Translations under genes and position numbers: made by a program | The notes under the pieces: generated by a model | What the model was told of the DNA's origin: nothing | Databases searched by the model: none | What the model saw: the letters and a program-made list of their open reading frames with translations, nothing else | Shown here: in pieces, positions 1-64,000 of the stretch | Layout of the letters: every line of letters starts with the position of its first letter | How positions within the stretch are numbered: the first letter of the stretch is position 1 | From: Isurus oxyrinchus | Lineage: Eukaryota | Length of the DNA stretch: 64,000 bases | Direction of reading: 5' to 3' | NCBI GenBank assembly: GCA_026770705.1 | Contig: JANJGN010000121.1 | Coordinates: 310,001-374,000 of the forward strand

Positions 1-83
1 ATTCCAAATAAATGAACCCACAATGTATTTACCCAATTCCGTATCAGTGGCTGGTGCCTTTATATCATTATAAAAACACAACA

Positions 84-2270
84 TGGTGATCAGCGGTGGC
101 CAAACATTCTGGCAGCAAGATTCAGTACAGGTATGACGTGGTGAACAGCCTTAGATCGAGCTACATGACATGAGACGATCCTCGATGCTTTGGTCAGACC
201 ACAACAGAGACACAGCATCAGAGAGGGTTGAAATCGCAGTGTACTGACTGCTCAGGAAACCTTTGAAGACACAGTGACGGGAAAGAGCTCAAGTAAAGAG
301 CTGGGGAGCAGACGGATCCCTCGTGGTGAGATTACAGCACACAGCCTGTAGGTCAGTGAGTGGGACAGTGTGTATCGCCAGGACCAGCAGCGGGTTAGCT
401 CAGTCAGGGAAGGTGAGTGACCAGAGTGTGGGCTGGATCGATAGTGAGCAAGGGAGAGTCAAACACATAAAAACCATTATAAAAATCAGGCCAGAGAAGT
501 TAGTGATTATAACGGGCAGCTTTGAGATTGATGAACAGCAAATTGAATAAAAAGCAAAGACTCCATTACTCCGTGGTGTGTTCCTGCCACAACCCGTCTC
601 CGTGGGCGGAGCTTCGGAAAAGCGCACGAAAGGGGCTAAAGCGACACTCATCCCAGGTCCTGTAGGAGAAGGAAGGTCAAAGGAATATTGTCAGAATGTC
701 CACAAAATTCCCCAGTTTGAACTGGGATGTAGCTGACCGACTATCTGAATTCAGAATGTTTAAACAGCGTACAGAGCTCTGGTTTCCTGATTCAGGTGTG
801 ACTGAACCAGACGAACAAGCCATAAAAATTCACCTCGCGATTGGGAATGAAGGTCTACACAGGCTGAACACATCAGGATTAACAGCAGAAGAGTGAAAGG
901 ATCCCCAATAGATATGGACGATATTGGAAGACAGGTTCAGATTCAGGTGAAACTCCATATTCATCAACTAGAGTTTATGTCATTTCATCAGCCTACACAA
1001 TCCATAGACCACTTCATCAGCCGACGTAGAGAAAAGGGTACGCACTGTGATTTCAAACACAGAGTCTGCAGACAGAGTTGTTGAGTTGGTGATCACATCC
1101 ACTCCCATGGAAGCCTTCCAGAAAGATCTGCTAGATAAGACCAAAATCTATAGCATTGAAGAGTTACTCTAGGATGGACATAAATACGAAGTGATCCTCG
1201 CAGGTCAACGAAGCTTACAGGTCCTCAGTACAACATCAATTGTTGACACACTCACTAGAACATCCAAACCTAGTGAGACGTGTGGAAGGTGTGGCCTTCT
1301 GCAGGCACCAATGAAATGCCCAGCTTTCCACCAATCCTGCAAGGCTTGTGGCAGAAAGGGCCATTGACAGCGGCAGGGCACTAGAGCAAAGGCTGATGCA
1401 GCTACAAAGAGCCGTGCGCTGATCCAAACAAACCCTGCACAACGGGGTAACTTCAAGCAATAAGAATGACCATCCGCTATCCCATCAGGAACATATACAT
1501 GTGGTGACTGACAAACCAGGAAATGGCGATGATGTACACGACGAGACTAGGAGCGGTGATCGATATTCCACCTCTCACACATATCCTGACGTGGCTTGCC
1601 AATAAATTGTGGATTGTGGTCTTTATTGATCTCTCTGGGCACATCAAATTAACTGAAAATGTTCCCATAGGGGTGGGATTTTCTGGCCCCACCCACTTCC
1701 AAGATTGTCCGGTCCGGCTGAAAGCCAATGGATTTATGTCTGTCCCAGTCTCAGAAACTATCCCATAAACTCAGTTCATGACATAACATTGAAATATGCA
1801 GAAAGATTCAACAATATTGGCAGGTTCAAGGGAGCTGCAACATTACACCTGCAGGAGAATGCAAGTCTTAAAGACTCCTTGCATTAAAATTAATACAATC
1901 CAACTTTGCTACGCTATCTTGAGCCTTAAATGGCCAATAATTTCTATGCCTTCCAGGTTCATTTGCTCTCTTCTAATTTTGGCTGTGCATCTCTCTCTGT
2001 TGAACCTCCTCTCGGGATCCCATCCCCTGCCATATTAGTTTAAAGCCTCCTCAATTTCATCAAGGGTGTAATGTCAATTGAAACCAGGGACAACATCAAA
2101 GAATGACAATCCCACAGATCAATGTGAGCAATTAAAGAAACCTCCAGACAATTTTGCCATCACAAGATCTCGACATAACAGCAGATTACCTCTACGCTTT
2201 AGAGACTCAAATATTCAACAGATCTATACACTTATGTAATTGTCAAGAAATATGAAAATGATACCAGGAA
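84..2270 (+). mobile_element. Degenerate Gypsy-type LTR retrotransposon internal region (PBS-like site, gag, zinc knuckle, pol remnants), copy 1
   Basis: ACA|TGGTGATCAGCGGTGG at 84 resembles a tRNA-Leu PBS (TGGTGGCAGCGGTGGG). The gag-like ORF 696-896 reads MSTKFPSLNWD...EFRMFKQR. A CKACGRKGH knuckle lies near 1320-1360. Many stops. End approximate. Confidence 0.75.
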
Positions 2271-3259
2271 CCTCTTGTTCCCTGTCCTTCTCAAAGATCC
2301 ATCCCTGCAGCAGGAGCCTGAAGAGTTACTGATGTGGGGCTTAATTTATCAGATTGTAGAATGATCCGGAACAGAAGGATGCCATTTGGCCCATCGAGCC
2401 TGTGCTGGGCCTTTGAAAGATCTGTCCAATTAGTCCCTCTTTCACCTCTGCTCTCTCCTCCACAGCCCTGCAAAATGTCACCTTCAAGTATTTATCCAGT
2501 TCCCCTTCTGAAAGTTCCTGTTGAATCTGCTTCCACCGGCCTTTCAGGCAGTGAGTCAATGGTCTCTCTCTGAGCTGCAAAGTGCTAATGTTCTGAGAAC
2601 TTTAAACTCTGCAGCAGATCAGAGACAATTATGATAACTCAGAATATTTGACAGTTTTACACACAGACAGCTTTGCCTTCCTTCTCTCTTTCAGTTATCT
2701 TGCTCCCTTATTGAAGTATCTAGCAAGGTGAGAATGGACAGGAAGTGTGACTCTGAACAGCCTGTCTATTCTAGGAGCTGTTGTGTTGACTTCATGGGAA
2801 GTCCTGACTTAGATCAGCAAAAGACACAAAATTTCAGGGCATTGTTATCCGTGTCCCAGCATCAGGATAGACTTCGTCCCCCAGTTGGTGTTCCTGATTC
2901 TCTATGCAGCCGATTGCTCCCCTGTCACTGGCTGAACTACACTGGCTCCCAGTCCAGCAATGACTCAAATTTCAAATTCTCATCATCGATTTCTTACCCC
3001 ACCATCCCCCCTCTACACTCCCGATCCCTGTAACCTCCTCCAACCCTAAAACCCTCTGAGATCTCTGCTCTCCTCCAATTCTGCTGTCAGACAGGGAGTC
3101 AGTGTATTTCAGTGAGCACAGCGGTGATGGGTGAATGGGACTTGGTGTGCGTTTGTACACTGGCTCACTGCTGAATCAGTTCCCAATCAGAGCTCAATAA
3201 GAATGATCTTTTACAAAGACTATTAGCCATAAACCTGTCCGAGCTGACGATGTTATTAC

Positions 3260-3299
3260 CTTGGAGAAGTGACAGGAGGAAGTAGGATTTCCCGATCAT
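3260..3299 (-). CDS. Signal-peptide exon (MIGKSYFLLSLLQ) of Siglec-like gene E, whose body lies left of the window
   Basis: ATG at 3299, 13 codons plus 1 nt, then G|gtaata donor. The whole exon is 3260-3341 with a tttctctttcag acceptor. It matches four other leader copies. Confidence 0.8.
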
Positions 3300-3372
3300 A
3301 GTCCACTCCCAAATATTTCATAAGCTTCTGACTCTCAAACTCTGAAAGAGAAAGGAGTTAATGAGACCTCAC

Positions 3373-3890
3373 CTCTTGTCCGACAGCTCTCGAGAGATCA
3401 GAACTGTTTTTGGACAATGTCTTGACAGACTAATTTGATTCTCTGTGGGATGATAGGTGCTCTGCAGAGAGTTACAAGGCTTTAAGAAAGAAAAATATTG
3501 AAGGATTTGCATTTCTATAGCACCTTTCAACACCTCAAGACGTCCCAAAGCTCATGTCTCTGCACTTCCCTCATCCCTTGAGCTAGAAAGATGTTCTGTA
3601 CAACAGACTTGAGTCTCACACCCAGATCTCAATAACCAGTAGAAATCTTTCAAAGGCATCAATCATTGGAATCTGTCTTTATAAAGTCACAACATCAACA
3701 AAGGACGGTGTTGGTGGTGGAAGTGAATTCCAATCGTTCTGTTACTTACCCAGGACCTGTCCGACTGCTCGCCTGGGGAGGAACTGCCCACACGCTCTGC
3801 TTGAGCTGAATGACCTCTTCCTGTGCTGCTCCCTCTGTGTGTTTAATTAGAAAGGGTGGATGTGTCACTGTGAGACAAAATGAGGAAGTG
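3373..3890 (-). promoter_or_regulatory. 5'UTR/promoter module of gene E: UTR exons 3750-3867 and 3373-3461, PU.1/ETS-like AAAATGAGGAAGTG at 3877-3890
   Basis: Canonical ag/gtaagt and ag/gtgagg boundaries. The same module precedes every leader exon in the window. Confidence 0.6.
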
Positions 3891-4104
3891 GGTAATCAGT
3901 GAGAAGATCGAGGATGTTTTGTGCTCTCAGCAAAACGTTTACCATGTGATGATCTGTCAGCTCATATTTGGGCAGCTGTAGTCATGAAGCTTCTCCATTG
4001 GCTCCGTGGGATTAGACTCCTGCCCCTCACCTCGGAGGCTGAAACTCAGGCGATAAGAGTTCCCAATACAGGTCTCTGGCCTTATGATACATTTCAACGA
4101 TCCC

Positions 4105-5830
4105 TGTTATCATTACGGAGGGAGTGCTGCACTGTCAGCGGCACTGTACTGTGGGAGTGCTGCACTATCAGAGGGTCAGTAATGTGGGAGGGCTGCACTG
4201 TCAGAGGGTCAGTAATGTGGGAGTGCTGCACTGTCAGAGGGTCAGTAATGTGGGAGGGCTGCACTGTCAGAGAGTCAGTAATGTGGGAGTGCTGCAACAT
4301 CAGAGGTTCAGTAATGAGGGAGTGCTGCACTGTCAGAGGGTCAGTAATGAGGGAGTGCTGCACTGTCAGAGGGTCAGTAATGTGGGAGGGCTGCACTGTC
4401 AGAGGGTCAGTAATGTGGGAGTGCTGAACTGTCGGCGGGTCTGTACTGAGTGGGTTCCACACAGTTGGAGGGTCAGTATTGAGGGGGTGCCGGACTGTGG
4501 GAGGGTTAGTACTGAGGTAGAGTGGAGTGTGAGGAGATATCCTTTCATGGCAGAGTTTAACTGGAATTTATTTAAACACAATTCTTGTACTGTGTGTTAT
4601 TGCAAAAGAAAGGATTTGAGGAACTAAGTCTTGTTCCCATAAGCCTAAAAATAATTTTCACGGATTTCAATGATTTAGCATTGAAACCTCCCTCTTTGGG
4701 CGCCAGTCTTGATTGAAACAACTCGCACAGCACAGTGGGAGGGTGAGTACTGAGGGAGTGCTGCACTGTGGGAAGGTGAGTACTGAGCGCGGGCTGCACT
4801 GTGGGAGTGTGAGTACTGAGGGAGTGCTGCACTGTGGGAGAGTGAGTACTGAGGGAGTGCTGCACTGTCAGAGGATCAGTAATGAGGGAGTGCTGCACTG
4901 TCAGAGGGTCAGTAATGTGGGAGGGCTGCACTGTCAGAGGGTCAGTAATGTGGGGGTGCCGGACTGTGGGAGGGTTAGTACTGAGGTAGAGCGGAGCGTG
5001 AGGAGATATCCTTTCATGGCAAAGTTTAACTGGAATTTATTTAAACAGAGATTCTTGTACTGTGTGTTATTGCTAAAGAAAGGATTTGAGGAACTAAGTC
5101 TTGTTCCCGTAAGCCTAAAAATAATTTTCACCGATTCAATGATTTAGCAATGAAACCTCCCTCTTGGGGCACCAGTCTTGATTGAAACAACTCGCACAGC
5201 ACTTCGGGAGAGTGAGTACTGAGGGAGTGCTGCACTGTGGGAGGGTGAGTCCTGAGGGAGTACTGCACTGTGGGAGGGTGAGAATTGAGGGAGTGCTGCA
5301 CTGTGGGAGGGGGAGTACTGAGGGAGTGCTGCACTGTGGGAGGGGGAGTACTGAGGGAGGGCTGCACTGTGGGAGGGGGAGTACTGAGGGAGGGCTGCAC
5401 TGTGGGAGGGTGTGTACAGAGGGAGGGCTGCACTGTGGGAGGGTGAGAATTGAGGGAGTGCTGCACTGTGGGAGCGTCAGTACTGAGGGAGTGCTGCACT
5501 GTCAGAGAGTCTGTACCGCGGGAGTGCTGAACTGTCGGAAGGTCAGTAGTGAGGGAGGGATACAGTATCAGAGGATCAGTACTGAGGGAATGCTGCACTG
5601 TGGGTGAGTGAGTACTGAGGGAGTGCTGCACTGCCAGATTGTCATCCATGAGGGAGTGCTGCACTGTCAGAAGGTCAGTGCTGACGGGGTGCTGCACTTG
5701 AAAAGGGTCAATAATGAGGTAGTGCAGCACTGTCAGAGGGACAGTAATGAGGGAGCGCTGCACTGACGGAGGGTCAGCACTGAGGAAATGCTGCACTGTC
5801 AGTTCTGAGCGTGGTCTGCACTGTCCTAAG
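4105..5830. repeat. About 33-nt minisatellite (GGGAGTGCTGCACTGTCAGAGGGTCAGTA(C/A)TGA) interrupted by two copies of a ~215-bp cassette
   Basis: Tandem units visible directly. The cassette ...gagatatcctttcatggc...aactcgcacagcac occurs at ~4520-4730 and ~4985-5200. Confidence 0.9.
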
Positions 5831-6469
5831 TGCATTCTAGGCACTGCCCAAGGTTCCGCCTGATGTCCGTGTAACAACAACATCATGTACACGTCGAGAA
5901 TATTTCTCACTGTGTCGGTGCAGCAAGACAGCTTTGGAATGGCACCACCACTGGCAGGAGTGTGAAACTACAATGTGACATGTTTACATGGGAAATTTCT
6001 ATTATAAAGATGGGCACAGGAATTCGTATGATAGAACAAATGTGACAACATGAAGTAATGTCTTTGAGCCAAAAATTTGGCTTCAAAATAAGAATTTTAA
6101 TCTATAAATATCTACAGAACAGGCTGAGCATTTTAATCAGTTGAGTAAATCAATGTAATTTTATTCATAACCCAAATGCTTCTTACAATCTATCGCAGCA
6201 TGAAAAAGGTGCAGCATTCAGAAAGCACATTCCAATCCAAGAACAGAGTTTAGCAATGTCACATTTCTGTTCATTCCTATTCGACCATGTTGGCTGCACA
6301 CAGCCAGACAATGCCGTGGTTAAGATGTGTCCACACAGCAGGACTGGGGAGCACCAGGTATAAGGAAAAGTTTCAGCTTGCTGAGGAGAAGAAGGAGAAT
6401 CTCTCGTTCCAGGATTCTCTCCGTACATTAAGAAGCAGGCATGCCGATGTTTCATTGCACTCTGTCTGC

Positions 6470-7100
6470 TGATGGGAGTCCGCTTGGAAATTGCTGTTTG
6501 TGCTGATGGAAAGAATAAGCTTTTCATAAATCGAGGGATTGAGAACAAACACAGGGAGGTTATGCTGAACATTTATAAAGCTCTGCTTAGGTCACAACTA
6601 GAGTATTGTGTCCAGTTCTGGTCTCCTCACTTTGGGAAGGAAGTGAGGGTCCTTGAGAGGGTGGGGAGGAGATTGAGCAGAATGGGTCCAGGGATGAGGG
6701 ATTTTAGCTACAAGGTTGGGTTGGAGAAGCTGGGGTTGTTCTCCTTGGAGCAAAGGAGATTGAGGGGGGATCTGATCGAGGTGTACAAGATGATGATGGG
6801 TTTAGATAAGGTAGACAAAGAGAAGCTGTTGCCATTAGCTGATGGGACAAGGACTGGGGGACACAGATTGAAGGTTTTGGGCAGAGGGGGGATGTGAGGA
6901 GGAACTTTTTTACACAGCGAGTGGTAATGAGCTGGAACTCGCTGCCTACGAGGATGGTGGAAGTGGAGACGATGAACGATTTCAAAAGGAAATTGGTTGG
7001 ACACTTGAGAGGAAATAAACTTGCAGGGATACGGGGATAGAGCGGGGGAATGGGACTGACTGGATTGCTCTACAGAGAGACAGCATGGAGTCGATGGGCT
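6470..7100 (+). mobile_element. CR1 LINE 3' fragment (RT C-terminus and 3' end)
   Basis: ORF 6472-6897 contains YKALLRSQLEYCVQFWSPH...LEKLGLFSLEQRRLRGDLIEVYK, a typical CR1 ORF2 end. Confidence 0.9.
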
Positions 7101-7242
7101 GAATGGGCTCCCAGTCTGCTGGAATGCCTCTCTGATACGAAGGTGATTCTAACCAGGACACTGACCAGTTTCATTACAACTTAACCCAATATCACACGTT
7201 ATTTGTCCGCACTGACTGACCAGATTGTTGCTGTACAAAGCT

Positions 7243-7382
7243 TCAAACAGTCTGTCGACTTCCTTTCACTGTTTGTCTCTCCCAGGCACAGACTCCAGCG
7301 ATAGTGATAACCACAGCCACAAGGAATATCACAGCTCGTATTCCCAGGATCAGGATCACGTGCAGAATCTCTCCTCCACTGT
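7243..7382 (-). CDS. Gene A TM/terminal exon SGGEILHVILILGIRAVIFLVAVVITIAGVCAWERQTVKGSRQTV*, with Arg in the TM and no Tyr motif
   Basis: ttctgtgtgttctctag acceptor, phase 1, hydrophobic run. CGA (Arg) at 7336-7338, TGA at 7243-7245. Confidence 0.8.
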
Positions 7383-9060
7383 CTAGAGAACACACAGAAA
7401 GAAATCATCACTGACTCTCCGCTTTCAATCTCTCACTCTGGCTGAACAATCAAGCTTCATATCACTGCAACATTTGCTGTAATATTGACCCATCCACTGG
7501 GATTCAATGTGGAATGAATGTTTTCATTGTAAACACTCGAAGAGTGGACAATTGGAACTTTCCCCTTAGCGTGGAACATTGGTGAGAATGGATCATTGTG
7601 CTGTTGGACTCCCTGTCCAATGTTTCTCTCCATCGCTGTGTACAGGATTGTGCTGTGGAAAATTCTGGAAACGTTTTGTGCAGGGTGGAAATTCATCTCG
7701 GACGTGTGTGCGAATCGGACAGGATCGAGATGGACTCCCCCACGGACTTACACCCCCCGCTTAATAAACAGTTCCAATCTTTACCCAGAGAGAGGGGAGA
7801 ATGTGGAACTCGCTCCCACAGGGAGTGGTTGAGGTGAACAGTATCGATGTATTTAAGGGGCAGGAGGGTCGGTAACCAGAGGGACACAGATTGACGAACC
7901 GGAGGGGGAGATGAGGAGAATTTGTTTTGACAGAGCGAGTTGTTGTGATCTGGAAGGTGCTGCCTGAAAGGGTGGTGGAAGCAGATTCAATAGGAACTTT
8001 CAAAAGGGAAATTGGATAAATACTTAAAGTAGGAAGATGGGGGCAAAGTGGAGTGGTGGTTAGTGGATCTGATTGGATAGAACATTGAAAGACCTGGCAC
8101 AGGCACAATGGACTGAATGGCCTCCTCCTGTGCTGTATCATTCTCCGTTTCCATGATCTCTCCCCCAGTCAGTAACGACTCCAGATCCCTCTTGAAGGCG
8201 ACAGAGAATCAGCAACCACCACACCCACTGACAACACATTGCCGAGGATCCCTACTCTCTGGGAAAAGATGAACTCCCCAACATCCAGCCTATTCCTGCT
8301 TCCCAGAGAGTGTAAACCCTTCAGGGAGGCGCTGAGGAAGTTTTCAATAAAATGACATCAAATCTACCGTTTGAGAAATAATTGAATTCCAATGAACTCA
8401 CAGCTTGTGTAGCAAACTGGGAAGTGGAGTTGCTTGAAAAGCTGGGAAACACAAGGATTAAGGGCTACAATGCCACCACTGGTGGGAGGCTGTAACTACA
8501 GCGTGACGTTTACATAGGCAATCCCCATTATGAACAAGGACATTGGACATCATGTGAAATATGGGCACTGGAAAGGTGAGAACATGATGTAAGCTTTTCA
8601 CCAACAGGAATTCTCCTCCTAAACCTCTCCACCTCTCTCTTACTCTCAAATACACAAAGAAAATCACACAAATCAGATAAGGAGGATTTGGGACCGGTGA
8701 TTGTTCGAAGGGTGAGCTTTCAGGAAGCTTCTTAAAGGGAGAGAGAGAGTTGGAGAGGCAGAGAGTATCTGTGAGAGTCTCTATGCATCTGAGTGTCTGT
8801 AATAGACTTTGTAATTTCCATATTCTTGCATAAATATGAATGGGAACACAAATCCCAGAATTCAGGCCAACTCTCCAGGGCAGTACTGAGGGAGGTCAGG
8901 TAGCCCACAGAGGAGTGTGTGTTAGTGTGTTTGTGTGTGAGTGTGTCTTTCTGTGTGGTCATATATGTGTGTCTGCATGTGTCTACTTAGATGTGTATGT
9001 TTGAGGGTGTTTGTGTAGTGTTCGAATCTGAGAGAGATGTTGAAGTCTGTGTACACTCAC

Positions 9061-9214
9061 GTTCCACAGTGATGGTTATGAATCCCTCCACTGCTCCATG
9101 TTCATTCTCTGCCACACACTGATAGTCTCCAGTGTCCCTGGATGTAACGTGAGGAATCACAAACCACAGCTCATTGTTGGAACTTGTTCTGTTCATTGGG
9201 ACATTAAGATGTCA
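9061..9214 (-). pseudogene. Gene A decapitated second C2 exon (3' half only, HLNVPMNRT...GFITITVE)
   Basis: Matches the 3' half of the gene C C2 repeats and keeps a C|gtgagt donor. The 5' half is replaced by unrelated sequence with an in-frame TGA at the junction. Confidence 0.8.
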
Positions 9215-9536
9215 GGGAGGGAATCAAGAACCCCGTTCACAGGATTACCAACAGAAAGTGAACAACAATTTATACTTAATGGGAAGAGAGTGCTGATTGG
9301 TTGGCAATTGGTCTCTGATAGGTGGCGGTGTTGCCATGGAGAATGGTGTGTGCGAGATGTAAAGTTTAGACAGCTTGTCTCTTTATTCAGCAATAATCAT
9401 ATAAAGATCAATTAACTTCTATCGACTTTGAAGCACTTAGAGAGGCCTTAGAATGTGGATACTGAGAATGGGCTGCACTGTCAGAGGGTCAGCGCTGAGG
9501 GAGTGCTGATGTGGAATGAATGGTGCATGTAATTAC

Positions 9537-9833
9537 CTTGCACAGTTAGTACGAGGGTCCGCTCCGATGAAACAGATGGATATCTCACTCTGCAGCTGAG
9601 AGTGTGTCCGTGGTGTTTGAGTGATGGGATCAGGGTCAGAACAGAAGTATAGGTCAGAGTGACACCATGCTGAGTTACAGTGTTTGAGACTGATCCAGGT
9701 ACGTCAGTGGGAGTGTCCCAGGTTAAGACAGGTGCTGCTGTTCCATTGCACGTTGTGTTGAAGGTGCAGCTCACATCCACACGCTTTCCTGCAATAATTT
9801 CAGCAGGGAATATCGTGGGTTTATCTGTGAAAT
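9537..9833 (-). CDS. Gene A C2-set Ig exon (Siglec domain 2) DFTDKPTIFPAEIIAGKRVDVSCTFNTTC...SCRVRYPSVSSERTLVLTVQ
   Basis: 297 nt, phase 1-1, tag/gtaatt boundaries. It has the extra B-C loop Cys used for the Siglec V-C2 interdomain disulfide. Confidence 0.9.
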
Positions 9834-10646
9834 CTAACAGACAGAGAATGGATCCTTTTAGAGAAATATAACATGAAGCATCAGTTCAAATAGAAAGCAC
9901 AGTCCCACAAGAGAAAGCACTTTTACAAGGATGATATCAGATCTGAGAGGATACAATGATCAGGAGAGAATTTCCTATTTTCAGACTTAGTGGAGTTTCT
10001 GTCACTCAGATGAATTCACTTCCACTTTGAGACAATTGAATTGACAATCCCAGGTGAGGGCGGGGGAGCAGCTCACAGTTCCTGACACAGTGGCTTGTTA
10101 CTTTCTCCGAAATCTGCCAGATTTAAATTCTATCCTGTCGCCAGCAGGAGAGAATCCATTTGAACCAATCACTGAACCGGCATCTAAAGCAGATGATCAG
10201 GTTATTGATCACATTGCTGTTTCTGGGAGCTTCCTGTGCACAAATTGGCTGCTGTGTGTCCTATATTACAACAAGGGCTACATTTCAAGAATTATTTCAA
10301 TGGTTGTGAATCCATTTGCGACATCCAGATGTGGTGAAAGGTGCTATAGAAATGCAAATCTTTCTTTTGTTGATATGTAAGAATTTTAAACAGGATTAGG
10401 TAGACTGATGGGAGTGGATAACCTGATAACATTGATGGACACAGTCAATACATTTAATCATTGATATTAAAGTGAGTATTAGAGGTTGTTTTAGGACTGA
10501 ACTGGAAGCTATTAGCAGGTTATTGAGAATCAGACAGTGTGTTATAATAAGCTGTGTTTTGTGTTAATATGTAAATGTCACAGTTCGTGTTATTTCCCAT
10601 TGAGTGTTGAATGTGAGTTGTTGAGTAATTATAACACAGCACTTAC

Positions 10647-11015
10647 CAGAAACGTGAAGCTGGGTTACAGGGTAATAGTTATGGCTCGGACCATTGTCAA
10701 ATTCTATTCTGAAAAAATAAGGTCCTGCATCTTCCCGTCTGATGTTGTTTATAATCAGGGAACAGTCGCCATCTTTCAGGTTTCCAGACAGCCGGGTCCG
10801 ATTGTGGAACCGTGGTAACTCGTGACTGTGATCCTTGGAGTGAAAGGCAATGGGAGCCCAGGGAATCTGTTCCTCATTATTAAACCAGACTCCACCTCGC
10901 GGTTGGTTTTCCAGACACGATGGATAACTGTAATGACATGGAATCTGTACACACGAACTTTCCTGTGCTGTCACCTCTCGTGGATTGTCACCTTTCCACT
11001 CTTGTGAGGGTTCAG
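10647..11015 (-). CDS. Gene A V-set exon V2 (essential Arg intact, extra Cys)
   Basis: 369 nt, phase 1-1. Siglec hallmarks: QEW, CVQIPC, DGDCSL, DAGPYFFRIE (no F-strand Cys, Arg AGA at 10708-10710). Confidence 0.92.
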
Positions 11016-11079
11016 CTGGGGAGAGAAATCTCAATATTGAACTCTGGATGGTTTGTGGATCCACTAGACTCAAAATTTA

Positions 11080-11900
11080 CTGATGAGGCTGAATTGGGGG
11101 GATGGTCAATACTGAGGAAAATGGCAACAAATTATTTTGGCAGGAAGAATAGAAAAACAGGATATTATTTAAATGGAGACAGGATGCAGAATGCAGTACA
11201 GAGGGATCTGGGTGTCCTTGTACATGAATCACAGAAAGTCAGCATTCAGGAACACCACGGAATGAGGAAGGCAAGTGGAATGTTGGCCTTTATTGCAAAG
11301 GGATGGAGTATAAAAGGAGGGAAGTCTTGCAACAGCTGCACAGGGTGAGATTGTATCAGGAGCAGTGTGTACAGTTCTAGTCTCCTTACTTAGGGAGGGA
11401 TAGACTTGCATTGAAGGCAGTTCAGAGAAGCTTCACTGGGCTGATTCCTGGGATTAAAGGGTTTGTCCTGTGAGGAAATGTTGAGCAGGTTGGGCCTGTA
11501 TCCATTGGAGTTTAGAAGAATGAGGGGTGAGCTTATTGAAACATATCCGATTCCGAGGGGGCTTGACAGGGTGGATGCTGGGAGGATGTTTCCCCCTCGT
11601 GGGGGAATCTAGAACCAGGGAGCACAGTTTCGGAATGAGGGCTCTCCCATTTAAGACTGAGATGAGGAGGAATTTCCTCTCTCAGAGGGGCGCTAGCCTG
11701 TGGAATTCTCTTCCCCAGAGAGCAGTGGAGGCTGGGCCATTGAATAGACTCAAGGCTGAGTGAGGCAGGTTTTTGATCGACAAGGGAGTCAAGGGTTTGG
11801 GGAACAGGCAGGAAAATGGAGTTAAGGCCACAACCAGATCAGTGAGAGCAGGCTGGAGGGGCCGAATGGCCTGCTCCTGTCCCTATTTCTTATGTTCCTA
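11080..11900 (+). mobile_element. CR1 LINE fragment
   Basis: YYLNGDRMQNAVQRDLGVLVHESQKV and RRNFLSQR segments, followed by a CR1-like 3' tail. Confidence 0.85.
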
Positions 11901-11989
11901 CATTCTTACCTTCTTAAAATATTAAAGCTGCAGAATAAACATGCAAGTGACTGACCCGCTCGACCCACCTTCCATCAGTGGCTGGAGGA

Positions 11990-13110
11990 GGTTACACAGA
12001 TAGGGAGGTTTGTGGGGGCTGTAGGAGGTAACAGAGATAGGGAGGGCTGTAGATACTGGAGGAGGTTACGCAGATAGGGAGGGTGGTAGGACCTGGAGGA
12101 GGTTGCGGAGATAGGGAGGGCTGTAGGGATTTGAGGAGTTTATGGAGATGGGGAGCGTGTAGGGACTGGAGGAGGCTGCAAGGGCAGAGAGGGTTTTAGG
12201 GGCAGGAGGAGTTTACAGGGATAGGAAGAGTTGTAGGGGCTGGACGGATTGCAGAGGTAGGGAGGGTTGGAAAGGCTGGTGGAGGTTTCAGAGGTAGGGA
12301 AGGTTGCAGGGACTGGAGGAGTTTACAGAGATGGGGGAGTTTTTGGGGCAGGATGGGGTTACAGAGATAGGGAGGGTTGTAGGGGCAGGACGAGGTTACA
12401 TAGATATGGAGTGTGGCTGGGGCTGAGGGAGGCTACAGAGATAGGGAGGGTTATAATGGCTGGAGGAGGTTACAGAGATAATGGAAGCTTTTAGGGACTG
12501 GAGGAGGTTACAGAGATAGGGAGGGTTGTAGTGGGCTGGATGAGGTGACAGAAATATGAAGGGTTGTAAGAGATGGAGCAGCTTACAGAGATTGGGAGAG
12601 GTATTCGGTCTGGAGGAGGTTGCAGAGATAGGGGAGGTTGTTAGGACTGAAGGAGGCTACAAATATCGCGAGGGTTATCAGGGCTTGAGGAGGTTAAAGA
12701 GATAGGGAGGGGTGTTGGGTCCGGAGGAGTTTGCAGTGATAGGATTGGTTTTCGGGATTGGAAGAAGGTACTGAGATAGGAGGGTTGTAGAGACTGGAGG
12801 AGTCTCCTGAGATAGGGAGGGTTGTAGGGACTGGAGGAGGCTCCTGAGATAGGGAGGGTTGTAGGGACTGGAGGAGGCTCCTGAGATAGGGAGGGTTGTA
12901 GGGACTGGAAGAGGCTCCTGAGATAGGGAGGGTTGTAGGGACTGGAGGAGGCTCCTGAAATAGGGAGGGTTGTAGGGACTGGAGGAGGCTCCTGAGATAG
13001 GGAGGGTTGTAGGGACTGGAGGAGGCTCCTGAAATAGGGAGGGTTGTAGGGACTGGAGGAGGCTCCTGAGATAGGGAGGGTTGTAGGGACAGGAGGAGAC
13101 TCCTGAGATA
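11990..13110. repeat. About 31-32 nt purine-rich minisatellite (GGGAGGGTTGTAGGGACTGGAGGAGGCTCCTGAGATA)
   Basis: Near-perfect units at 12770-13110, degenerate units leftward. Confidence 0.9.
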
Positions 13111-13139
13111 GGGAATGTTGCCGTGGATGAAGGAAGAGG

Positions 13140-14100
13140 AGGAGATTACTGTAATAGGGAGGAAAAATATTCAAAAATTGTGGCATTGAGACTTTGCTTG
13201 ACCAGGAACCAGTCTCGGGACTTGGTGTGAGTAAGGACGTGGTCAGCAGTTTTGGATGGCCTCAAGTTTATGGAGTGTAGAGCGTGTGTTGGAACAGTCG
13301 AGACTGGAGGTAATGAAGGCGTGGATGAGGGTTTCAGCAGCAGATGAGCTGAGACAGGGTGACATCGTACAATGTTTCGGAGGTGGAAATAGACGGTGTT
13401 AGTGAGGGCGCAGATATGAGGCCGGAAGCTCATCTCAGGATCAAATGGGACAACAAAGCTGTGAACAGATTGGCTTCAATCTCAGAGAGCTGCCAGGGAG
13501 AGGAATGGAGTTGGTAGCGAGGGAACAGAGTTTGGAATGGGGAATGAAGACAATGGCTTCAGTCTTTCCAATATTTAATTGGAGGGAATTTCTGCCCATC
13601 CAGTACTGGATGTCGGATAAGCAGCCTGATAATTTAGCAGCAGTGGCGGAGTCGAGAGAGGTGGTGGTGAGGTAGAGCTGGGGATCCTCAGTGGACAGGT
13701 GAAAACTAACACTGTTCAGATGATGCTGCAAAGCCATTGCAAGTGATTCTCTGGCTACGATGAGATGGATAAGAATGGAGCCAGGGGAGAGCAGTCCCAC
13801 CCAGCTGGACGACAGTGGACAGGTGTTGGAGGAGGATGGTGTGGTCGAGTGTGTCAAAGGCTGCAGACAGATCGAGAAGGACGAGGAGGGAAAGTTGACC
13901 TTTGTCACAGTCACACAGGATGCCATTTGTGACCTTGATAGGAGCTGTTTCAGCACAGTGGCTGGGGTGGGAACCTGATTGGAGGGATTCAAACATGGAG
14001 TTCCGGGAAAGATGGGAACGGATTCGGGAGATGGAAACACGTTCAAGGACTTTGGAGGGGAAAGAGAGGCTGGAGATGGGACGGGGGTTTACACGGACAG
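13140..14100 (-). mobile_element. L2-clade LINE RT fragment
   Basis: ORF 13706-14140 contains RPISSLSFPSKVLER...LVLLDLSAAFDTLDHTILL. A second frame contains LQLNIGKTEAIVF. Confidence 0.85.
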
Positions 14101-14360
14101 TGTGAGGGGTGAAAGGTGTAGTGGGGAGGAGATACTTCACTCAGGGGGGAGGTGTCATCACCCCTCAGCTCGGTTTACGTTACAGCTATGATGTGGATTC
14201 AATCACACACAATAAGCTCATGGATCTGGGAGCAGAAATAGACAAATCATTAAAAATAGTGACGCTGGTTAACATGGCCAAAAAACAAGCAAATCAAACA
14301 CTATTATTTCCCATTGAGTGTTGGATGTGAATTGTTGAGTAATTATAACACAGCACTTAC

Positions 14361-14738
14361 CAGAAACCTGAAGCTGGGTTACAGGGTAATAGTTATGGCT
14401 TGGACGATTGCCAAATTTTATCGTGAAAAAATAAGGTCCTGCATCTTCCCGTCTGATGTTGTTTATAATCAGGGAACAGTCGCCATCTTTCAGGTCTCCA
14501 GACAGCCGGGTCCGATGGCGGAACCGTGGTAACTCGTGACTGTGACCCTTGGAGTGAAAGGCTATAGACCATTTAGACCATTTGTTCCGTATGTAGCTTC
14601 TCATTTTCCAGATTCCGACATGTGGTTTCTTTACCAAATCTGATGGATAACTGTAATGACATGGAATCTGTACACACGAACCTTTCTGCGCTGTCACCTC
14701 TCGTGGAGTGTCACCTTTCCACTCTTGTGACAATCCAA
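14361..14738 (-). CDS. Gene A V-set exon V1 (essential Arg replaced by Thr, YFFTIKF)
   Basis: 378 nt, phase 1-1, tttctctccccag/gtaagt boundaries, open frame, Siglec Cys pattern. ACG at 14422-14424. Confidence 0.9.
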
Positions 14739-15054
14739 CTGGGGAGAGAAATATCAATATTTAACTCTGGATGTTTTGTTGATCCACAAGATTCATTATC
14801 CACCCCCTCCATCACTCGGGCACAGTGGCTGCAGTGTGGACCATCTACAGGACACACAATGAACTCCACAAGGTATCACACCGGATGGAAGAGAATCCTG
14901 GACACAAAAGCGGAAAAGTTCATTCTACATTGGTTCATGGTCCTCAGGACCCTGTTTGTGCAGAAGTCTGCTCTCCAACAGAACTGAAGTTGGGGACAAT
15001 GCATTTGGAATTCCACTGTCCTGGGCATTGGGTTAACTTGCTGATTTTGTTTTG

Positions 15055-15782
15055 CCTAAAGCAAAATAGGCTTGTGAGAAGCCAGAAGATCCTAGGAGAC
15101 ACCACAGGTTGGTGACTCATTACTACGGCCATGTGAAGCCATGGTGTTCCATTGACACGGCTGAGCATTGGAGAGACAGGGCGTGGAAGGAAGGCTGAAT
15201 GCACGTGGCGATCCAGGGGGCAGGAACATGGGAAGGAGAGTTTGAAATAGTGAAAGTGGACCCTTCTGGAAGGTGTCTGAGTGAAAGTGTCATGTTGGAG
15301 GAGATTCCAAAGTGAGTTCTTGGAGAGTGGAGATTGGAAACTCTCATATGAAAGAAGCTTTTCAGTGAGACTGGTTGGCTCACAGTGTAACAAGCGTCTG
15401 GGGACAGATGAGACATAGATATTGTTTCAAGTGGGCTCTGCCACTTGCTTTCAGGTCCCTGACCACAGGTCGTCTATTGGTTTATATCGACTGTGCACTT
15501 AGTGTGAACATGAGAATATAAGATAGTTATTGTAACTTGTGTTCTACTTATGAATCTGCAAAGGTATAGATCTGGGTGAAGGTGTAATGTAATATAGTTT
15601 GTCTTTCCTAGTTTAATAAATGTTTTATTCTTTTGTTAGAAGATCATCAGATGACTCCTGTGACTCTGTTCAGTAGCCGCACTCCACATTCCTAAATAAA
15701 AAATAAAAGTTAGGACCTATCAAGCTGAGTTCCACCCTGGGATCTGACTTGCCCAGTAGTAACATCAGCTGGGATGATAACA
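15055..15782 (+). mobile_element. Truncated copy of the LTR-like element at 27937-29184
   Basis: Direct similarity to 28430-29184, ending ...gggatgataaca. Confidence 0.5.
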
Positions 15783-15973
15783 CCATCCAGTCCAAGTTTC
15801 ACTTTGGCCTGTGAGCAGAACACAGCTCACACAGTTTGGCCGCAGGTGTTTCCCAGCTTTCTATCCTTGTATATCTGTTCTCATGTCCCTGTTCTAAATA
15901 ACTGAACCCACAATGTATTTACCCAATTCCATATCAGTGGCTGGTGCCTTTATATCATTATAAAAACACAACA

Positions 15974-18160
15974 TGGTGGTCAGCGGTGGCCAAACATTCT
16001 GGCAGCAAGATTCAGTACAGGTATGACATGGTGAACAGCCTTAGATCGAATTACATGGCATGAGACGACCCTCGACGCTTTGGTCAGACCACAACAGAGA
16101 CACAGCATCAGAGAGGGTTGAAATCGCAGTGTACTGACTGCTCAGGAATCCTTCGAAGACACAGTGACGGGAAAGAGCTCAAGTAAAGAGCTGGGGAGCA
16201 GACGGATCCCTCGTGGTGAGATTACAGCACACGGCCTGTAGGTCAGTGAGTGGGACAATGTGTATCGCCAGGACCAGCAGCGGGTTAGCTCAGTCAGGGA
16301 AGGCGAGTGACCAGGGTGTGGGCTGGATCGATAGTGAGCGAGGGAGATTCAAACACACAAAAACCATTATAAAAATCAGCCCAGAGAAGTTAGTGATTAT
16401 AACGGGCGGCTTTGAGATTGATGAACAGCAAATTGAATAAAAAACAAAGACTCCATTACTCCGTGGTGTGTTCCTGCCACAACCCGTCTCCGTGGGCGGA
16501 GCTTCAGAAAAGCGCACAAAAGGGGCTAAAGCGACACTCATCCCAGGTCCTGTAGAAGAAGGAACGTCAAAGGAATATTGTCAGAATGTCCACGAAATTC
16601 CCCAGTTTGAACTGGGATGTAGCTGACCGACTATCTGAATTCAGAATGTTTAAACAGCGTACAGAGCTCTGGTTTCCTGATTCAGGTGTGACTGAACCAG
16701 ACGAGCCACCCATAAAAATTCACCTCGCGATTGGGAATGAAGGTCTACACAGGCTGAACACGTCAGGATTAACAGCAGAAGAGCGAAAGGATCCCCAATA
16801 GATATGGACGACATTGGAAGACAGGTTCAGAATCAGGTGAAACTCCATATTCATCAACTAGAGTTTATGTCATTTCATCAGCCTACACAATCCATAGACC
16901 ACTTCATCAGCCGATGTAGAGAAAAGGGTACGCACTGTGATTTCAAACACAGAGCCTGCAGACACAGTTGTTGAGTTGGTGATCACATCCACTCCCATGG
17001 AAGCCTTCCAGAAAGATCTGCTAGATAAGACCAAAACCTATAGCATTGAAGAGTTACTCTAGGATGGACATAAATACGAAGTGATCCTCGCAGGTCAACG
17101 AAGCTTATAGGTCCTCAGTACAACATCAATTGTTGGCACACTCACTAGAACATCCAAACCTAGTGAGACGTGTGGAAGGTGTGGCCTTCTGCGGACACCA
17201 AGGAAATGCCCAGCTTTCCACCAATCCTGCAAGGCTTGTGGCAGAAAGGGCCATTGACAGCGGCAGGGCACTAGAGCAAAGGCTGATGCAGCTACAAAGA
17301 GCCGTGCGCTGATCCAAACAAACCCTGCACAACGGGGAACCTTCAAGCAATAAGAATGACCATCCGCTATCCCATCAGGAACATATACATGTGGTGACTG
17401 ACAAACCAGGAAATGGCGATGATGTGCATGACGAGACTAGGAGCGGTGATCGATATTCCACCTCTCACACATATCCTGACGTGGCTTGCCAATAAATTGT
17501 GGATTGTGGTCTTTATTGATCTCTCTGGGCACATCAAATAAACTGAAAATGTTCCCATAGGGGTGGGATTTTCTGGCCCCACCCACTTCCATGATTGTCC
17601 GGTCCGGCCGAAAACCAATGGATTTACGTCTGTCCCAGTCTCAGAAACTATCCCATCAGCTCAGTGCATGACATAACATTGAAATATGCAGAAAGATTCA
17701 ACAATATTGGCAGTTTCAAGGGAGCTGCAACATTACACCTGCAGGAGAATGCAAGTCTGTCAGACTCCTTGCATTAAAATTAATACAATCCAACTTTGCC
17801 ACGCGATATTGAGCCTGAAATGGCCAATAATTTCTATGCCTTCCAGGTTCATTTGCTCTCTCTTCTAATTTTGGCTGTGCATCTCTCTCTGTTGAACCTC
17901 CTCTCGGGATCCCATCCCCTGCCATTTTAGTTTAAAGCCTCCTCAATTGCATCAAGGGTGTAATGTCAATTGAAACCAGGGACAACATCGAAGAATGACA
18001 ATCCCACAGATCAATGTGAGCAATTAAAGAAACCTCCAGACAACTTTGCCACCACAAGATCTCGACATAACAGCAGATTACCTCTACGCTTTAGAGACTC
18101 AAATATTCAACAGATCTATACACTTATGTAATTGTCAAGAAATATGAAAATGATACCAGG
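15974..18160 (+). mobile_element. Gypsy internal remnant, copy 2 (gene A leader-V1 intron)
   Basis: Colinear duplicate of 84-2270. PBS-like TGGTGGTCAGCGGTGG at 15974, gag ORF 16586-16801. Confidence 0.75.
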
Positions 18161-19148
18161 AACCTCTTGTTCCCTGTCCTTCTCAAAGATCCATCCCTGC
18201 AGCAGGAGCCTGAAGAGTTACTGATGTGGGGCTTAATTTATCAGATTGTAGAATGATCCGGAACAGAAGGATGCCATTTGGCCCATCGAGCCTGTGCTGG
18301 GCCTTTGAAAGATCTGTCCAATTAGTCCCACTCTAACCTCTGCTCTCTCCTCCACAGCCCTGCAAAATGTCCCCTTCAAGTATTTATCTAGTTCCCCTTC
18401 TGAAAGTTCCTGTTGAATCTGCTTCCACCGCCCTTTCAGGCAGTGAGTCAATGGTCTCTCTCTGAGCTGCAAAGTGCTAATGTTCTGAGAAGTTTAAACT
18501 CTGCAGCAGGTCAGAAACAATCATGATGACTCAGAATATTTGACAGTTTTACACACAGACAGCTTTGCCTTCCTTCTCTCTTTCAGTTATCTTGCTCCCT
18601 TATTGAAGTATCTAGCATGGTGAGAATGGACAGGAAGTGTGACACTGAACAGCCTGTCTATTCTAGGAGCTGCTGTGTTGTCTTCATGGGAAATTCTGAC
18701 AAAATCAGCAAAAGACACAAAATTTCAGGGCCTTGTTATCCGAGTCCCAGCATCAGGATAGACCTCATTCCCCAGTTGGTATTCCTGATTCTCTATTCAG
18801 CTGATTGCTCCCCTGTCACTGGCTGAACTACACTGGCTCTCAGTCCAGCAATGACTCAAATTTCAAATTCTCATCATAGATTTCTTACCCCACCATCCCC
18901 CCTCTACACTCTCTATCTCTGTAACCTCCTCCAACCCTAAAACCCTCTGTGATCTCTGCTCTCCTCCAATTCTGCTGTCAGACAGGGAGTCACTGTATAT
19001 CAGTGAGCACAGGGGTGATGGGTGAATGGGACTTGGTGTGAGTTTGTACACTGGCTCACTGCTGAATCGGTTCCCAATCACACTCAATAAGAATGATCTT
19101 TTACAAAGACTATTAGCCATAAACTGTCCGAGCTGACGATGTTATTAC

Positions 19149-19188
19149 CTTGGAGAAGTGACAGGAGGAAGTAGGATTTCCCGATCAT
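19149..19188 (-). CDS. Gene A signal-peptide exon MIGKSYFLLSLLQ
   Basis: ATG at 19188 and G|gtaata donor. Phase 1 joins V1 to give ...LLQVGLS-QEW. Confidence 0.85.
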
Positions 19189-19259
19189 TGTCCACTCCCA
19201 GATATTTCATAAGCTTCTGACTCTCAAACTCTGAAAGAGAAAGGAGTTAATGAGACCTC

Positions 19260-19779
19260 ATCTCTTGTCCGACAGCTCTCAAGAGATCAGAACTGTTTTT
19301 GGACAATGTCTTGACAGACTAATTTGATTCTCTGTGGGATGATAGGTGCTCTGCAGAGAGTTTCAAGGCTTTAAGAAAGAAAAACATTGAAGGATTTGCA
19401 TTTCTATAGCACCTTTCACCACCTCAAGACATCCCAAAGCTCATGTCTCTGCACTTCCCTCATCCCTTGAGCTAGAAAGATGTTCTGTACAACAGACTTG
19501 AGTCTCACACCCAGATCTCAATAACCAGTAGAAATCTTTCAAAGGCATCAATCATTGGAATCTGTCTTTATAAAGTCACAACATCAACAAAGGACGGTGT
19601 TGGTCGTGGAAGTGAATTCCAATTGTTCCGTTACTTACCCAGGACATGTCCGACTGCTCGCCTGGGGAGGAACTGCCCACACGCTCTGCTTGGGCTGAAT
19701 GACCTCTTCCTGTGCTGCTCCCTCTGTGTGTTTAATTAGAAAGGGTGGATGTGTCACTGTGAGACAAAATGAGGAAGTG
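19260..19779 (-). promoter_or_regulatory. Gene A 5'UTR/promoter module (exon 19639-19756, PU.1-like site 19766-19779, second UTR exon with donor GT>AT at ~19261)
   Basis: Homologous to 3373-3890. acctcaTctc here versus acctcaCctc in the other copies. Confidence 0.6.
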
Positions 19780-20004
19780 GGTAACCAGTGAGAAGATCGA
19801 GGATGTTTTGTGCTCTCAGCAAAACGTTTACCATGTGATGATCTGTCAGCTCATATTTGGGCAGCTGTAGTCATCAAGCTTCTCCATTGGCTCCGTGGGA
19901 TTAGACTCCTCCCCCTCACCTCGGAGGCTGAAACTCAGGCGATAAGAGTTCCCAATACTGGTCTCTGGCCTTATGATACATTTCAACGATCCCTGTTATC
20001 ATTA

Positions 20005-21810
20005 AGGAGGGAGTGCTGCACTGTCAGTGGGACTGTACTGTGGGAGGGCTGCACTATCAGAGGGTCAGTACTGAGGGAGTCTGCACTGTCAGAGTGTCAG
20101 TACTGAGGGAGTGCTGCACTGTCAGCGGCACTGTACTGTGGGAGGGCTGCACTATCAGAGGGTCAGTAATGTGGGAGGTCTGCACTGTCAGAGGGTCAGT
20201 ACTGTGGGAGTGCTGCAACATCAGAGGGTCAGTAATGAGGGAGTGCTGCACTATCAGAGTGTAAGTAATGTGGGAGTGCTGAATTGTCGGAGGGTCTGTA
20301 CTGAGTGAGTTCCGCACAGTTGGAGGGTCAGTATTGAGGAGGTGCCGGACTGTGGGAGGGTTAGTACTGAGGTAGAGTGGAGTGTGAGGATATATCCTTT
20401 CATGGCAAAGTTTAACTGGAATATATTTAAACACAATTCTTGTACTGTGTGTTATTGCAAAAGAAAGGATTTGAGGAACTAAGTCTTGTTCCCGTAAGCC
20501 TAAAAATAATTTTCACAGATTTCAATGATTTAGCATTAAAACCTGCCTCTTTGGGCGAAAGTCTTGATTGAAACAACTCGCACAGCACAGTGGGAGGGTG
20601 AGTACTGAGGGAGTGCTGCACTGTGGGAGGGTGAGTACTGAGGGAGTGCTGCACTGTGGGAGGGTGAGTACTGAGGGAGTGCTGCACAGTGGGAGGGTGA
20701 GTACTGAGGGAGTGCTGCACTGTCAGAGGTTCAGTAATGAGGGAGTGCTGCACTGTCAGAGGGTCAGTAATGTCGGAGGGCTGCACTGTCAGAGGCTCAG
20801 TAATGTGGGAGGGCTGCACTGTCAGAGGGTCAGTAATGTGGGAGGTCTGCACTGTCAGATGGTCAGTAATGAGGGAGTGCTGCACTGTCAGAGGGTCAGT
20901 AATGTGGGAGGGCTGCACTGTTAGAGGGTCACTAATGTGGGAGTGCTGCACTGTCGGAGGGTCTGTACTGAGTGAGTTCCGCACAATTGGAGGGTCAGTA
21001 TTGAGAGTGTGCCGGACTGTGGGAGGGTTAGTACTGAGGTAGAGCGGAGCGTGAGGAGATATCCTTTCATGGCAAAGTTTAACTGGAATTTATTTAAAAA
21101 GAGATTCTTGTACTGTGTGTTATTGCAAAAGAAAGGATTTGAGGACCTAAGTCTTGTTCGCGTAAGCCTAAAAATAATTTTCACGGATTTCAATGATTTA
21201 GCAATGAAACCTCCCTCTTTGGGCACCAGGCTTGATTGAAACAACTCGCACAGCACTTCGGGAGAGTGAGTACTGAGGGAGGGCTGCACTGTGGGAGGGT
21301 GTGTACAGAGGGAGGGCTGCACTGTGGGAGGGTGAGAAGTGAGGGAGTGCTGCACTGTGGGAGCGTCAGTACTGAGGGAGTGCTGAACTGTCGGAAGGTC
21401 AGTAGTGAGGGAGGGATACAGTGTCAGAGGGTCACAACTGAGGGAATGCTGCACTGTCAGTTTGTCAGCACTGTGGGAGTGCTGCACAGTCAGAAGGTGT
21501 GTACCGAGGGAGTGCCAAACTGTCAGAAGGTCAGTAGTGAGGGAGGGATACAGTATCAGAGGATCAGTACTGAGGGAATGCTGCACTGTGGGTGAGTGAG
21601 TACTGAGGGAGTGCTGCACTGTCAGATTGTCATCCATGAGGGAGTGCTGCACTGTCAGAAGGTCAGTGCTGACGGGGTGCTGCACTTGAAAAGGGTCAAT
21701 AATGAGGTAGTGCAGCACTGTCAGAGGGACAGTAATGAGGGAGCACTGCACTGACGGAGGGTCAGCACTGAGGAAACGCTGCACTGTCAGTTCTGAGCGT
21801 GGTCTGCACT
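20005..21810. repeat. 33-nt minisatellite with two ~215-bp cassettes (duplicate of 4105-5830)
   Basis: Same unit and cassettes, different unit counts. Confidence 0.9.
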
Positions 21811-22459
21811 GTCCTAAGTGCATTCTAGGCACTGCCCAAGGTTCCGCCTGATGTCTGTGTAACAACAACATCATGTACACGTCGAGAATATTTCTCACGG
21901 TGTCGGTGCAGCAAGACAGCTTTGGAATGGCACCACCACTGGCAGGAGTGTGAATCTACAATGTGACATGTTTACATGGGAAATTTCTATTATAAAGATG
22001 GGCACAGGAATTCGTATGATAGAAAAAATGTGACAACATGAAGTAATGTCTTTGAACCAAAAATTTGGCTTCAAAATAAGAATTTTAATCTATAAATATC
22101 TACAGAACAGGCTGAGCATTTTAATCACTTGTGTTAATCAATGTAATTTTATTCATAACCCAAATGCTTCTTACAATCTATCGCAGCATGAAAAAGGTGC
22201 AGCATTCAGAAAGCACATTCCAATCAGAGAACAGAGTTTAGCAACGTCACATTTCTGTTCATTCCTATTCGACCATGTTTGCTGCACACAGCCAGACAAT
22301 GCCGTGGTTATGATGTGTCCACACAGCAGGACTGGGGAGCACCAGGTATAAGGAAAAGTTTCAGCTTGCTGAGGAGAAGAAGGAGAATCTCTCGTTGCAG
22401 GTTTCTCTCCGTACATTAAGAAGCAGACATGCCGATGTTTCATTGCACTCTGTCTGCTG

Positions 22460-23090
22460 ATGGGAGTCCGCTTGGAAATTGTTGTTTGTGCTGATGGAAA
22501 GAATTAGCTTTTCATAAATCGAGGCATTGAGTACAAACACAGGGAGGTTATGCTGAACATTTATAAAGCTCTGGTTAGGTCACAACTAGAGTATTGTGTC
22601 CAGTTCTGGTCTCCTCACTTTGGGAAGGAAGTGAGGGTCCTTGAGAGGGTGGGGAGGAGATTGAGCAGAATGGGTCCAGGGATGAGGGATTTTAGCTACA
22701 AGGTTGGGTTGGAGAAGCTGGGGTTGTTCTCCTTGGAGCAAAGGAGATTGAGGGGGGATCTGATCGAGGTGTACAAGATGATGATGGGTTTAGATCAGGT
22801 AGACGAAGAGAAGCTGTTGCTATTAGCTGATTGGACAAGGACTGGGGGACACAGATTGAAGGTTGTGGGCAGAGGGGGATGTGAGGAGGAACTTTTTTAC
22901 ACCGCGAGTGGTAATGAGCTGGAACTCGCTGCCTACGAGGATGGTGGAAGCGGAGACGATGAATGATTTCAAAAGGAAATTGGATGGACACTTGAGGGGA
23001 AATAAACTTGCAGGGATACGGGGATAGAGCGGGGGAATGGGACTGACTGGATTGCTCTACAGAGAGACAGCATGGAGTCGATGGGCCAAA
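22460..23090 (+). mobile_element. CR1 LINE 3' fragment (duplicate of 6470-7100)
   Basis: ORF 22550-22966 carries the same RT C-terminal motifs. Confidence 0.9.
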
Positions 23091-23133
23091 TGCCGTCCTT
23101 CTGTTCCATGACGAGATTGTTGCGTACAAATCT

Positions 23134-23273
23134 TTAAACAGTCTGTCGACTTCCTTTCACTGTTTGTCTCTCCCAGACACAGACTCCAGCGATAGTGATA
23201 ACCACAGCCACAAGGAATATCACAGCTCGTATTCCCAGGATCAGGATCACGTGCAGAATCTCTCCTCCACTGT
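23134..23273 (-). CDS. Gene B TM/terminal exon with TM Arg and tail WERQTVKGSRQTV*
   Basis: 140 nt like gene A. CGA at 23227-23229, TAA at 23134-23136. Confidence 0.75.
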
Positions 23274-24393
23274 CTAGAGAACACACAGAAAGAAATCATC
23301 ACTGACTCTCCGCTTTCAATCTCTCACTCTGGCTGAACAATCAAGCTTCATATCACTGCAACATTTGCTGTAATATTGACCCATCCACTGGGATTCAATG
23401 TGGAATGAATGTTTTCATTGTAAACACTCTAAGAGTGGACAATCGGAACTTTCCCCTTAGCGTGGAACATTGGTGAGAATGGATCATTGTGCTGTTTGAC
23501 TCCCTGTCCAATGTTTCTCTCCATCGCTGTGTACAGGATTGTGCTGTAGAAAATTCTGGAAACGTTTAGTGCAGGGTGGAAATCCATCTCGGACGCGTGT
23601 GCGAATCGGGCAGGATCGAGATGGACTCCCTCACGGACTTACACCCCCCGCTTAATAAACAGTTCCAATCTTTACCCAGAGAGAGGGGAGAATGTGGAAC
23701 TCGCTCCCACTGGGAGTGGTTGAGGTGAATAGTAGCAAATTAGGAAGGGAAATTGCTTGAAAAGCTTGGAGATGCAAGGGATAAATGCTACCGTGCCACC
23801 ACTGGTGGGAGAGTGTAACTACAGCGTGATGTTTACATAGGCAATCCCCATTATGAACAAGGACATTGGACATCATGTGAAAAATGGGCACTGGAAAGCT
23901 GAGAACATGATGTAAGCTTTTCACCAACAGGAATTCCCTTCCTAAACCTCTCCACTTCCCTCTTATTCTCAGATACTCAAACAAAATTTCACACAAAATC
24001 ACGTAAGAGGTTTTAGGACAGGTGACTGGTCAAAGGATTAGGTTTCAGGAAACTTCTTAAAGGAGGATAGAGAGTTGGAGAGGCAGAGAGTATCTGTGAG
24101 TATCTCTGTGCATCTGAGTGTCTGTAATAGACTTTGCAATTTCCATATTCTTCCATAAATATGAAAGGGAACACAAAACCCAGAATCTAGGTCAATACTC
24201 CGGTGCAGCACTGAGGGAGGTCAGGTAACCCACAGGGCAGATTGTGATAGTGTGTTTGTTTGTGAGTGTGTCTTTGTGTGTGCTCATACATGTGGGATTG
24301 TGTGTCTGCAGGTGTCTGCTTAGGTCTGTATATTTGTTTGTATTTGTGTAGTGTTTGAACCTGAGAGTGATGTTGAAGTCTGTGTACACTCAC

Positions 24394-24546
24394 GTTCCAC
24401 AGTGATGGTTATGGACACCTCCACTGCTCCATGTTCATTCTCTGCCACACATTGATAGTCTCCAGTGTCCCTGGATGTAATGTGAGGAATCACCAACCAC
24501 AGCTCATTGTTGGAACTTGTTCTGTTCATTGTGATATTGAGATGTC
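24394..24546 (-). pseudogene. Gene B decapitated second C2 exon
   Basis: Same breakpoint (ccTGACATCT) and same replacing sequence as at 9214. Confidence 0.8.
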
Positions 24547-24870
24547 AGGGCAGGACTCAACAAGACAGCTCGCAGGTTTACCAACAGAAAATGAACAACA
24601 ATTTATATTTAAAGGGAAGAGAGTGCTGATTGGTTGGCAAGTGGTCTCTGATGAGAGGAGGTGTTGCCATGGAAAATAACGTGTGCAAGCTGTAAAGTTT
24701 AGACAGCTTGTCCCTTCATTCAGCAATAATCAATTAAAGATCAGTTAACTTCTATCGACTGTGAAGCAAATTTGAGTGGCCTGAGAATATGGATACTGAG
24801 AACGGGCTGCACTGTCAGAGGGTCTGCGCTGAGGGAGTGCTGATGTAGAATGAAGGGTGTCCGTACTTAC

Positions 24871-25167
24871 CTTGCACAGTTAGTACGAGGGTCCGCTCCG
24901 ATGAAACAGATGGATATCTCACTCTGCAGCTGAGATTGTGTCCATGGTGTTTGAGTGATGGGATCAGGGTCAGAACAGAAGTATAGGTCAGAGTGACACC
25001 ATGCTGAGTTACAGTGTTTGAGACTGATCCAGGTACGTCAGTGGGAATGTCCCAGGTTAAGACAGGTGCTGCTGTTCCATTGCACGTTGTGTTGAAGGTG
25101 CAGCTTACATCCACACGCTTTCCTGCAATAATTTCAGCAGGGAATATCGTGGGTTTATCTGTGAAAT
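24871..25167 (-). CDS. Gene B C2-set exon (domain 2)
   Basis: 297 nt, phase 1-1, nearly identical to 9537-9833. Confidence 0.85.
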
Positions 25168-25809
25168 CTAACAGACAGGGAATGGATCCTTTTAGAGAAA
25201 TATAACGTGAAGCATCAGTTCAAATAGAAATCACAGCCCCACAAGAGAAAGCACTTTTACAAGGATGATATCAGATCTGAGAGGTTACAATGATCAGGAG
25301 AGAATTTCCTGCTTTGAGACTTTGGTGTTTCTCTCTCTCAGCTTAATATACGTTCACTCCGAGAAACTTGAACTGATAATAGTGGGTGAGGGTGGAGGAG
25401 CAGACCAGAGTTTGGAGTGCACTACCCCATCATTCACTCAGCGATATGGGCCATTTGTTACTTGTCAATTTGTGGGAGCTTGCTGTGCGCAAATTGGTTG
25501 CTGTGTTTCCCACATTACAACAGTAACTACAATTCAGGAATCAGCTCATTGGCTGTGAAGTGATTTGGTCCGTGCTGAGGTGGTGAAAGGTGCTACAGAA
25601 ATGTGAATCATTCTTCTGTCGATATGTCAGACTTCGAGACAGGATTAGAGAGATTGATGGGAGTGGATAAGCTGATAACATTGATGGACACAGTCAATAC
25701 ATTTAATCATTGATATTAAACGTGATTATTAGAGTTTGCTTTTGGACTGAACTGGAAGCTATCACCAGGTTACCAGGTTGCATGTTAACTCAAAATTAAG
25801 AATCTAAAT

Positions 25810-26620
25810 GGTCTAGAGGAGCATAGAACAATAGATTATATTTATATAGTGCCTATATTGTAATATAACATGCCAAGGTGCTCCACAGGAGCATTATAAT
25901 AGAAAGTATGGTCCCACGCCATATAAGGAGATATTAGGTCAGATAATCAGAACTTTGGTTGAAGAGGTGGGTTTTAAGGAGCACCTTAAAGGAGGAGATA
26001 GAAAGATGAAAGGATTTAAGTCTCAGGACCCAGGCTACTGAAGGCTTGGCCGTCCATGCTGGAGCGATGGAAATCAGGGATGCTGAAGAGTCCAGAGGTA
26101 GAGGAGTGCAGAAATCTGGGAAGGCTGTAGCACAGGAGGAGATTACAGAGATAGAGAGGAAGCAAGGACAAGCATTTTGAAATCAAGACATTGCTTGTCC
26201 AGGAGCCATTCAAGGTCAGAGAGTCGAGGGGGGGATAGGGGAACGTGAGTTACTGCTGGTTAAAACAGGGGCAGCTGAGTTTTAGATGACCCCAAGTTTA
26301 CAGAGGGTGGAATGTGCGAGACCAGCCAGGAGTGAGTTGGAATAACCGAACGGGATGAGATGAGATGGAGATTGAGATCTCCGAGGATGGGAATTCAGTC
26401 GGTGCAGAGACTGAGGGAGGAAAGCAGTGAAGATATCCTGGGGCGAAGATGTTTATCATTCCTGGAGTGATCGGCGATAGAGAACGAGAAGTTAGAAGGA
26501 GAGATGAGAGGGGTGGAACACTGTGAGATATTCAAAGGAGGAGAAAGTGCCAGAGGAGGTGGGGGTGGGGGTCAAGCCAAGGTGTGATTTGGTGATAAGC
26601 TCCGCACTGTCACCAGGTCA
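25810..26620 (-). mobile_element. Degenerate L2-like LINE fragment
   Basis: ORF 26016-26213 (SSTSGLFSIP...GQAFSSLGP) resembles the L2 ORF2 C-terminus, and the region resembles 13140-13450. Confidence 0.55.
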
Positions 26621-26890
26621 GACCTGACGGTGTGAGGGGTGGAAGGTGTAGTGGGGAGGAGACACTTCACTCAGGGGGGAGGTGTCATCACCCCTCAGCT
26701 CGGTTTACGTTACAGCTATGATGTGGATTCAATCACACACAATAAGCTCATGGATCTGGGAGCAGAAATAGACAAATCATTAAAAATAGTGACGCTGGTT
26801 AACACGGCCAAAAAACAAGCAAATCAAACACTATTATCTCCCATTGAGTGTTGGATGTGAATTGTTGAGTAATTATAACACAGCACTTAC

Positions 26891-27258
26891 CAGAAACATG
26901 AAGCTGGGTTACAGGGTAATAGTTATGGCTCCGACCATTGTCAAATTCTATTCTGAAAAAAAAAGTCCTGCATCTCCCCATCTGATGTTGTTTATAATCA
27001 GAGAACAGTCGCCATCTTTCAGGTCTCCAGACAGCCGGGTCCGATGGTGGAACCGTGATAACTCGTGACTGTGATGCTTGGAGTGAAAGGCTATAGACAA
27101 TGTATTCCATTTGTCCCTCCTCATATTCCAGATTCCGACACGTGTTTTCTCTAACAAATGTGATGGGTAATTGTAATGACATGGAATCTGTACACATGAA
27201 CCTTTCTGTGCTGTCACCTCTCGTGGAGTGTTACTTTCCCATTCTTGTGACAGTCCAA
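26891..27258 (-). pseudogene. Gene B V-set exon with 1-nt frameshift in a T9 run
   Basis: 368 nt, not a multiple of 3. GGAC-T9-CAGA here versus GGACCTTATTTTTTCAGA in the intact copies. The domain is split over ORFs 26948-27277 and 26799-27197. Confidence 0.8.
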
Positions 27259-27936
27259 CTGGGGAGAGAAATATCAATATTTAAATCTTGATAATTTGTA
27301 GATCCACTAGACTCGATATCCACCCCCTCCATCACTGGGGCACATCGGCTGCTGTGTGGACCATCTACAGGACACACAAGGAACTCCACAAGGTATCACA
27401 ATGGTTAGAAGAGAATCCTGGACACAGGAGTTGACAAGATCATTCTACATTGGCTGATGGTCCTCAGGACCCTGTTTGTGCACAAGCCTGCTATCCAACA
27501 GAACTGAAGTTGGGGAAAATCCATTTGGAATTCCACTGTCCAGGGCATTGGGTTAACTTGCTGAGTTTGTTTTAAATCTAACATCTATTTTTGGACTGTT
27601 GCCTTAACGGGAGTGTAACTGGGAGTCAGGTTAATTAGGAATTTTAGGAGTTATTATAGCTGTCATTGTAGTCTTATGTATGTGCTTGAAATCTTTTATT
27701 TTGATGACAAATATTTTAATTTATTTTTTTAATTCTCTAAATTTCTTGGTGGACTTATTGCTTCTGAATTCAGTGCACACATCTCATAATAAATACAAAT
27801 TGCAAAATCATTATGATCATGTGACCACCTTTCTCTCAGGGACTTGGTCTGCCTGGCACACATCACCTGCCAAGTGATAACACTGCTGTAATATGCCTTT
27901 CAGGGATAGCAGCATGACATCACTCGAGGGGAAGTG

Positions 27937-29184
27937 TGTCATGTGATCTATAGGAACGGCGGTTGGCTTAAGTCAGTTCTCTGTGTCTATTTGTGTGTTA
28001 GGCATAAGGTCTATCTTTAAGTTCAAGTTTAGTTTGTATTTTTGTGTTTAGGTGTTTTGAAAAGATAGAATTTGACTTTAAAAGAAGCCAGCATTCCTTT
28101 GAGGTTTTCTGACTGTCAAAACAAACACAAGGTGTAAAAAACTATGCTGTTGCCTAGTAACAGTGGTCCAGAGGGAGGGAACCACAGAGACAGAGAAAAA
28201 CAGAAAAGTACTTTCAGTTCTGTTGAAAGGAGTTGCCAGGAGAAGCAGCAAAGGAGCGGGACAGATAGTCAGTCCCAAAGTAAAGATGAAGCCAAAACCA
28301 TCGAGTGGAACAGGAGAAAGGGCCCAAGAAGACCTTCTAGTCAAATCTGGAAAAGGCCCTGTTAAGTGAAGTTAAGAGTGAGGAGCAGAAGAAGGCTTCA
28401 AACATAAAGGGAGAAAGCAGCAGGACACAGACCTAAAGCAAAAAAGGCTTGTGAGAAGCCAGAAGATCCTAGGAGACACCACAGGTTGGTGACTCATTAC
28501 TACGGCCATGGGAAGCCATGGTGTTCCATTGACACGGCTGAGCATTGGAGAGACAGGGCGTGGAAGGAAGGCTGAATGCACGTGGCGATCCAGGGGGCAG
28601 GAACATGGGAAGGAGAATTTGAAATAGTGAAAGTGGACCCTTGTGGAAGGTGTCTGAGTGAAAGTGTCATGTTGGAGAAGATTCCAAAGAGAGTTCTTGG
28701 AGAGTGGAGATTGGAAACCCTCATGTGGATATCTCAGTTCAGTGAGACTGGTTGGCTCACAGTGTAACAAGCGTCTGGGGTCAGATGAGGAGGGAGACAT
28801 AGCATTTGTTTCAAGTGGGCTCTGTCAGTTTCTTTCAGAATGTGGTGTCCCTGACCACAGGTCGTCTATTGGTTTACATGGACTGTGTACTTAGTTTGAA
28901 CATGAGAGTACAAGATAGCTATTGTAACTTGCGTTATCTTTATGAATCTGTATATATCTGTAAATGTATAGGTCTGGGTGATGGAGTAATGTAATATAGT
29001 TTGTCTTTCCTAGTTTAATAAATGTTTTATTCTTTTGTTAGAAGTTCATCAGATGACTCCTGTGACTCTGTTCAGTAGCTGCTCTCCACATTCCTAAATA
29101 AAAAATAAAAGTTAGGACCTATCAAGCTGAGCTCCACCCTGGGATCTGACTTGCCCAGTAGTAACATCAGCTGGGATGATAACA
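27937..29184 (+). mobile_element. Solo-LTR-like element (TGTCATG...GATAACA)
   Basis: TG...CA ends, AATAAA signals near the 3' end, non-coding. No target-site duplication seen. Confidence 0.5.
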
Positions 29185-29374
29185 CCATCCAGTCCAAGTT
29201 TCACTTTGGCCTGTGAGCAGAACACAGCTCACACAGTTTGGCTGCAGGTGTCTCCCAGTTTCTATCCTTGTATATCTGTTCTCATGTCACTATTCTAAAT
29301 AAATGAATCCACAATGTATTTACCTAATTCCGTATCAGTGGCTGGTGCTTTTATATCATTATAAAAACACAACA

Positions 29375-32300
29375 TGGTGATCAGCGGTGGCCAAACATTC
29401 TGGCAGCAAGATTCAGTACAGGTATGACGTGGTGAACAGCCTGAGATCGAGCTACATGACATGAGACGACCCTCAACGCTTTGGTCAGACCATAACAGAG
29501 ACACAGCATCAGAGAGGGTTGAAATCGCAGTGTACTGACTGCTCAGGAAACCATTGAAGACACAGTGACGGGAAAGAGCTCAAGTAAAGAGCTGGGGAGC
29601 AGACGGATCCCTCGTGGTGAGATCTGCTAGATAAGACCAAAACCTATAGCATTGAAGAGCTACTCAAGGATGGACATAAATACGAAGTGATCCTCGCAGG
29701 TCAACGAAGCTTACAGGTCCTCAGTACAACATCAATTGTTGACACACTCACTAGAACATCCAAACCTAGTGAGACATGTGGAAGGTGTGGCCTTCTGCAG
29801 GCACCAAGGAAATGCCCAGCTTTCCACCAATCCTGCAAGGCTTGTGGCAGAAAGGGCCATTGACAGCGGCAGGGCACTAGAGCAAAGGCTGATGCAGCTA
29901 CAAAGAGCCGTGCACTGATCCAAACAGACCCTACACAACGGGGAACCTTCAAGCAATAAGAATGACCATCCGCTATTCCATCAGGAACATATACATGTGG
30001 TGACTGACAAACCAGGAAATGGCGATGATGTACACGGTGAGACGAGGAGCGCTGATCGATATTCCACCTCTCACACATATCCTGGCGTGGCTTGCAAATA
30101 AATTGTGGATTGTTGTCTTTAAAGATCTCTCTGGGCACATCAAATAAACTGAAAATGTCCCATAGGGGTGGGATTTTCTGGCCCCACCCACTGCCAGGAT
30201 TGTCCGGTCCAGCCGAAAGCCAATGTTTGTCCAATCTCCCACGGCAGGTCCCATCATGACTGTGCCGGAAAACCCCAACCTAGAGTTTGTGCAACCGTTG
30301 TGCTCAACGTATTGTACAATTGTTGAACAATTTCAAACCTTTTACACCATCAATCTCACGGAGAACAGATGCTGTCACATCACCTGCACTATTGGCCAAG
30401 ATTCCAATTTTCTGCCCTGAGAAAGTTGCAACCTCTCCTTTATTGACCAAGATTGACACAGGGGCAAGTGCCAACATTCCCCTCCCACAGCCCACCCCAG
30501 CAAATTTTCAAAGACATGTATCCAAGGACATGGGAGGCCATGGGGAAACCTACTGCTGTGTACAACACTTCAACTCCATGTGCAGAATCCATAGTCCTGG
30601 GGTGCAAATACAATCAATCCTCCTGGGTGTCACAGATGTTCTACATCGTGGAGACTAAAGGCTGAGCAATTGCAAGTCTACCGGCATGCGGTGACCTCAC
30701 ACTAGTGACAATGCATGGAATCTGTCAGACTTCACATGGGTCAAACGCAGAAACTACCCCATCAACTCAGTTCATGGACATAACATTGAAATATGCAGAA
30801 AGTTTCAACAGTATTGTCAGTTTCAAGGGAGCTGCTACATTACACCTGCAGGAGAATGCAAGTCTGTCAATTGATCCAGTACATTTAGCACAACAGAAAT
30901 GCCAGCAGCTACAAGAGGGAACAGTGAAAAATTCTGCAGGAACTGTGGAAATATCATTGAAAGGGTGGCCTGATTCAACTTGACCTCATCGAGATAAGCG
31001 AGGTATCTCCCAGGGAGTCATTTTTAATGGCAGGCAGTGCATCATACCGGCACATTTGTGATCCTATATTCTTCAACAACTTCATCCCTCACACATGGGC
31101 ACAGATCACACAAGGAGACTCACAAGAGATACAGTCCCTGGCCGGGTATGAACAATGACCTTGAAGTTGTTGTAGGGAAGTACGAGGCTTGTCAAGAGGA
31201 TGAGCCAAGTCAACACAAAGAAACACTGATTCCACAGGAAATTCCTGCCTATTCTTAGTCCAAAATCACATCCGAATCCTTTCATGTCCATGTCACTGAC
31301 TTCATCGTCATCGTCGACAGCTTTACCAGATATCCCATTATTCAAAAATAGCACAACACACCGAGCACAACTGGTGCACACACTCTAAGCACTATTTTCA
31401 GTTTATGTGGTGAACCTAGGGACATGATTACAGATAATCTGGAATATCAATCACACTACTTCTTCTCCTCATTACCCCTGATCTAACAGCCTAGCTGAAT
31501 GAATGATTCACACAGTGAAATCCCTAATTCTCAAATGTAGACAGACCAAGCAAGATCCACACATTGCAATGTTACATCTGAGATCGACACCTACAACTGC
31601 AACTTTGTTAAATTCATTCATGGGATGTGGGAGTCACTGGTCAGGCCAGGATTTATTACCCATCCCTAATGTAAGAGTCAACCACATTGACGTGGAGTCT
31701 GGAGTCACATGTCAGCCAGACAATTTTGTTCCCTAAATGGCACTGGTGAACCAGGTGGGATTTCCAACAATGGTTTTGTGGTCATCACTAGACTTTGAAT
31801 TTCATCTTTTTATTAAATTCAAATTCCATCATCTATTATGGTCGGATTTGAACCCATATTCTCAGGACATTACCCTGGGTGTCTGAATTACTCATCTAGC
31901 AACAATACCACTACACCATCACCTCACCTTATTCCATCACTGACAGAGAACATGTTTGGTGGGCCAGTAGTGACCAATTTCGCTACTCTTACCCATTCTA
32001 CTCTCTCAGAAACCAGAGGGCAACTTTTAAAACTACAAGAGAAGATAAGGAATGTTCATGATAAAAATGGAGGTGCAGAGTTGCCAAGTTTACAGTTGGG
32101 ACAAGTTCACATCCAGCATCCCACAGAAGGTTCATGATCACCAGCCGAGGTGACGAGGATTTGTTCAGAACCAAGGGCCTATGGAGTCAAACACACAAGG
32201 GCACAGCGGTGAGGTGGAACCGAGGATAAATCAGATCCATTCCCGCTCCTATTCCATCGAGGAGAAGATCCCACATGAAATCAGGAACAACATCCAAGGG

Positions 32301-32470
32301 TGACAATCCCACAGATCACTGTGAGCAGTTAAAGACACCTCCAGACAAGGTAACCAGCACAAGATCTGGGTGGACCAGAAGGTTAAATCCACACTTTAGA
32401 GAGTCAAATATTCAACAGTTCCATGCACTTATGTAACTGTCAATAAATATGAACATGATATGAGAAACCG
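29375..32470 (+). mobile_element. Gypsy internal remnant, copy 3 (longest: gag knuckle, protease, integrase)
   Basis: PBS-like site at 29375. KIDTGASANI protease motif at ~30445. Integrase zinc-domain remnant (LTHGH...WPGMNNDLEVVV...CQ) in ORF 31037-31258. Confidence 0.8.
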
Positions 32471-33455
32471 CTTGTTCCCTGTCCTTCTCAAAGATCCATT
32501 CCTGCAGCGGGAGCCTGAAGAGTTACTGATAAGAGATTTAATTTATCGGATTGTAGAATGATCCAGAACTGAAGGAAGCCATTTGGCCCATCGAGCCTGT
32601 GCTGGGCCTTTGAAAGATCTGTCCAATTCGTCCCACTCTCACCTCTGCTCTCTCCTCCACAGCCCTGCAAAATGTCCCCTTCAAGTATTTATCCAGTTCC
32701 CCTTCTGAAAGTTCCTGTTGAATCTGCTGCCACCGCCCTTTCAGGCAGTGAGTCAATGGTCTCTCTCTGAGCTGCAAAGTGATAAGTTTCAATGAAATAT
32801 AAACTCTGCAGCAGATCAGAAACAATCATGATAACTCAGAATATTTGACAGTTTTACATACAGACAGCTTTGCCTCCCTTCTCTCTATCAGTTATCTTGC
32901 TATCTTATCGAATTTTCTAGCATGGTGAGAATGGACAGGAAGTGTGACGCTGAACTGCCTGTCTAATCTAAGAGCTTCTGTGTTGTCTTCATGGGAAGTT
33001 CTGATGAAAATCAGCAAGAGAGAAAAATTTCAGGGCATTGATATCGGAGTGCTTGCATCAGGATAGACTTCATCCCCCAGTTTTTATCCCTGCTTCTCTA
33101 TTCAGCCGATCGCTCCCCTGTCACTCGCTGACCTACACTGGCTCCCAGTCCAGCAATGACTCAATTTTCAAAATCTCTTCATTGATTCCTTATCCCTCCA
33201 TCCTCCCTCTCTACTCCCTATCACTGCCACCTCCTCCAGCCCTGAAACCCTTTGAGGTCTCAGCGGTCCTGCAGTTCTGCTGTCAGACAGGGAGTCAGTG
33301 TATATCAGTGAGCACAGGGGTGATGGGTGAATGGGACTTGGTGTGAGTTTGTACACTGGCTCACTGCTGAATCAGTTCCCTATCAGAGCTCAGTAAGAAT
33401 GTTCTTTTACAAAGACTATTAGCCATAAGTCTGTCCAAGCTGACGATGATATTAC

Positions 33456-33495
33456 CTTGGAGAAGTGACAGGAGGAAGTAAGATTTCCCGATCAT
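33456..33495 (-). CDS. Gene B proximal signal-peptide exon MIGKSYFLLSLLQ
   Basis: ATG at 33495 and G|gtaata donor. UTR exon 33946-34063 and GAGGAAGT at ~34078 lie upstream. Confidence 0.75.
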
Positions 33496-35590
33496 TGTCC
33501 ACTCCCAAATATTCCTTTAGCTTCTGACTCTTAAACTCTGAAAGAGAAAGGAGTTAATGAGACCTCACCTCTTGTCCGACAGCTCTCGAGAGATCAGAAC
33601 TGCTTTTAGACAATGTCTTCACAGACTAATTTGGTTCTCTGTGGGATGATAGGTGCTCTGCAGAGAGTGAAAAAGCTTTAAAAAAATAAATCAATGAAGG
33701 ACTTGCATTTCTATAGCACCTTTCACCACCTCAGGATGTCCCAAAGCTCATACCCCTGATATTCCCTCATCCTTTGAGCTAGAAAGATATTCTGTACAAC
33801 AGAACTGAGCCTCACACCCTGATCTCAATGATCAGTAGAAATATTTCAAAGGCATCAATCATTGGAATCTGTCTTTATAAAGTCACAACATCAATAAAGG
33901 ACGGTGTTGGTCGTGGAAGTGAATTCCAATCATTCCGTTACTTACCCAGAACCTGTCCGACTGCTCGCCTGGGGAGGAACTGCCCACACGCTCTGCTTGG
34001 GCTGAATGACCTCTTCCTGTGCTGCTCCCTCTGTGTGTTTAATTAGACAGGGTGGATGTGTCACTTTGAGACAAAATGAGGAAGTTGGATCAAAGTGACA
34101 GAGCAGCTCATGTTTTGAGATGTTGGTGAAATGTTAACCCTTTGTGTCCTGACCTTGTGGTGATATTTCTGCTCACAGGTGGACAGTCATTGACCAGGAA
34201 TTTCTCCTGTGGGTCAGTGGGTTTCACAGCCAAATTCAGGGGGTCAGAATGTTGTGGGGTTCAAGACGCGATTCAGGGGACGTCTGCCCCACAGAGTAGA
34301 CTGAAACTCCCCAGTGTCAGTACTGAGGGAGTGCTGCACTGTCGGATGGTCATTACTGAGCGAGTGTTGCACTATTGTAAGGTCAGTACTGAGGGAGATC
34401 TCCACTGTTTGAGGGTCAGTACTGAGGGAGTGCTGCACTGTCAGAGGGACATTAATCAGGGAGTGCTGCAATGTTGGAGGATCAGTACCGAGGGAGTGCT
34501 GCACTGTTGGAGGGTCAGTATTAAGGTGCTGATTTACAAGACAGGACAATGGATTAGGAGCCCTCAGAACTCCCCCCATTATCACTGTCATGAATCACTA
34601 ATTAGCCTAACATTCCTGTCTGCTCTTCAACACGGCTGATTGGTTAATCTGATTCAATATCATTGGTGCACTTTGTATGTTCATTGTCTAAGGAATCTCT
34701 TTGGATCCTCATTGTTTAAGGAATCTCTTTGGATCCTCATTGTCTAATGAATCTCTTTGGATCCTCATTGTCTGAGGAATCTCTTTGGATCCTCATTGTC
34801 TAAGGGATTATTTCTGATCCAAACCCCATATTGTTGTATTGTTGATTCCGATGCAGCATTGTAGACTGACTTGTCCCCAAGCTCAGCACTGACCCTACTC
34901 CAGCAGACACTGTGACACACACTAACAAAGTGCCTCTAGCCTGAGCTCTGCATGTGTCGAGAGAAAGACAAATATACAAACTGTATATTGACCCATTTAC
35001 ACACGGACAGCTTTACCTTCCTTCTCTCTTTCAGTTATCTTGCTCCCTTATTGAAGTATCTAGCAAGGTGAGAATGGACAGGAAGTGTGACACTGAACAG
35101 CCTGTCTATTCTAGGAGCTGCTGTGTTGTCTTCATGGGAAATTCTGATTAAAATCAGGAAAAGACACAAATTTCATTCCATTGCTATCGGCATCCAAGCA
35201 TCAGGATAGACTTCATCCCCCAGTATTTATCACTGTTTCTCAACTCAACACCTCACACCCTCTGCCACTCGCTGACCTGCACTGGCTCCCAGACCAGCAG
35301 AGCCTCGAGTTTAAGACTCTCATCCTCAATTTCCATTCCCTCCATTCCTCTTCTCCAATCACTTTCTCCTCCAACCATGCAAACCTCAAAGTCCTCTGCT
35401 ATCCTCCAATTCTGCTGTCAGACAGGGAGTCAGTGTATATCAGTGAGCACAGGGGTGATTGTTGAATGGGACTTGGTGTGAGATTGTACACTGGCTCACT
35501 GCTGAATCTGTTACCAGTCACAGCTCAATAAGAATGATCTTTTACAAAGACTATTCACCATAAATCTATCCGAGCTGACGATGATATTAC

Positions 35591-35630
35591 CTTGGAGAAG
35601 TGACAGGAGGAAGTAAGATTTCCTGATCAT
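35591..35630 (-). CDS. Gene B distal (second) signal-peptide exon MIRKSYFLLSLLQ
   Basis: ATG at 35630 with an intact donor. It has its own UTR exon 36074-36191 and PU.1-like site 36201-36214. Confidence 0.7.
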
Positions 35631-36319
35631 TGTCAACTCCCAGATATTTCATTGGTTCTCAAGCTGTGAAAGAGAAATGAGTTAACGAGACCTCACCTCT
35701 TGTCCGACACCTCTCGAGAGATCAGAACCACTTTTAGACAATGTCTTCACAGAATAATTTCATTCTCTGTGGGATGATAGTTGCTCTGCAGAGAGTTACA
35801 AGGCTTTAAGAAAGTAAAACAATGAAGGAGTTGCATTTCTATGTCGCCTTTCACCTGCTCAGGACATCCCAAAGCTCATGTCCCTGCTCTTCCCTCATCC
35901 CTTGAGCTAGAAAGATGTTCTGTACAACAGACTTGAGCCTCACACCCAGATCTCAATAATCAGTAGAAATCTTTCAAAGGCATCAATCATTGGAATCTGT
36001 CTTTATAAAGTCACAACATCAACAAAGGACGGTGTTGGTCGTGGAAGTGAATTCCAATCGTTCCGTTACTTACCCAGGACCTGTCCGACTGCTCGCCTGG
36101 GGAGGAACTGCCCACACGCTCTGCTTGGGCTGAATGACCTCTTCCTGTGCTGCTCCCTCTGTGTGTTTAATTAGAAAGGGTTGATGTGTCACTGTGAGAC
36201 AAAATGAGGAAGTGGTTAGTACCAAGTTAGAAAGCATCTCTTTGCCTCGCACAGTTAGAAAACTGTTAACCCTTTGTGTGCCAAGAATGTGGCTGAAGGG
36301 CCATCGACTGTTCACATGC

Positions 36320-37080
36320 TTTAAGCTCGAGGTGGTTGAACAGGCCTCCTCCTGTTCCTGTGTAACAGGCTTGAGGGGCTGAATGGACCTCTTCCTGTTC
36401 CTGTGTAAGAGGCTTGTGTGGCTGAATGGGTCTCCTCGTGTTCCTGTGCAAGAGGCTTGAGGGGCTGAATGGACCTCCTCCTGCTCCTGTAAAACTGCCT
36501 CGAGGGACTGAATGAACCTCCTACTCCGTTTCTTGTGTAAGAGGCTTGAGGGGCTGTTTGGGCCCCCTCATGTTCTTATATAAGATGCTCGTGTGGCTGA
36601 ATGAGACTTCTCCTGTTCCTATGTAACTGACTTGAGGGGCTTAATGGACCTCCTCCTGTTCCTGTTCATCAAGCTCATGGGGCTGAAATGACCTCATTCC
36701 GTTCTGGTGTTAGAGGCTTGAAGGTCTGAATGGGCCTCCTCCTGTTCCTGTGTAACAGGCTCGAGGGGCTGAATGGGCCTCCTCCTGTTGCTGTGTAACA
36801 GTCTCGAGGGGCTGAATGGGCCTCCTCCTGTTGCTGTGTAACAGGCTCGAGGGGCTGAATGGGCCTCCTCCTGTTGCTGTGTAACAGGCTCGAGGTGCTG
36901 AATGGGCTTCCTCCTGTTCCTGTGTAACAGGCTTGAGGGGCTGAAAGGCCTCCTCCTTTTCCTGTATAACAGGCTCATGGGGCTGAATGGCCTCCTCCTG
37001 TTCCTGTGTAACAGGCTCGAGGGGGCTGAATGGCCTCCTCCTGTTCCTGTGTAACAGGGTCGCGGGGCTGAATGTCCTCC
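36320..37080. repeat. About 33-nt minisatellite (GAGGGGCTGAATGGGCCTCCTCCTGTTCCTGTGTAACAGGCTC)
   Basis: Tandem units visible. The unit resembles the CR1 3' tail at 11855-11890 and 63140-63190. Confidence 0.85.
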
Positions 37081-37089
37081 TCTCATTAA

Positions 37090-37300
37090 AAATAAATACT
37101 GCAGATGTTGTAAATCTTCAATAAAAATGAAAAATGTTGCCTTAACTCAGCAGGTCTGGCAGCAGCTGTGGAGAGAGAAACAGAGTTTTTGCTTATAGAC
37201 TCTGAAGAAGGGTCATACGGACTCGAAATGTTAATTCTGTTTATCTCTCCTCAGATGCTGCCAGACCTACTCAGTTTCTCCAGCATTTTCTGTTTTTATT
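37090..37300. mobile_element. Short inverted-repeat (hairpin/MITE-like) element; a related copy lies at ~47350-47480
   Basis: ctcagcaggtctggcagcagctgtggagagagaaacagagtt is mirrored by ttctgtttatctctcctcagatgctgccagacctactcag. Confidence 0.6.
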
Positions 37301-38418
37301 TCAGGTGCTCTCTTGTTCCTGTGTAGCAGGTTCGAGGGGGCTGAATGGCCTCCTCCTGTTCCTATTCAATGGGCAGTCAAAGTATGCATCTGATTTTGGA
37401 CCTCAAACCCAATTCTATCCTCAGGACATTGACAGATGGAGAGACCAGTTACAGATCAATGCAGGAGGATTATTTATTTTCCCAATCTTTTATCCAAGAA
37501 TGTCATCAAACATAGAGCAGAACCAGGATCAAGGATGTTGGTCTCTGTGATCTGAAACACATCGCACAGTCCACCCATCCACTCAGCCTTCAGAATGGAT
37601 GCTAATTGTACTCTCCAAGTGTGAAAGACTAAAATTGAGGTTTATTGCAGCTATATCTCATTCTGTTATCAAAGCTGTCTCATCCATCCATGAACTTCTG
37701 AAGAAGGTAAAGCTGCAACCAATTTTTCACATCATAATTTCCTATGTTCACTGGCAACATCAATGTAAACATGTCACGCTGAAATGATGTCCTCCCACCA
37801 GTGGTGGCACTGTAGCACATCTGTTCTCCTCTGAGCTGCAGAGAATTTCTCAAACCTCCAAACAAATTGTTTCCCTGTTTCCCAGATTGCTGTTAGTTTT
37901 GCTGATAACGATGAAGTGTAAAATCCAAATATATATCTGAAAATACATTTGATTACAAAATGCTGAGTAAATTTTGCCTATCTCCTCTGCTCCAATTATC
38001 CACCGATCCTGCATTTCCTGAAGTCTACACTGGCTGATGAATATTCTGTAAACACTGACTGACAGGAAGGTGAATAACAGAATGAAAATTAACTCATAAT
38101 CATGGACACGGGATTGAATTTGTCCGTTCTGTCCTGGTACATCATCGAACGATATCCAAAGACATTTACAATCAGAATGGAGAGAAGGATGTTTCCAACA
38201 GGGAGGGACAATTCTGAAGGAGGATGTTCGAATTGAAACCCACAGACAATCATCCTGGATAGATCATTCCGAAGAAATTCCATCAGATTGTAACAAGAGG
38301 TTTAAATCTATTTCCTGGGAGTGAGTTCCTGTGGATATTAGGAAGGTAAGTTAGAGTTTTGAATGATTCTCCCGTTCTGTATTCTCCCTACACTGTGTGT
38401 GTCTCATTCTTGCTCAGT

Positions 38419-38535
38419 TTATAAATTCCCATAAACAGAATCCTTGGCAAATTCACAGTTTGCGTAAAGATCATCATCTGTATCAGGATTGACTCCGCGG
38501 TTAGATTTCATTTCCAGATCCTTCTCATCTTTCTT
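38419..38535 (-). CDS. Gene C terminal cytoplasmic exon KKDEKDLEMKSNRGVNPDTDDDLYANCEFAKDSVYGNL* (C-terminal ITIM SVYGNL)
   Basis: tttctgtttctattacag acceptor, phase 0, 39 codons to TAA. The other frames close early. Confidence 0.75.
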   Translation of the reverse strand, partial: KKDEKDLEMKSNRGVNPDTDDDLYANCEFAKDSVYGNL

Positions 38536-38629
38536 CTGTAATAGAAACAGAAATGATCAGAGTGACAATCAGAGTGATCAGTGTTTAGTATTATTGATCC
38601 AAATCGAAAATTCCACCCACAATGGATAC

Positions 38630-39200
38630 ATTAATTATTGATACTGAACAGGGTTTGATTATTGATACTGAACGGGGTTTGATTATTGATTCTGAACGGG
38701 GTTTGATTATTGATTCTGAACGGGATTTGATTATTGATACTGAACGAGGTTTGATTATTGATTCTGAACAGGGTTTGATTATTGATTCTGAACGGGGTTT
38801 GATAATTGATACTGAACGGGGTTTGATTATTGATTCTGAACGGGGTTTGATTATTGATACAGAATGGGGTTTGTTTATTGATACTGATCGGGGTTTGATT
38901 ATTGATACTGAACGGGGTTTGATTATTGATACTGAACGGGGTTTGCTTATTGATATTGAACGGGGTTTGATTATTGATACTGAATGGGGTTTGATTATTG
39001 ATTCTGAACGGGGTTTGATTATTGATACTGAACGGGGTTTGATTATTGATACTGAATGGGGTTTGATTATTGATTCTGAACGGGGTTTGATTATTGATAC
39101 TGAACGGGGTTTGATTATTGATACTGAACGGGGTTTGATTATTGATTCTGAACGGGGTTTGATTATTGATTCTGATCGGGGTTTGATTATTGATTCTGAA
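38630..39200. repeat. 24-nt minisatellite (GATTATTGAT(A/T)CTGAACGGGGTTT) filling the last intron of gene C
   Basis: Direct tandem units. It produces spurious 8-aa-periodic ORFs (IIDSERGL). Confidence 0.95.
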
Positions 39201-39336
39201 CGGTGTTGGGTGTGAGTTTGGTTGGGTTTGGGAGTGACTGTATAAAACATTGCAGATACAGGACTGGAGCAGCCATATCAATAACCAGGCTACTGGAGCA
39301 GCTGAGAGGCTGTGGATCCTGTGGTGTGTGACTCAC

Positions 39337-39441
39337 CTGATTCCTCAAAGCCCAACCACGCTCACAGTTTTCATAAACAGGACCTCGATATTCATCAACA
39401 CGGTGGTTCGATTTGATTCCTGCTTTCCCCTCGCCTCTCTT
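39337..39441 (-). CDS. Gene C cytoplasmic exon KRGEGKAGIKSNHRVDEYRGPVYENCERGWALRNQ
   Basis: 105 nt, ctctattacag acceptor, CAG|gtgagt donor. It is paralogous to the 38419-38535 exon. Confidence 0.65.
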
Positions 39442-39519
39442 CTGTAATAGAGATGGAAATGGACAGAGTGACAATCAACATGATGTGTATTCGGTGTTGG
39501 GTTTGATTATTGGGGAGAG

Positions 39520-39790
39520 AGTTCCAGATTTCCACTCCCCTTTGTGTGAAGAAGTGCTTCCTGACATCACCCCTGAACGGCCTGGCTCCAATCTGAAGTT
39601 CCGGCCCCCTTGTTCTGGACTCCACCCGACCCCCACCACCCACCCCCACCCGAGGGAATAGCTTCTCTCTATCGACCCTATCGAGTGTTTAATCAGTTTG
39701 AACCCCTCAATTAGATCACTCCTTAATCTTCTAGGCCCGAGGGAATATAATCGTAGACTGTGTGTAACCTGTCTGCATAATTTAACCAGA
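39520..39790 (-). mobile_element. CR1 LINE 3' fragment
   Basis: LYSLGPRRLRSDLIEGFKLIK and RKHFFTQRGVEIWNSLP motifs. Confidence 0.75.
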
Positions 39791-40095
39791 AAGATGTTCT
39801 GTACAACAGACTTGAGCCTCACACCCAGATCTCAATAATCAGTAGAAATCTTTCAAAGGCATCAATCATTGGAATCTGACTTTATAAAGTCACAACATCA
39901 ACAAAGGACGGTGTTGGTCATGGAAGTGAATTCCAATCGTTCCGTTACTTACCCAGGACCTGTCCGACTGCTCGCCTGGGGAGGAACTGCCCACACGCTC
40001 TGCTTGGGCTGAATGACCTCTTCCTGTGCTGCTCCCTCTGTGTATTTAATGAGAAAGGGTTGATGTGTCTCTGTGAGACAAAATCAGGAATTGGG
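39791..40095 (-). other. Orphan copy of the 5'UTR exon (39953-40070) inside the gene C TM-cytoplasmic intron
   Basis: Same 118-nt exon with cag/gtaagt. No leader exon follows. The PU.1 core is changed to CAGGAATT. Confidence 0.75.
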
Positions 40096-40739
40096 GAACA
40101 ATTGTGAAAACCCTTTCATTGAAACGTAGGGCCTTAGTGTTGTGTTGTAAACAAACTGTTAACCCTTTGTGTCCTGACTCTGTGGCGTGATTCCTGTGTA
40201 AAGCTGAGCAGTTGGTGAGCGAGTTTCAATTCACTGCTCAGTCCAGGTGTTGAGGTGGATCTTCTGAAGGAGCAGATGTAGCTCAGCGCTCCTTAAAAAT
40301 GTGAGAGACTGAACAACGTGTAAGAGGACGAGAGAGAGAATGAGAAGGAGAGCATTAGTGGAGATAAGAGCGAGTAAATGAGAGAGTGTATGAGAAGAGA
40401 GCATTAGTGGAGGTAAGAGAGAGTGAATGAAACATGGAAAAAGGAAAGAGATTGTATTCACTAACAAAAGAAAGGTTTTCATTTATATAGCGCCTTTCAC
40501 AAACTCAGGAGGTCACAAGGTATCTTATGGTCCGGGTCAACACTGCCTGTTACAGGACTGAGTTGTGAAACAGTGAGTGTTGGATGAGATGTTAAACAGT
40601 AGGTGAACATCAAAACTCTTCAGGGGCTGTGAAGCGTTTTGGATTGTAAAAGGTGCTATAGAAATGCAAGTTCTTTCTATAAGGAGAGAAGGTTGAAGAA
40701 AACATGTTCAAAAACAACCAATTAAACCTTCACACTTAC

Positions 40740-40836
40740 TTTCTCACACACTTGAAGATGAAGAATCCACTCAGTCCAACACTCAAACAGATTCCAGCTC
40801 CAAGCAATCCTGCTTTCCATTCATTGGAATCTCGCC
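40740..40836 (-). CDS. Gene C TM exon RDSNEWKAGLLGAGICLSVGLSGFFIFKCVRK (uncharged TM)
   Basis: 97 nt, tttacag/gtaagt boundaries, phase 1-2, paralog of 61547-61643. Confidence 0.85.
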
Positions 40837-41059
40837 CTGTAAAATCAGCCAATGAATGACTCCGGTACAGTTTGAGAATGGTTCCCTATGTCCATGTCGT
40901 GTTCTGAACTTGTGAAGTGATATTGTCTATGCATGAAAGGTCTATACAAATAACATTTATCTATGTAATATTTATTGATAATATCCATGTACATGCAGGT
41001 TTCTATAAGGAGGATTCACATATAACAGAGGTGCCAAGCTGCTGAGGTGACACACTGGA

Positions 41060-42060
41060 CTACATACACACCAAACAGCGGAAACAACATGCTATAGACA
41101 GAGCAAAGCGATCCCACAACCAACGGGTCAGATCTAAGCTCTGCAGTCCTGCCACATCCAGTCATGAATGGTGATGGACAACTAAAGATCTAACAGGAGG
41201 AGGATGTTCCACAAATATCCCCATCCTTAATGATGGGGGAGCTCAGCACATCAGTGCAAACGACAAGGCTGAAGCATTGGCAACCATGTTCAGCCAGAAG
41301 TGCTGAGTGGATGCTCCATCTTGGCCTCCTCCAGAGGGTCCCAGCATCACAGATGTCAGCTTTCAGACAATTCGATTGACTCCACGTGACATCAGGAATC
41401 AGCTGATGATACTGGATACAGCAAAGACTATTGGCCCTGGCAACAACCCAGCAACTGGAAATAGTGTGGCTACAAATGCGGGTAAGAGGCTGGGAACTCT
41501 GTGGTGAGTAATTCAACTCCTGACTCTCCAAAGCCTGTCCACCGTTGACAAGGCACAAGTCAGGAGTGTGATGGAATAATCTGCAATTGCCTGAATAAGT
41601 GCAGCTCCAACAACACTCAAGAAGCTCGACACCATCCAGGAGCAGCTTGTTTGATCGACAGCCCATCCACCAGCATAAACATTCATACCCTCCACCACTG
41701 GCACACAATGGCAGCAGTGTGCACCATCTACAAGATGCACTGCAGCAACTCACCAAGGCTCCTTCGACAGCACCTTCCAAACTCTTAACCTCTTCCACCA
41801 AGACAGTTCCAAGTCAGTGAGGTGTGTGACTTGGAAGCGAACTTGAGGTGGTGGTCTGCCCTGGGACTTGGAAATATATCGGCCGTTCCTTCACCATCAC
41901 TGGGACAAAATCCTGGAACTCCCTCCCTAACAGCACTGTGGGTGCGCCTACACCACATGGACTGCAGTGGTTAAAGAAGGCAGCTCACCACCACCTTCTC
42001 AAGGGGCAGTTACAGATGGGCAATAATTTCTGGTCTTGTCAACAATGCCCACATCCCATG
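41060..42060 (+). mobile_element. Non-LTR retrotransposon 3' fragment (CR1/L2-group, clade not resolved); same family at 53470-54180(-), 57600-58060 and 60700-61140
   Basis: Shared MEYSPLAWMSAAPTTLKKLDT...WNSLPNSTVG...KAAHHHLLKG coding remnants. Confidence 0.7.
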
Positions 42061-42099
42061 AGCTAATAACACGAGAACGTTCAATTCTGTGTAACTCAT

Positions 42100-42381
42100 G
42101 TTCCACAGTGATGGTTATAAATCCCTCCACTGCTCCATGTTCATTCTCTGCCGCACACTGATAGTCTCCAGTGTCCCTGGATGTAACGTGAGGAATCACC
42201 AACCACAGCTCATTGTTGGAACTTGTTCTGTTCATTGGGACATTAAGATGTCACCACGTCAGGTTAGAAGCTGGGAAGCTTTCGACAGAGCAGATTATCA
42301 CTGCAGCATTTCCCTCAATTATATTGATCGATGAAGCGTTAATCATATCAAGAGAAGTAATTGATGGGTTCCGTGGTGCAT
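42100..42381 (-). pseudogene. Gene C C2 repeat 5: in-frame TGA and dead donor
   Basis: 282 nt. TGG TGA CAT at 42251-42253. Donor reads C|atgagt instead of gtgagt. Confidence 0.85.
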
Positions 42382-43352
42382 CTAAATACAAATAAAGGTT
42401 TCATTGTCAGCAAACACAGTGCACAGCAAGACTCCATGATACATCTCTCTCTATTTGGTGTCTATGTGCATTTCAAGAGTTCTTTCCTGTTTTAAGTTCC
42501 TGTGTCAACTTTTATAATGGTCACTGCCGGTGTTTTTCTTTTTGCACATTCATGGGAAGTGGATGTATCTATCTAGACCAGCATTTATTACCCATCCCTA
42601 ATTGCCCTTGAGGAGGTGGTGGTGAGTTTTTCACACCCATAGAATTCCCAGCCTCTGACCTGCTCCTGTAGCCACAGTATTTATGGCCGGTCCAGTTAGT
42701 AGTTTGGTTAACATCCCCCAGGATGTTGATTGTGGGGGATTCAGTGATAGTAAACTCACTGAACATCAAGGGGAGATGGTTAGATTCTCTCTTGTTGGAC
42801 ATGATCACTGCCTGGTAATTGTGATGCATTAATTGTCTCAGCCCAAGCTGAGTGTTATTCAGCTCTTGCTGCATGTGGATATGTAAACTGTCACGCTGTA
42901 ATTACAGCCATCTACCAGAGGAGACACTGTCGGTCTAGAAGAAAAGAAAATGTCTTTCACATCATCAGGATGTTCACAGGGATTTGACAGTGGAGGAATT
43001 GCTTTAGAATAATGGGGTATTGAGTGATAAACCTACAATTCTCTGTGCAGGGGGCTGCTCGTCCAATACAGGGTCTTGTTCAGCTGATGTCGTCAGTGTT
43101 TCAGAGCAGAATCTGGAGCAACACTCCAGTGCAGCACAGGGAGAACAGACAACACACACATGTCTGTGTGTGTGTGTGAGCAAGCACACGTGTGATTTTG
43201 TATGTATGCTTCTGTGTGTGAGCATGCAGGCGTGCACACCTGTGCACCTGTGGGATTCCACATGAATGCTTGTTTGTGTGCACGTGTGTATGAGTGTGTA
43301 TGAGTGTGTCTGTGTATATGTGAGAGTAATGTTGAAGCTTGTGTTAACTCAC

Positions 43353-43634
43353 GTTCCACAGTGATGGTTATGGACCCCTCTACTGCTCCATGTTCATTCT
43401 CTGCCACACACTGATAGTCTCCAGTGTCCCTGGATGTAACGTGAGGAATCACCAACCACAGCTCATTGTTGGAACTTGTTCTGTTCATTTGGACATTAAG
43501 ATGTCACCACGTCAGGTTAGAAGCTGGGAAGCTCTCGACAGAGCAGATTATCACTGCAGAATTCCCCTCAATTATATTGATCGATGAAGCGTTAATCATA
43601 TCAAGAGAATTAATTGAGAGATTCAATGGTGCAT
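43353..43634 (-). pseudogene. Gene C C2 repeat 4: in-frame TGA with intact splice sites
   Basis: 282 nt. TGA at 43504-43506 replaces Arg (CGA/CGC in the intact copies). Confidence 0.8.
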
Positions 43635-44279
43635 CTAAATATATGGAAAGATTTTAAAGTGAGCAACATAGTGCACAAGACGCCATGCATCATCTCTCTG
43701 TATCTGATGTCCGAATGCATTTCCAGATAACTTCCCTCAGGATAAGGTCTTATGGCACATTTATAATTGACACTGCTTATGTAAACTGTCACACTGCAGT
43801 TGCATTCTCCCACCAGTAGAGGTGTTGCCCATCTAGAATGAAAGAAGTTTGCTTTCACGTCCTCAGGATTTCGCAAAGGGCTTGACAGGCAATGTTTGAT
43901 TGAGGGAGCACTGAGGGGTAAATCTACAATTCTCTGTTCAGGAGGTTGCTCATCCAATTCAGGGTCTTGCTGATCTGGAGTTTACCGTCCTTCAACACAG
44001 AATCGGAGCTGATACCGAGACTCCAGTGCAGCACTGAGAACTCTCGCGTGTGTATGTGTGTGTTTGTGTTACTGCACATGTGAGTGTGTTTGTGTGTGTA
44101 TGCACACATGTAGCTGTGTGTGCGCATGCACGCGTGTCTGTGTGTCTACGTCTGTACATGAGTGAGAGTACGTGTATGTGTGTGTCTATGTGTGGGCATG
44201 AATATGTGTGTGTGTTTGAGATGGGTGTGTATTTTCCTGTGTATGTGTTTGTACGTGTATGACTGTCTGTGTATACTTA

Positions 44280-44469
44280 NNNNNNNNNNNNNNNNNNNNN
44301 NNNNNNNNNNNNNNNNNNNNNNNNNNNNNNNNNNNNNNNNNNNNNNNNNNNNNNNNNNNNNNNNNNNNNNNNNNNNNNNNNNNNNNNNNNNNNNNNNNNN
44401 NNNNNNNNNNNNNNNNNNNNNNNNNNNNNNNNNNNNNNNNNNNNNNNNNNNNNNNNNNNNNNNNNNNNN
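44280..44469. other. N gap; others at 46288-46447, 63303-63572 and 63604-63793
   Basis: Runs of n next to TG/CA repeats or minisatellite. The 63 kb gaps could hide gene D exons. Confidence 0.95.
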
Positions 44470-44477
44470 TAACTCAC

Positions 44478-44759
44478 ATTCCACAGTGATGGTTATGAAC
44501 CCCTCCACTGCTCCATGTTCATTCTCTGCCACACACTGATAGTCTCCAGTGTCCCTGGATGTAACGTGAGGAATCACCAACCACAGCTCATTGTTGGAAC
44601 TTGTTCTGTTCATTGGGACATTAAGATGTCGCCACGTCAGGTTAGAAGCTGGGAAGCTCTCGACAGAGCAGATTATCACTGCAGAATTCCCCTCAATTAT
44701 ATTGATCGATGAAGCGTTAATCATATCTGGAGAAGTAATTGAGAGATTCTGTGGAGCAT
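44478..44759 (-). CDS. Gene C C2 repeat 3 (intact)
   Basis: 282 nt, phase 1-1. DAPQN...CSVESFPASNLTWRH...DTGDYQCVAENEHG. Confidence 0.85.
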
Positions 44760-45507
44760 CTAAAAATAAATAAAGATTTTAATGTGAGCAAGCATAGTGC
44801 ACAGCAAGACTCCATGCATCATCTCTCTGTATCTGATGTTGGAATGCATTTCCAGGTACCTTCCCTCAGGAAAAAGTACTGTCACATTTATAATGGGCAC
44901 TTCCTATGTAAACTGTCACACTGCAGGGGCATTCTCCCACCAGTAGAGTTGCTGTCTATCTAGAATGAAAGAAACATCCTTTAACACTCTCAAGATGCCC
45001 CCAAGGGATTGAAAGCCCGTGAATTGTATTTGATTGATGGAGCACTGAGGGGTAAATCTACAATTCTCTGTTCAGGAAGTTGCTCATCCAATTCAGGGTC
45101 TTGCTGATCTGGAGTTTACCTTCCTTCAACACAGAATCAGAGCTGATACCAAGACTCCAGTGCGGCACTGAGAGAGGAGAGGGATCTCACACTTGTGTGT
45201 GTGTGTGTGTATTTCTGCACAAGTGAGTTTGTATTTGTGTGTATGCGCGTGTCTGTCTGCGCATGTGTGGGCACGCGTGTGTATGTGGGTCTTGTGTGTA
45301 CATCTGTGCTTGAGTGAGTGTGTGTGTATATGTGTGTCTACGTGTGCGCATGAATGATTGTATGTGTGAGTTGAGTTTGTGTGTGTTTCTGTGTATGTGT
45401 TTGAACGTATGTTTGTGTGTAAGCGTGCTTGTTTGTGTCTACACATGAGTGTTTTTGCATGTGTGTGTGTGTTTGTGTGTGTGATGTTGAAGTCTGTGTA
45501 CACTCAC

Positions 45508-45789
45508 ATTCCACAGTGATGGTTATGAACCCTTCCACTGCTCCATGTTCATTCTCTGCCACACACTGATAGTCTCCAGTGTCCCTGGATGTAACGTGAG
45601 GAATCACCAACCACAGCTCATTGTTGGAACTTGTTCTGTTCATTGGGACATTAAGATGGCGCCACGTCAGGTTAGAAGCTGGGAAGCTCTCGACAGAGCA
45701 GATTATCACTGCAGAATTCCCCTCAATTATATTGATCGATGAAGCATTAATCATACCAAGAGAAATAATTGAGACATTCTGTGGAGCAT
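45508..45789 (-). CDS. Gene C C2 repeat 2 (intact)
   Basis: 282 nt, phase 1-1, open frame in ORF 45338-45799. Confidence 0.85.
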
Positions 45790-46455
45790 CTAAAAACATA
45801 TAAAGATTTTAAAGTGAGCAAATATAGTGCACAGCAAGACTCCATGCATCATGTTTCTGTATCTGATGTCTGAATGCATTTCCAGGTACCTTCTCTCAGG
45901 ATAAGAACTTATTTCACATTTACAATGGGCACTGCCTATGTAAACTGTCACACTGCAGTTACATTCTCCCACCAGTGGAGGTGTCCATCTAGAATGCAGG
46001 AAACTCCCTTTCAGATCCTCAGGATGTCCCCAAGGGCTTCAAAGGCAATGAATTGTATTTGACCAATGGCGCACTGAGGGGTAAATCTACAATTCACTGT
46101 TCAGGAGGTTGCTCCAGCCAGTTCAGTGTCTTGATGATCGGGAGTTTACCTTTCATCAACAAAGATTCGGAGCTGATACTGAGACTCCAGTGCAGCCCTG
46201 AGAGAGGAGAGGGAACCCACATGTTTTTGTGTGTGTATGTGTGTGTTGGCTTGTGTGTGTATGTTTCTGTAAAATAAGGATCTGTGTNNNNNNNNNNNNN
46301 NNNNNNNNNNNNNNNNNNNNNNNNNNNNNNNNNNNNNNNNNNNNNNNNNNNNNNNNNNNNNNNNNNNNNNNNNNNNNNNNNNNNNNNNNNNNNNNNNNNN
46401 NNNNNNNNNNNNNNNNNNNNNNNNNNNNNNNNNNNNNNNNNNNNNNNTAACTCAC

Positions 46456-46548
46456 ATTCCACAGTGATGGTTATGAGCCCCTCAATTATATTGATCGATG
46501 AAGCATTAATCATATCAAGCGAAGTAAATGAGAGATTCTGTGGTGCAT
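46456..46548 (-). CDS. Gene C C2 repeat 1 collapsed to a 31-aa mini-exon DAPQNLSFTSLDMINASSINIIEGLITITVE
   Basis: 93 nt with both splice sites. A 189-nt in-frame deletion lies between two GAGGGG copies. It abuts an N gap. Confidence 0.55.
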
Positions 46549-46800
46549 CTAAGAACAATTAAAGATTTCATTGTGAACAAGACTCAGTACTGAGGGAGTG
46601 CTGCACTGTCAGAGGATCAGTACTGAGGGAGTGCTGCAGTGTTGGAGAGTCAGTGTTCAGGGACTGCTGCAGTGTCAGAGGTGAATTTGTATCAGTTAAA
46701 GACTATTGATTTGTTGCTAAACACAATGCAGTTGTGGGATCTTGCAATATACTATGTAGAGCTTTCTAGCTAATGTAGATGGAAGGGTGTCCGTTCTTAC

Positions 46801-47097
46801 CTTGCACAGTTAGTACGAGGGTCCGCTCCGATGAAACAGATGCATATCTCACTCTGCAGCTGAGAGTGTGTCCGTGGTGTTTGAGTGATGGGATCAGGGT
46901 CAGAACAGAAGTATAGGTCAGAGTGACACCATGATGAGTTACAGTGTTTGAGACTGATCCAGGTACGTCAGTGGGAGTGTCCCAGGTTAAGACAGGTGCT
47001 GCTGTTCCATTGCACGTTGTGTTGAAGGTGCAGCTTACATCCACACGCTTTCCTGCAATAATTTCAGCAGGGAATATCGTGGGTTTATCTGTGAAAT
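46801..47097 (-). CDS. Gene C C2-set exon (domain 2)
   Basis: 297 nt, phase 1-1, near-identical to domain 2 of genes A and B. Confidence 0.9.
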
Positions 47098-47955
47098 CTA
47101 ACAGACAGAGAATGGATCCTTTTAGAGAAATATAACGTGAAGCATCAGTTCAAATAGAAATCACAGTCCCACAAGAGAAAGCACTTTTACAAGGATGATA
47201 TCAGAACTGAGAGGTTATAATGATCAGGAAAGATTTTCTTGCTCTTTGGCAGTAGTGTTTCTGTCTCTCAGCTTAATACACGTTCACTCCGAGACATGTG
47301 AATTGAGAACACTGGATGAGAGAAGAGGCTCAGACCAGAGATTGGAGTTAAAAGCAGAATACTGCGGATGCTGGAAATCTGAAACCAAAACAAAAATTGC
47401 TGGAAAGACTCAGCAGGTCTGACAGTATCAGTGGAGAGGAAGACAGAGTTAACGTTTCGAGTCCGTATGACTCTTCATCAGACCAGAGGTTTGAGTTCAC
47501 TGGCTTCTCATTTCCTCAGTGATCTGGGTGATTTATTACATTGTGGTTTGTTGAATCTTGCTGTGCACAAACTGCCTGCTGTGTTTAACATCTGTGACTA
47601 CAATTCAGGAATAATTTCATTGGCGGTGAAGGGATTTGGATCCTCCTGAGGTGGTAAATTGCGCTGCAGAAATGCACATCTTTCTTTTATCGATACGTCA
47701 GACTTTTAAACAGGACAGGAGAGATTGATGGGAGTGGTAACCTGATAATACAGTTAATGCTTTTCATCATTGATATTAAAGTGAGTATTAGAGGTTGCTT
47801 TAGGACTGAACTGGAAGCTATCACCAGGTTATTGAGAATCAGACAGTGTGTTATAATAAGCTGTGTTTTGTGTTAAAATGTAAACGTCACAGTTTGTGTT
47901 ATTTCCCATTGAGTGTTGAATGTGAATTGTTGAGTAATTATAACACAGCACTTAC

Positions 47956-48321
47956 CAGACACGTGAAGCTGGGTTACAGGGTAATAGTTATGGCTCGGAC
48001 CATTGTCAAATTCTATTCTGAAAAAATAAGGTCCTGCATCTTCCCGTCTGATGTTGTTTATAATCAGGGAACAGTCGCCATCTTTCAGGTCTCCAGACAG
48101 CCGGGTCCGATGGTGGAACCGTGGTAACTCGTGACTGTGATCCTTGGAGTGAAAGGCTATAGACGATGTTCTCCATTCCTCATTATTAAACCAGATTCCA
48201 ACTCGTGGTTGGTTTTCCAAATGTGATGGATAACTGTAATGACATGGAATCTGTGCACACGAACTTTCCTGCGCTGTCACCTCTCGTGGAGTGTCACCTT
48301 TCCACTCTTGTGACATTCCAA
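47956..48321 (-). CDS. Gene C V-set sialic-acid-binding-type exon (Arg intact)
   Basis: 366 nt, phase 1-1. CAQIPC, DGDCSL, DAGPYFFRIE (AGA at 48017-48019). Confidence 0.92.
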
Positions 48322-50509
48322 CTGGGGAGAGAAATATCAATATTTAACTCTGGATGGTTTGTAGATCCAATAGACTCGATATCCACCCCCTCCATCACTG
48401 GGGCACAGTGGCTGCAGTGTGGACCATCTACAGGACACACAAGGAAATCCCCAAGGTTTCACAATGGATGGAAGAGAATCCTGGACACTGGAGTGGACAA
48501 GTTCATTCTATATTGGCTCATGGTCCTCAGGACCCTGTTTAGCTTTTTTTCAAATTATTCATTCATGGGATTTATTACCCATCCCATCTCCATCAGAGGC
48601 ATTTAAGAGTCAACCACATTGCTGAGGGTTTGGAGTGACATGTAGGCCAGACTGGGTAAGAGTGTCAGACCTCCTTCCCTATAGGTGATCAGTGAACCAG
48701 GCTTTTTAATCCCATTCATCTGCTGTGATGGGATTTACACCCAGGGCCCCAGTGCATCACCCTGGGCCTCTGGAATACTAGCCCAGTGACAATACCTCTC
48801 TGCTACCGCTTCCCCTTAGTGAAACCAGTCTTCCACCCAACACAGTGTCTACAAGACACACCAACTGAGATCCATTCAGTGCTGATTTACAAGACAGGAC
48901 AATGGATTAGGAGCCCTCAGAACTCCCCCCATTATCACCGTCATGAATCACTAATTAGCCTAACATTCCTGTCTGCTCTTCAACACAGCTGATTGGCTAA
49001 TCTGATTCAATCTGATTGGTGTTCATTCCCTCTTCAATGTTTAAGGAATCACCAATCACTCGGCCTCTAGTTATTCTCCTGCCTACAAGAGGGAACATTC
49101 TCTGTCTACCCAGTCAATCAAAACCTTTCATCTAATCCTAGTGGTGCTTGAGTATATAGTCAAGAATCCAGGGCAATGGAGCCTCAGGAGAAGAGATGGA
49201 AACCCTGTGAGGTGGAACGTCACTGAGGCCATCCGAGTTGAAGCGACTTTTGGAGAGAATTCCAAGGCAAGATCTTCGAAGTTGAAGACTGGAATCCCTC
49301 ATGAGAGAAACAGAGTTTCAGTGAGATTGGTTGACTGACAGTGTTCACTGATGTCCGGGTGGGTTGTTGTGAAATCCATGGGATCTGTCTTGGTCGCGTT
49401 TACAATTTAATGAGTAGTGTGGCTGTGAGACCACAGTTTGCCTGTTAATTCACATGAGCTCATATTAATCCAGAATGTTAGGGTATAAGGTGGATATTGT
49501 GAATTATTTTATCTTTCTGAGCTGGTGCAGTAAAGTTTATTTTTTTTTTTGTTTAAAAGCCATGGAATCTTGTAGCTTTATTCTCTTTGCAGGCGTCTTA
49601 AATCTCAAACCTCGTCTACTTGAAACAAAATATTATTGGTTCCTAACTGTAAATTATCAAAAAAAATTGGGTGTCTGTTCCTCCATCAGCAACTCTTCAG
49701 AATCCTGCTGAAGTCACGGATATTTCAGAAGGACAGGGAACAAGAGGTTTCTGGTATCAGCGTTTTGTGTGGGGCCCAGTTCAGTTTGAACAAATAAACA
49801 ACACCATCTTTGAAAGTCATGAACCCACCAGAGCGGCACCTCCGACACATGCAGAGCTCAGGCTAGAGGCGCTTTGTTAGTGTGTTTCACAGGGTCTGCT
49901 GGAGTAGGGTCAGTGCTGAGAGGGTCTGCTCAAGGATCATAACAACCTGCACTTGCACCTTCCAAGTAATAAGATTTTGTAAATGTATTCATTCATGGGA
50001 TGTGGGCGTCGCTGCCAAGGCCAGCATTTGCTGCCCATCTCTAATGTCCCGTGACATAATCTCTGTAGCAGAGTAGAGACAATCATGATCACTCAGGATA
50101 TTTGACATCTATCCACATGAGCAGCTTAGGCTTCCTTCTCTCTTTCAGTTATCTTACTCCCTTATTGAAGTTTCTAGCATGGTGAGAACTGAATGGTTTG
50201 CTCGGACATTTCAGAGGAACCACGTTGCTATGAGTCTGGAGTCACATGTAGGCCAGACCAGATATAGATGGCAGATTTCCTTCCCTAAAGGCCATTAGTG
50301 AACCAGATGGGTGTGTATGACAATCGATGATAGTTTCATGTTCTCCATTACTGAGACTAACTCCCATTAGTGTAAACAGAGTGAACAGTTCTCCATTGAT
50401 CCCACCTTTCCCGTTCTCTCCGGTATTTTACACACTATTGCTCGATAATTTGATTCTGCCAAGGACCCCTTGGAAAATCATGGACCCCAGTTAGACAACC
50501 AATGGAATA

Positions 50510-50620
50510 AGGAATCTCTTGGATTCTCACTGCCAAAGGAATCTCTTTGGATCCTCATTGTCTAAGGAATCTCTTCGGATCCTCATTGTCTGAAGAATCT
50601 CTTTGTATCCTCATTGTTTA
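50510..50620. repeat. About 28-29 nt tandem repeat (AAGGAATCTCTTTGGATCCTCATTGTCT); also at 34690-34800
   Basis: Four or five direct units at each site. Confidence 0.8.
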
Positions 50621-51809
50621 AGGGATTATTTCTGATCCAAACCCCATATTGTTGTATTGTTGATTCCGATGCAGCATTGTAGACTGACTTGTCCCCAAGA
50701 TCAGCACTGACCCTACTCCAGCAGACACTGTGAAACACACTAACAAAGTGCCTCTAGCCTGAGCTCTGCATGTGTCGGAGGTGCCGCTGTGTTGGTTTCA
50801 TGACTTTCAAAGATGCTGTTGTCATTTTTTTTGTTCAAACTGAACTGGGCCCCACATGAAGCGTTGATACCAGAAACCTCATGTTCCCTGTCCTTCTGAA
50901 ATATCTGTGATTCAGCAGGATTCTGAAGATTTGTTGATAAGGATCTAAAATTGTCTGATTGTCGAATGATACAACACAGGAGGAGCTCATGTGACCCATC
51001 GTGCATGTGCTGGCTCTTTCCCAATTCCTCTCCAGCACCTTTCACACAGCCCTGCAAATTTCCCTTCAAGTATTTATCCAGTTCCCCTTCTGAAAGTTCC
51101 TGTTGAATCTGCTTCCACCGCCCTTTCAGGCAGTGAGTCAATGGTCTCTCTCTGAGCTGCAAAGTGCTCAGATTCTGTGAAATTTAAACTCTGCAGCAGA
51201 TCAGAGACACTCATGATAACTCAGAATATTTGACACCTTTACACACAGACAGTTTTGCCTTTGTTCTCTCTTTCAGTTATCTTGCTCCCTTATTGAAGTA
51301 TCTAGCAAGGTGAGAATGGACAGGAAGTGTGACACTGAACAGCCTGTCTATTCTAGGGGCTGCTGTGTTGTCTTCATGGGAAATTCTGTCTAAAATCAGC
51401 AAAAGACACAAATTTCAGGGCATTGCTATCGGAGACCTCACATTAGGATAGGCTTCATCCATCAGTTTTTATCCCTGCTTCTCTACTCAACCCATCAATC
51501 CCCTTCGCTCACTGACCAACATCCGACAGCAGCTGAATTTTAAGATTCTGCTCTCACTGCTACAAACCTGCCTATCCCTGTAAACTCCTCCAGCCCCTAC
51601 AACCCTCCAAGACCTCTGGTCTCCTCCAATTCTGCTGTCAGACAGGGAGTCAGTGTATATCACTGAGCACAGGGGTGATGGGTGAATGGGACTTGGTGTG
51701 AGTTTGTACACTGGCTCACTGCTGAATCGGTTCCCAATCACACTCAATAAGAATGATCTTTTACAAAGACTATTAACCATAAATCTGTCCGAGCTGACGA
51801 TGGTATTAC

Positions 51810-51849
51810 CTTGAAGAAGTGACAGGAGGAAGTAAGATTTACCGATCAT
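51810..51849 (-). CDS. Gene C signal-peptide exon MIGKSYFLLSLLQ
   Basis: ATG at 51849 and G|gtaata donor. UTR exon 52300-52417 and AAAATGAGGAAGT at 52427-52440 lie upstream. Confidence 0.85.
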
Positions 51850-52956
51850 TGTCCACTCCCAGATATTTCCTCAGCTTCTAACTGTGAAGTTCTGAAAGAG
51901 AAAGGAGTTAATGAGACTTCACCTCTTGTCCGAATGCTCTCGAGAGATCAGAACTGCTTTTAGAGAATATCTTCACAGACAAATTTGATTCTCTGTGGGA
52001 TGATTGGTGCTCTGCAGAGAATTACAAGGCTTTCAGAAAGAAAAACAATGAAGGACTTGCATTTCTATAGCACCTTTCACCACCTCAGGATGTCCCAAAG
52101 CTCATGTCCCTGCACTTCCCTCATCCCTTGAGCTAGAAAGATGTTCTGTACAACAGACTTGAGCCTCACACCCAGATCTCAATAATCAGTAGAAATCTTT
52201 CAAAGGCATCGATCATTGGAATCTGTCTTTATAAAGTCACAACATCAACAAAGGACGGTGTTGGTGGTGGAAGTGAATTCCAATCGTTCCGTTACTTACC
52301 CAGGACCTGTCCGACTGCTCGCCTGGGGAGGAACTGCCCACACGCTCTGCTTGGGCTGAATGACCTCTTCCTGTGCTGCTCCCTCTGTGTATTTAATTAG
52401 AAAGGGTTGATGTGTCTCTGTGAGTCAAAATGAGGAAGTTGGAACAAAGTGAGAGAACAGCACTTTGCTGTGCACTGTCAGTAAACCCTGTGTCTGTATA
52501 AGAATATAAGAACAGAACAAGTAGGATCAGCTGGACACCCTGACATTTCCCCTCCTTATATTCCATCCACTCATTTTTTTACCCACTCTTTGAAACTATT
52601 TATCTCCCTCTGCAGCCTCTTTGTGTCCTCCTCACAACTTGCTTTCCTGCCCAGCTGATATATTTCCTACCTATCTTCACCATACAGTCAGAAAATCTGC
52701 CTACAGTACAGTCAGTCCCTTCATCCAAGTCACTAATGTAGATTGTGAATAGTTGAGGCCTCAGCACTGATCCCTGTGGCTCTCCACTAGTTACAGTTTA
52801 CCAAGCTGAAAATCACCCATTTATCCTGGCTCTCTGTTTCCTGTCAGTTAGCCAGTCCTCCTTCCATATTAATATATCACCCCCAACACCATCCAATTTC
52901 ACCTTGTGCTGTATCCTTTGATGTGGCACCTTAACGAATGCCTTTTGGAAATCCAG

Positions 52957-53450
52957 TGTCATGAAGAGATATTTGTGTGTGAAATATGCTTGGAAATTAT
53001 TATTTAAAATAGAATTCTAGTGGTGGTCCATGTATAGGTGTGTGTCTGTGTGTGTCTTAATTGGATTAAAGCCAGCTGGTCTGTGTGCTTTGATGTTTAG
53101 TAGTTTTGAGATGTTATTTGGGTGAATTGTGAGGAGAACAGTAAATTGTTCATTTGCAATTGTTGAATAAACCATTCAAGACTGGGGATAAAATCTTGCA
53201 CCTAGTTAGAAGAAACCAAAAGATGTGTTTTTTCTTGAACTTACTAATGAAATTGGTGCTATGAAAGGGGGTTTTATTGTTAGAAGAGCTGGAGTTCAGA
53301 AGACCGAGTGATACAATGGAAAATTTACATTCAAAGGGAAAGCTAGCTATATAAAGGAAGGAGTTTGTGTGTGTGAGGCAGGAGCATTTCAGACCTAACC
53401 AGCCTGTAGCCTCCAACCAACTTGCAAAGGAACCTCATTCAGAATTCGTA
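52957..53450 (+). mobile_element. LTR-like element fragment; related fuller copies at ~56530-57277 and ~59619-60356
   Basis: TGTCATG start and shared core (ttggattaaagccagc...gttagaagag...). The related copies end CATAACA. Confidence 0.5.
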
Positions 53451-55785
53451 ATGTCAAATGTGCTTTGCCTGGTGTCTATATTATGTCAATGGTTTTATCC
53501 CTAATTACCTTGAGAAGGTGGTGGTGAGCTGCCTTCCTGAACCTCTGCACTCCATGTGGTGTAGGTACACCCACAATGCAGTTAGAGAAGGAAGTCCAAG
53601 ATTTTGACCCAGTGGCAGTGAAGGGACGGCGATATATTTCAAAATCAGGATGATGTGTGTCTTGGAGGGGAACTTCCAGGTGGTGGTGTTCCCCTATGTC
53701 TGCTGCCCTTGTCCTTCTCAATGGTAGAGGTTGTGGGATTAGAAGGTGCTGTTGAAGGAACCTTGCTGAGTTGCTGAAGTTCATGTTGTAGATGGGACAC
53801 ACTGCTGCCACTGTGCATTGACGATGGAGGGAGTGAGTGTTGCTGTGGTTAAGGGACAGCCAATCAAGCGGGGCTGCTTTGTCCAGGGTGGTGTCGAGCT
53901 TCTTGAGTGTTGTTGGAGCTGCACTCATCCAGGCAAGTGGAGAGTATTCCATTCACACTCCTGCCTTGTGCTATGTCGATGAAGGACAGGATTTGAGGAG
54001 TCAGGAGGTGAGTTACTCACCGCAGGATTCCCAGCCTCTGAGCTGCTCTTGTAGCCACAATGTTTATGTGGCTGACCCAGTTCAGATTCTCGTCAATGGA
54101 AACCCCCAGGCTTTTGATATTCGGGGATTCAGTGATGGTGCTGCCATTGAATATCAAGGAGAGATGATTAGATTCCCTCTTGCGTGCATTCAGATTAAGA
54201 ACCTTTCTGTCTTTTCCCCATTTCCCCTACTCTGACCTTATTTGCTGGGACACTGGTTGGTGCTGGTTTCAGTCTCAGTTTGTCTCAGTTGCTCACACTC
54301 TGGCCTCTGTCTCGAGACTGATATTCCCTCTTGGTAGTGACAGTGATAGGGGTGTTGGGGAGGGTGTGGATATTGACCCCACTGCTCCCCCTCCCCCACT
54401 CCGCCATTCTTTCCTGGGAGATCCGCCAGGATCCTTGTTCCAGCTGCGATGGGCAGCCCTTCCACACTTTCCTGTCGGTCCCGCACTTCATGTGTAAAAG
54501 CGCTAAGTTAGAGCAGGGATGGGGAAATGAACAGGGGGCGTGGAATGAGTGTGGAGGTCTCACAGCCAGAACTGACCCTGCCCACAACTCTGTGAAGGGG
54601 GGGAGGTTTCACCAGCTCTCTGTCTTAACAATATCGTAAACACAGGGTGAAGATTGTCCCCATTTCCTGTATCTTAATAATATTGTAAAGACAACTGGGA
54701 GATGTCCTGCAGTCTCTGAGAAAGAATTTGGTGCACCTACAGCACCACCACTGGCAAGAGAGTGTAAGTACAGTGTGACATGTTTACATGGGAAATTTTC
54801 ATGATAAATGTGGACACAGGAATTTTTGATAATTTGGTGGGGAAATGCAATGATATGAAATAACAGATTGGAGCAGGAAGGTTGTCCTAGAGTAAGATGT
54901 TTAATAAAAATATATCTGTACAGAGTTATCTGGGCATTTCAATCCCTTGTGACAATAAATGTAATATCATAGAAAATGCAAAGGCTTCTTGTAATCTATC
55001 ACAGAATAAACAAGTTGCAGAATTCAGAAAGCACTTTCTGAAATGTTAACAAGGTTCAGTGACGTCACATTTCTGCTAATGACTATTCGGCCATGTTGGC
55101 TGCACGCAGTCAGGCAGTCCCTCGGTTCTGATGTGTCCACACAGCTGGACTGGGATGCATCAGCATCAAAGGACATGCTTAGTTGTTGCTGTGCAATGCA
55201 TTTATTGCGAGCCTGTTGCACACACGCCCTGTCGAAGGATTCTCCGTGTTTGCATTCTGAATCGAGGCAGATCAATATTACTACAACAACTTGCATTTAT
55301 ATAGCACCCATAATGTAGCAAACTATCCCAAAGCTCTTCAGGGGATTGTTAACCACATATAAATCCATCTCTGAGACACATAATGAGATATTAGGGACAG
55401 GTGACAAAAAGCTGAGTTAACAAAGCCAGTTAATAAGGACCATGTTAAAGGAAGAGAGAGAGAGAGAGAGAGAGATAGAGAAGCAGAGGGAGAGAGATAG
55501 AGAGATAGAGAGAGAGGGACAGACAGAGAAGGAAAGAGAGATAGAGAGACAGAGAGAGAGAGAGACAGAGAAGGAGAGAGAGTGACACTGAATCTCTGTC
55601 CCCAATGACTCAGCATCAAGTCGTCACTGGGGAAACATTTCATTCCAAACCACACCAACCACAGATCCATTCAGTCCCTTCCTCCCTCTCTCCCCCTGTC
55701 CCCCAGTGGGTTGTCTCGTGTTCCATGGAATCTTAAGCCCTGCCCCCACCCACAAACATCCTCACCCCCTCTCCCCGTTTCACAC

Positions 55786-56034
55786 TCAGTTTCGCTTGAA
55801 TCTGATCTGTGCGTATTCCGTCTCCTCTTCCCTGTGGACAGACCCATCACCACTGGGCACCCTGAAGACTTGGGGATTGGCGTAGAGAAGGTCGTTGGGA
55901 TTGTCAGGGATTCCATGTCCAGCATCGCCTCCCAGTGCACCTTCAGAGAGACCCCAGGGAGCTGGGGTCTCCCCCTCACTAGTTGTTTCTCTGGTTGTTT
56001 TCCGGGGCTCAGTAATCAGCACGTTCTGTTTACC
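55786..56034 (-). CDS. Gene D terminal cytoplasmic exon, distal copy (...NDLLYANPQVFRV...EEETEYAQIRFKRN*)
   Basis: tttccatttctctgtag acceptor, phase 0. TxYxxI motif. AATAAA on the minus strand at 55201-55206. Confidence 0.8.
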   Translation of the reverse strand, partial: GKQNVLITEPRKTTRETTSEGETPAPWGLSEGALGGDAGHGIPDNPNDLLYANPQVFRVPSGDGSVHREEETEYAQIRFKRN

Positions 56035-56179
56035 CTACAGAGAAATGGAAACAGAAGACATCCTCACATCATTTACTGGCACTGATAGGGTTAAATTATT
56101 GTGCAGCCTCGTTAGTGTCAGTCATGTCTCAGTGGGTTTAAATTTGTCTCATATCATATAAAAGTCACCACCTATAGCA

Positions 56180-56380
56180 ATGCAGCACTCCCTCAGTACT
56201 GACCCTCTGACAGTGCAGCACTCCCTCAGTACAGACCCTCTGACAGTGCAGCACTCCCTCAATACTGACCCTCCGACAGTGCAGCACTCCCTCAGTACTG
56301 ACCCTCCGACAGTGCAGCACTCGCTCAGTACTGACCCTCAGACAGTGCAGCACTCTCTCAGTACTGACCCTCTGTCAGTC
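56180..56380. repeat. 33-nt minisatellite in reverse orientation; also at 59070-59440
   Basis: CAGTGCAGCACTCCCTCAGTACTGACCCTCTGA units. Confidence 0.9.
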
Positions 56381-57399
56381 TCGCAATCCCTCTGAAATGT
56401 CTCTGGCAAGTGCTGGCTTAGATTCTGCACTCAGGTGCCTGGTGTGAGGCTCAATAACATGAAACTTGTAATCAGAGACATGATGAGAAAGAGAGAGAGA
56501 GGGAGAAAGAGAGAGGAAGGATTATGAATCTATTCATGTATGTATTGTAAATGGAAATTGTCTTTTTAAACAGAGGTTTAGTCTGTGGGTGTGTGTGTGT
56601 GTGTTTTAATTGGATTAAAGACAGCCGGTCTGGGGACTTTGATGTATAGTAGCTTTGAGATGTAAACAAAGAGGTAAAGAGGCATATTGCATTTTTAAAA
56701 GGAGGATTCAAAGCCTGGGAGTGAATTCTTAAACCAATCAATGTTTATATTACTAATAAAATTGATACTATGAAACGGGATTTATTGTTAGAAGAGATGG
56801 AGTTCAAAGGTCCTGATGATACAATGAGAATTTACATTCAAAGAGAAGCATTGGGTATAACTTGAGCAGTTTTGTGTGTGCAGAGCAGAGGCTTGTAACA
56901 TCAAAGCAGCTGTAAGCCTACACCTGTTAGCAAAGGAACCAAAGTGAAAAGAACCTCATTTGGAATTTGTGAGGTGAAAATGCTTTGCTTGGAATCTGCT
57001 TAAAGTCTATGGGTTATCTTAGAGGAGATTAGTTTGGGAATTTGTTATAAAGTTATGATAATACTAGTTTGTAGCCACGTGCATTTGTTTAACTTGTGTA
57101 AATTAATAAATGTCTCATGTAGTTTGATATAAACCCATCTCAAGAACTGATGGTCTTATTCCTGAATTTAGAGATGCATCTCAAACATTCCACTGGGAAA
57201 TATAGGTTATGACAGTTGTTTAAAGTTTCCCTCTGGGATTTTAAACAACAGCCTTTACCAGTTGCTGTGTCATAACAGAGAGACAGCATGATACTGAACC
57301 ATTGCTGACTCCACAGGTACAAATCAGTGGGAATCTGGGACATGTGTTGTCTACACACTGAGAGTGAAGCTTTGGAGTGAGTGTAAACAGTTCCTGTAC

Positions 57400-57481
57400 C
57401 TGGTGTTTCACAGAGAGTGGACTGGGGGTCAATGCAATGTCTCTGGTCCCTGAAACTCTCTCCTCCATCGCTGTCTTTCTC
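57400..57481 (-). CDS. Gene D juxtamembrane cytoplasmic exon, distal copy RKTAMEERVSGTRDIALTPSPLSVKHQ
   Basis: 82 nt, ttattgcag/gtacag boundaries, phase 2-0. It links the phase-2 TM exon to the phase-0 terminal exon. Confidence 0.75.
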
Positions 57482-58400
57482 CTGCAATAACACAATATCA
57501 CACTGTGGTTATCATATAGCAGCGAGTCAGTGCAGCACAGACACAGAGCACACTGTAACCTTACACCAACGAATGGGACTGTCTCTTTAAACCACTTCTG
57601 CACAAAGCACAGAATCAAGAAGCTTGACACATCCAGGACAAAGCAGCCCGATTGATCCACACCCCATCCACCACATTGAACATTCACTCCCTCCACCATG
57701 AACACACAGTGGCAGCAGTGTGTGTACCATCTACAAGATGCACTGCAGCAACTCAGCAAGGCTCCTTCAACAGCACCTTCCAAACCCACGACCTCTACCA
57801 TCTAGAAGGACAAGGGCAGCAGACACATGGGAACACCACCACCTGGAAGTTCCCCTCCAAGTCACTCACCATCCTGACTTGGAAACATATCACCGTTCCT
57901 TCACTGTCGCTGGGTCAAAATCCTGGAACTCCCTCTCTAAAAGCACTTTGGGTGTACCTACACCACATGGACCGCAGCGGGTCAAGAAGGCAGCTCACCA
58001 CCACCTTCTCAAGGGCAATTAGGGATGGGCATTAACGCTGACATCACCAGTGACAGCCACATTCGATGAAAGAATTAAAATTCTCACAGATCAATGTATT
58101 TATTGTGACCCTGCTGCACACACGCCCTGTCGAAGGAGCCTTTGTGGTTCCATTGTTAATCGAAGCAGATCAGAGTTACTACAACAACTTGCATTTCTTT
58201 AGCACCTTCAATGTAGCAAAACGTCCCAAGGCTCATCCGGGGATTGTTAGTCACATCTTCACCTGACTCTGAGGCACATGAGGAGATATTAGGGACAGGA
58301 GACCAACAGCTGAGTCAACAAAGTCAGTTCTTAACGGGCATCTTAAAGGAGGAGCTGGAGATAGAGAATGAGAGACAGACACAGAAAGAAAGACAGAGAC

Positions 58401-58439
<39 letters not shown>

Positions 58440-58440
58440 C

Positions 58441-58482
<42 letters not shown>

Positions 58483-58679
58483 TGAATCTCTATCCCCAAT
58501 GGCTCAGCATCCAGTCCTCTCTGGAGAAGCATTTCATTCCAAACCACACCAACCGCAGCCCAATCCCATCCCTTCCTCCCTCTCTCTCCCTCTCCCCCAG
58601 TGGGTTGTTTCCTGTTCCCAGGAATCTCAATCACTACCCCCACACCCACACCTCCTCACTCCCATTCCCCATTTCTCAT

Positions 58680-58928
58680 TCAGTTATGCTCGAACCTGAT
58701 CTGTGCGTATTCCGTCTCCTCTTCCCTGTGGACAGACCCATCACCACTGGAAACCCTCAAAACTTGGGGATTGGCGTAGAGAAGCTCGGCGGGATTGTCG
58801 GCGTTCCCATGTCCAGCATCGCCTCCCACTGGACCTTCAGAGAGACCCCGGGGAGCTGGGGTCTCCCCCTCACTAGTTGTGTCTCTGGTTGTGTTCCGGG
58901 GCTCAGTAATCAGCACGTTCTGTTTACC
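58680..58928 (-). CDS. Gene D terminal cytoplasmic exon, proximal copy (...AELLYANPQVLRV...EEETEYAQIRFEHN*)
   Basis: Same boundaries as the distal copy. AATAAA on the minus strand at 58099-58104. Confidence 0.8.
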   Translation of the reverse strand, partial: GKQNVLITEPRNTTRDTTSEGETPAPRGLSEGPVGGDAGHGNADNPAELLYANPQVLRVSSGDGSVHREEETEYAQIRFEHN

Positions 58929-60491
58929 CTACAGAGAAATGGAAACAGAAGACATCCTCACATCATTTACTGGCACTGATAGGGTTAAATTATTGTGCAG
59001 CCTCGTTACTGTCAGTCGTGTCTCAGTAAGTTTAACGCTCTCTCTCATGTCATATGATAGAAACCACATGTGACAGTGCAGCACTCCCTCAGTTCTGACC
59101 ATCCGACAATGCAGCGCTCCCTCAGTCCTGATCCTCTGACAGTGCAGCACTCCCTCAGTACTGACCCTCCGACAGTGCAGCACTCCCTCAGTACTGACCC
59201 ACCAACAGTGCAGCACTCCCTCAGTACTGACCCTCTGACAGTGCAGCACTCCCTCAGTCCTGACCCTCTGACAGTGCAGCACTCCCTCAGTACTGACCCT
59301 CCGACAGTGCAGCACTCCCTCAGTACTGACCCACCAACAGTGCAGCACTCCCTCTGTACTGATCCTCCGACAGTGCAGCACTTCCTCAGTACTGACCGTC
59401 CGACAATGCAGCACTCCCTCAGTACTGACCCTCTGTCAGTCTCGCACTCCCTCGGTAATGGCTCTGGCGAGAGCTGGTTTGGATTCTGCACTCAAGTGTC
59501 TGATCTGAGGCTCATTAACATGAACCTTGTAATCAGAGAGAGAATGAGAGAGAGAGAGAGAGAGAAAGAAAGAGAGGTAGGGATAGAGAGAGAGACTGAC
59601 ATGATGCGATCAATGAATATCATGTTATTGGAAATTATTTTTATTAAAATAGAGGTTTATTCTGTGGGTGTGTCTGTGTGTGTATAAATTAGATTAAAGC
59701 CAGCCAGTCTGGGTACTTTGATGTATAGTAGTTTTGAGATGTAAACAGGGAGGCAAAGAGCTAATTTTCATTTTTAAACAGCGCATTCAGTGCCTGAGAG
59801 CGAAATCTTAAAACAATCAACATTTATATTACTAATAAAATTGATACTATGAAACGGGATTTATTGTTAGAAGAGATGGAGATCAAAGGTCCTGATGATA
59901 CAATGAGAATTTACATTGAAAGAGAAGAGCTGGGTATAACTTGAGCAGTTTTGTGTGTGCAGAGCAGAGGCTTGTAACATCAAAGCAGCTGTAAGCCTGC
60001 ACCTGTCTGCAAAGGCACCAAAGTGAAAGGAACCTCATTTGGAATTTGTGAGGTGAAAATGCTTTGCCTGGTGTCTGCTTAAATTCTATGGGTTATCTTA
60101 GAGGAGATTAGTTTGGGAATTTGTTAAAAAGCCATGATAATACTAGCTTGTAGCCATGTGCATATGTTTAACTTGTGTTAATTAATAAATGGCTTATGTA
60201 GTTTGATATAAACCCATCTCGAGAACTGGTGGTCTTATTCCTGAATTTAAAGCTGCATCTCAAACATTCCACTGGGAAATATAGGTTATGACAGTTGTTT
60301 AAAGTTTCCCTCTGGGCTTTTAAACAACAGCCTTTACCAGTTGCTGTGTCATAACAGAGAGACAGCATGATACTGAACCATTGCTGACTCCACAGGTACA
60401 AATCAGTGGGTAACAGGGCTGGGAATCTGGGACATGTGTTGTCTACACACTGAGATTGAAGCTTTGGAGTGAGTGTAAACAGTTCCTGTAC

Positions 60492-60573
60492 CTGGTGCTT
60501 CACAGAGAGTGGACTGGGGGTCAATGCAATGTCACTGGTCCCTGAAACTCTCTCCTCCATCGCTGTCTTTCTC
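60492..60573 (-). CDS. Gene D juxtamembrane cytoplasmic exon, proximal copy
   Basis: 82 nt, phase 2-0, same peptide as 57400-57481. Confidence 0.8.
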
Positions 60574-61546
60574 CTGCAATAACACAATATCACACTGTGG
60601 TTATCATATAGCAGAGAGTCAGTGCAGCACAGACACAGAGCCCTCTGTAACCTTACACCAACGACTGGACTGTCTCTTTAAATCACTTCTGCACAAAGCA
60701 CAGAATTAAGAAGCTCGACACCATCCAGGACAAAGCAGCCCGATTGATCTACACCCCATCCAACACATTAAACATTCACTCCCTCCACCATGAACACACA
60801 GTGGCAGCAGTGTGTGTACCATCTACAAGATGCACTGCAGCAACTCAGCAAGGCTCCTTCAACAGCACCTTCCAAACCCACGACCTCTACCATCTAGAAG
60901 GACAAGGGCAGCAGACACATGGGAACACCACCACCTGGAAGTTCCCCTCCAAGTCACTCACCATCCTGACTTGGAAATATATCACCGTTCCTTCACTGTC
61001 GCTGGGTTAACATCCTGGAGCTCTCTCTCTAACAGCACTGTGGGTGTACCTACACCACATGGACTGCAGCGGGTCAAGAAGGCAGCTCACTACCTCCTTC
61101 TCAAGGGGCAATTAGAGATGGGCAATTAATATCGGCCTCACCAGTGACAGCCAGATTCGATTAAAGAATTAAAAATCTCACAGCTCAGGAGGAAGCCACT
61201 CAGCCCATCGTGCCTGTGCTGGCCCTTTGAAAAAACTGTCGAAATAGTCCCAATACCCAGACTGTTCAATCATTCCTGATGGTTATAACCACCACTCCGG
61301 TTGTGTGGAATCACAAGGTGACCTGATACAATCCAGGAGTAATCGTGCAGAGTGAGGAATCTCTGGTTCTCCTGATCGTTTACCTGGATACAGGACAATG
61401 AAAGGTTCTCTCCGGATCAGAGTGGACACAGGGACCACTTACAGAGAGGGACCTGGTGCTGATCCCAAGGGAAACAATCACCGACTTAAGGAAAGAACTT
61501 TGAAGTAAATATTTAAATTAAAATCAAGTTAAATCTTCAGACTTAC

Positions 61547-61643
61547 TTTCTCACACAGATGAAGATGAAGATTCCAGCCAGGAAAACACTCAACATGATC
61601 CCAGCCGTGAACAATCCTACTGTCCATTTACTGGAGTCTCTAC
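61547..61643 (-). CDS. Gene D TM exon RDSSKWTVGLFTAGIMLSVFLAGIFIFICVRK (uncharged TM)
   Basis: 97 nt, tttttacag/gtaagt boundaries, phase 1-2. Confidence 0.85.
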
Positions 61644-62299
61644 CTGTAAAAACAGCCATTAATTACTGCACTACAGATTTACAATGATGCTCCGATGTAT
61701 CTCGAGAAGCGATACACTCACTCAGTGTTTAAATACTCATTCTCGGGCAATGCTGACATTTATTTTCCATCCCTACTTTCCCCTTGAGAAGGTGGTGGGG
61801 GGTCTTCCTCCTGAACCACTGGTTTGTCCCAAACTGGGAGACCAGTTCAGAGGGCAGGTAAGAGTTAACCATGTTGGTGTCTGAGACTGGAGTCACATAC
61901 ACACCCAGAACTTTTAAAATGGACAGGTTTTCCTCACTAAATGGACATTAGTGACCCACCCTATACATGTGATCTCTAAATACGTATCAAACAACCTCAT
62001 TAAAATAATACATTATCAGATCACTGTCACCTTGCTTTGTGGGATCTTGCTGTGCACAGGTTGGTGCCGTGTTTCCTACATTACAACATGACAATGCTTC
62101 AAACATATATCGTTGACTGTAAAGTGTTTCGTGACGATCTGGTCATTCAATAAATACAGGTCACCCTTTTCAATGTATCATTTATTGATAATTTGATCAA
62201 TGAAATATATGAATATTAATCAAACTCCAATTTCTGCCTGTTCACTGTTGACTAAAACCTGCCAAGACCCTGAGTCACATAAGGTGATGTCAGGGACAG

Positions 62300-63200
62300 A
62301 TGACCTTGTGAAGAGGGTGTAAGGAGGCTACAAATTGACAGAGAGAGGTTAAGTGAATGGGCAAAAAGTGCACAATGTGGGGAAATGTGAAATTGTCCAT
62401 TTTGACAGGGAGAATAAAAAAGTAGCTTATTATCTCAATGGTGAGAGATTGCAGAGCTCTGAGATTCAGAGGGATCTGGGTGTCCTAGTGCATGAATCAC
62501 AAAAGGTTAGTGTGCAGGAACAGCAGGTAATTCGGAAAGCGAATAGAATGTTATCATTTACTGTGAGGGGCATTGAATCCAAACGTAGGGAGGTTACACT
62601 TCAGTTATACAGGGGGCTGGGGAGACCACATCTGGAGCTTTGTGTTCAGTATTGGCCTCCTTATTTAGGGAAAGGTGTAAATGCATCAGGAGCAGTTCAG
62701 AGAAGGTTTATTGGACCAACACCAGGAATGGGCGGGTTGTCTTATGAGGACGGGCTGGACAAGTTAGACTTGTATCCACTGGCATTTAGAAGAGGAAGGG
62801 GAGACCTGATTGAGAGATTTAAGATCCTGAGGGGCCTTGACAGGGTGGATGTCGGGAGGATGTTTCCTCTTGTGGAAGAAGCTAGAACTAGGCGTCACTG
62901 ATTAAAAATAAGGGTTTGATCATTTATGACAGAGATGAGGAGAAAATGTTTCCTCTCAGAGGGTCGTGAGGCTTTGGAACTCTTCCTGAAAAGGCAGGAA
63001 ATAGAGTCTTTGAATATTTTTAAGGCGCAGCTCGATAGGTTCTTGATTCACAAAGGGGTGAAAGGTCATCAGGGGTGAGCAGGGAATGTGGGGTGGAGGT
63101 TACAATCAGGTCATCCATGACCTTATGGAAAGGTGGAACAGGCTCGAGGGGCTGAGTGGCCTCCTCCTGCTCCTCATTCCTGTGTTCGTATGTTTGTTTC
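62300..63200 (+). mobile_element. CR1 LINE 3' fragment
   Basis: ORF 62353-62901 contains YYLNGERLQSSEIQRDLGVLVHESQKV...LYRGLGRPHLELCVQYW. Confidence 0.9.
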
Positions 63201-63960
63201 ACCAAAAGCTTTGTCAAAGAGATCGGTTTTAAGGAGCGTCCAAACTGAATGTTTCAACACAGCCCAAAAACCAGGACAGTGATCCAGAGTGATCCAGTGT
63301 GGNNNNNNNNNNNNNNNNNNNNNNNNNNNNNNNNNNNNNNNNNNNNNNNNNNNNNNNNNNNNNNNNNNNNNNNNNNNNNNNNNNNNNNNNNNNNNNNNNN
63401 NNNNNNNNNNNNNNNNNNNNNNNNNNNNNNNNNNNNNNNNNNNNNNNNNNNNNNNNNNNNNNNNNNNNNNNNNNNNNNNNNNNNNNNNNNNNNNNNNNNN
63501 NNNNNNNNNNNNNNNNNNNNNNNNNNNNNNNNNNNNNNNNNNNNNNNNNNNNNNNNNNNNNNNNNNNNNNNNTCTAGGTGTGTATGTGTGCGTGCGTCTG
63601 TGTNNNNNNNNNNNNNNNNNNNNNNNNNNNNNNNNNNNNNNNNNNNNNNNNNNNNNNNNNNNNNNNNNNNNNNNNNNNNNNNNNNNNNNNNNNNNNNNNN
63701 NNNNNNNNNNNNNNNNNNNNNNNNNNNNNNNNNNNNNNNNNNNNNNNNNNNNNNNNNNNNNNNNNNNNNNNNNNNNNNNNNNNNNNNNNNNNNCTGCACT
63801 ATCGGGGGGTCAGTAGGAAGGGAGCTCTGCAATGTCAGAAGTGAATTTTTATCAATAAAAGCAGATGATCTATTGTTAAACAAACTGTAGTTTATGGGTT
63901 TTTACTGTGTACCATGTGGACTATAATGGCCAAATTAGAATAAAGGGTGTCTGTACTTAC

Positions 63961-64000
63961 CTTGTACAGTTAGTACGAGGGTCCGCTCCGATGAAACAGA
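63961..64000 (-). CDS. Gene D C2-set (domain 2) exon, 3' end only, truncated by the window edge
   Basis: SVSSERTLVLTVQ followed by G|gtaagt, matching the other domain-2 exons. Confidence 0.85.

What the first reader, a model, noticed from the sequence alone, without database searches (positions are those of the whole stretch)
7243..64000. Paired activating/inhibitory Siglec-like receptor cluster in a probable cartilaginous fish
Seen: four same-strand genes share near-identical leader and domain-2 exons and closely related V-set exons but have opposite signalling ends. Genes C and D have uncharged TMs with Tyr-motif tails (SVYGNL; TEYAQI). Genes A and B have an Arg-bearing TM and a 13-aa Tyr-free tail. 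Established: the V-set Cys pattern (two Cys in CxxIPC, E-strand Cys, no F-strand Cys, YFFR arginine) plus an extra C2 Cys defines Siglecs, and paired Siglecs (SIGLEC5/14, SIGLEC11/16) are known in primates as responses to sialylated pathogens. Inference: this is an independently evolved paired-Siglec system in sharks. I am not aware of a description but cannot search.
Basis: partly seen in the sequence, partly recalled or inferred. Interest (0 to 1): 0.88.

Follow-up and report, generated by a model that had tools for sequence, protein, structure and literature searches.

The report
Giant shark Siglec-like receptor gene family
The window is a slice of a very large, recently expanded family of Siglec-type immune receptor genes in a shark, in which almost identical outer domains are joined either to an arginine-bearing "activating" membrane anchor or to tyrosine-motif "inhibitory" tails. 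This matters because bony fish are reported to lack CD33-like Siglecs, and I found no paper on this shark family.

Summary
All genes are on the minus strand. Gene A has a leader, two V-set exons, a C2 exon and an Arg-TM exon. Gene B has the same 3' module, but its V exon carries a 1-bp deletion. Gene C has an uncharged TM and a tail ending SVYGNL. Gene D has a tail with LLYANP and TEYAQI, but its leader and V exon lie outside the window.

The V domain is Siglec-type by sequence, cysteine pattern, F-strand Arg and predicted fold. The 44 best PDB fold matches are all Siglecs. C2 exons are 98-99% identical in DNA between the activating-type and inhibitory-type genes.

Contigs from four transcriptome-sized public runs carry canonical GT..AG joints for V to C2 and for C2 to Arg-TM.

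The four genes are only a sample. The same genome holds about 800-1,100 V exons, at least 237 Arg-TM exons, at least 422 TEYAQI tails and about 140 SVYGNL tails.

RefSeq already names elasmobranch relatives "Siglec-n" or "CD33-like" automatically. I found no paper describing them.

Still untested: sialic-acid binding, signalling, what fraction are pseudogenes, and the true copy number.

The parts
19149..19188 (-). Gene A leader exon (MIGKSYFLLSLLQ, phase-1 donor)
   Evidence: Matches the N-termini of shark homologs.
14361..14738 (-). Gene A V-set exon 1 (V14). Begins with GLSQ. The F strand reads YFFT, so the essential Arg is replaced by Thr.
   Evidence: Pfam V-set and Ig_CD22.
10647..11015 (-). 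Gene A V-set exon 2 (V10). Begins with AEPSQ, the second-V type. YFFR is intact.
   Evidence: Its donor at 10647 is joined to C2 in RNA contigs of 4 runs.
9537..9833 (-). Gene A C2-set exon, with three Cys
   Evidence: Pfam C2-set_2. Joints 9833->10647 and 7382->9537. Matches MAG and CD33 domain 2.
9062..9211 (-). Gene A relic of the 3' half of an Ig3 exon, skipped in transcripts
   Evidence: The joint 7382->9537 skips it.
7243..7382 (-). Gene A terminal exon: Arg-bearing TM (..ILILGIRAVIFLV..), short Tyr-free tail and stop codon
   Evidence: Spliced to C2 in 4 runs. The same module is annotated in other sharks.
33456..33495 (-). Gene B leader exon. A second, variant leader copy lies at about 35591-35630.
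26892..27259 (-). Gene B V-set exon with a 1-bp deletion in a T run just before the YFFR position
24871..25167 (-). Gene B C2-set exon
23134..23273 (-). Gene B Arg-TM and short-tail terminal exon
51810..51849 (-). Gene C leader exon
47956..48321 (-). Gene C V-set exon (YFFR intact)
46801..47097 (-). Gene C C2-set exon
42101..46546 (-). Gene C tandem array of units about 1.1 kb long, each with an I-set-like Ig3 exon. Exons 45509-45787 and 44479-44757 are intact. Exons 43354-43632 and 42101-42379 carry an in-frame TGA. Exon 46460-46546 is truncated at a gap.
40739..40837 (-). Gene C uncharged TM exon
39953..40045 (-). Gene C cytoplasmic exon. Copies of this segment also sit about 0.5 kb upstream of every leader exon.
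38419..38535 (-). Gene C tail exon (..DLYANC..SVYGNL, then stop)
63962..64000 (-). Gene D, last 39 nt of the C2 exon. The rest of C2, the V exon and the leader are upstream, outside the window.
61546..61662 (-). Gene D uncharged TM exon
60492..60573 (-). Gene D cytoplasmic exon 1. A tandem duplicate lies at about 57400-57481.
58680..58928 (-). Gene D tail exon (LLYANP .. TEYAQIRF, then stop)
55786..56034 (-). Tandem duplicate of the gene D tail exon
   Evidence: A white shark model joins both copies.
3260..3299 (-). Leader exon of a further family gene. Its V exon lies beyond the window start, at C121:304052-304417.

Best explanation
The window holds three and a half to four and a half members of a very large, tandemly and segmentally duplicated family of Siglec-type (I-type lectin) immunoreceptor genes in a lamniform-like shark.

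The genes are modular. Each has:
- a shared leader exon;
- one or more Siglec-type V-set exons;
- a nearly invariant C2 exon;
- zero to several I-set-like Ig exons;
- one of three alternative 3' modules.

The three 3' modules are:
1. A transmembrane exon with a buried Arg and a 12-residue tail without Tyr. I infer that this recruits an Asp-bearing ITAM adaptor, such as an FcR-gamma-like or DAP12-like chain, and activates the cell.
2. An uncharged TM plus a tail with an (L)LYAxx motif and a distal TEYAQI ITSM/ITIM-like motif. This is the layout of CD33-related Siglec and CEACAM1 tails. I infer that it recruits SHP-type phosphatases and inhibits.
3. An uncharged TM plus a tail with DLYANC..SVYGNL. 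It is ITIM-like or Grb2-type, and its signalling sign is uncertain.

Shown here: exon structure, Siglec-type sequence and fold, near-identity of ectodomain exons across signalling types, splicing of V to C2 to Arg-TM in RNA-derived contigs, family size, and conservation of the Arg-TM module in three shark orders.

Inferred only: sialic-acid binding, adaptor pairing, and opposing signalling.
For: Siglec identity of the V domain:
- It matches Siglec-5, CD33, Siglec-8, sialoadhesin, MAG, Siglec-10, Siglec-7 and Siglec-15 at E 2e-13 to 4e-9. The first non-Siglec match is at 2e-6.
- A profile of elasmobranch V domains gives the same set.
- The AlphaFold model has pLDDT 89.5. Its 44 best PDB fold matches are all Siglecs, at TM 0.78-0.87. 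The Swiss-Prot fold search is led by MAG, Siglec-12, CD33 and sialoadhesin.
- The Cys pattern and the YFFR Arg align with Siglec-5 CVLVPC and YFFRVE. The extra C2 Cys aligns with MAG domain 2.

Gene structure and pairing:
- Exon maps come from tblastn with shark models, with canonical phase-1 splice sites.
- C2 exons are 98-99% identical in DNA and V exons 84-94% identical between Arg-TM genes and Tyr-tail genes.

Expression:
- Joints 9833->10647 and 7382->9537 both read GT..AG on the minus strand. Both occur in contigs of four transcriptome-sized runs from four studies. One contig has 1 mismatch in 320 nt.

Conservation:
- The Arg-TM module is present in annotated proteins of Carcharodon, Scyliorhinus (two species) and Chiloscyllium.

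Family size in this genome:
- The 36-nt V-exon core gives 806 matches against 0 for the control.
- First-look candidates number 1077 for V, 237 for Arg-TM, 422 for D tails and 141 for C tails. Nearly all scored copies have open frames.

Other support:
- The genome encodes FcR-gamma-like and CD3-zeta-like TM exons with the Asp.
- dN/dS over the V exon is about 0.4-0.5, so the copies are not evolving neutrally.
Against: - No binding or signalling data exist.
- Within the window, one V exon lacks the Arg (V14) and one is frameshifted (V27).
- Two of gene C's Ig3 exons have stop codons.
- The D tail's proximal motif (LLYANP) lacks the +3 hydrophobic residue of an ITIM.
- The -2 position of SVYGNL is not conserved in relatives.
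- The runs laid are marked only as "RNA?". They are contigs, and with hundreds of paralogs a spliced contig cannot be assigned to gene A itself.
- Splicing of V14 to V10 and of the inhibitory-type genes was not tested here.
- Copy counts may be inflated by assembly redundancy. Several contigs share terminal sequence, and contig C52 repeats itself at an offset of 1.036 Mb.
- No DAP12 gene was sought.
Confidence: 0.8

Rival explanations
1. The array is mostly evolutionary debris. A few functional Siglec-like genes were amplified by segmental duplication into multi-megabase arrays, and most copies, including some in this window, are pseudogenes or exon relics that are transcribed at most incidentally.
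For: - V27 is frameshifted.
- Two Ig3 exons carry TGA, and genes A and B keep only half-exon Ig3 relics.
- Cytoplasmic-exon relics sit upstream of every leader.
- Synonymous divergence outside the variable loops is low (dS 0.075), so the amplification or homogenisation is recent.
- Some scored copies carry stop codons.
Against: - The great majority of scored V, Arg-TM and tail exons keep open frames.
- dN/dS is about 0.4-0.5, not about 1.
- Spliced transcripts with exact exon borders are present in four runs, at depths well above the flanking introns.
- The modules are conserved across shark orders.
Confidence: 0.25
2. These are Siglec-fold receptors that do not recognise sialic acid as their main ligand. 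They would form a diversified innate receptor repertoire for proteins or other glycans, comparable in logic to chicken CHIR, teleost NITR and LITR, or KIR and LILR. The Siglec scaffold would then be ancestry rather than function.
For: - The family size is far beyond any known Siglec repertoire.
- Variation is concentrated in cassette-like blocks in the BC/C, C-C' and F-G segments.
- Multi-V architectures and 2.3-kb tandem arrays of V exons exist.
- One V exon in the window lacks the Arg.
Against: - The essential Arg is kept in 40 of 41 distinct sampled V exons.
- The variable C-C' and F-G regions are the loops that set glycan specificity in solved Siglecs. This point rests on established structural knowledge, not on a test here.
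Confidence: 0.2
3. The pairing is not binary. The C-type tail (Yxx[CW]-x7-Yxx[LIV], ending in YxN) would be an ITAM-like or Grb2-coupling module rather than an inhibitory one. The family would then have two activating or adaptor-coupling classes and one inhibitory class.
For: - The tail reads DLYANCEFAKDSVYGNL in the window.
- Relatives read DIYKSCVLSDDPVYVNV (white shark) and DIYANWNFQEEAVYGNI (bamboo shark).
- The x7 spacing and the YxN are conserved, while the -2 position required for an ITIM is not.
Against: - The first tyrosine motif lacks the L/I at +3 that a canonical ITAM needs.
- The window copy does fit S-x-Y-x-x-L.
Confidence: 0.3
4. The apparent copy number of hundreds is largely an assembly artefact, caused by uncollapsed haplotigs and redundant contigs. 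The true family would be tens of genes, as in annotated shark genomes.
For: - Identical-score hits recur at contig ends on four contigs, and at a fixed 1.036-Mb offset within C52.
- The family sits almost entirely on unplaced contigs.
- Annotated sharks show roughly 10-15 distinct protein clusters per species in the hit list.
Against: - The copies differ from each other, at 85-99% identity, and are not simple duplicates.
- Redundancy of two- to four-fold would still leave hundreds of V exons.
- The window itself carries five leaders and four V exons in 64 kb.
Confidence: 0.2

Closest known systems
Primate paired CD33-related Siglecs (Siglec-5/Siglec-14, Siglec-11/Siglec-16)
   Same: - The V-set is Siglec-type, with the essential Arg.
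- Linked genes have near-identical N-terminal Ig domains.
- One partner has Tyr-motif tails, and the other has a basic TM residue and a short tail.
- The tail layout is a proximal LxYAxx motif followed, some 20 residues on, by a distal TEY-type motif.
   Different: - There are hundreds of genes rather than single pairs.
- There are three 3' modules.
- The origin is independent and elasmobranch-specific.
- The proximal ITIM is degenerate in the window copies.
- No subgroup assignment is possible: scores to sialoadhesin, MAG and CD33-related Siglecs are about equal.
- The adaptor is unknown.
Siglec-12 (Siglec-XII), the only mammalian Siglec with two V-set domains
   Same: Gene A and many shark relatives have tandem V-set domains. 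In gene A the first V lacks the essential Arg, which echoes Arg loss in human Siglec-XII (from my own knowledge).
   Different: - Shark relatives reach three to four V-sets, and 2.3-kb tandem arrays of V exons exist.
- Gene A ends in an Arg-TM, not an ITIM tail.
Large lineage-specific activating/inhibitory Ig receptor families (chicken CHIR, teleost NITR and LITR, mammalian KIR and LILR)
   Same: - All are multi-megabase tandem arrays of recently duplicated Ig receptors.
- All have charged-TM and ITIM forms.
- All show pseudogenes, exon shuffling and gene conversion.
   Different: - The ectodomain here is a Siglec-type lectin V-set with an interdomain-disulfide Cys pattern. It is not a C2, NITR-V or LILR-type domain.
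- The apparent size of 800 or more V exons exceeds those families.
CEACAM1/CEACAM3 and PILR-alpha/beta paired receptors
   Same: - They follow the same paired logic.
- CEACAM1 has a similar ITIM-plus-ITSM tail layout.
- PILR also binds sialylated ligands. PILR V domains are weak sequence matches, at E about 1e-3.
   Different: The V-domain sequence and fold matches are clearly best to Siglecs.

Membership tests
Siglec (I-type lectin) family | N-terminal V-set Ig domain of the Siglec type | tested here: met
   - Pfam V-set and Ig_CD22.
- By phmmer against PDB, the 18 best molecules are all Siglecs.
- By Foldseek against PDB, ranks 1-44 are all Siglecs, at TM 0.78-0.87.
Siglec (I-type lectin) family | Unusual cysteine pattern: a B-E intrasheet pair, no F-strand Cys, and an extra V Cys matched by an extra Cys in domain 2 | tested here: met
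   - The V exon has C21, C26 and C83, all invariant across elasmobranch V domains, and no Cys in YFFRIEF.
- C2 has three Cys, which align with MAG domain 2.
- The disulfide bonds themselves cannot be tested here.
Siglec (I-type lectin) family | Essential Arg on the F strand | tested here: met
   - YFFR aligns with Siglec-5 YFFRVE.
- It is present in V10, V48 and gene D's V, and in 40 of 41 distinct sampled V exons.
- It is not met in V14 (YFFT). V27 is frameshifted just before it.
Siglec (I-type lectin) family | Binding of sialylated glycans | not testable with these tools
   This needs Fc-fusion glycan arrays with an Arg mutant as control.
CD33-related Siglec subgroup | Phylogenetic grouping with CD33-related Siglecs rather than with Siglec-1, CD22, MAG or Siglec-15 | tested here: inconclusive
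   - Profile scores are sialoadhesin 2.5e-20, Siglec-5 5e-19, MAG 9e-19, CD33 2e-17, Siglec-15 1e-10 and CD22 1e-7.
- The fold ranks mix MAG, CD33, sialoadhesin and Siglec-7.
- No curated mammalian sequences could be brought into a tree.
CD33-related Siglec subgroup | Cytoplasmic tail with a membrane-proximal ITIM and a distal ITIM-like (TEYSEV-type) motif | tested here: inconclusive
   - The distal TEYAQI is present.
- The proximal motif reads LLYANP in both window copies, which is not canonical.
- It is canonical in relatives: LLYTNI and LLYASI.
- The comparison with mammalian tails rests on my own knowledge, not on an alignment made here.
Paired activating/inhibitory receptors | Closely linked genes with highly similar ectodomains | tested here: met
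   The genes share one strand within 64 kb. C2 exons are 98-99% and V exons 84-94% identical in DNA between Arg-TM and Tyr-tail genes.
Paired activating/inhibitory receptors | One partner with a basic TM residue and short tail, the other with ITIM/ITSM tails | tested here: met
   The sequence features are present. Whether signalling is really opposed cannot be tested here.
Paired activating/inhibitory receptors | The activating form is really made, with the charged-TM exon spliced to the ectodomain exons | tested here: met
   Joints 7382->9537 and 9833->10647 (GT..AG) occur in contigs of four runs. This holds at family level, because paralogs cannot be excluded.
Paired activating/inhibitory receptors | An Asp-bearing ITAM adaptor is available and associates with the receptor | tested here: inconclusive
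   FcR-gamma-like and CD3-zeta-like TM exons with Asp exist in the genome. Association was not tested and DAP12 was not sought.

The most novel reading that the evidence does not exclude
Sharks, at least this lamniform-like species, may carry the largest known germline repertoire of lectin-type immunoreceptors. It would comprise several hundred expressed Siglec-like genes. Cassette-like variation in the ligand-specificity loops (C-C' and F-G) would be shuffled by gene conversion. Activating and inhibitory forms would share each ectodomain type. Together they would act as a diversified innate recognition system for sialoglycans of self and of pathogens. On this reading the CD33-type ITIM/ITSM tail dates back to the jawed-vertebrate ancestor, rather than being a tetrapod or mammalian innovation.
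Probability: 0.3. Interest if true: 0.85.

Novelty: new variant of a known kind. Interest (0 to 1): 0.7.

Why it matters
A paper on teleosts states that fish genomes lack CD33-related, ITIM-bearing Siglecs and have only Siglec-1, CD22, MAG and Siglec-15 (PMC7226832). It does not cover cartilaginous fish. Paired Siglecs are usually presented as recent primate responses to sialylated pathogens (PMC13358205).

A Siglec-type family in elasmobranchs would bear on both views, because it has:
- an Arg-TM module conserved across three shark orders;
- CD33/CEACAM1-like tails;
- multi-V architectures;
- hundreds of copies.

This would push back the origin of this receptor logic. It would add a new case of concerted evolution in immune gene arrays. 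It would also give a tractable system for asking how lectin specificity diversifies.

There is a practical point too. Automatic names such as "Siglec-12", "Siglec-13" or "Siglec-14" in shark RefSeq records do not reflect orthology.

Tried and rejected
1. A V-domain tree against curated SIGLEC1, CD22, MAG, SIGLEC15 and CD33-related sequences could not be built.
   - The word-indexed protein search returned only elasmobranch relatives for the shark query.
   - It returned only reptile and teleost models with automatic names for a turtle query.
   - Subgroup assignment is therefore left open.

2. Positive selection was not found.
   - Nei-Gojobori dN/dS on 38 V exons is 0.2-0.7 in the variable segments and 0.39 elsewhere.
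   - The variable segments have much higher dS (0.2-1.0 against 0.075).
   - This points to mosaic or gene-conversion structure rather than to detectable diversifying selection.
   - The sample is biased toward V48-like copies.

3. Literature searches found no description of this family. The term sets were Siglec plus shark, cartilaginous fish, elasmobranch or Chondrichthyes; CD33-related Siglecs plus fish plus paired receptors; and shark plus ITIM plus multigene family. One cited review (PMC3015071) is not held.

4. The idea that the V domain belongs to a non-Siglec V-set family (JAML, pIgR, MOG or PILR) is rejected. Those score lower by single-sequence search and by fold. JAML and pIgR rise in the profile search only through multi-domain sums.

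5. No Arg-TM form was seen among the ray and skate proteins fetched. The sample is small, so this is no evidence of absence.

7. Complex prediction was not used. A TM-to-TM contact prediction would not have changed my odds.

Full report
**What the window is.** The window has 45% G+C and a CpG observed/expected ratio of 0.31, so it is vertebrate-like. It corresponds to G000:C121:310001-374000 in a 4.98-Gb assembly of 5,558 contigs. The nearest proteins to its exons are all elasmobranch. They come from white shark, basking shark, two catsharks, smooth-hound, bamboo, zebra and epaulette sharks, and, more distantly, rays and skates. The closest matches are lamniform.

**Assembly gaps first.**
- Gaps 44280-44469 and 46288-46447 start 9-12 nt after the donor site of an Ig3 exon copy. 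They lie in CA-rich intron inside a tandem array of units about 1.1 kb long.
- Gaps 63303-63572 and 63604-63793 lie in the intron after gene D's C2 exon.
- No exon frame is read across a gap.
- What is lost is the true number of Ig3 units in gene C and the content between C2 and TM in gene D.

**Gene A (activating type).** All genes are on the minus strand.
- Leader with ATG at 19188.
- V14 at 14361-14738.
- V10 at 10647-11015.
- C2 at 9537-9833.
- A relic half Ig3 exon at 9062-9211.
- A terminal exon at 7243-7382. It encodes a TM with a buried Arg (ILILGIRAVIFLV) and a 12-residue Tyr-free tail.
- V10 begins with AEPSQ. This is the signature of a second V domain in the two-V models of Mustelus, and it fits the phase-1 junction after V14.
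- V14 reads YFFT in place of YFFR.

**Gene B (activating type).**
- Leader at 33495, plus a variant leader at about 35630.
- V27 at 26892-27259, with a 1-bp deletion in a T run. This is either a real frameshift or a homopolymer error.
- C2 at 24871-25167, an Ig3 relic, and Arg-TM at 23134-23273.

**Gene C (uncharged TM, C-type tail).**
- Leader at 51849, V48 at 47956-48321, C2 at 46801-47097.
- At least five Ig3 exon copies. Two are intact, two carry an in-frame TGA at the same codon, and one is truncated at a gap.
- Uncharged TM at 40739-40837, a cytoplasmic exon at 39953-40045, and a tail ending SVYGNL at 38419-38535.

**Gene D (uncharged TM, D-type tail).**
- The leader and V exon are outside the window, at L031:4930 and L031:1037-1504.
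- Only the last 39 nt of C2 are inside the window.
- Uncharged TM at 61546-61662.
- Cytoplasmic and tail exons follow, and are duplicated in tandem at 60492-60573 with 58680-58928, and at 57400-57481 with 55786-56034.
- The tails read LLYANP..TEYAQIRF.
- A white shark RefSeq model joins both tail copies into a doubled tail. The window has a GT right after TEYAQIR that could serve as the donor for this.

**A further gene.** A fifth leader at 3299 belongs to a gene whose V exon lies beyond the window start.

**Siglec character of the ectodomain.**
- The V exons hit Pfam V-set and the CD22 first-Ig model. C2 hits C2-set_2, and the Ig3 exon hits Ig_3 and I-set.
- Against PDB sequences, V48 matches Siglec-5 (2.4e-13), CD33, Siglec-8, sialoadhesin, MAG, Siglec-10, Siglec-7 and Siglec-15. 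The first non-Siglec match comes only at 2e-6.
- In that alignment CAQIPC pairs with CVLVPC, and GDCSL..YFFRIE pairs with KNCSL..YFFRVE.
- An 18-sequence elasmobranch V profile gives the same family. It does not prefer any subgroup: sialoadhesin 2.5e-20, Siglec-5 5e-19, MAG 9e-19, CD33 2e-17, Siglec-15 1e-10, CD22 1e-7.
- An AlphaFold model has pLDDT 89.5 and pTM 0.83. Its 44 best PDB fold matches are all Siglecs. In Swiss-Prot it is nearest to MAG, Siglec-12, CD33 and sialoadhesin.
- C2 aligns with domain 2 of MAG and CD33, including the extra Cys.
- Membership of the CD33-related subgroup is not settled.

**Pairing.** Between Arg-TM genes (A, B) and Tyr-tail genes (C, D):
- leader exons differ at 0-3 of 40 nt;
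- C2 exons are 98-99% identical in DNA;
- V exons are 84-94% identical in DNA.

Homology between A and C runs through the V-C2 intron and ends a few bases past the C2 donor. This is the pattern expected when one 5' module is joined to alternative 3' modules.

**Expression.** I laid contigs of four transcriptome-sized public runs on 7200-11100. The runs come from four studies and two coded organisms.
- All four carry a joint 9833->10647 and a joint 7382->9537. Both read CT..AC on the plus strand, which is GT..AG on the gene strand. Both lie exactly at the predicted exon borders.
- One 320-nt contig has a single mismatch.
- The Ig3 relic is skipped.
- Caveats: the runs are labelled only as probable RNA, these are contigs, and near-identical paralogs could be the source. 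The result holds for the family rather than for gene A alone.
- Loose ends also show leader-to-V and V-to-V junctions from paralogs.

**Conservation.** The same Arg-TM and short-tail module (..ILILGIRA..VKGSRQTV) ends annotated proteins of white shark, Scyliorhinus canicula, S. torazame and Chiloscyllium punctatum. It follows either C2 or an Ig3 domain. One of these proteins is automatically named "Siglec-14". Both Tyr-tail types also occur across sharks.

**Scale.**
- The 36-nt core of the V exon occurs 806 times in the genome with at most 3 mismatches. The reversed control occurs 0 times.
- Protein searches give 1,077 first-look V candidates. All 150 scored copies are at least 85% identical, and nearly all are open.
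- They give 237 Arg-TM candidates, with the scored copies at least 96% identical.
- They give 422 D-tail candidates, often as pairs 2.9 kb apart, and 141 C-tail candidates.
- Most lie on some 15 contigs that seem to consist largely of this family: C52 at 4.2 Mb, C71 at 2.5 Mb, C121 at 1.5 Mb, and others.
- Three further members sit on a 19.9-Mb contig at C34:15.13-15.19 Mb.
- Some V exons form 2.3-kb tandem arrays. This fits RefSeq models with three or four V domains.
- Identical hits recur at several contig ends and at a 1.036-Mb offset in C52. The assembly is therefore partly redundant, and the counts are approximate.

**Variation.** I compared 41 distinct V exons.
- Differences cluster in three segments: the BC/C segment, the C-C' segment and the F-G segment. 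They look like cassettes.
- dN/dS is 0.2-0.7 in those segments and 0.39 elsewhere.
- dS is far higher in the variable segments.
- I read this as mosaicism from gene conversion on a recently homogenised background, under moderate purifying selection. It is not evidence for or against an arms race.

**Mechanism.** The proposed mechanism is inferred from established knowledge of paired receptors.
- Arg-TM forms would pair with an Asp-bearing ITAM adaptor. The genome has FcR-gamma-like and CD3-zeta-like TM exons with the Asp.
- D-tail forms would recruit SH2 phosphatases through TEYAQI. In relatives they would also use a canonical LLY[AT][SN]I ITIM.
- The sign of the C tail is uncertain, because it has a YxN Grb2-type motif and ITAM-like spacing.

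**Prior knowledge.**
- A teleost study states that fish genomes lack CD33-related Siglecs (PMC7226832). It does not cover cartilaginous fish.
- The whale shark genome paper only lists Siglecs among gene families gained in jawed vertebrates (PMC8455134).
- A 2025 review of paired sialic-acid receptors names only Siglec-5/14, Siglec-11/16 and PILR (PMC13358205).
- I found no paper on shark Siglec pairs or on this expansion. RefSeq annotation already labels the relatives as Siglecs.
- Two earlier first-stage notes of this scan flag other Siglec-like genes elsewhere in this genome. I did not check them.

**Verdict.** This is a real, expressed, Siglec-type receptor family with activating-type and inhibitory-type members. 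It is a new variant of a known kind and merits follow-up.

Noticed in passing
window 4120-5799, 20009-21790, 56181-56379, 59072-59457: 33-bp minisatellites lie just downstream of the Arg-TM and D-tail terminal exons, and are repeated in each duplication unit. They create long spurious ORFs on both strands, with peptide repeats of the LHCQRVSTEGV type.
   Followed up: partly
window 11982-13114, 36325-37082, 38634-39207: Other tandem arrays are present: a 37-bp array in the V14-V10 intron, a 43-bp array, and a very regular 24-bp array (92% matches) right upstream of gene C's tail exon.
   Followed up: no
window 3750-3830, 19639-19725, 33931-34032, 36074-36154, 52300-52392: Copies of gene C's cytoplasmic exon (39953-40045) sit about 0.5 kb upstream of every leader exon. 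They look like relics of duplication units that ran from the 3' part of one gene into the 5' part of the next.
   Followed up: partly
window 6472-6897, 22550-22966, 62353-62901, 52600-53016: ORFs that look like reverse-transcriptase fragments of retroelements are interspersed between the receptor genes. They were not run against Pfam.
   Followed up: no
G000:C52:1879783-1884741 and C52:3547546-3554809: Tandem arrays of AEPSQ-type V-set exons occur at 2.3-kb spacing. They imply genes with three or more Siglec-type V domains. RefSeq models in catshark and stingray have 3-4 V domains.
   Followed up: partly
G000:C34:15129543-15189555: Three more family genes, with C-type tails, lie in tandem on a 19.9-Mb contig. 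One closely matches the white shark "CD33-like" model P0012. This may be the chromosomal home or founder locus of the family.
   Followed up: partly
G000:C1723:88553-88636 (same sequence at C1648:27629-27712) and G000:C18:75872273-75872359: These are TM exons of FcR-gamma-like (CYVLDAALFVYGIVLT) and CD3-zeta-like (CYILDGILFVYGIIVT) adaptors. They are candidate partners of the Arg-TM receptors. The FcR-gamma-like exon is present on two contigs with identical sequence.
   Followed up: partly
G000:C52 about 1.38-1.52 Mb versus 2.42-2.55 Mb; ends of C189, C323, C646 and C724: Identical-score hits recur at a constant 1.036-Mb offset within C52 and at the ends of four contigs. This is either a large recent segmental duplication or assembly redundancy, and it affects copy counts.
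   Followed up: no
window 58716-58722: An internal GT lies right after the TEYAQIR codons of the first D-tail exon. The white shark model P0152 splices from this point into the next cytoplasmic exon, which gives a doubled ITIM/ITSM tail.
   Followed up: partly

Follow-up and report, generated by a model that had tools for sequence, protein, structure and literature searches.

The window analysed here, a 64,000-nucleotide stretch of the Isurus oxyrinchus genome, carries on its minus strand a short exon that buries one arginine in a hydrophobic membrane anchor and ends the protein soon after it, which raises the question of whether this exon anchors an activating receptor and, if so, with which signalling adaptor it would assemble. 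A preliminary description of this DNA had proposed an FcR-gamma/DAP12-coupled activating receptor with a preference for FcR-gamma. We propose that the exon, which we call the cassette, is probably the membrane anchor of an adaptor-dependent activating receptor whose predicted partner is most likely an aspartate-bearing dimer. The conserved buried arginine, the 12-residue tyrosine-less tail and an ITIM-bearing neighbour speak for the general part of the earlier proposal, whereas its preference for FcR-gamma is not borne out. In the gene that we call A, the exon and its parts are:

7221 to 7382, minus strand: full transmembrane/tail cassette exon, 162 nt, entered in phase 1, with donor CTG/GTCAGT at 7221/7220.
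7243 to 7382, minus strand: coding part of the cassette exon, including the stop codon TGA at 7245-7243.
7336 to 7338, minus strand: codon CGA of Arg16, the buried basic residue, which is the same in all 18 cassette sequences.

Translated on the minus strand, the exon (7382-7221) yields D-SGGEILHVILILGIRAVIFLVAVVITIAGVCAW-ERQTVKGSRQTV-stop, and the reading from 7383 is DSGGEILHVILILGIRAVIFLVAVVITIAGVCAWERQTVKGSRQTV followed by the stop. The acceptor AG lies at 7384-7383, and entry in phase 1 is usual for exons of the Ig superfamily. The module totals 46 residues and is laid out as a stalk of 5 residues, an apolar stretch of 29 residues and the 12-residue tail ERQTVKGSRQTV, which contains no tyrosine and no ITIM, ITAM or any other tyrosine motif. 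Arg16 is the single basic residue of the anchor and falls inside its best 19-residue hydrophobic window, with uncharged flanks of 7-10 residues before it and 18 after it. A 48-nt core of the cassette occurs twice in the window (7312-7359 and 23203-23250), where the expectation from shuffled sequence is 0. The span 7243-7382 that had been picked out initially coincides exactly with the coding part of the exon; the arginine (codon 7338-7336) does lie in the outer, N-terminal half of the transmembrane segment, inside the hydrophobic window, and the nearly tailless C-terminus holds as well, as the tail has 12 residues without tyrosine and the stop is upstream of a last exon that is UTR only.

The use of the exon was followed in Logan contigs of four public runs (X1, X5, X6 and X7), three from one organism and the fourth from another, mapped on 5950-11100. 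That these runs are cDNA was a guess, for which the exact removal of introns argues: introns 9536-7383 and 10646-9834 are cut out precisely in all four runs, with GT..AG ends on the minus strand, and the contigs of all four join by splicing the second V exon (V2, to 10647), the C2 exon (9833-9537) and the cassette exon (from 7382). As the contigs of four runs carry the junction 9537/7382 with GT..AG ends, the cassette exon is present in mRNA, which speaks against the concern, voiced with the earlier proposal, that it might be absent from the message. The cassette exon is not the last one; beyond the stop it reaches the donor at 7221 and joins an exon at 6502:

6140 to 6502, minus strand: terminal 3' UTR exon, acceptor ...ttccatcag/CA, AATAAA at 6165-6160, 3' end approximate.

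The junction 7221/6502 is seen as joints in X1 and X7, as a 19-nt loose end in X6 and as a 25-nt overhang of an X5 contig, and contig coverage ends near 6122-6170, beside the AATAAA. The stop precedes this last junction by 22 nt, so the last exon is entirely 3' UTR and the tail of 12 residues is genuine. With its stop so placed the message should escape nonsense-mediated decay, for which the usual rule is 50-55 nt. There is no room for further tail exons, because the leader exon of the next gene (MIGKSYFLLSLLQ) sits at 3299.

Two candidates for a longer tail were considered and rejected. The first was a set of tblastn matches to the 'cytoplasmic' part of protein P0019 at 3207-3840, which proved to be the leader region of the next gene, absorbed into the run-on NCBI model P0019. 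The second was an open frame of 105 codons in the 3' UTR exon (6500-6183, minus strand), in phase with the cassette and conceivable as a relic tail. It was rejected as coding: none of 105 family proteins matches it, the differences between copies A and B (7 in 90 residues) look neutral by eye, expressed paralogues have a 1-nt insertion just upstream, and the position of the cassette stop is old, being common to catsharks. The frame that continues the cassette phase through 6183-6500 (minus strand) ends 20 nt before the AATAAA, probably by chance.

A few residues of the contigs differ from gene A: A33V was seen in each of the four runs, L11Q and R36G in three of them. These variants match exactly the great-white-shark proteins P0011 and P0012; the allele of gene A itself (Ala33) was not seen among the RNA contigs of the four runs. 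As the contigs carry paralogue variants, expression is established for the family rather than for gene A's own allele. At the Leu11 codon (7351-7353, variant 7352 A>T) the expressed paralogues corresponding to P0011 and P0012 have glutamine, a second polar residue within the anchor, five residues before the arginine. The structure of the 3' UTR is not alike between copies. After the cassette exon gene A has about 120 extra bases, which include the GTCAGT donor (7099-7222, compared with 23087-23120), and this insert is absent from the second copy, gene B, and from some expressed paralogues; some contigs continue unspliced past the cassette exon, with the GT changed to AT.

Upstream of the cassette, gene A consists of the following exons, so that the full order is leader (19188-19149), V1 (14738-14361), V2 (11015-10647), C2 (9833-9537), cassette (7382-7221) and UTR (6502 to about 6140):

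19149 to 19188, minus strand: leader exon MIGKSYFLLSLLQ, assigned to gene A (leader positions).
14361 to 14738, minus strand: V1 exon, V-set, with FFTIKF instead of FFRIEF and an in-phase splice to V2; V-V models are P0011, P0012 and P0098.
10647 to 11015, minus strand: V2 exon, V-set/Ig_CD22, the arginine of YFFRIEF kept; junction 10647/9833.
9537 to 9833, minus strand: C2-set exon (Pfam C2-set_2); junctions 10647/9833 and 9537/7382 in four runs.

Pfam assigns V-set and Ig_CD22 (PF24518) to both V exons and C2-set_2 to 9833-9537, and gene A has the domain order of Siglecs, an N-terminal V-set of the Siglec/CD22 type followed by a C2-set. The in-phase splice of V1 to V2 yields ...VS/AEPSQEWKG, as it does in the database models P0001 and P0098. 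The strand-F arginine that contacts sialic acid in the YFFR motif is present in V2 (GPYFFRIEF) and absent in V1 (FFTIKF). By its domains and its YFFR motif gene A is a Siglec-like receptor, which may bind sialoglycans. Its closest proteins belong to the great white shark, with 93% identity to P0001 over V2, which places the window in a lamniform shark; NCBI has named them automatically, as "CD33-like" and "Siglec-12/13/14". The intron between C2 and cassette contains, at 9062-9211 on the minus strand, an I-set exon of which the 5' half is missing and the 3' half is open; 48 of its 50 residues are identical to residues 280-329 of the basking-shark protein P0018, and the observed splice skips it. 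Gene A appears to originate from a longer V-C2-I-set receptor, and the same relic is found in gene B, near 24341-24560.

Gene A shares the window with further genes, of which the elements relevant here are:

23134 to 23273, minus strand: coding part of the cassette in gene B, with A33V and the stop TAA.
40718 to 40840, minus strand: uncharged transmembrane exon of the inhibitory gene C (NEWKAGLLGAGICLSVGLSGFFIFKCVRK).
38422 to 38439, minus strand: C-terminal ITIM of gene C, SVYGNL.
55789 to 61713: 3' end of gene D, likewise of the inhibitory type.

Gene C runs from a leader at 51849 through V, C2 and four I-set exons to the uncharged anchor (40840-40718) and the ITIM SVYGNL (38439-38422). Its DNA is about 94% identical to that of gene A over the C2 region and 87-90% over the V region, and gene A has in it an inhibitory counterpart with a close ectodomain. 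The window contains a tandem cluster of paired receptors (genes A, B, C and D). Gene B has the cassette behind a single V and a single C2 exon, and both cassette copies lie within a segmental duplication of 15.9 kb and about 95% identity; their coding parts differ by one base, giving A33V. Comparing exon with flank (1/137 vs 15/490 differences between copies A and B, Fisher p = 0.22) is of no help here, the copies being too young to inform. The V exon of gene B has a 1-nt deletion in a T-run at 26955-26966 (minus strand), CCTTATTTTTTC reading CTTT-TTTTTTC, which shifts the frame just upstream of the YFFR sialic-acid motif, and gene B is either a pseudogene or contains a homopolymer assembly error. 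The initial statement that the transmembrane segment is conserved in gene B is accordingly correct for the exon, but for one residue (A33V), although the V exon of that gene is frameshifted as assembled.

Several repeated elements accompany these genes. The leader exon MIGKSYFLLSLLQ is found five times on the minus strand (3279-3299, 19168-19188, 33475-33495, 35610-35621 and 51829-51849), each time within a repeated block of 1.2-1.8 kb, and two copies are found upstream of gene B. A leader of this kind is where the run-on end of the NCBI model P0019 seems to lie. Long imperfect tandem repeats occur between and within genes at 4000-5900, 20000-21900 and 11970-13120, the first two of which translate to repeated SLSTHPPTVQH-like units. 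The four I-set exons of gene C (42020-45793, minus strand) are near-identical, with 88-96% identity to P0018 or P0082, and are separated by assembly gaps (N runs at 44280-44469 and 46288-46447), so that their copy number may be uncertain.

The conservation of the cassette beyond this window was assessed by a 46-residue profile search and word-based searches, which gave 16 database cassettes from nine species and, with the window copies A and B, a set of 18 sequences. Run against 1.84 billion representative proteins, the profile returned nine matches, all of them elasmobranch, and detected no similarity to the anchor in non-elasmobranch proteins; against solved structures it returned only a chance match, an endoglucanase (E 0.68). 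The motif ILGIRAxIF with its invariant arginine is present in 15 database proteins of 8 shark species and, in a looser form, in one stingray:

Siglec-like, in Carcharodon, two Scyliorhinus and two Chiloscyllium species and Rhincodon: P0001, P0002, P0008, P0011, P0012, P0038, P0091, P0098, P0099 and P0102.
CD22-like multi-Ig, in Chiloscyllium punctatum and Hemiscyllium: P0100, P0101 and P0105.
SLAM-like, in Scyliorhinus torazame and Mustelus: P0103 and P0104.
Siglec-like with the looser anchor LAVRGVLF, in Hypanus (stingray): P0086.

According to Pfam and the NCBI names the ectodomains of these proteins differ in kind. The preliminary description had raised the question of whether the arginine is conserved across shark relatives, and it is invariant throughout the set, the window copies and the stingray included. 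ILGIRAxIF is invariant within sharks. The uncharged run after the arginine is exactly 18 residues long in 16 of 17 shark sequences, the exception being a run-on gene model. The tails are 2-13 residues long and always without tyrosine. Over three receptor families and three shark orders the arginine, the residues beside it and the spacing of 18 residues stay constant, and as one anchor is found on unrelated ectodomains (Siglec-like, CD22-like and SLAM-like), the constraint seems to be on the anchor itself. Most Siglec-like relatives have uncharged anchors and long ITIM tails, with motifs such as LLYANI and SVYGNV. A conserved anchor module with ITIM-bearing sisters is how a module for adaptor docking should look, unlike a decoy or a disposable signal.

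We propose that a long apolar helix anchors the Siglec-like ectodomain of gene A (leader, V1, V2 and C2) and buries one arginine, which presumably cannot stay alone in the bilayer. For the arginine, the most likely partners would be the two aspartates of an adaptor dimer that is disulfide-linked and bears ITAM or YINM, the candidates being dimers of the DAP12, DAP10, FcR-gamma or CD3-zeta type. Paired in this way, the receptor could be exported to the cell surface and would turn the binding of a ligand into an activating signal, one that would oppose the ITIM-bearing gene C with its near-identical ectodomain. Adaptor binding and activating signalling by receptors of the gene A type are what we infer from the sequence, and on this footing the reading of an adaptor-coupled activating receptor is well supported.

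As to which adaptor is used, published work on pairs with DAP12 places the receptor lysine and the adaptor aspartate both at about transmembrane position 9, and in pairs with FcR-gamma the arginine is at about position 4 and the aspartate at position 3 (PMC8102735). A 2026 review likewise describes the arginine of CD89 as 'near the top' of the membrane and the basic residue of DAP12 partners as 'central' (PMC13107469). We compared the depth of the shark arginine with adaptor anchors taken from solved structures:

DAP12 aspartate (2L34): 9 apolar residues before, 15 uncharged residues after.
FcR-gamma aspartate (8YWA): 5 apolar residues before, 15 uncharged residues after.
Shark arginine, catsharks (counted after Asp8): 7 apolar residues before, 18 uncharged residues after.
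Shark arginine, lamniforms and orectolobiforms (counted after Glu5, with His8 intervening): 10 apolar residues before, 18 uncharged residues after.
Stingray arginine: 8 apolar residues before, 15 uncharged residues after.

Measured from the outer face the arginine would thus lie at the depth of the DAP12 charge, and from the inner face somewhat higher than the aspartate of either adaptor. In the FcR-gamma subclass the arginine is expected among the first ~4 anchor residues, whereas here 7-10 apolar residues precede it; compared with the DAP12 type, the N-terminal side is 7-10 against 9 residues, the side after the charge 18 against 15, and the basic residue is arginine and not the usual lysine. 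The geometry is ambiguous to slightly DAP12-like, and by outer-face depth it appears to fit DAP12/DAP10 slightly better than FcR-gamma. Provided that an adaptor is used at all, we lean slightly towards a partner of the DAP12/DAP10 type, regard one of the FcR-gamma/zeta type as possible and clearly second, and hold another or shark-specific chain to be rather improbable.

Docking of the cassette to FcR-gamma, or to a related zeta chain, instead of DAP12 is the alternative that fares best, and we consider it unlikely but serious. Its basic residue is an arginine, as in the FcR-gamma partners CD89 and KIR2DL4 (PMC13107469, PMC8102735), the 18 apolar residues after it put it high in the membrane as seen from the cytoplasmic face, and CD89 still supports assembly when its arginine is shifted one helical turn deeper (PMC13107469). 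As the residue is arginine and not lysine and its position is high from inside, FcR-gamma stays in consideration. Against it stand the 7-10 apolar residues before the arginine, to be set beside 5 for the FcR-gamma and 9 for the DAP12 aspartate, and the published rule, in which FcR-gamma pairs have position 3-4 and DAP12 pairs position 9 (PMC8102735). At position -3 from the cassette arginine there is a leucine and no asparagine. Partners of FcR-gamma of the NxxR type have asparagine there. The known activating Siglecs, moreover, signal through DAP12 or DAP10 (PMC7226832, PMC4042635). The apolar run before the arginine, the missing upstream asparagine and the known use of DAP12/DAP10 by Siglecs together make us lean away from FcR-gamma. 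The earlier view that the arginine position favours FcR-gamma is hence not supported by the count of preceding residues, and the sequence gives no ground for the corollary that the adaptor would be an unusual one for a Siglec.

The arginine might also do without a partner. Were it to snorkel at the outer interface, the 18 residues A17-W34 alone could just span the bilayer, weakening the need for an adaptor; this is physically possible but seems unlikely, as a very hydrophobic and conserved segment, VILILGI, would be left outside the bilayer. A further alternative is a non-signalling decoy or an ER-retained receptor, in which the arginine would be a retention or degradation signal and the short-tailed form would compete for ligand. 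The tail is indeed devoid of motifs, and buried basic residues do retain unassembled chains in the ER (PMC13107469), yet a decoy needs no precise anchor, and here the arginine, its flanks and its spacing are fixed over the three families and three orders, which makes this reading improbable. Finally, the small residues (D-S-G-G) ahead of a C-terminal hydrophobic stretch could recall a cleaved GPI-attachment signal, the arginine then never residing in a mature membrane helix, but this is hardly tenable given a stretch of 26-29 residues with conserved sequence and an invariant arginine, followed by a conserved, charged 12-residue tail (ERQTVKGSRQTV), as a disposable signal would be expected to have neither such conserved sequence and arginine nor a charged tail.

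Returning to the adaptor-coupled anchor, a buried basic residue with an adaptor is textbook knowledge, and the proteins themselves are in automatic annotation ("Siglec-14", "CD33-like"). What is new here is one fixed cassette that would serve three shark receptor families; a literature search on shark Siglecs, shark adaptors and the motif ILGIRA yielded no relevant paper. The pairing of activating with inhibitory Siglecs is considered a trait of mammals and of their CD33-related Siglecs. Fish genomes were described as lacking CD33-related Siglecs in a study of fish Siglecs based on teleosts (PMC7226832). The elasmobranch sequences show a large CD33/MAG-like expansion, with ITIM forms and what would be a dedicated activating anchor. 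As a tentative and bolder idea, galeomorph sharks, and perhaps rays, may have a universal cassette (ILGIRAxIF, an 18-residue spacer and a short basic tail) shuffled onto three kinds of ectodomain and docking to a partner other than the mammalian Siglec adaptor, be it FcR-gamma/zeta or a shark-specific chain. If true, it would be an independent and much older solution to paired receptors than the mammalian LRC/KIR modules. The module being one defined piece of 46 residues, a partner identified once would apply to three shark receptor families, and the locus should be useful to comparative immunologists.

Among known systems the closest likeness is to the human pairs Siglec-14/Siglec-5 and Siglec-16/Siglec-11, whose activating members likewise have an ectodomain of V-set and C2-set, an anchor with a basic residue, a short tail and an ITIM-bearing neighbour with a near-identical N-terminal domain pair. 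The layout of genes A and C is the one described for Siglec-5/14 (PMC4042635), and these mammalian pairs signal via DAP12 (PMC4042635; PMC7226832). Unlike Siglec-14 and -16, the shark receptor has an anchor without detectable similarity outside elasmobranchs and an adaptor coupling predicted from sequence, its cassette is also carried by CD22-like and SLAM-like receptors, and in gene A two V domains stand in tandem.

The outer-half arginine and the short tail are shared with receptors coupled to FcR-gamma (CD89/FcalphaRI, KIR2DL4, macaque KIR3DS, LILRA, OSCAR and GPVI), in which, however, the arginine is at about transmembrane position 4, near the top, and not at 8-11 as in sharks, and the apolar run of 7-10 residues before it has no counterpart. 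In macaque KIR, too, the exon of the activating anchor is a mobile module that has been recombined with various ectodomains (PMC8102735). With receptors coupled to DAP12 (activating KIR2DS/3DS, NKp44, TREM and NKG2C) the cassette has in common a short tail and paired inhibitory relatives, and it may also share a basic residue about 9 residues into the anchor, near the depth of the DAP12 aspartate. Those receptors mostly have a lysine with 11-14 apolar residues after it, where the shark cassette has an arginine and 18. Their anchors share only the central basic residue (PMC13107469), in contrast to the strong sequence conservation of the shark cassette.

Follow-up and report, generated by a model that had tools for sequence, protein, structure and literature searches.

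Gene A of Isurus oxyrinchus, a Siglec-like gene, carries two V-set exons in tandem behind one leader exon, which raises the question of whether both V-set domains are joined in a single receptor or whether splicing chooses between them. We examined this gene within a stretch of 64,000 nucleotides of contig JANJGN010000121.1 (positions 310,001 to 374,000 of assembly GCA_026770705.1), here called the window; all coordinates are those of the window. Our reading, which we consider likely, is that gene A belongs, intact and transcribed, to a tandemly duplicated cluster of lamniform Siglec-like genes, and that its main product is a 407-aa type I receptor, signal peptide-V1-V2-C2-TM(Arg).

Layout and predicted product of gene A

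The features of gene A lie on the minus strand and are, in order of transcription:

19149-19188, minus strand: leader exon, with ATG, 13 codons plus 1 base and the phase-1 donor AAG/gtaata
14361-14738, minus strand: V1, the first V-set exon, 378 nt, phase 1-1, Pfam match
11016-14360, minus strand: V1-V2 intron, 3345 nt, without a leader or other coding module
10647-11015, minus strand: V2, the second V-set exon, 369 nt, phase 1-1, Pfam match
9537-9833, minus strand: C2-set exon, 297 nt, Pfam C2-set_2 (E 2e-09)
9062-9211, minus strand: remnant of a second C2-set exon, of which the 3′ half and donor are left, skipped in RNA
7243-7382, minus strand: last coding exon, with the stalk, a transmembrane helix containing an arginine (ILGIRAVIF), a 12-residue tail and the stop

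Read in the order leader-V1-V2-C2-TM(Arg)-short tail, these exons give a conceptual product of 407 aa. The leader exon consists of MIGKSYFLLSLLQ and one further base, with its end in phase 1. Each V exon holds one open frame, with ...ttctctccccag upstream and gtaagtgctg downstream, and the borders of both read cag/.../gtaagt. The earlier note had described both V exons as open, in phase 1-1 and flanked by intact splice sites, and the exon anatomy and Pfam matches agree with this description. The C2 exon encodes an additional cysteine (NTTC) of the kind typical for the second domain of Siglecs. The tail lacks a tyrosine motif; ITIM-type tail exons are found elsewhere in the window, at 55.8-61.6 kb. 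A second working C2 domain in gene A was considered and rejected, as the acceptor and first half of that exon have been replaced and RNA bypasses the remnant.

Both V exons match the Pfam V-set family (E 2e-11 and 6e-11) as well as Ig_CD22, and their best relatives among solved structures in the PDB are Siglec-5, -8, -7, CD33, MAG and sialoadhesin (E down to 3.7e-14), which places them with Siglec-family V-sets. The two are 73% identical in protein sequence. At the sequence level, both contain the three-cysteine Siglec pattern SC..PC...DC, expected to supply an intrasheet pair and an interdomain cysteine, with the corresponding extra cysteine present in C2 (SC..TTC...SC). The essential Siglec arginine of strand F is kept in V2 (YFFRIEF), where YFFRIE aligns with YFFRVE of Siglec-5, but is replaced by threonine in V1 (FFTIKF). 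Around this position V1 has several further changes (TIKFGNRP, compared to RIEFDNGP in V2), and its C-C′ loop is longer. Because the arginine is kept, V2, which adjoins C2, is predicted to be the sialic-acid-binding domain, while V1, at the tip of the receptor, may serve as an added or altered recognition domain or as a spacer. The transmembrane arginine is predicted to couple the receptor to an ITAM adaptor, and gene A would then act as the activating partner of ITIM-bearing paralogs. Both ligand binding and adaptor coupling are thus put forward as predictions.

V2 also has a fourth cysteine in its B-C loop (SYPSC), which is only suggestive of a disulfide between V1 and V2. Among family representatives, 17 of 26 non-first V domains have this cysteine, as do 1 of 19 first and 4 of 118 single ones, and it is also present in P0268, P0272 and P0276, single-V models of the great white. 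It marks the V2-type clade, and we rejected it as proof that V1 and V2 share one protein.

The V1-V2 intron

The intron contains the following elements:

11982-13114, no strand assigned: minisatellite with a 37-bp unit and 30.7 copies
13709-14140, minus strand: LINE reverse-transcriptase fragment (Pfam RVT_1, E 2.9e-08)

The leader is present in five copies in the window, at 3299, 19188, 33495, 35630 and 51849, and no copy of the leader or promoter block lies within 11016-14360. A scan of the intron for an ATG with an open frame, a hydrophobic core and a phase-1 GT donor returned 0 candidates, against a mean of 0.32 in shuffled sequences, while the same scan recovers the true gene A leader. 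The great white model P0270 uses a transposon-derived first exon; the same ORF is present in the V1-V2 intron but has no GT donor. A leader within the intron is therefore rejected. The earlier note had proposed a single leader with none between the V exons, and three leader searches of the intron, all empty, bear this out; the minisatellite that it had placed there is the one at 11982-13114.

Relatives in other sharks and origin of the two V-sets

The two-V layout is not a singular oddity of gene A. Its product is colinear with the great white RefSeq model P0275 (404 aa; 89.7%, residues 1-407 against 1-404) and matches P0271 and P0267 from end to end (88.0% each), all automatic predictions, as are the models from other sharks generally. 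These colinear models carry the name “Siglec-12/13” and share the architecture of gene A: a leader, a V1-type domain, a V2-type domain with SYPSC, one C2-set domain, the ILGIRAVIF transmembrane segment and a 12-residue tail. They belong to another species or are paralogs, and their V1 keeps the arginine (FFRIKF, LFRTDF) where gene A has threonine; in some of them V2 begins with VGLSQ, compared to AEPSQ in gene A. Models of the family in elasmobranchs have one to four V-sets, and 19 of 137 representatives, from eight elasmobranch species, have two to four. The catshark three-V protein XP_038670873 (P0001) and the stingray four-V protein XP_059815055 (P0003) likewise place serial V-sets before a C2-set. 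Both have more V-sets than gene A; the second and third of the catshark protein fall in the V2-type clade and its tail is of the ITIM type, while the stingray domains have diverged far more, and some have Lys or Ser in place of the Arg.

In a tree of the V domains, the clade that contains V1 has 11 rows (support 100/97), each of them the first of two V domains in a V-V gene of great white or basking shark. The clade that contains V2 has 21 rows (support 96/91), mostly non-first V domains, and spans four shark genera. The tree thus speaks against a recent duplication of a V exon private to gene A, and an AU test rejects a sister relationship of V1 and V2 (p 0.0018). By its colinearity and by the placement of its domains in the first- and second-position clades, gene A belongs to a lamniform V1-V2-C2-TM(Arg) group with orthologous architecture. 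The V-V layout is older than gene A: V1-type and V2-type exons form separate lineages, and basking shark and great white keep them in the same sequence. V2-type domains also occupy the second or third position in models from catshark and bamboo shark. An old exon duplication probably gave rise to the layout, which unequal recombination within the cluster later reshuffled.

Transcripts and a possible choice between V exons

RNA contigs could be placed on gene A from four runs of four studies. The V2-to-C2 joint (10647 to 9833, with GT..AG ends) is seen in all four runs. Contigs also pass from the end of C2 at 9537 into the transmembrane exon at 7382, where a 30-letter loose end equals 7382-7353 exactly. 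At the other end of the gene, a contig from run X12 at the 5′ end of V1 (loose end 14740) continues into 13 letters identical to the 3′ end of the leader. The intron bins are empty of RNA contigs. The V2-to-C2, C2-to-TM and leader-to-V1 splices are thus directly observed.

The 5′ two thirds of V1 are covered in three runs. Its 3′ 95 nt, the gene-specific part, is clearly covered in X7 and has hardly any contig cover in the other three of the four runs. One contig of X7 runs from a V1-like end straight into C2, at a depth of 47.9 compared to 68.4 for V2 to C2. This weak joint, supported by 23 letters with a single base of difference from the end of V2, reflects either skipping of V2 or a paralog. 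The V1-to-V2 joint (14361 to 11015) is absent among the 15 of 55 joints listed for the four runs; because these include junk of depth ~24, a well supported V1-to-V2 contig is probably absent from the four runs. The V1-to-V2 splice, and with it the inclusion of both V exons in one mRNA, is instead inferred from the layout of the gene and from the models of its relatives. A query with the V1-V2 junction (P0163:75-200) against transcript-derived protein fragments returned three single-V proteins and was uninformative on the junction.

These observations leave some room for the V exons being cassette or alternative exons, with most mRNAs carrying one of them and splicing selecting an Arg-bearing or an Arg-less domain. 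We regard this as possible though rather unlikely. All three exon combinations reach the same stop in an open frame (407 aa for L-V1-V2-C2-TM, 284 aa for L-V1-C2-TM and 281 aa for L-V2-C2-TM), and the V1-like joint to C2 in X7, together with the lack of V1 to V2 among the joints listed, fits such a choice. The great white has comparable forms, in that P0268, P0272 and P0276 place a V2-type domain immediately after the leader and the partial model P0265 runs from a V1-type domain straight onto C2. However, the V1-like joint may come from a paralog, as great white P0161 has a C2-adjacent V domain ending in QLQVS, no joint of leader to V2 is seen among the joints listed, and a V2-type domain stands behind the V1-type domain in every complete V1-type model in the tree. 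The exons themselves impose no mutual exclusion: both lengths are multiples of three, the intron is a long 3345 nt and both have the same cag/.../gtaagt sites. As the splice sites of the two exons are strong and nearly the same, and neither exon shifts the frame, double inclusion carries no frame penalty and is the expected default. The earlier note had offered a V-V-C2 receptor and cassette or mutually exclusive V exons as its two options. The first is better supported, by the great white colinearity and the separate first- and second-position clades; the second retains the one contig from one run, while mutual exclusivity is not enforced by phases or splice sites.

A wider version of this idea, which we think improbable, holds that the number and identity of V-sets is itself a tuned variable, with unequal recombination yielding neighboring V1-V2, V1-only and V1/V2-hybrid genes and splicing in gene A selecting V1-V2, Arg-less V1-only or Arg-bearing V2-only heads. 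If true, one activating receptor gene would produce both sialic-acid-dependent and sialic-acid-independent forms.

The 407-aa receptor with both V-sets also has to be weighed against a decaying or functionless V1, or a silent gene A whose apparent RNA comes from a near-identical neighbor, leaving V2-C2-TM as the working receptor. The loss of the arginine with several changes nearby, the dN/dS of V1 against its paralogs (0.59-0.88) and the scant RNA cover of its 3′ part would fit decay, and the frameshifted V exon and lost V2 of neighboring gene B indicate that pseudogenization occurs in the cluster. Yet V1 has an open frame throughout, its splice sites are intact, all fold-defining residues are kept (the three cysteines, GIW and DxGxYFF) and the exon is spliced to the leader in RNA, while high dN/dS and loss of the arginine are common among working Siglecs. 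A dN/dS of 0.40 relative to the closest paralog places V2 under purifying selection. Contigs on V2 differ by up to 4-5% in the 5′ half of the exon, so some may derive from a near-identical paralog or another allele. Contigs over the 3′ half of V2, C2 and TM fit gene A with 0-1 differences. We therefore give this explanation little weight.

An assembly artefact, with two tandem paralogs collapsed or mis-joined, is very improbable: although a tandem array of units 86-98% similar with a minisatellite is hard to assemble, the order V1-type then V2-type recurs in independent assemblies (great white, basking shark and others), there are zero N runs in 7000-19300, and the sequence around V2 keeps the colinearity with C2 seen in gene C, just as the sequence around V1 is colinear with that of gene B.

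Comparison with known Siglecs

Siglec-12 signals through ITIMs and has more C2 domains, and the essential arginine of one of its V-sets can be lost (R122C in human Siglec-XII). Gene A differs in its transmembrane arginine, its one C2 domain and its lack of an ITIM, and in that, in the reference sequence, its Arg-less V-set lies distally. V1 and V2 score 183 bits against each other and about 56 bits against any human Siglec. Given this far greater mutual similarity, and given that gene A is of the activating type and not an ITIM receptor, its two-V layout is very likely independent of Siglec-12, so that the convergence suggested in the earlier note stands at that strength. Orthology to mammalian SIGLEC12 was rejected, as V1 and V2 fall in shark-only clades, the tail is without a tyrosine motif and the transmembrane segment contains the arginine. 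Among mammalian Siglecs, Siglec-12 is the sole member with two N-terminal V-set domains (PMC6288428), as the earlier note had stated.

Gene A resembles the activating Siglecs that are paired with inhibitory ones (Siglec-14/5, Siglec-16/11 and Siglec-15) in its basic transmembrane residue and very short tail. As in activating and inhibitory Siglec pairs, near-identical ectodomains are shared with ITIM-bearing neighbors (great white P0275 compared to P0161), although the paired mammalian receptors have a single V-set where gene A has two.

Significance

Fish are reported to have, as a rule, only Siglec-1, CD22, MAG and Siglec-15, and CD33-related Siglecs are described as missing from fish genomes (PMC7226832). 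The window shows that in sharks CD33-like genes form a cluster that has been rapidly reshuffled, with apparently paired activating and inhibitory forms and with serial V-sets that are common and old. A search of the available literature for shark or ray Siglecs with several V-sets found no paper; as a sequence feature the two-V layout is not new, as RefSeq pipelines model the same layout in related sharks. Gene A is a solid but fairly ordinary member of its family, with a layout that is old and common to related sharks. It offers a clean and apparently intact case of an Arg-less distal V-set ahead of an Arg-bearing one, and is thus a convenient natural case for the role of a second V-set, be it reach, avidity, masking or a second specificity.

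Gene Array and Architecture of Gene A

Siglec-like genes fill the window as a tandem array on the minus strand, with a unit of ~15.9 kb; in a self-comparison, 2-4484 matches 15892-20372 at 95.9%, and other array blocks match at 86-98%. There are four V-set exons in the window, two in gene A and one each in genes B and C, and five leader copies (at 3299, 19188, 33495, 35630 and 51849). The copy at 35589-35630 is an orphan with 2 mismatches and without its own V exon nearby. ITIM-type cytoplasmic tail exons and a transmembrane (TM) segment exon at 55789-61647 come from a different gene on the minus strand, with V exons past the end of the window; the last two of these exons are duplicated (60593/57501 and 58952/56058).

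Exons of genes A, B and C
19188-19149, minus, gene A leader (L) exon, MIGKSYFLLSLLQ plus one base
14738-14361, minus, gene A first V-set exon (V1), 378 nt, one open frame
11015-10647, minus, gene A second V-set exon (V2), 369 nt, one open frame
9833-9537, minus, gene A C2-set exon, Pfam C2-set_2
9211-9062, minus, gene A second C2-set exon, 3′ remnant only
7382-7243, minus, gene A last coding exon, TM helix with arginine (ILGIRAVIF), 12-residue tail
27250-26892, minus, gene B V exon, one-base frameshift
48319-47957, minus, single V exon of gene C
46546-46460, minus, gene C second C2-set exon, partial copy adjoining an N gap
45787-45509, minus, gene C second C2-set exon, open copy
44757-44479, minus, gene C second C2-set exon, open copy
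43632-43354, minus, gene C second C2-set exon, open copy
42379-42101, minus, gene C second C2-set exon, open copy

The L-V1-V2-C2-TM spliced frame of gene A encodes 407 aa and survives omission of either V exon. The second C2-set exon is truncated in genes A (9062-9211) and B (24395-24544), with unrelated sequence in place of its acceptor and first half. In gene C this exon is present as four to five tandem copies within 42101-46546 (period ~1.1 kb), all open and 82-87% identical to a Mustelus C2 domain.

The earlier note had placed both V exons behind a single leader, and its claim that no leader lies between them holds. A leader sequence search found none of the window's copies within 11016-14360, the 1.8-kb leader/promoter block is not repeated there, and a scan for an ATG, open frame, hydrophobic core and phase-1 GT donor, which recovers the true gene A leader, returned no candidate from the V1-V2 intron. 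The minisatellite reported in this intron was confirmed (37-bp repeat), and a reverse-transcriptase fragment was also identified. A transposon-derived ORF in the intron, MSFRPHICALTNTVYFHL (13380-13433), was rejected as a first coding exon, having no GT donor at the matching position; its counterpart serves the great white shark model P0270 in that role.

The V1 and V2 Domains

Both exons are open with intact splice sites, as previously described, each with ttctctccccag directly before and gtaagtgctg directly after. Pfam V-set and Ig_CD22 match both domains, which share 73% protein identity and have Siglec-5, -8, -7 and CD33 as their closest solved relatives. V2 keeps the essential arginine (YFFRIE, aligned with Siglec-5 YFFRVE), and V1 has a threonine at this position. 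Compared with paralogs, dN/dS is 0.59-0.88 for V1 and 0.40 for V2. V2 also carries an extra cysteine (SYPSC, codon 10915-10917) seven residues past the B-strand cysteine, a spacing that resembles that of the C2-domain interdomain cysteine, and it could pair with the otherwise partnerless interdomain cysteine of V1. Almost every shark V2-type domain has this cysteine; since some single-V great white models also have it, it marks the V2-type clade and is not proof of a V-V protein.

Origin of the V-V Order

An exhaustive V2 profile search gave top matches with 2-4 matched V stretches. Multi-V RefSeq models occur in catsharks, basking shark, smooth-hound, bamboo shark and stingrays, mostly named Siglec-12, -13, -8 or -14, and a domain count found two to four V-sets in 19 of 137 family representatives. 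Great white shark supplies the closest proteins: the predicted product of gene A is colinear end to end with models P0275 (404 aa, 89.7%) and P0271 (406 aa, 88.0%), and also with P0267, which places the window in a lamniform shark. Public annotation already models the architecture of gene A in related sharks.

A maximum-likelihood tree was built from 54 V domains. Its V1 clade (100/97) has 11 rows, each a first-position domain of a two-V model from great white or basking shark. Second or third V domains predominate among the 21 rows of the V2 clade (96/91), its non-first members coming from great white, basking shark, bamboo shark and catsharks. Constraining V1 and V2 to be sisters lowers the log-likelihood by 41.9 units (AU p 0.0018), so the V1-V2 order was inherited and a private duplication is ruled out. 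Siglec-12 is a known Siglec with two V-sets (PMC6288428). The shark order very likely arose independently of mammalian Siglec-12, as the earlier suggestion of convergence implied, since V1 and V2 resemble each other far more than they resemble human Siglecs.

Within the cluster, gene B (23137-33495) is probably a pseudogene, with a frameshifted V exon and no counterpart of the V2-carrying gene A segment 10522-14096. In gene C, the region around the single V exon (47700-48640) suggests that this exon is a V1/V2 recombinant: the intron upstream of it matches that of V1 at 74% vs 49% for that of V2, the downstream intron matches that of V2 at 93.6% vs 55% for that of V1, and the 3′ third of the exon is 99.2% identical to V2, the pattern such recombination would leave.

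Transcripts and Use of the Two V Exons

Many small sequencing runs contain 46-73% of sampled V2 words but only 6-13% of a 5.1-kb genomic stretch, a signature of spliced RNA. We aligned contigs of four runs from four studies to 9500-14800. The V2-to-C2 joint (9833|10647), with GT..AG ends, is found in all four, and intron bins are empty. Contigs extend past 9537 with sequence that matches 7382-7353 exactly, indicating that C2 is spliced to the TM exon and the second C2 remnant skipped. In run X12, a contig on the V1 5′ end carries 13 letters of the leader 3′ end. The V1-to-V2 joint is absent among the 15 of 55 joints listed, the gene-specific 3′ 95 nt of V1 are nearly uncovered in three of four runs. 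Contigs on the V2 5′ half show up to 4-5% differences, so a near-identical paralog or a second allele may account for part of the RNA. That V1 and V2 are included together in a single mRNA therefore remains inferred.

The two alternatives raised earlier, a V-V-C2 receptor and cassette or mutually exclusive V exons, fare differently. We moderately favor co-inclusion as the main mRNA form: the splice sites of V1 and V2 are identical and strong, the exons are frame-neutral, their intron is long, the V1-then-V2 order is conserved, with a V2-type domain following the V1-type domain in every complete model having the latter, and the cysteine pairing proposed for V2 and V1 would also fit. Substantial cassette use, in which V exons are included selectively, seems unlikely. 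Consistent with it are the unlisted V1-to-V2 joint, great white single-V models in which the leader is followed directly by a V2-type domain bearing the extra cysteine, and one X7 contig joining C2 to 23 letters in which a single base favors the V1 end over the V2 end. As the C2-adjacent V of the great white paralog P0161 also ends QLQVS, this contig may derive from a paralog and not from V2 skipping.

Implications for Elasmobranch Siglecs

A literature search for cartilaginous-fish Siglecs with several V-sets found no paper, and teleost-centred literature describes CD33-related Siglecs as absent from fish (PMC7226832); the elasmobranch Siglec-like family is therefore under-described. Gene A may encode an activating-type Siglec-like receptor in which V2, adjoining C2, is the putative canonical sialic-acid site, and V1 would be a distal added domain whose arginine was lost and neighbouring strand altered in gene A. 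Through its TM arginine, the receptor would recruit an adaptor with an ITAM, and the ITIM-type tail exons of the neighbouring gene at 55.8-61.6 kb fit a system of paired receptors.

Follow-up and report, generated by a model that had tools for sequence, protein, structure and literature searches.

In gene A, a Siglec-like gene with two V-set domains, the second of these domains (V2) carries an additional cysteine seven residues after its B-strand cysteine (B+7). Judged from sequence comparison, a B+7 cysteine is a conserved, position-specific feature of the multi-V Siglec-like receptors predicted in elasmobranchs. The best explanation for its presence, with a probability of about 0.6, is a disulfide bond with the interdomain cysteine of the preceding V domain (V1). 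The same linkage had been put forward in the original prediction, where it was seen as a novelty that compensates, in gene A, for the orphaned cysteine of V1. The linkage is favored by a census of positions, by domain topology and by the predicted V1–V2 geometry; the "novel" and "compensatory in gene A" parts of the proposal had to be given up.

The window, i.e., the whole 64,000-nt stretch of DNA that was analyzed, contains on its minus strand a tandem cluster of Siglec-like genes with four V-set exons. The exons relevant here are the following:

51849..51810, minus strand: leader exon of gene C (MIGKSYFLLSLLQ)
48321..47956, minus strand: sole V exon of gene C (V_C)
27258..26891, minus strand: V exon of gene B (V_B), frameshifted by a 1-nt deletion in a T-run
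~25114 and ~47044, minus strand: further C2-set exons with SCTFNTTC
19188..19149, minus strand: leader exon of gene A (MIGKSYFLLSLLQ), with a phase-1 donor
14738..14361, minus strand: V1 exon of gene A (V1_A), 378 nt, phase 1-1, intact
11072..14304, without strand: V1–V2 intron region, 3.2 kb, with LINE/RT-like fragments and a 37-nt tandem array
11015..10647, minus strand: V2 exon of gene A (V2_A), 369 nt, Siglec-type V-set, phase 1-1, intact
9833..9522, minus strand: C2-set exon of gene A, 312 nt, its start set by the RNA junction at 9833
7382..7241, minus strand: transmembrane exon of gene A, encoding a span that contains an Arg, then a short tail (…ILGIRAVIFLV…RQTV*)

All four V exons have the same splice signals (...CCCCAG at the acceptor, GTAAGT at the donor, phase 1-1). 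Gene A has two consecutive in-frame Siglec-type V exons behind a single leader, all in phase 1, and no leader-like sequence was detected in the stretch between V1_A and V2_A. Its leader-V1-V2-C2 frame is open over 366 codons with no stop and continues into the transmembrane exon. The predicted product of gene A is a Siglec-like receptor composed of a leader, V1, V2, C2, an Arg-containing transmembrane segment, and a short tail. Additional leader copies are found at ~33.5 kb, 35.6 kb, and 3.3 kb; two leader-exon copies (~35541-35695 and 33406-33567) lie 2 kb apart upstream of gene B, and one of these is presumably a duplication relic. In the sole V exon of gene B, the T-run is 1 nt shorter than in the other copies (GGACTTTTTTTTTCAG vs. 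GGACCTTATTTTTTCAG; window 26948-26971), and the resulting frameshift, located just before the Arg motif, means either that the exon is pseudogenised or that the homopolymer was misassembled.

The plus-strand triplet ACA at 10915-10917 reads TGT (Cys) on the minus strand. The codons on which the argument depends are:

10917..10915, minus strand: additional Cys codon TGT, V2 residue 33, in the B-C loop, B-strand Cys +7
10953..10951, minus strand: V2 interdomain Cys, five residues before the B-strand Cys (B-5); its expected partner is the C2 B-C loop Cys
10938..10936, minus strand: V2 B-strand Cys (Cys26)
10764..10762, minus strand: V2 E-strand Cys (Cys84)
10710..10708, minus strand: V2 putative sialic-acid Arg, in YFFRIE
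14676..14674, minus strand: V1 interdomain Cys (B-5), proposed partner of the additional V2 Cys
14640..14638, minus strand: Asp at the V1 +7 position
14424..14422, minus strand: V1 Thr replacing the essential Arg, in YFFTIK
9768..9766, minus strand: C2 B-strand Cys, in SC-TFNTT-C
9750..9748, minus strand: canonical interdomain partner Cys of C2 (B+6)

The cysteines of V2 stand in the context ...SSC-VQIP-C-HYSYPS-C-LEN. At the +7 codon, V2 has TCG TGT, V1_A has TCA GAT (Asp), and both V_B and V_C have TCA CAT (His). This re-reading of the codons agrees with the original observation that the V2 cysteine, in IPC-HYSYPS-C, is replaced by Asp or His in the other three V exons; the coordinates also confirm the spacing reported at the time, with the V2 cysteine at B+7 and the C2 interdomain cysteine at B+6 in SC-TFNTT-C. 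The C2 pair aligns with the CD33 pair in ...TCSVSWAC..., so that both of the V-to-C2 interdomain cysteines are present and aligned to those of CD33, and a bond between them is predicted. V2 itself is a V-set domain of the Siglec fold, with Cys26 and Cys84 for the intrasheet B–E disulfide; its best sequence matches in the PDB are Siglec-5, -7, -8, and CD33 (E-values down to 4e-14), and its candidate sialic-acid Arg aligns with the FFR of Siglec-5 and Siglec-8. V1, with a Thr in its place, lacks the strand-F Arg. In V1_A, the changes cluster around the Arg site (FFTIKFGNR vs. FFRIEFDNG), and the C-C' loop is longer and basic. Compared with V_C, dN/dS is 0.88 for V1_A and 0.40 for V2_A. From its sequence, the outer V domain looks released from sialic-acid binding.

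Independent reads cover the additional codon. Contigs from the public runs X1, X3, and X11, which represent two organisms, span it with no difference listed at that position, and run X19 has only shallow depth there; an assembly or sequencing error at this codon was rejected because the contigs of the three covering runs agree. A GT..AG junction from 10647 to 9833, joining V2 to C2, is present in X1, X3, and X11, which indicates that a V2-type exon with the cysteine is present in RNA, with the predicted splicing. Among the junctions listed (15 of 30), none joins V1 to V2, and one in X11 runs from 14361 to 9833, i.e., from V1 to C2 with V2 skipped. In X1 and X3, a V1-type 5' end (…GTTGGACTG followed by TCACAAGAG) either terminates the V2-like contigs or is missing from them. 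There are also fixed differences from the window that are common to all runs and, taken together with these V1-type 5' ends, they imply that several contigs probably derive from paralogs or from another species. At most 0.46 of the words of the V1_A exon are present in any run; X1 and X3 cover the V2-type exon, joined to C2, but not V1_A-specific sequence. A search with the V2 exon among proteins of 0.55-1.75x its length, for fragments spanning the V1–V2 boundary, returned three matches, none of them informative. V1 and V2 are predicted to be spliced together in gene A.

The strongest evidence comes from other elasmobranchs. A full-library phmmer search with the V2 exon, combined with a word-indexed search, collected ~290 proteins. 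Nearly all of the close matches were NCBI shark and ray models, from Carcharodon, Cetorhinus, Mustelus, two species of Scyliorhinus, Chiloscyllium, Hemiscyllium, Rhincodon, two species of Mobula, Hypanus, and Hemitrygon. The census was made on the unique V domains of Siglec-like proteins predicted for 13 species of sharks and rays; 42 of the proteins have two to four consecutive Siglec-type V domains. Of the 47 non-first V domains, 34 have a cysteine at B+7; the counts are 0 of 29 for first and 5 of 118 for single V domains, which corresponds to 72% of non-first V domains and 3% of those that are first or single. Four or more cysteines are found in 44/47, 7/31, and 20/110 domains of these three classes, respectively. 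Fisher's test for the B+7 cysteine vs. position gives p = 6e-22, a value that treats the domains as unrelated and does not constitute independent evidence. The first census comprised 176 complete V domains, and in every one of them the donor column, B-5, is a cysteine. With Asp in V1 and Cys in V2, gene A follows the same pattern of a first V without, and a non-first V with, the cysteine. The co-occurrence of this cysteine with the two-V arrangement in other sharks, which the original prediction had proposed as a check, is thus strongly positive, in three shark orders and in rays. By the same count, the cysteine of V2 is neither novel nor a compensation acquired recently in gene A; it is old and conserved in V domains that are not the first.

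Listed in the order of the V domains, the residues at B+7 are H-C in most of the lamniform, Mustelus, and orectolobiform models, H-C-C or N-C-C in Mustelus and S. torazame, Y-C-C-C in P0151 of S. canicula, and R-K/T-C-H/Q in rays. The ray d2 and d4 domains have a different additional cysteine, in the C-C' loop (W-x-KDEC); in the four-V ray models P0003, P0157, P0277, and P0278, every non-first V still has four cysteines. Four non-first V domains of sharks lack the B+7 cysteine, namely the d2 domains of P0001, P0156, P0158, and P0170. That of P0170 has a cysteine in the F-G loop instead, that of P0156 has an additional cysteine elsewhere, and that of P0001 has none; P0158 d2 may be part of a fused model, because it starts like a leader-proximal exon. 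In the extended set, V2 of the white-shark model P0267 has Tyr at B-5 (GSYVQIPC) and retains the B+7 cysteine; going by sequence, the partner cysteine of its C2 domain would be left unpaired.

The occurrence of the cysteine in single-V paralogs, which had been named in advance as evidence against the V1–V2 linkage, is mostly not seen. None of the 113 complete single-V domains of the first census has it; five of the 118 in the extended set do, all of them white-shark models (P0257, P0259, P0261, P0263, and P0270) in which a Cys-bearing V directly follows the leader. At least one of these, P0270, stems from a two-V gene, the one behind P0160, as an isoform that leaves out V1. In products of this leader-then-Cys-V type, the B+7 cysteine would be unpaired.

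Such a correlation with position could also arise by descent alone. The B+7 cysteine would then be a neutral marker of an ancestral "V2-type" exon, with phylogenetic inertia creating the link to position and no structural role for the residue. Many V2 exons do share the start AEPSQEW, and related species dominate the census. When the trait column is taken out and a maximum-likelihood tree of the V domains is built, those with the cysteine nevertheless form no clade, and at least 10 changes of cysteine state and at least 11 changes of position are required. The identity of Cys-bearing V domains is 81-92% with first or single V domains of their own lineage that lack the cysteine, and only 72-82% with each other across orders. 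This higher identity within lineages than across orders indicates that the domain backbone is homogenised within lineages and that the cysteine follows position. The V domain of gene C points in the same direction, as it resembles V2 on both sides of the +7 codon but has a V1-type His patch there. Moreover, a neutral, unpaired surface cysteine is unlikely to have been held across sharks and rays at ~50% domain identity. The phylogenetically controlled test is underpowered: on supported branches there are four independent pairs, of which two to three are concordant and none is discordant, too few for significance. Altogether, the B+7 cysteine probably tracks position in these sequences, shared descent alone not being enough, and we consider a neutral marker very unlikely.

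Structure prediction is consistent with a bond between V1 and V2. Two AlphaFold2 models, of white-shark P0163 (V1–V2–C2; pLDDT 88, pTM 0.67) and P0256 (V1–V2; pLDDT 87, pTM 0.73), were compared with solved chains. The V2–C2 part of P0163 fits the V–C2 unit of CD33 with Z 20.6 and an rmsd of 2.4 Å over 206 residues, and the V–C2 units of Siglec-10 and Siglec-5 with 2.7-3.4 Å; the comparison with the sialoadhesin V domain gave an rmsd of 1.8 Å and Z 18. For the V1–V2 unit of P0256, the highest Z was obtained with MAG Ig1-3 (Z 17.1-19.0, rmsd 8.2-8.6 Å), and the fit to whole, disulfide-linked V–C2 units of Siglec-10, CD33, and Siglec-5 had Z 14.6-15.4 and an rmsd of 4.5-5.5 Å over 199-209 residues, compared with 12-17 Å for two-domain Fab and butyrophilin chains. 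This fit to Siglec V–C2 units suggests that, in the model, V1 sits on V2 in an arrangement roughly like that of Siglec D1 on D2. In both models, the additional cysteine lies in a short turn just after strand B, like the partner cysteine of C2. The topology places the V1 cysteine in the A'-B turn, at the bottom of its domain, and the V2 cysteine in the B-C loop, at the top. A complex prediction with V1 and V2 as separate chains scored 0.03, which counts neither for nor against the bond. Pairing of the additional cysteine with V2's own B-5 cysteine was discarded, as the two are at opposite ends of strand B.

The V-to-C2 disulfide is established in Siglecs, for example between Cys46 and Cys172 of Siglec-6 (PMC10122656). 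In the arrangement that we favor, the B-C loop cysteine of V2 would be the lineage's standard acceptor in a V domain that lies behind another V, and would most likely bond with the A'-B-turn cysteine of V1 (14676..14674), while V2's own A'-B cysteine would still bond with the B-C loop cysteine of C2. The canonical Siglec D1–D2 staple would in this way be copied one domain further out; the cysteine count would be even (3+4+3), and a rigid V1–V2–C2 rod would result, in which the Arg-less V1 caps the Arg-bearing V2. A tentative extension, for which the odds appear close to balanced and slightly unfavorable, is that sharks and rays have rods of two to four V domains held by serial disulfides, each from the A'-B cysteine of domain n to the B-C cysteine of domain n+1. 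With a donor and an acceptor cysteine of its own in each insertable "inner V" exon, duplication or loss of an exon would lengthen or shorten the receptor with every cysteine staying paired, and an inner V that became first or single would lose its acceptor. To our knowledge, a modular disulfide daisy-chain of V-set domains is undescribed for the Siglecs of other vertebrates. A full-text search of the literature, the searchable part of which is limited, returned nothing about multi-V Siglecs in sharks or rays and nothing about the B+7 cysteine.

Two other readings accept the cysteine as real and give it a different fate. It may be unpaired within its own chain and form an intermolecular disulfide, either in a homodimer or with another chain, especially in products that have V2 without V1. 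Products of that kind are suggested by the white-shark models P0257, P0259, and P0263, in which the leader is followed by a Cys-bearing V, by P0270, which skips V1, and by the coverage of the V2-type exon in X1 and X3 described above. A missing contig is no proof, however, and V1 changes too quickly from one species to the next to be matched at 95%. In addition, a dimerising cysteine should be equally useful in single-V paralogs, yet it is absent from them beyond the five white-shark models, and from every first V. In proteins with three or four V domains, every inner V has the cysteine (as in Y-C-C-C of P0151), which serial intrachain staples fit better. An intermolecular bond is for these reasons unlikely. 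The other reading concerns V1: V1 and V2 of gene A could be mutually exclusive first Ig exons, or V1_A could be decaying, with the cysteine a leftover from a two-V ancestor. The absence of the essential Arg from V1_A, its faster evolution, and the V1-to-C2 junction of X11, with no V1-to-V2 counterpart among the junctions listed, would be expected in that case. Against it, V1_A retains an open frame, both splice sites, all three structural cysteines, and a compatible phase, V2 has no separate leader, and the closest white-shark models (P0256, P0258, and P0262) contain both V domains; we regard this reading as quite unlikely. A disulfide between V1 and V2 accordingly remains the preferred interpretation.

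Compared with the canonical D1–D2 disulfide of Siglecs (structures of CD33, MAG, Siglec-5, and Siglec-10; also Siglec-6), the proposed V1–V2 bond would use the same donor, the cysteine five residues before the V-set B-strand cysteine, and an acceptor that likewise follows strand B of the next domain directly (B+6 in C2, B+7 here). It would differ in that the acceptor domain is V-set rather than C2-set, in that the staple would repeat serially in proteins with two to four V domains, and in that the bond is here a predicted one. Primate Siglec-12 has a tandem V–V–C2 organization like that of gene A, and it is because of this tandem-V likeness that many shark models are named "Siglec-12" by NCBI. 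The N-terminal V of human Siglec-XII has also lost its essential Arg (R122C), the corresponding change in V1 here being Arg to Thr. The shark genes are nonetheless not Siglec-12 orthologs; they belong to lineage-specific expansions in which exons were often duplicated and converted.

Among cartilaginous fish, the white-shark models XP_041037143.1 (P0256), P0258, and P0262 have the same layout as gene A, in which leader, V1, V2, and C2 precede an Arg-containing transmembrane segment and a short tail. P0256 is 95% identical to gene A in V2, 91% in C2, and 93% in the transmembrane segment, and its V2 shares the YSYPSCLENQPRGG motif. The basking-shark models P0161 and P0002 also have a V1–V2 tandem, but P0161 ends after C2, and P0002 has a long tail and no C2. 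In white and basking sharks, V1 is only 69-78% identical to that of gene A, a figure that comes from automatic models of other species, and several V2 domains start with VGLSQEW and not with AEPSQEW. Outside this group, the tandem-V Siglec models of turtles (P0057 and P0090) and Xenopus P0096 keep the V1 cysteine and have no additional cysteine in V2. V2 of Rhinopithecus Siglec-12 (P0098) has a Tyr at B+7 and an additional cysteine in the C-C' region; Xenopus P0042 has an additional cysteine near the N-terminus of each V, and P0038 of the arowana Scleropages has one at B+4 of V2. The additional cysteines of P0098, P0042, and P0038 may be independent solutions to the orphan-cysteine problem. 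Since the tandem-V Siglecs of these other vertebrates lack a B+7 cysteine, an orphan V1 cysteine must there be tolerated or dealt with differently.

Should the V1–V2 bond exist, cartilaginous fish would have reused the Siglec D1–D2 staple between V domains, as a portable module, and this would explain how V domains can be stacked, up to four in catshark and ray models, without free cysteines. At the functional level, the sequence suggests a layout in which an Arg-less outer V is fixed atop an Arg-bearing inner V, in a receptor with a transmembrane Arg of the activating type. In practical terms, a V exon with the YSYPSC motif can be assigned to a place behind another V, a rule that helps in judging automatic models, which are often fused or truncated in tandem clusters. 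The finding is of moderate interest to specialists of Siglec and Ig-domain evolution and does not represent a new kind of system.

The two-V arrangement of gene A contains a duplicated V-exon unit of ~490 bp, the copies of which (14304-14795 and 10590-11072) are 86-87% identical. Collinearity with gene C is seen in the intron downstream of V2_A, and with both gene B and gene C in the flanks of V1_A. V_C combines V1-like and V2-like patches in a mosaic: its upstream intron and 5' end are V1-type, and its body and downstream intron are V2-type, with V1-type patches at the +7 codon and in the C-C' loop. Despite 89% identity to V2 and a downstream intron in common with it, V_C has His at +7, where the patch TCA CAT TTG is V1-type; four of the ~22 substitutions between V2_A and V_C fall within these 10 nt. 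This patchwork suggests short-tract gene conversion among the V exons.

Between the two V exons of gene A, the 37-nt array (11982-13114) comprises ~31 copies with 77% matches, and LINE/RT-like ORF fragments flank it on both sides (11134-11900 and 13441-14140). The k-mer depth of the array is very high in all runs, which identifies it as a genome-wide repeat. A second type of C2 exon (…NASSINIIEGNSAVIICSVESFPASNLTWRH…) occurs in at least four near-identical copies in gene C (window 42073-46558), beside N gaps, the closest at 44280-44469 and 46288-46447. These copies could reflect an assembly problem or an alternatively used exon. Gene A also has a copy of this second type, at 9026-9214, which the white-shark ortholog model P0256 does not use.
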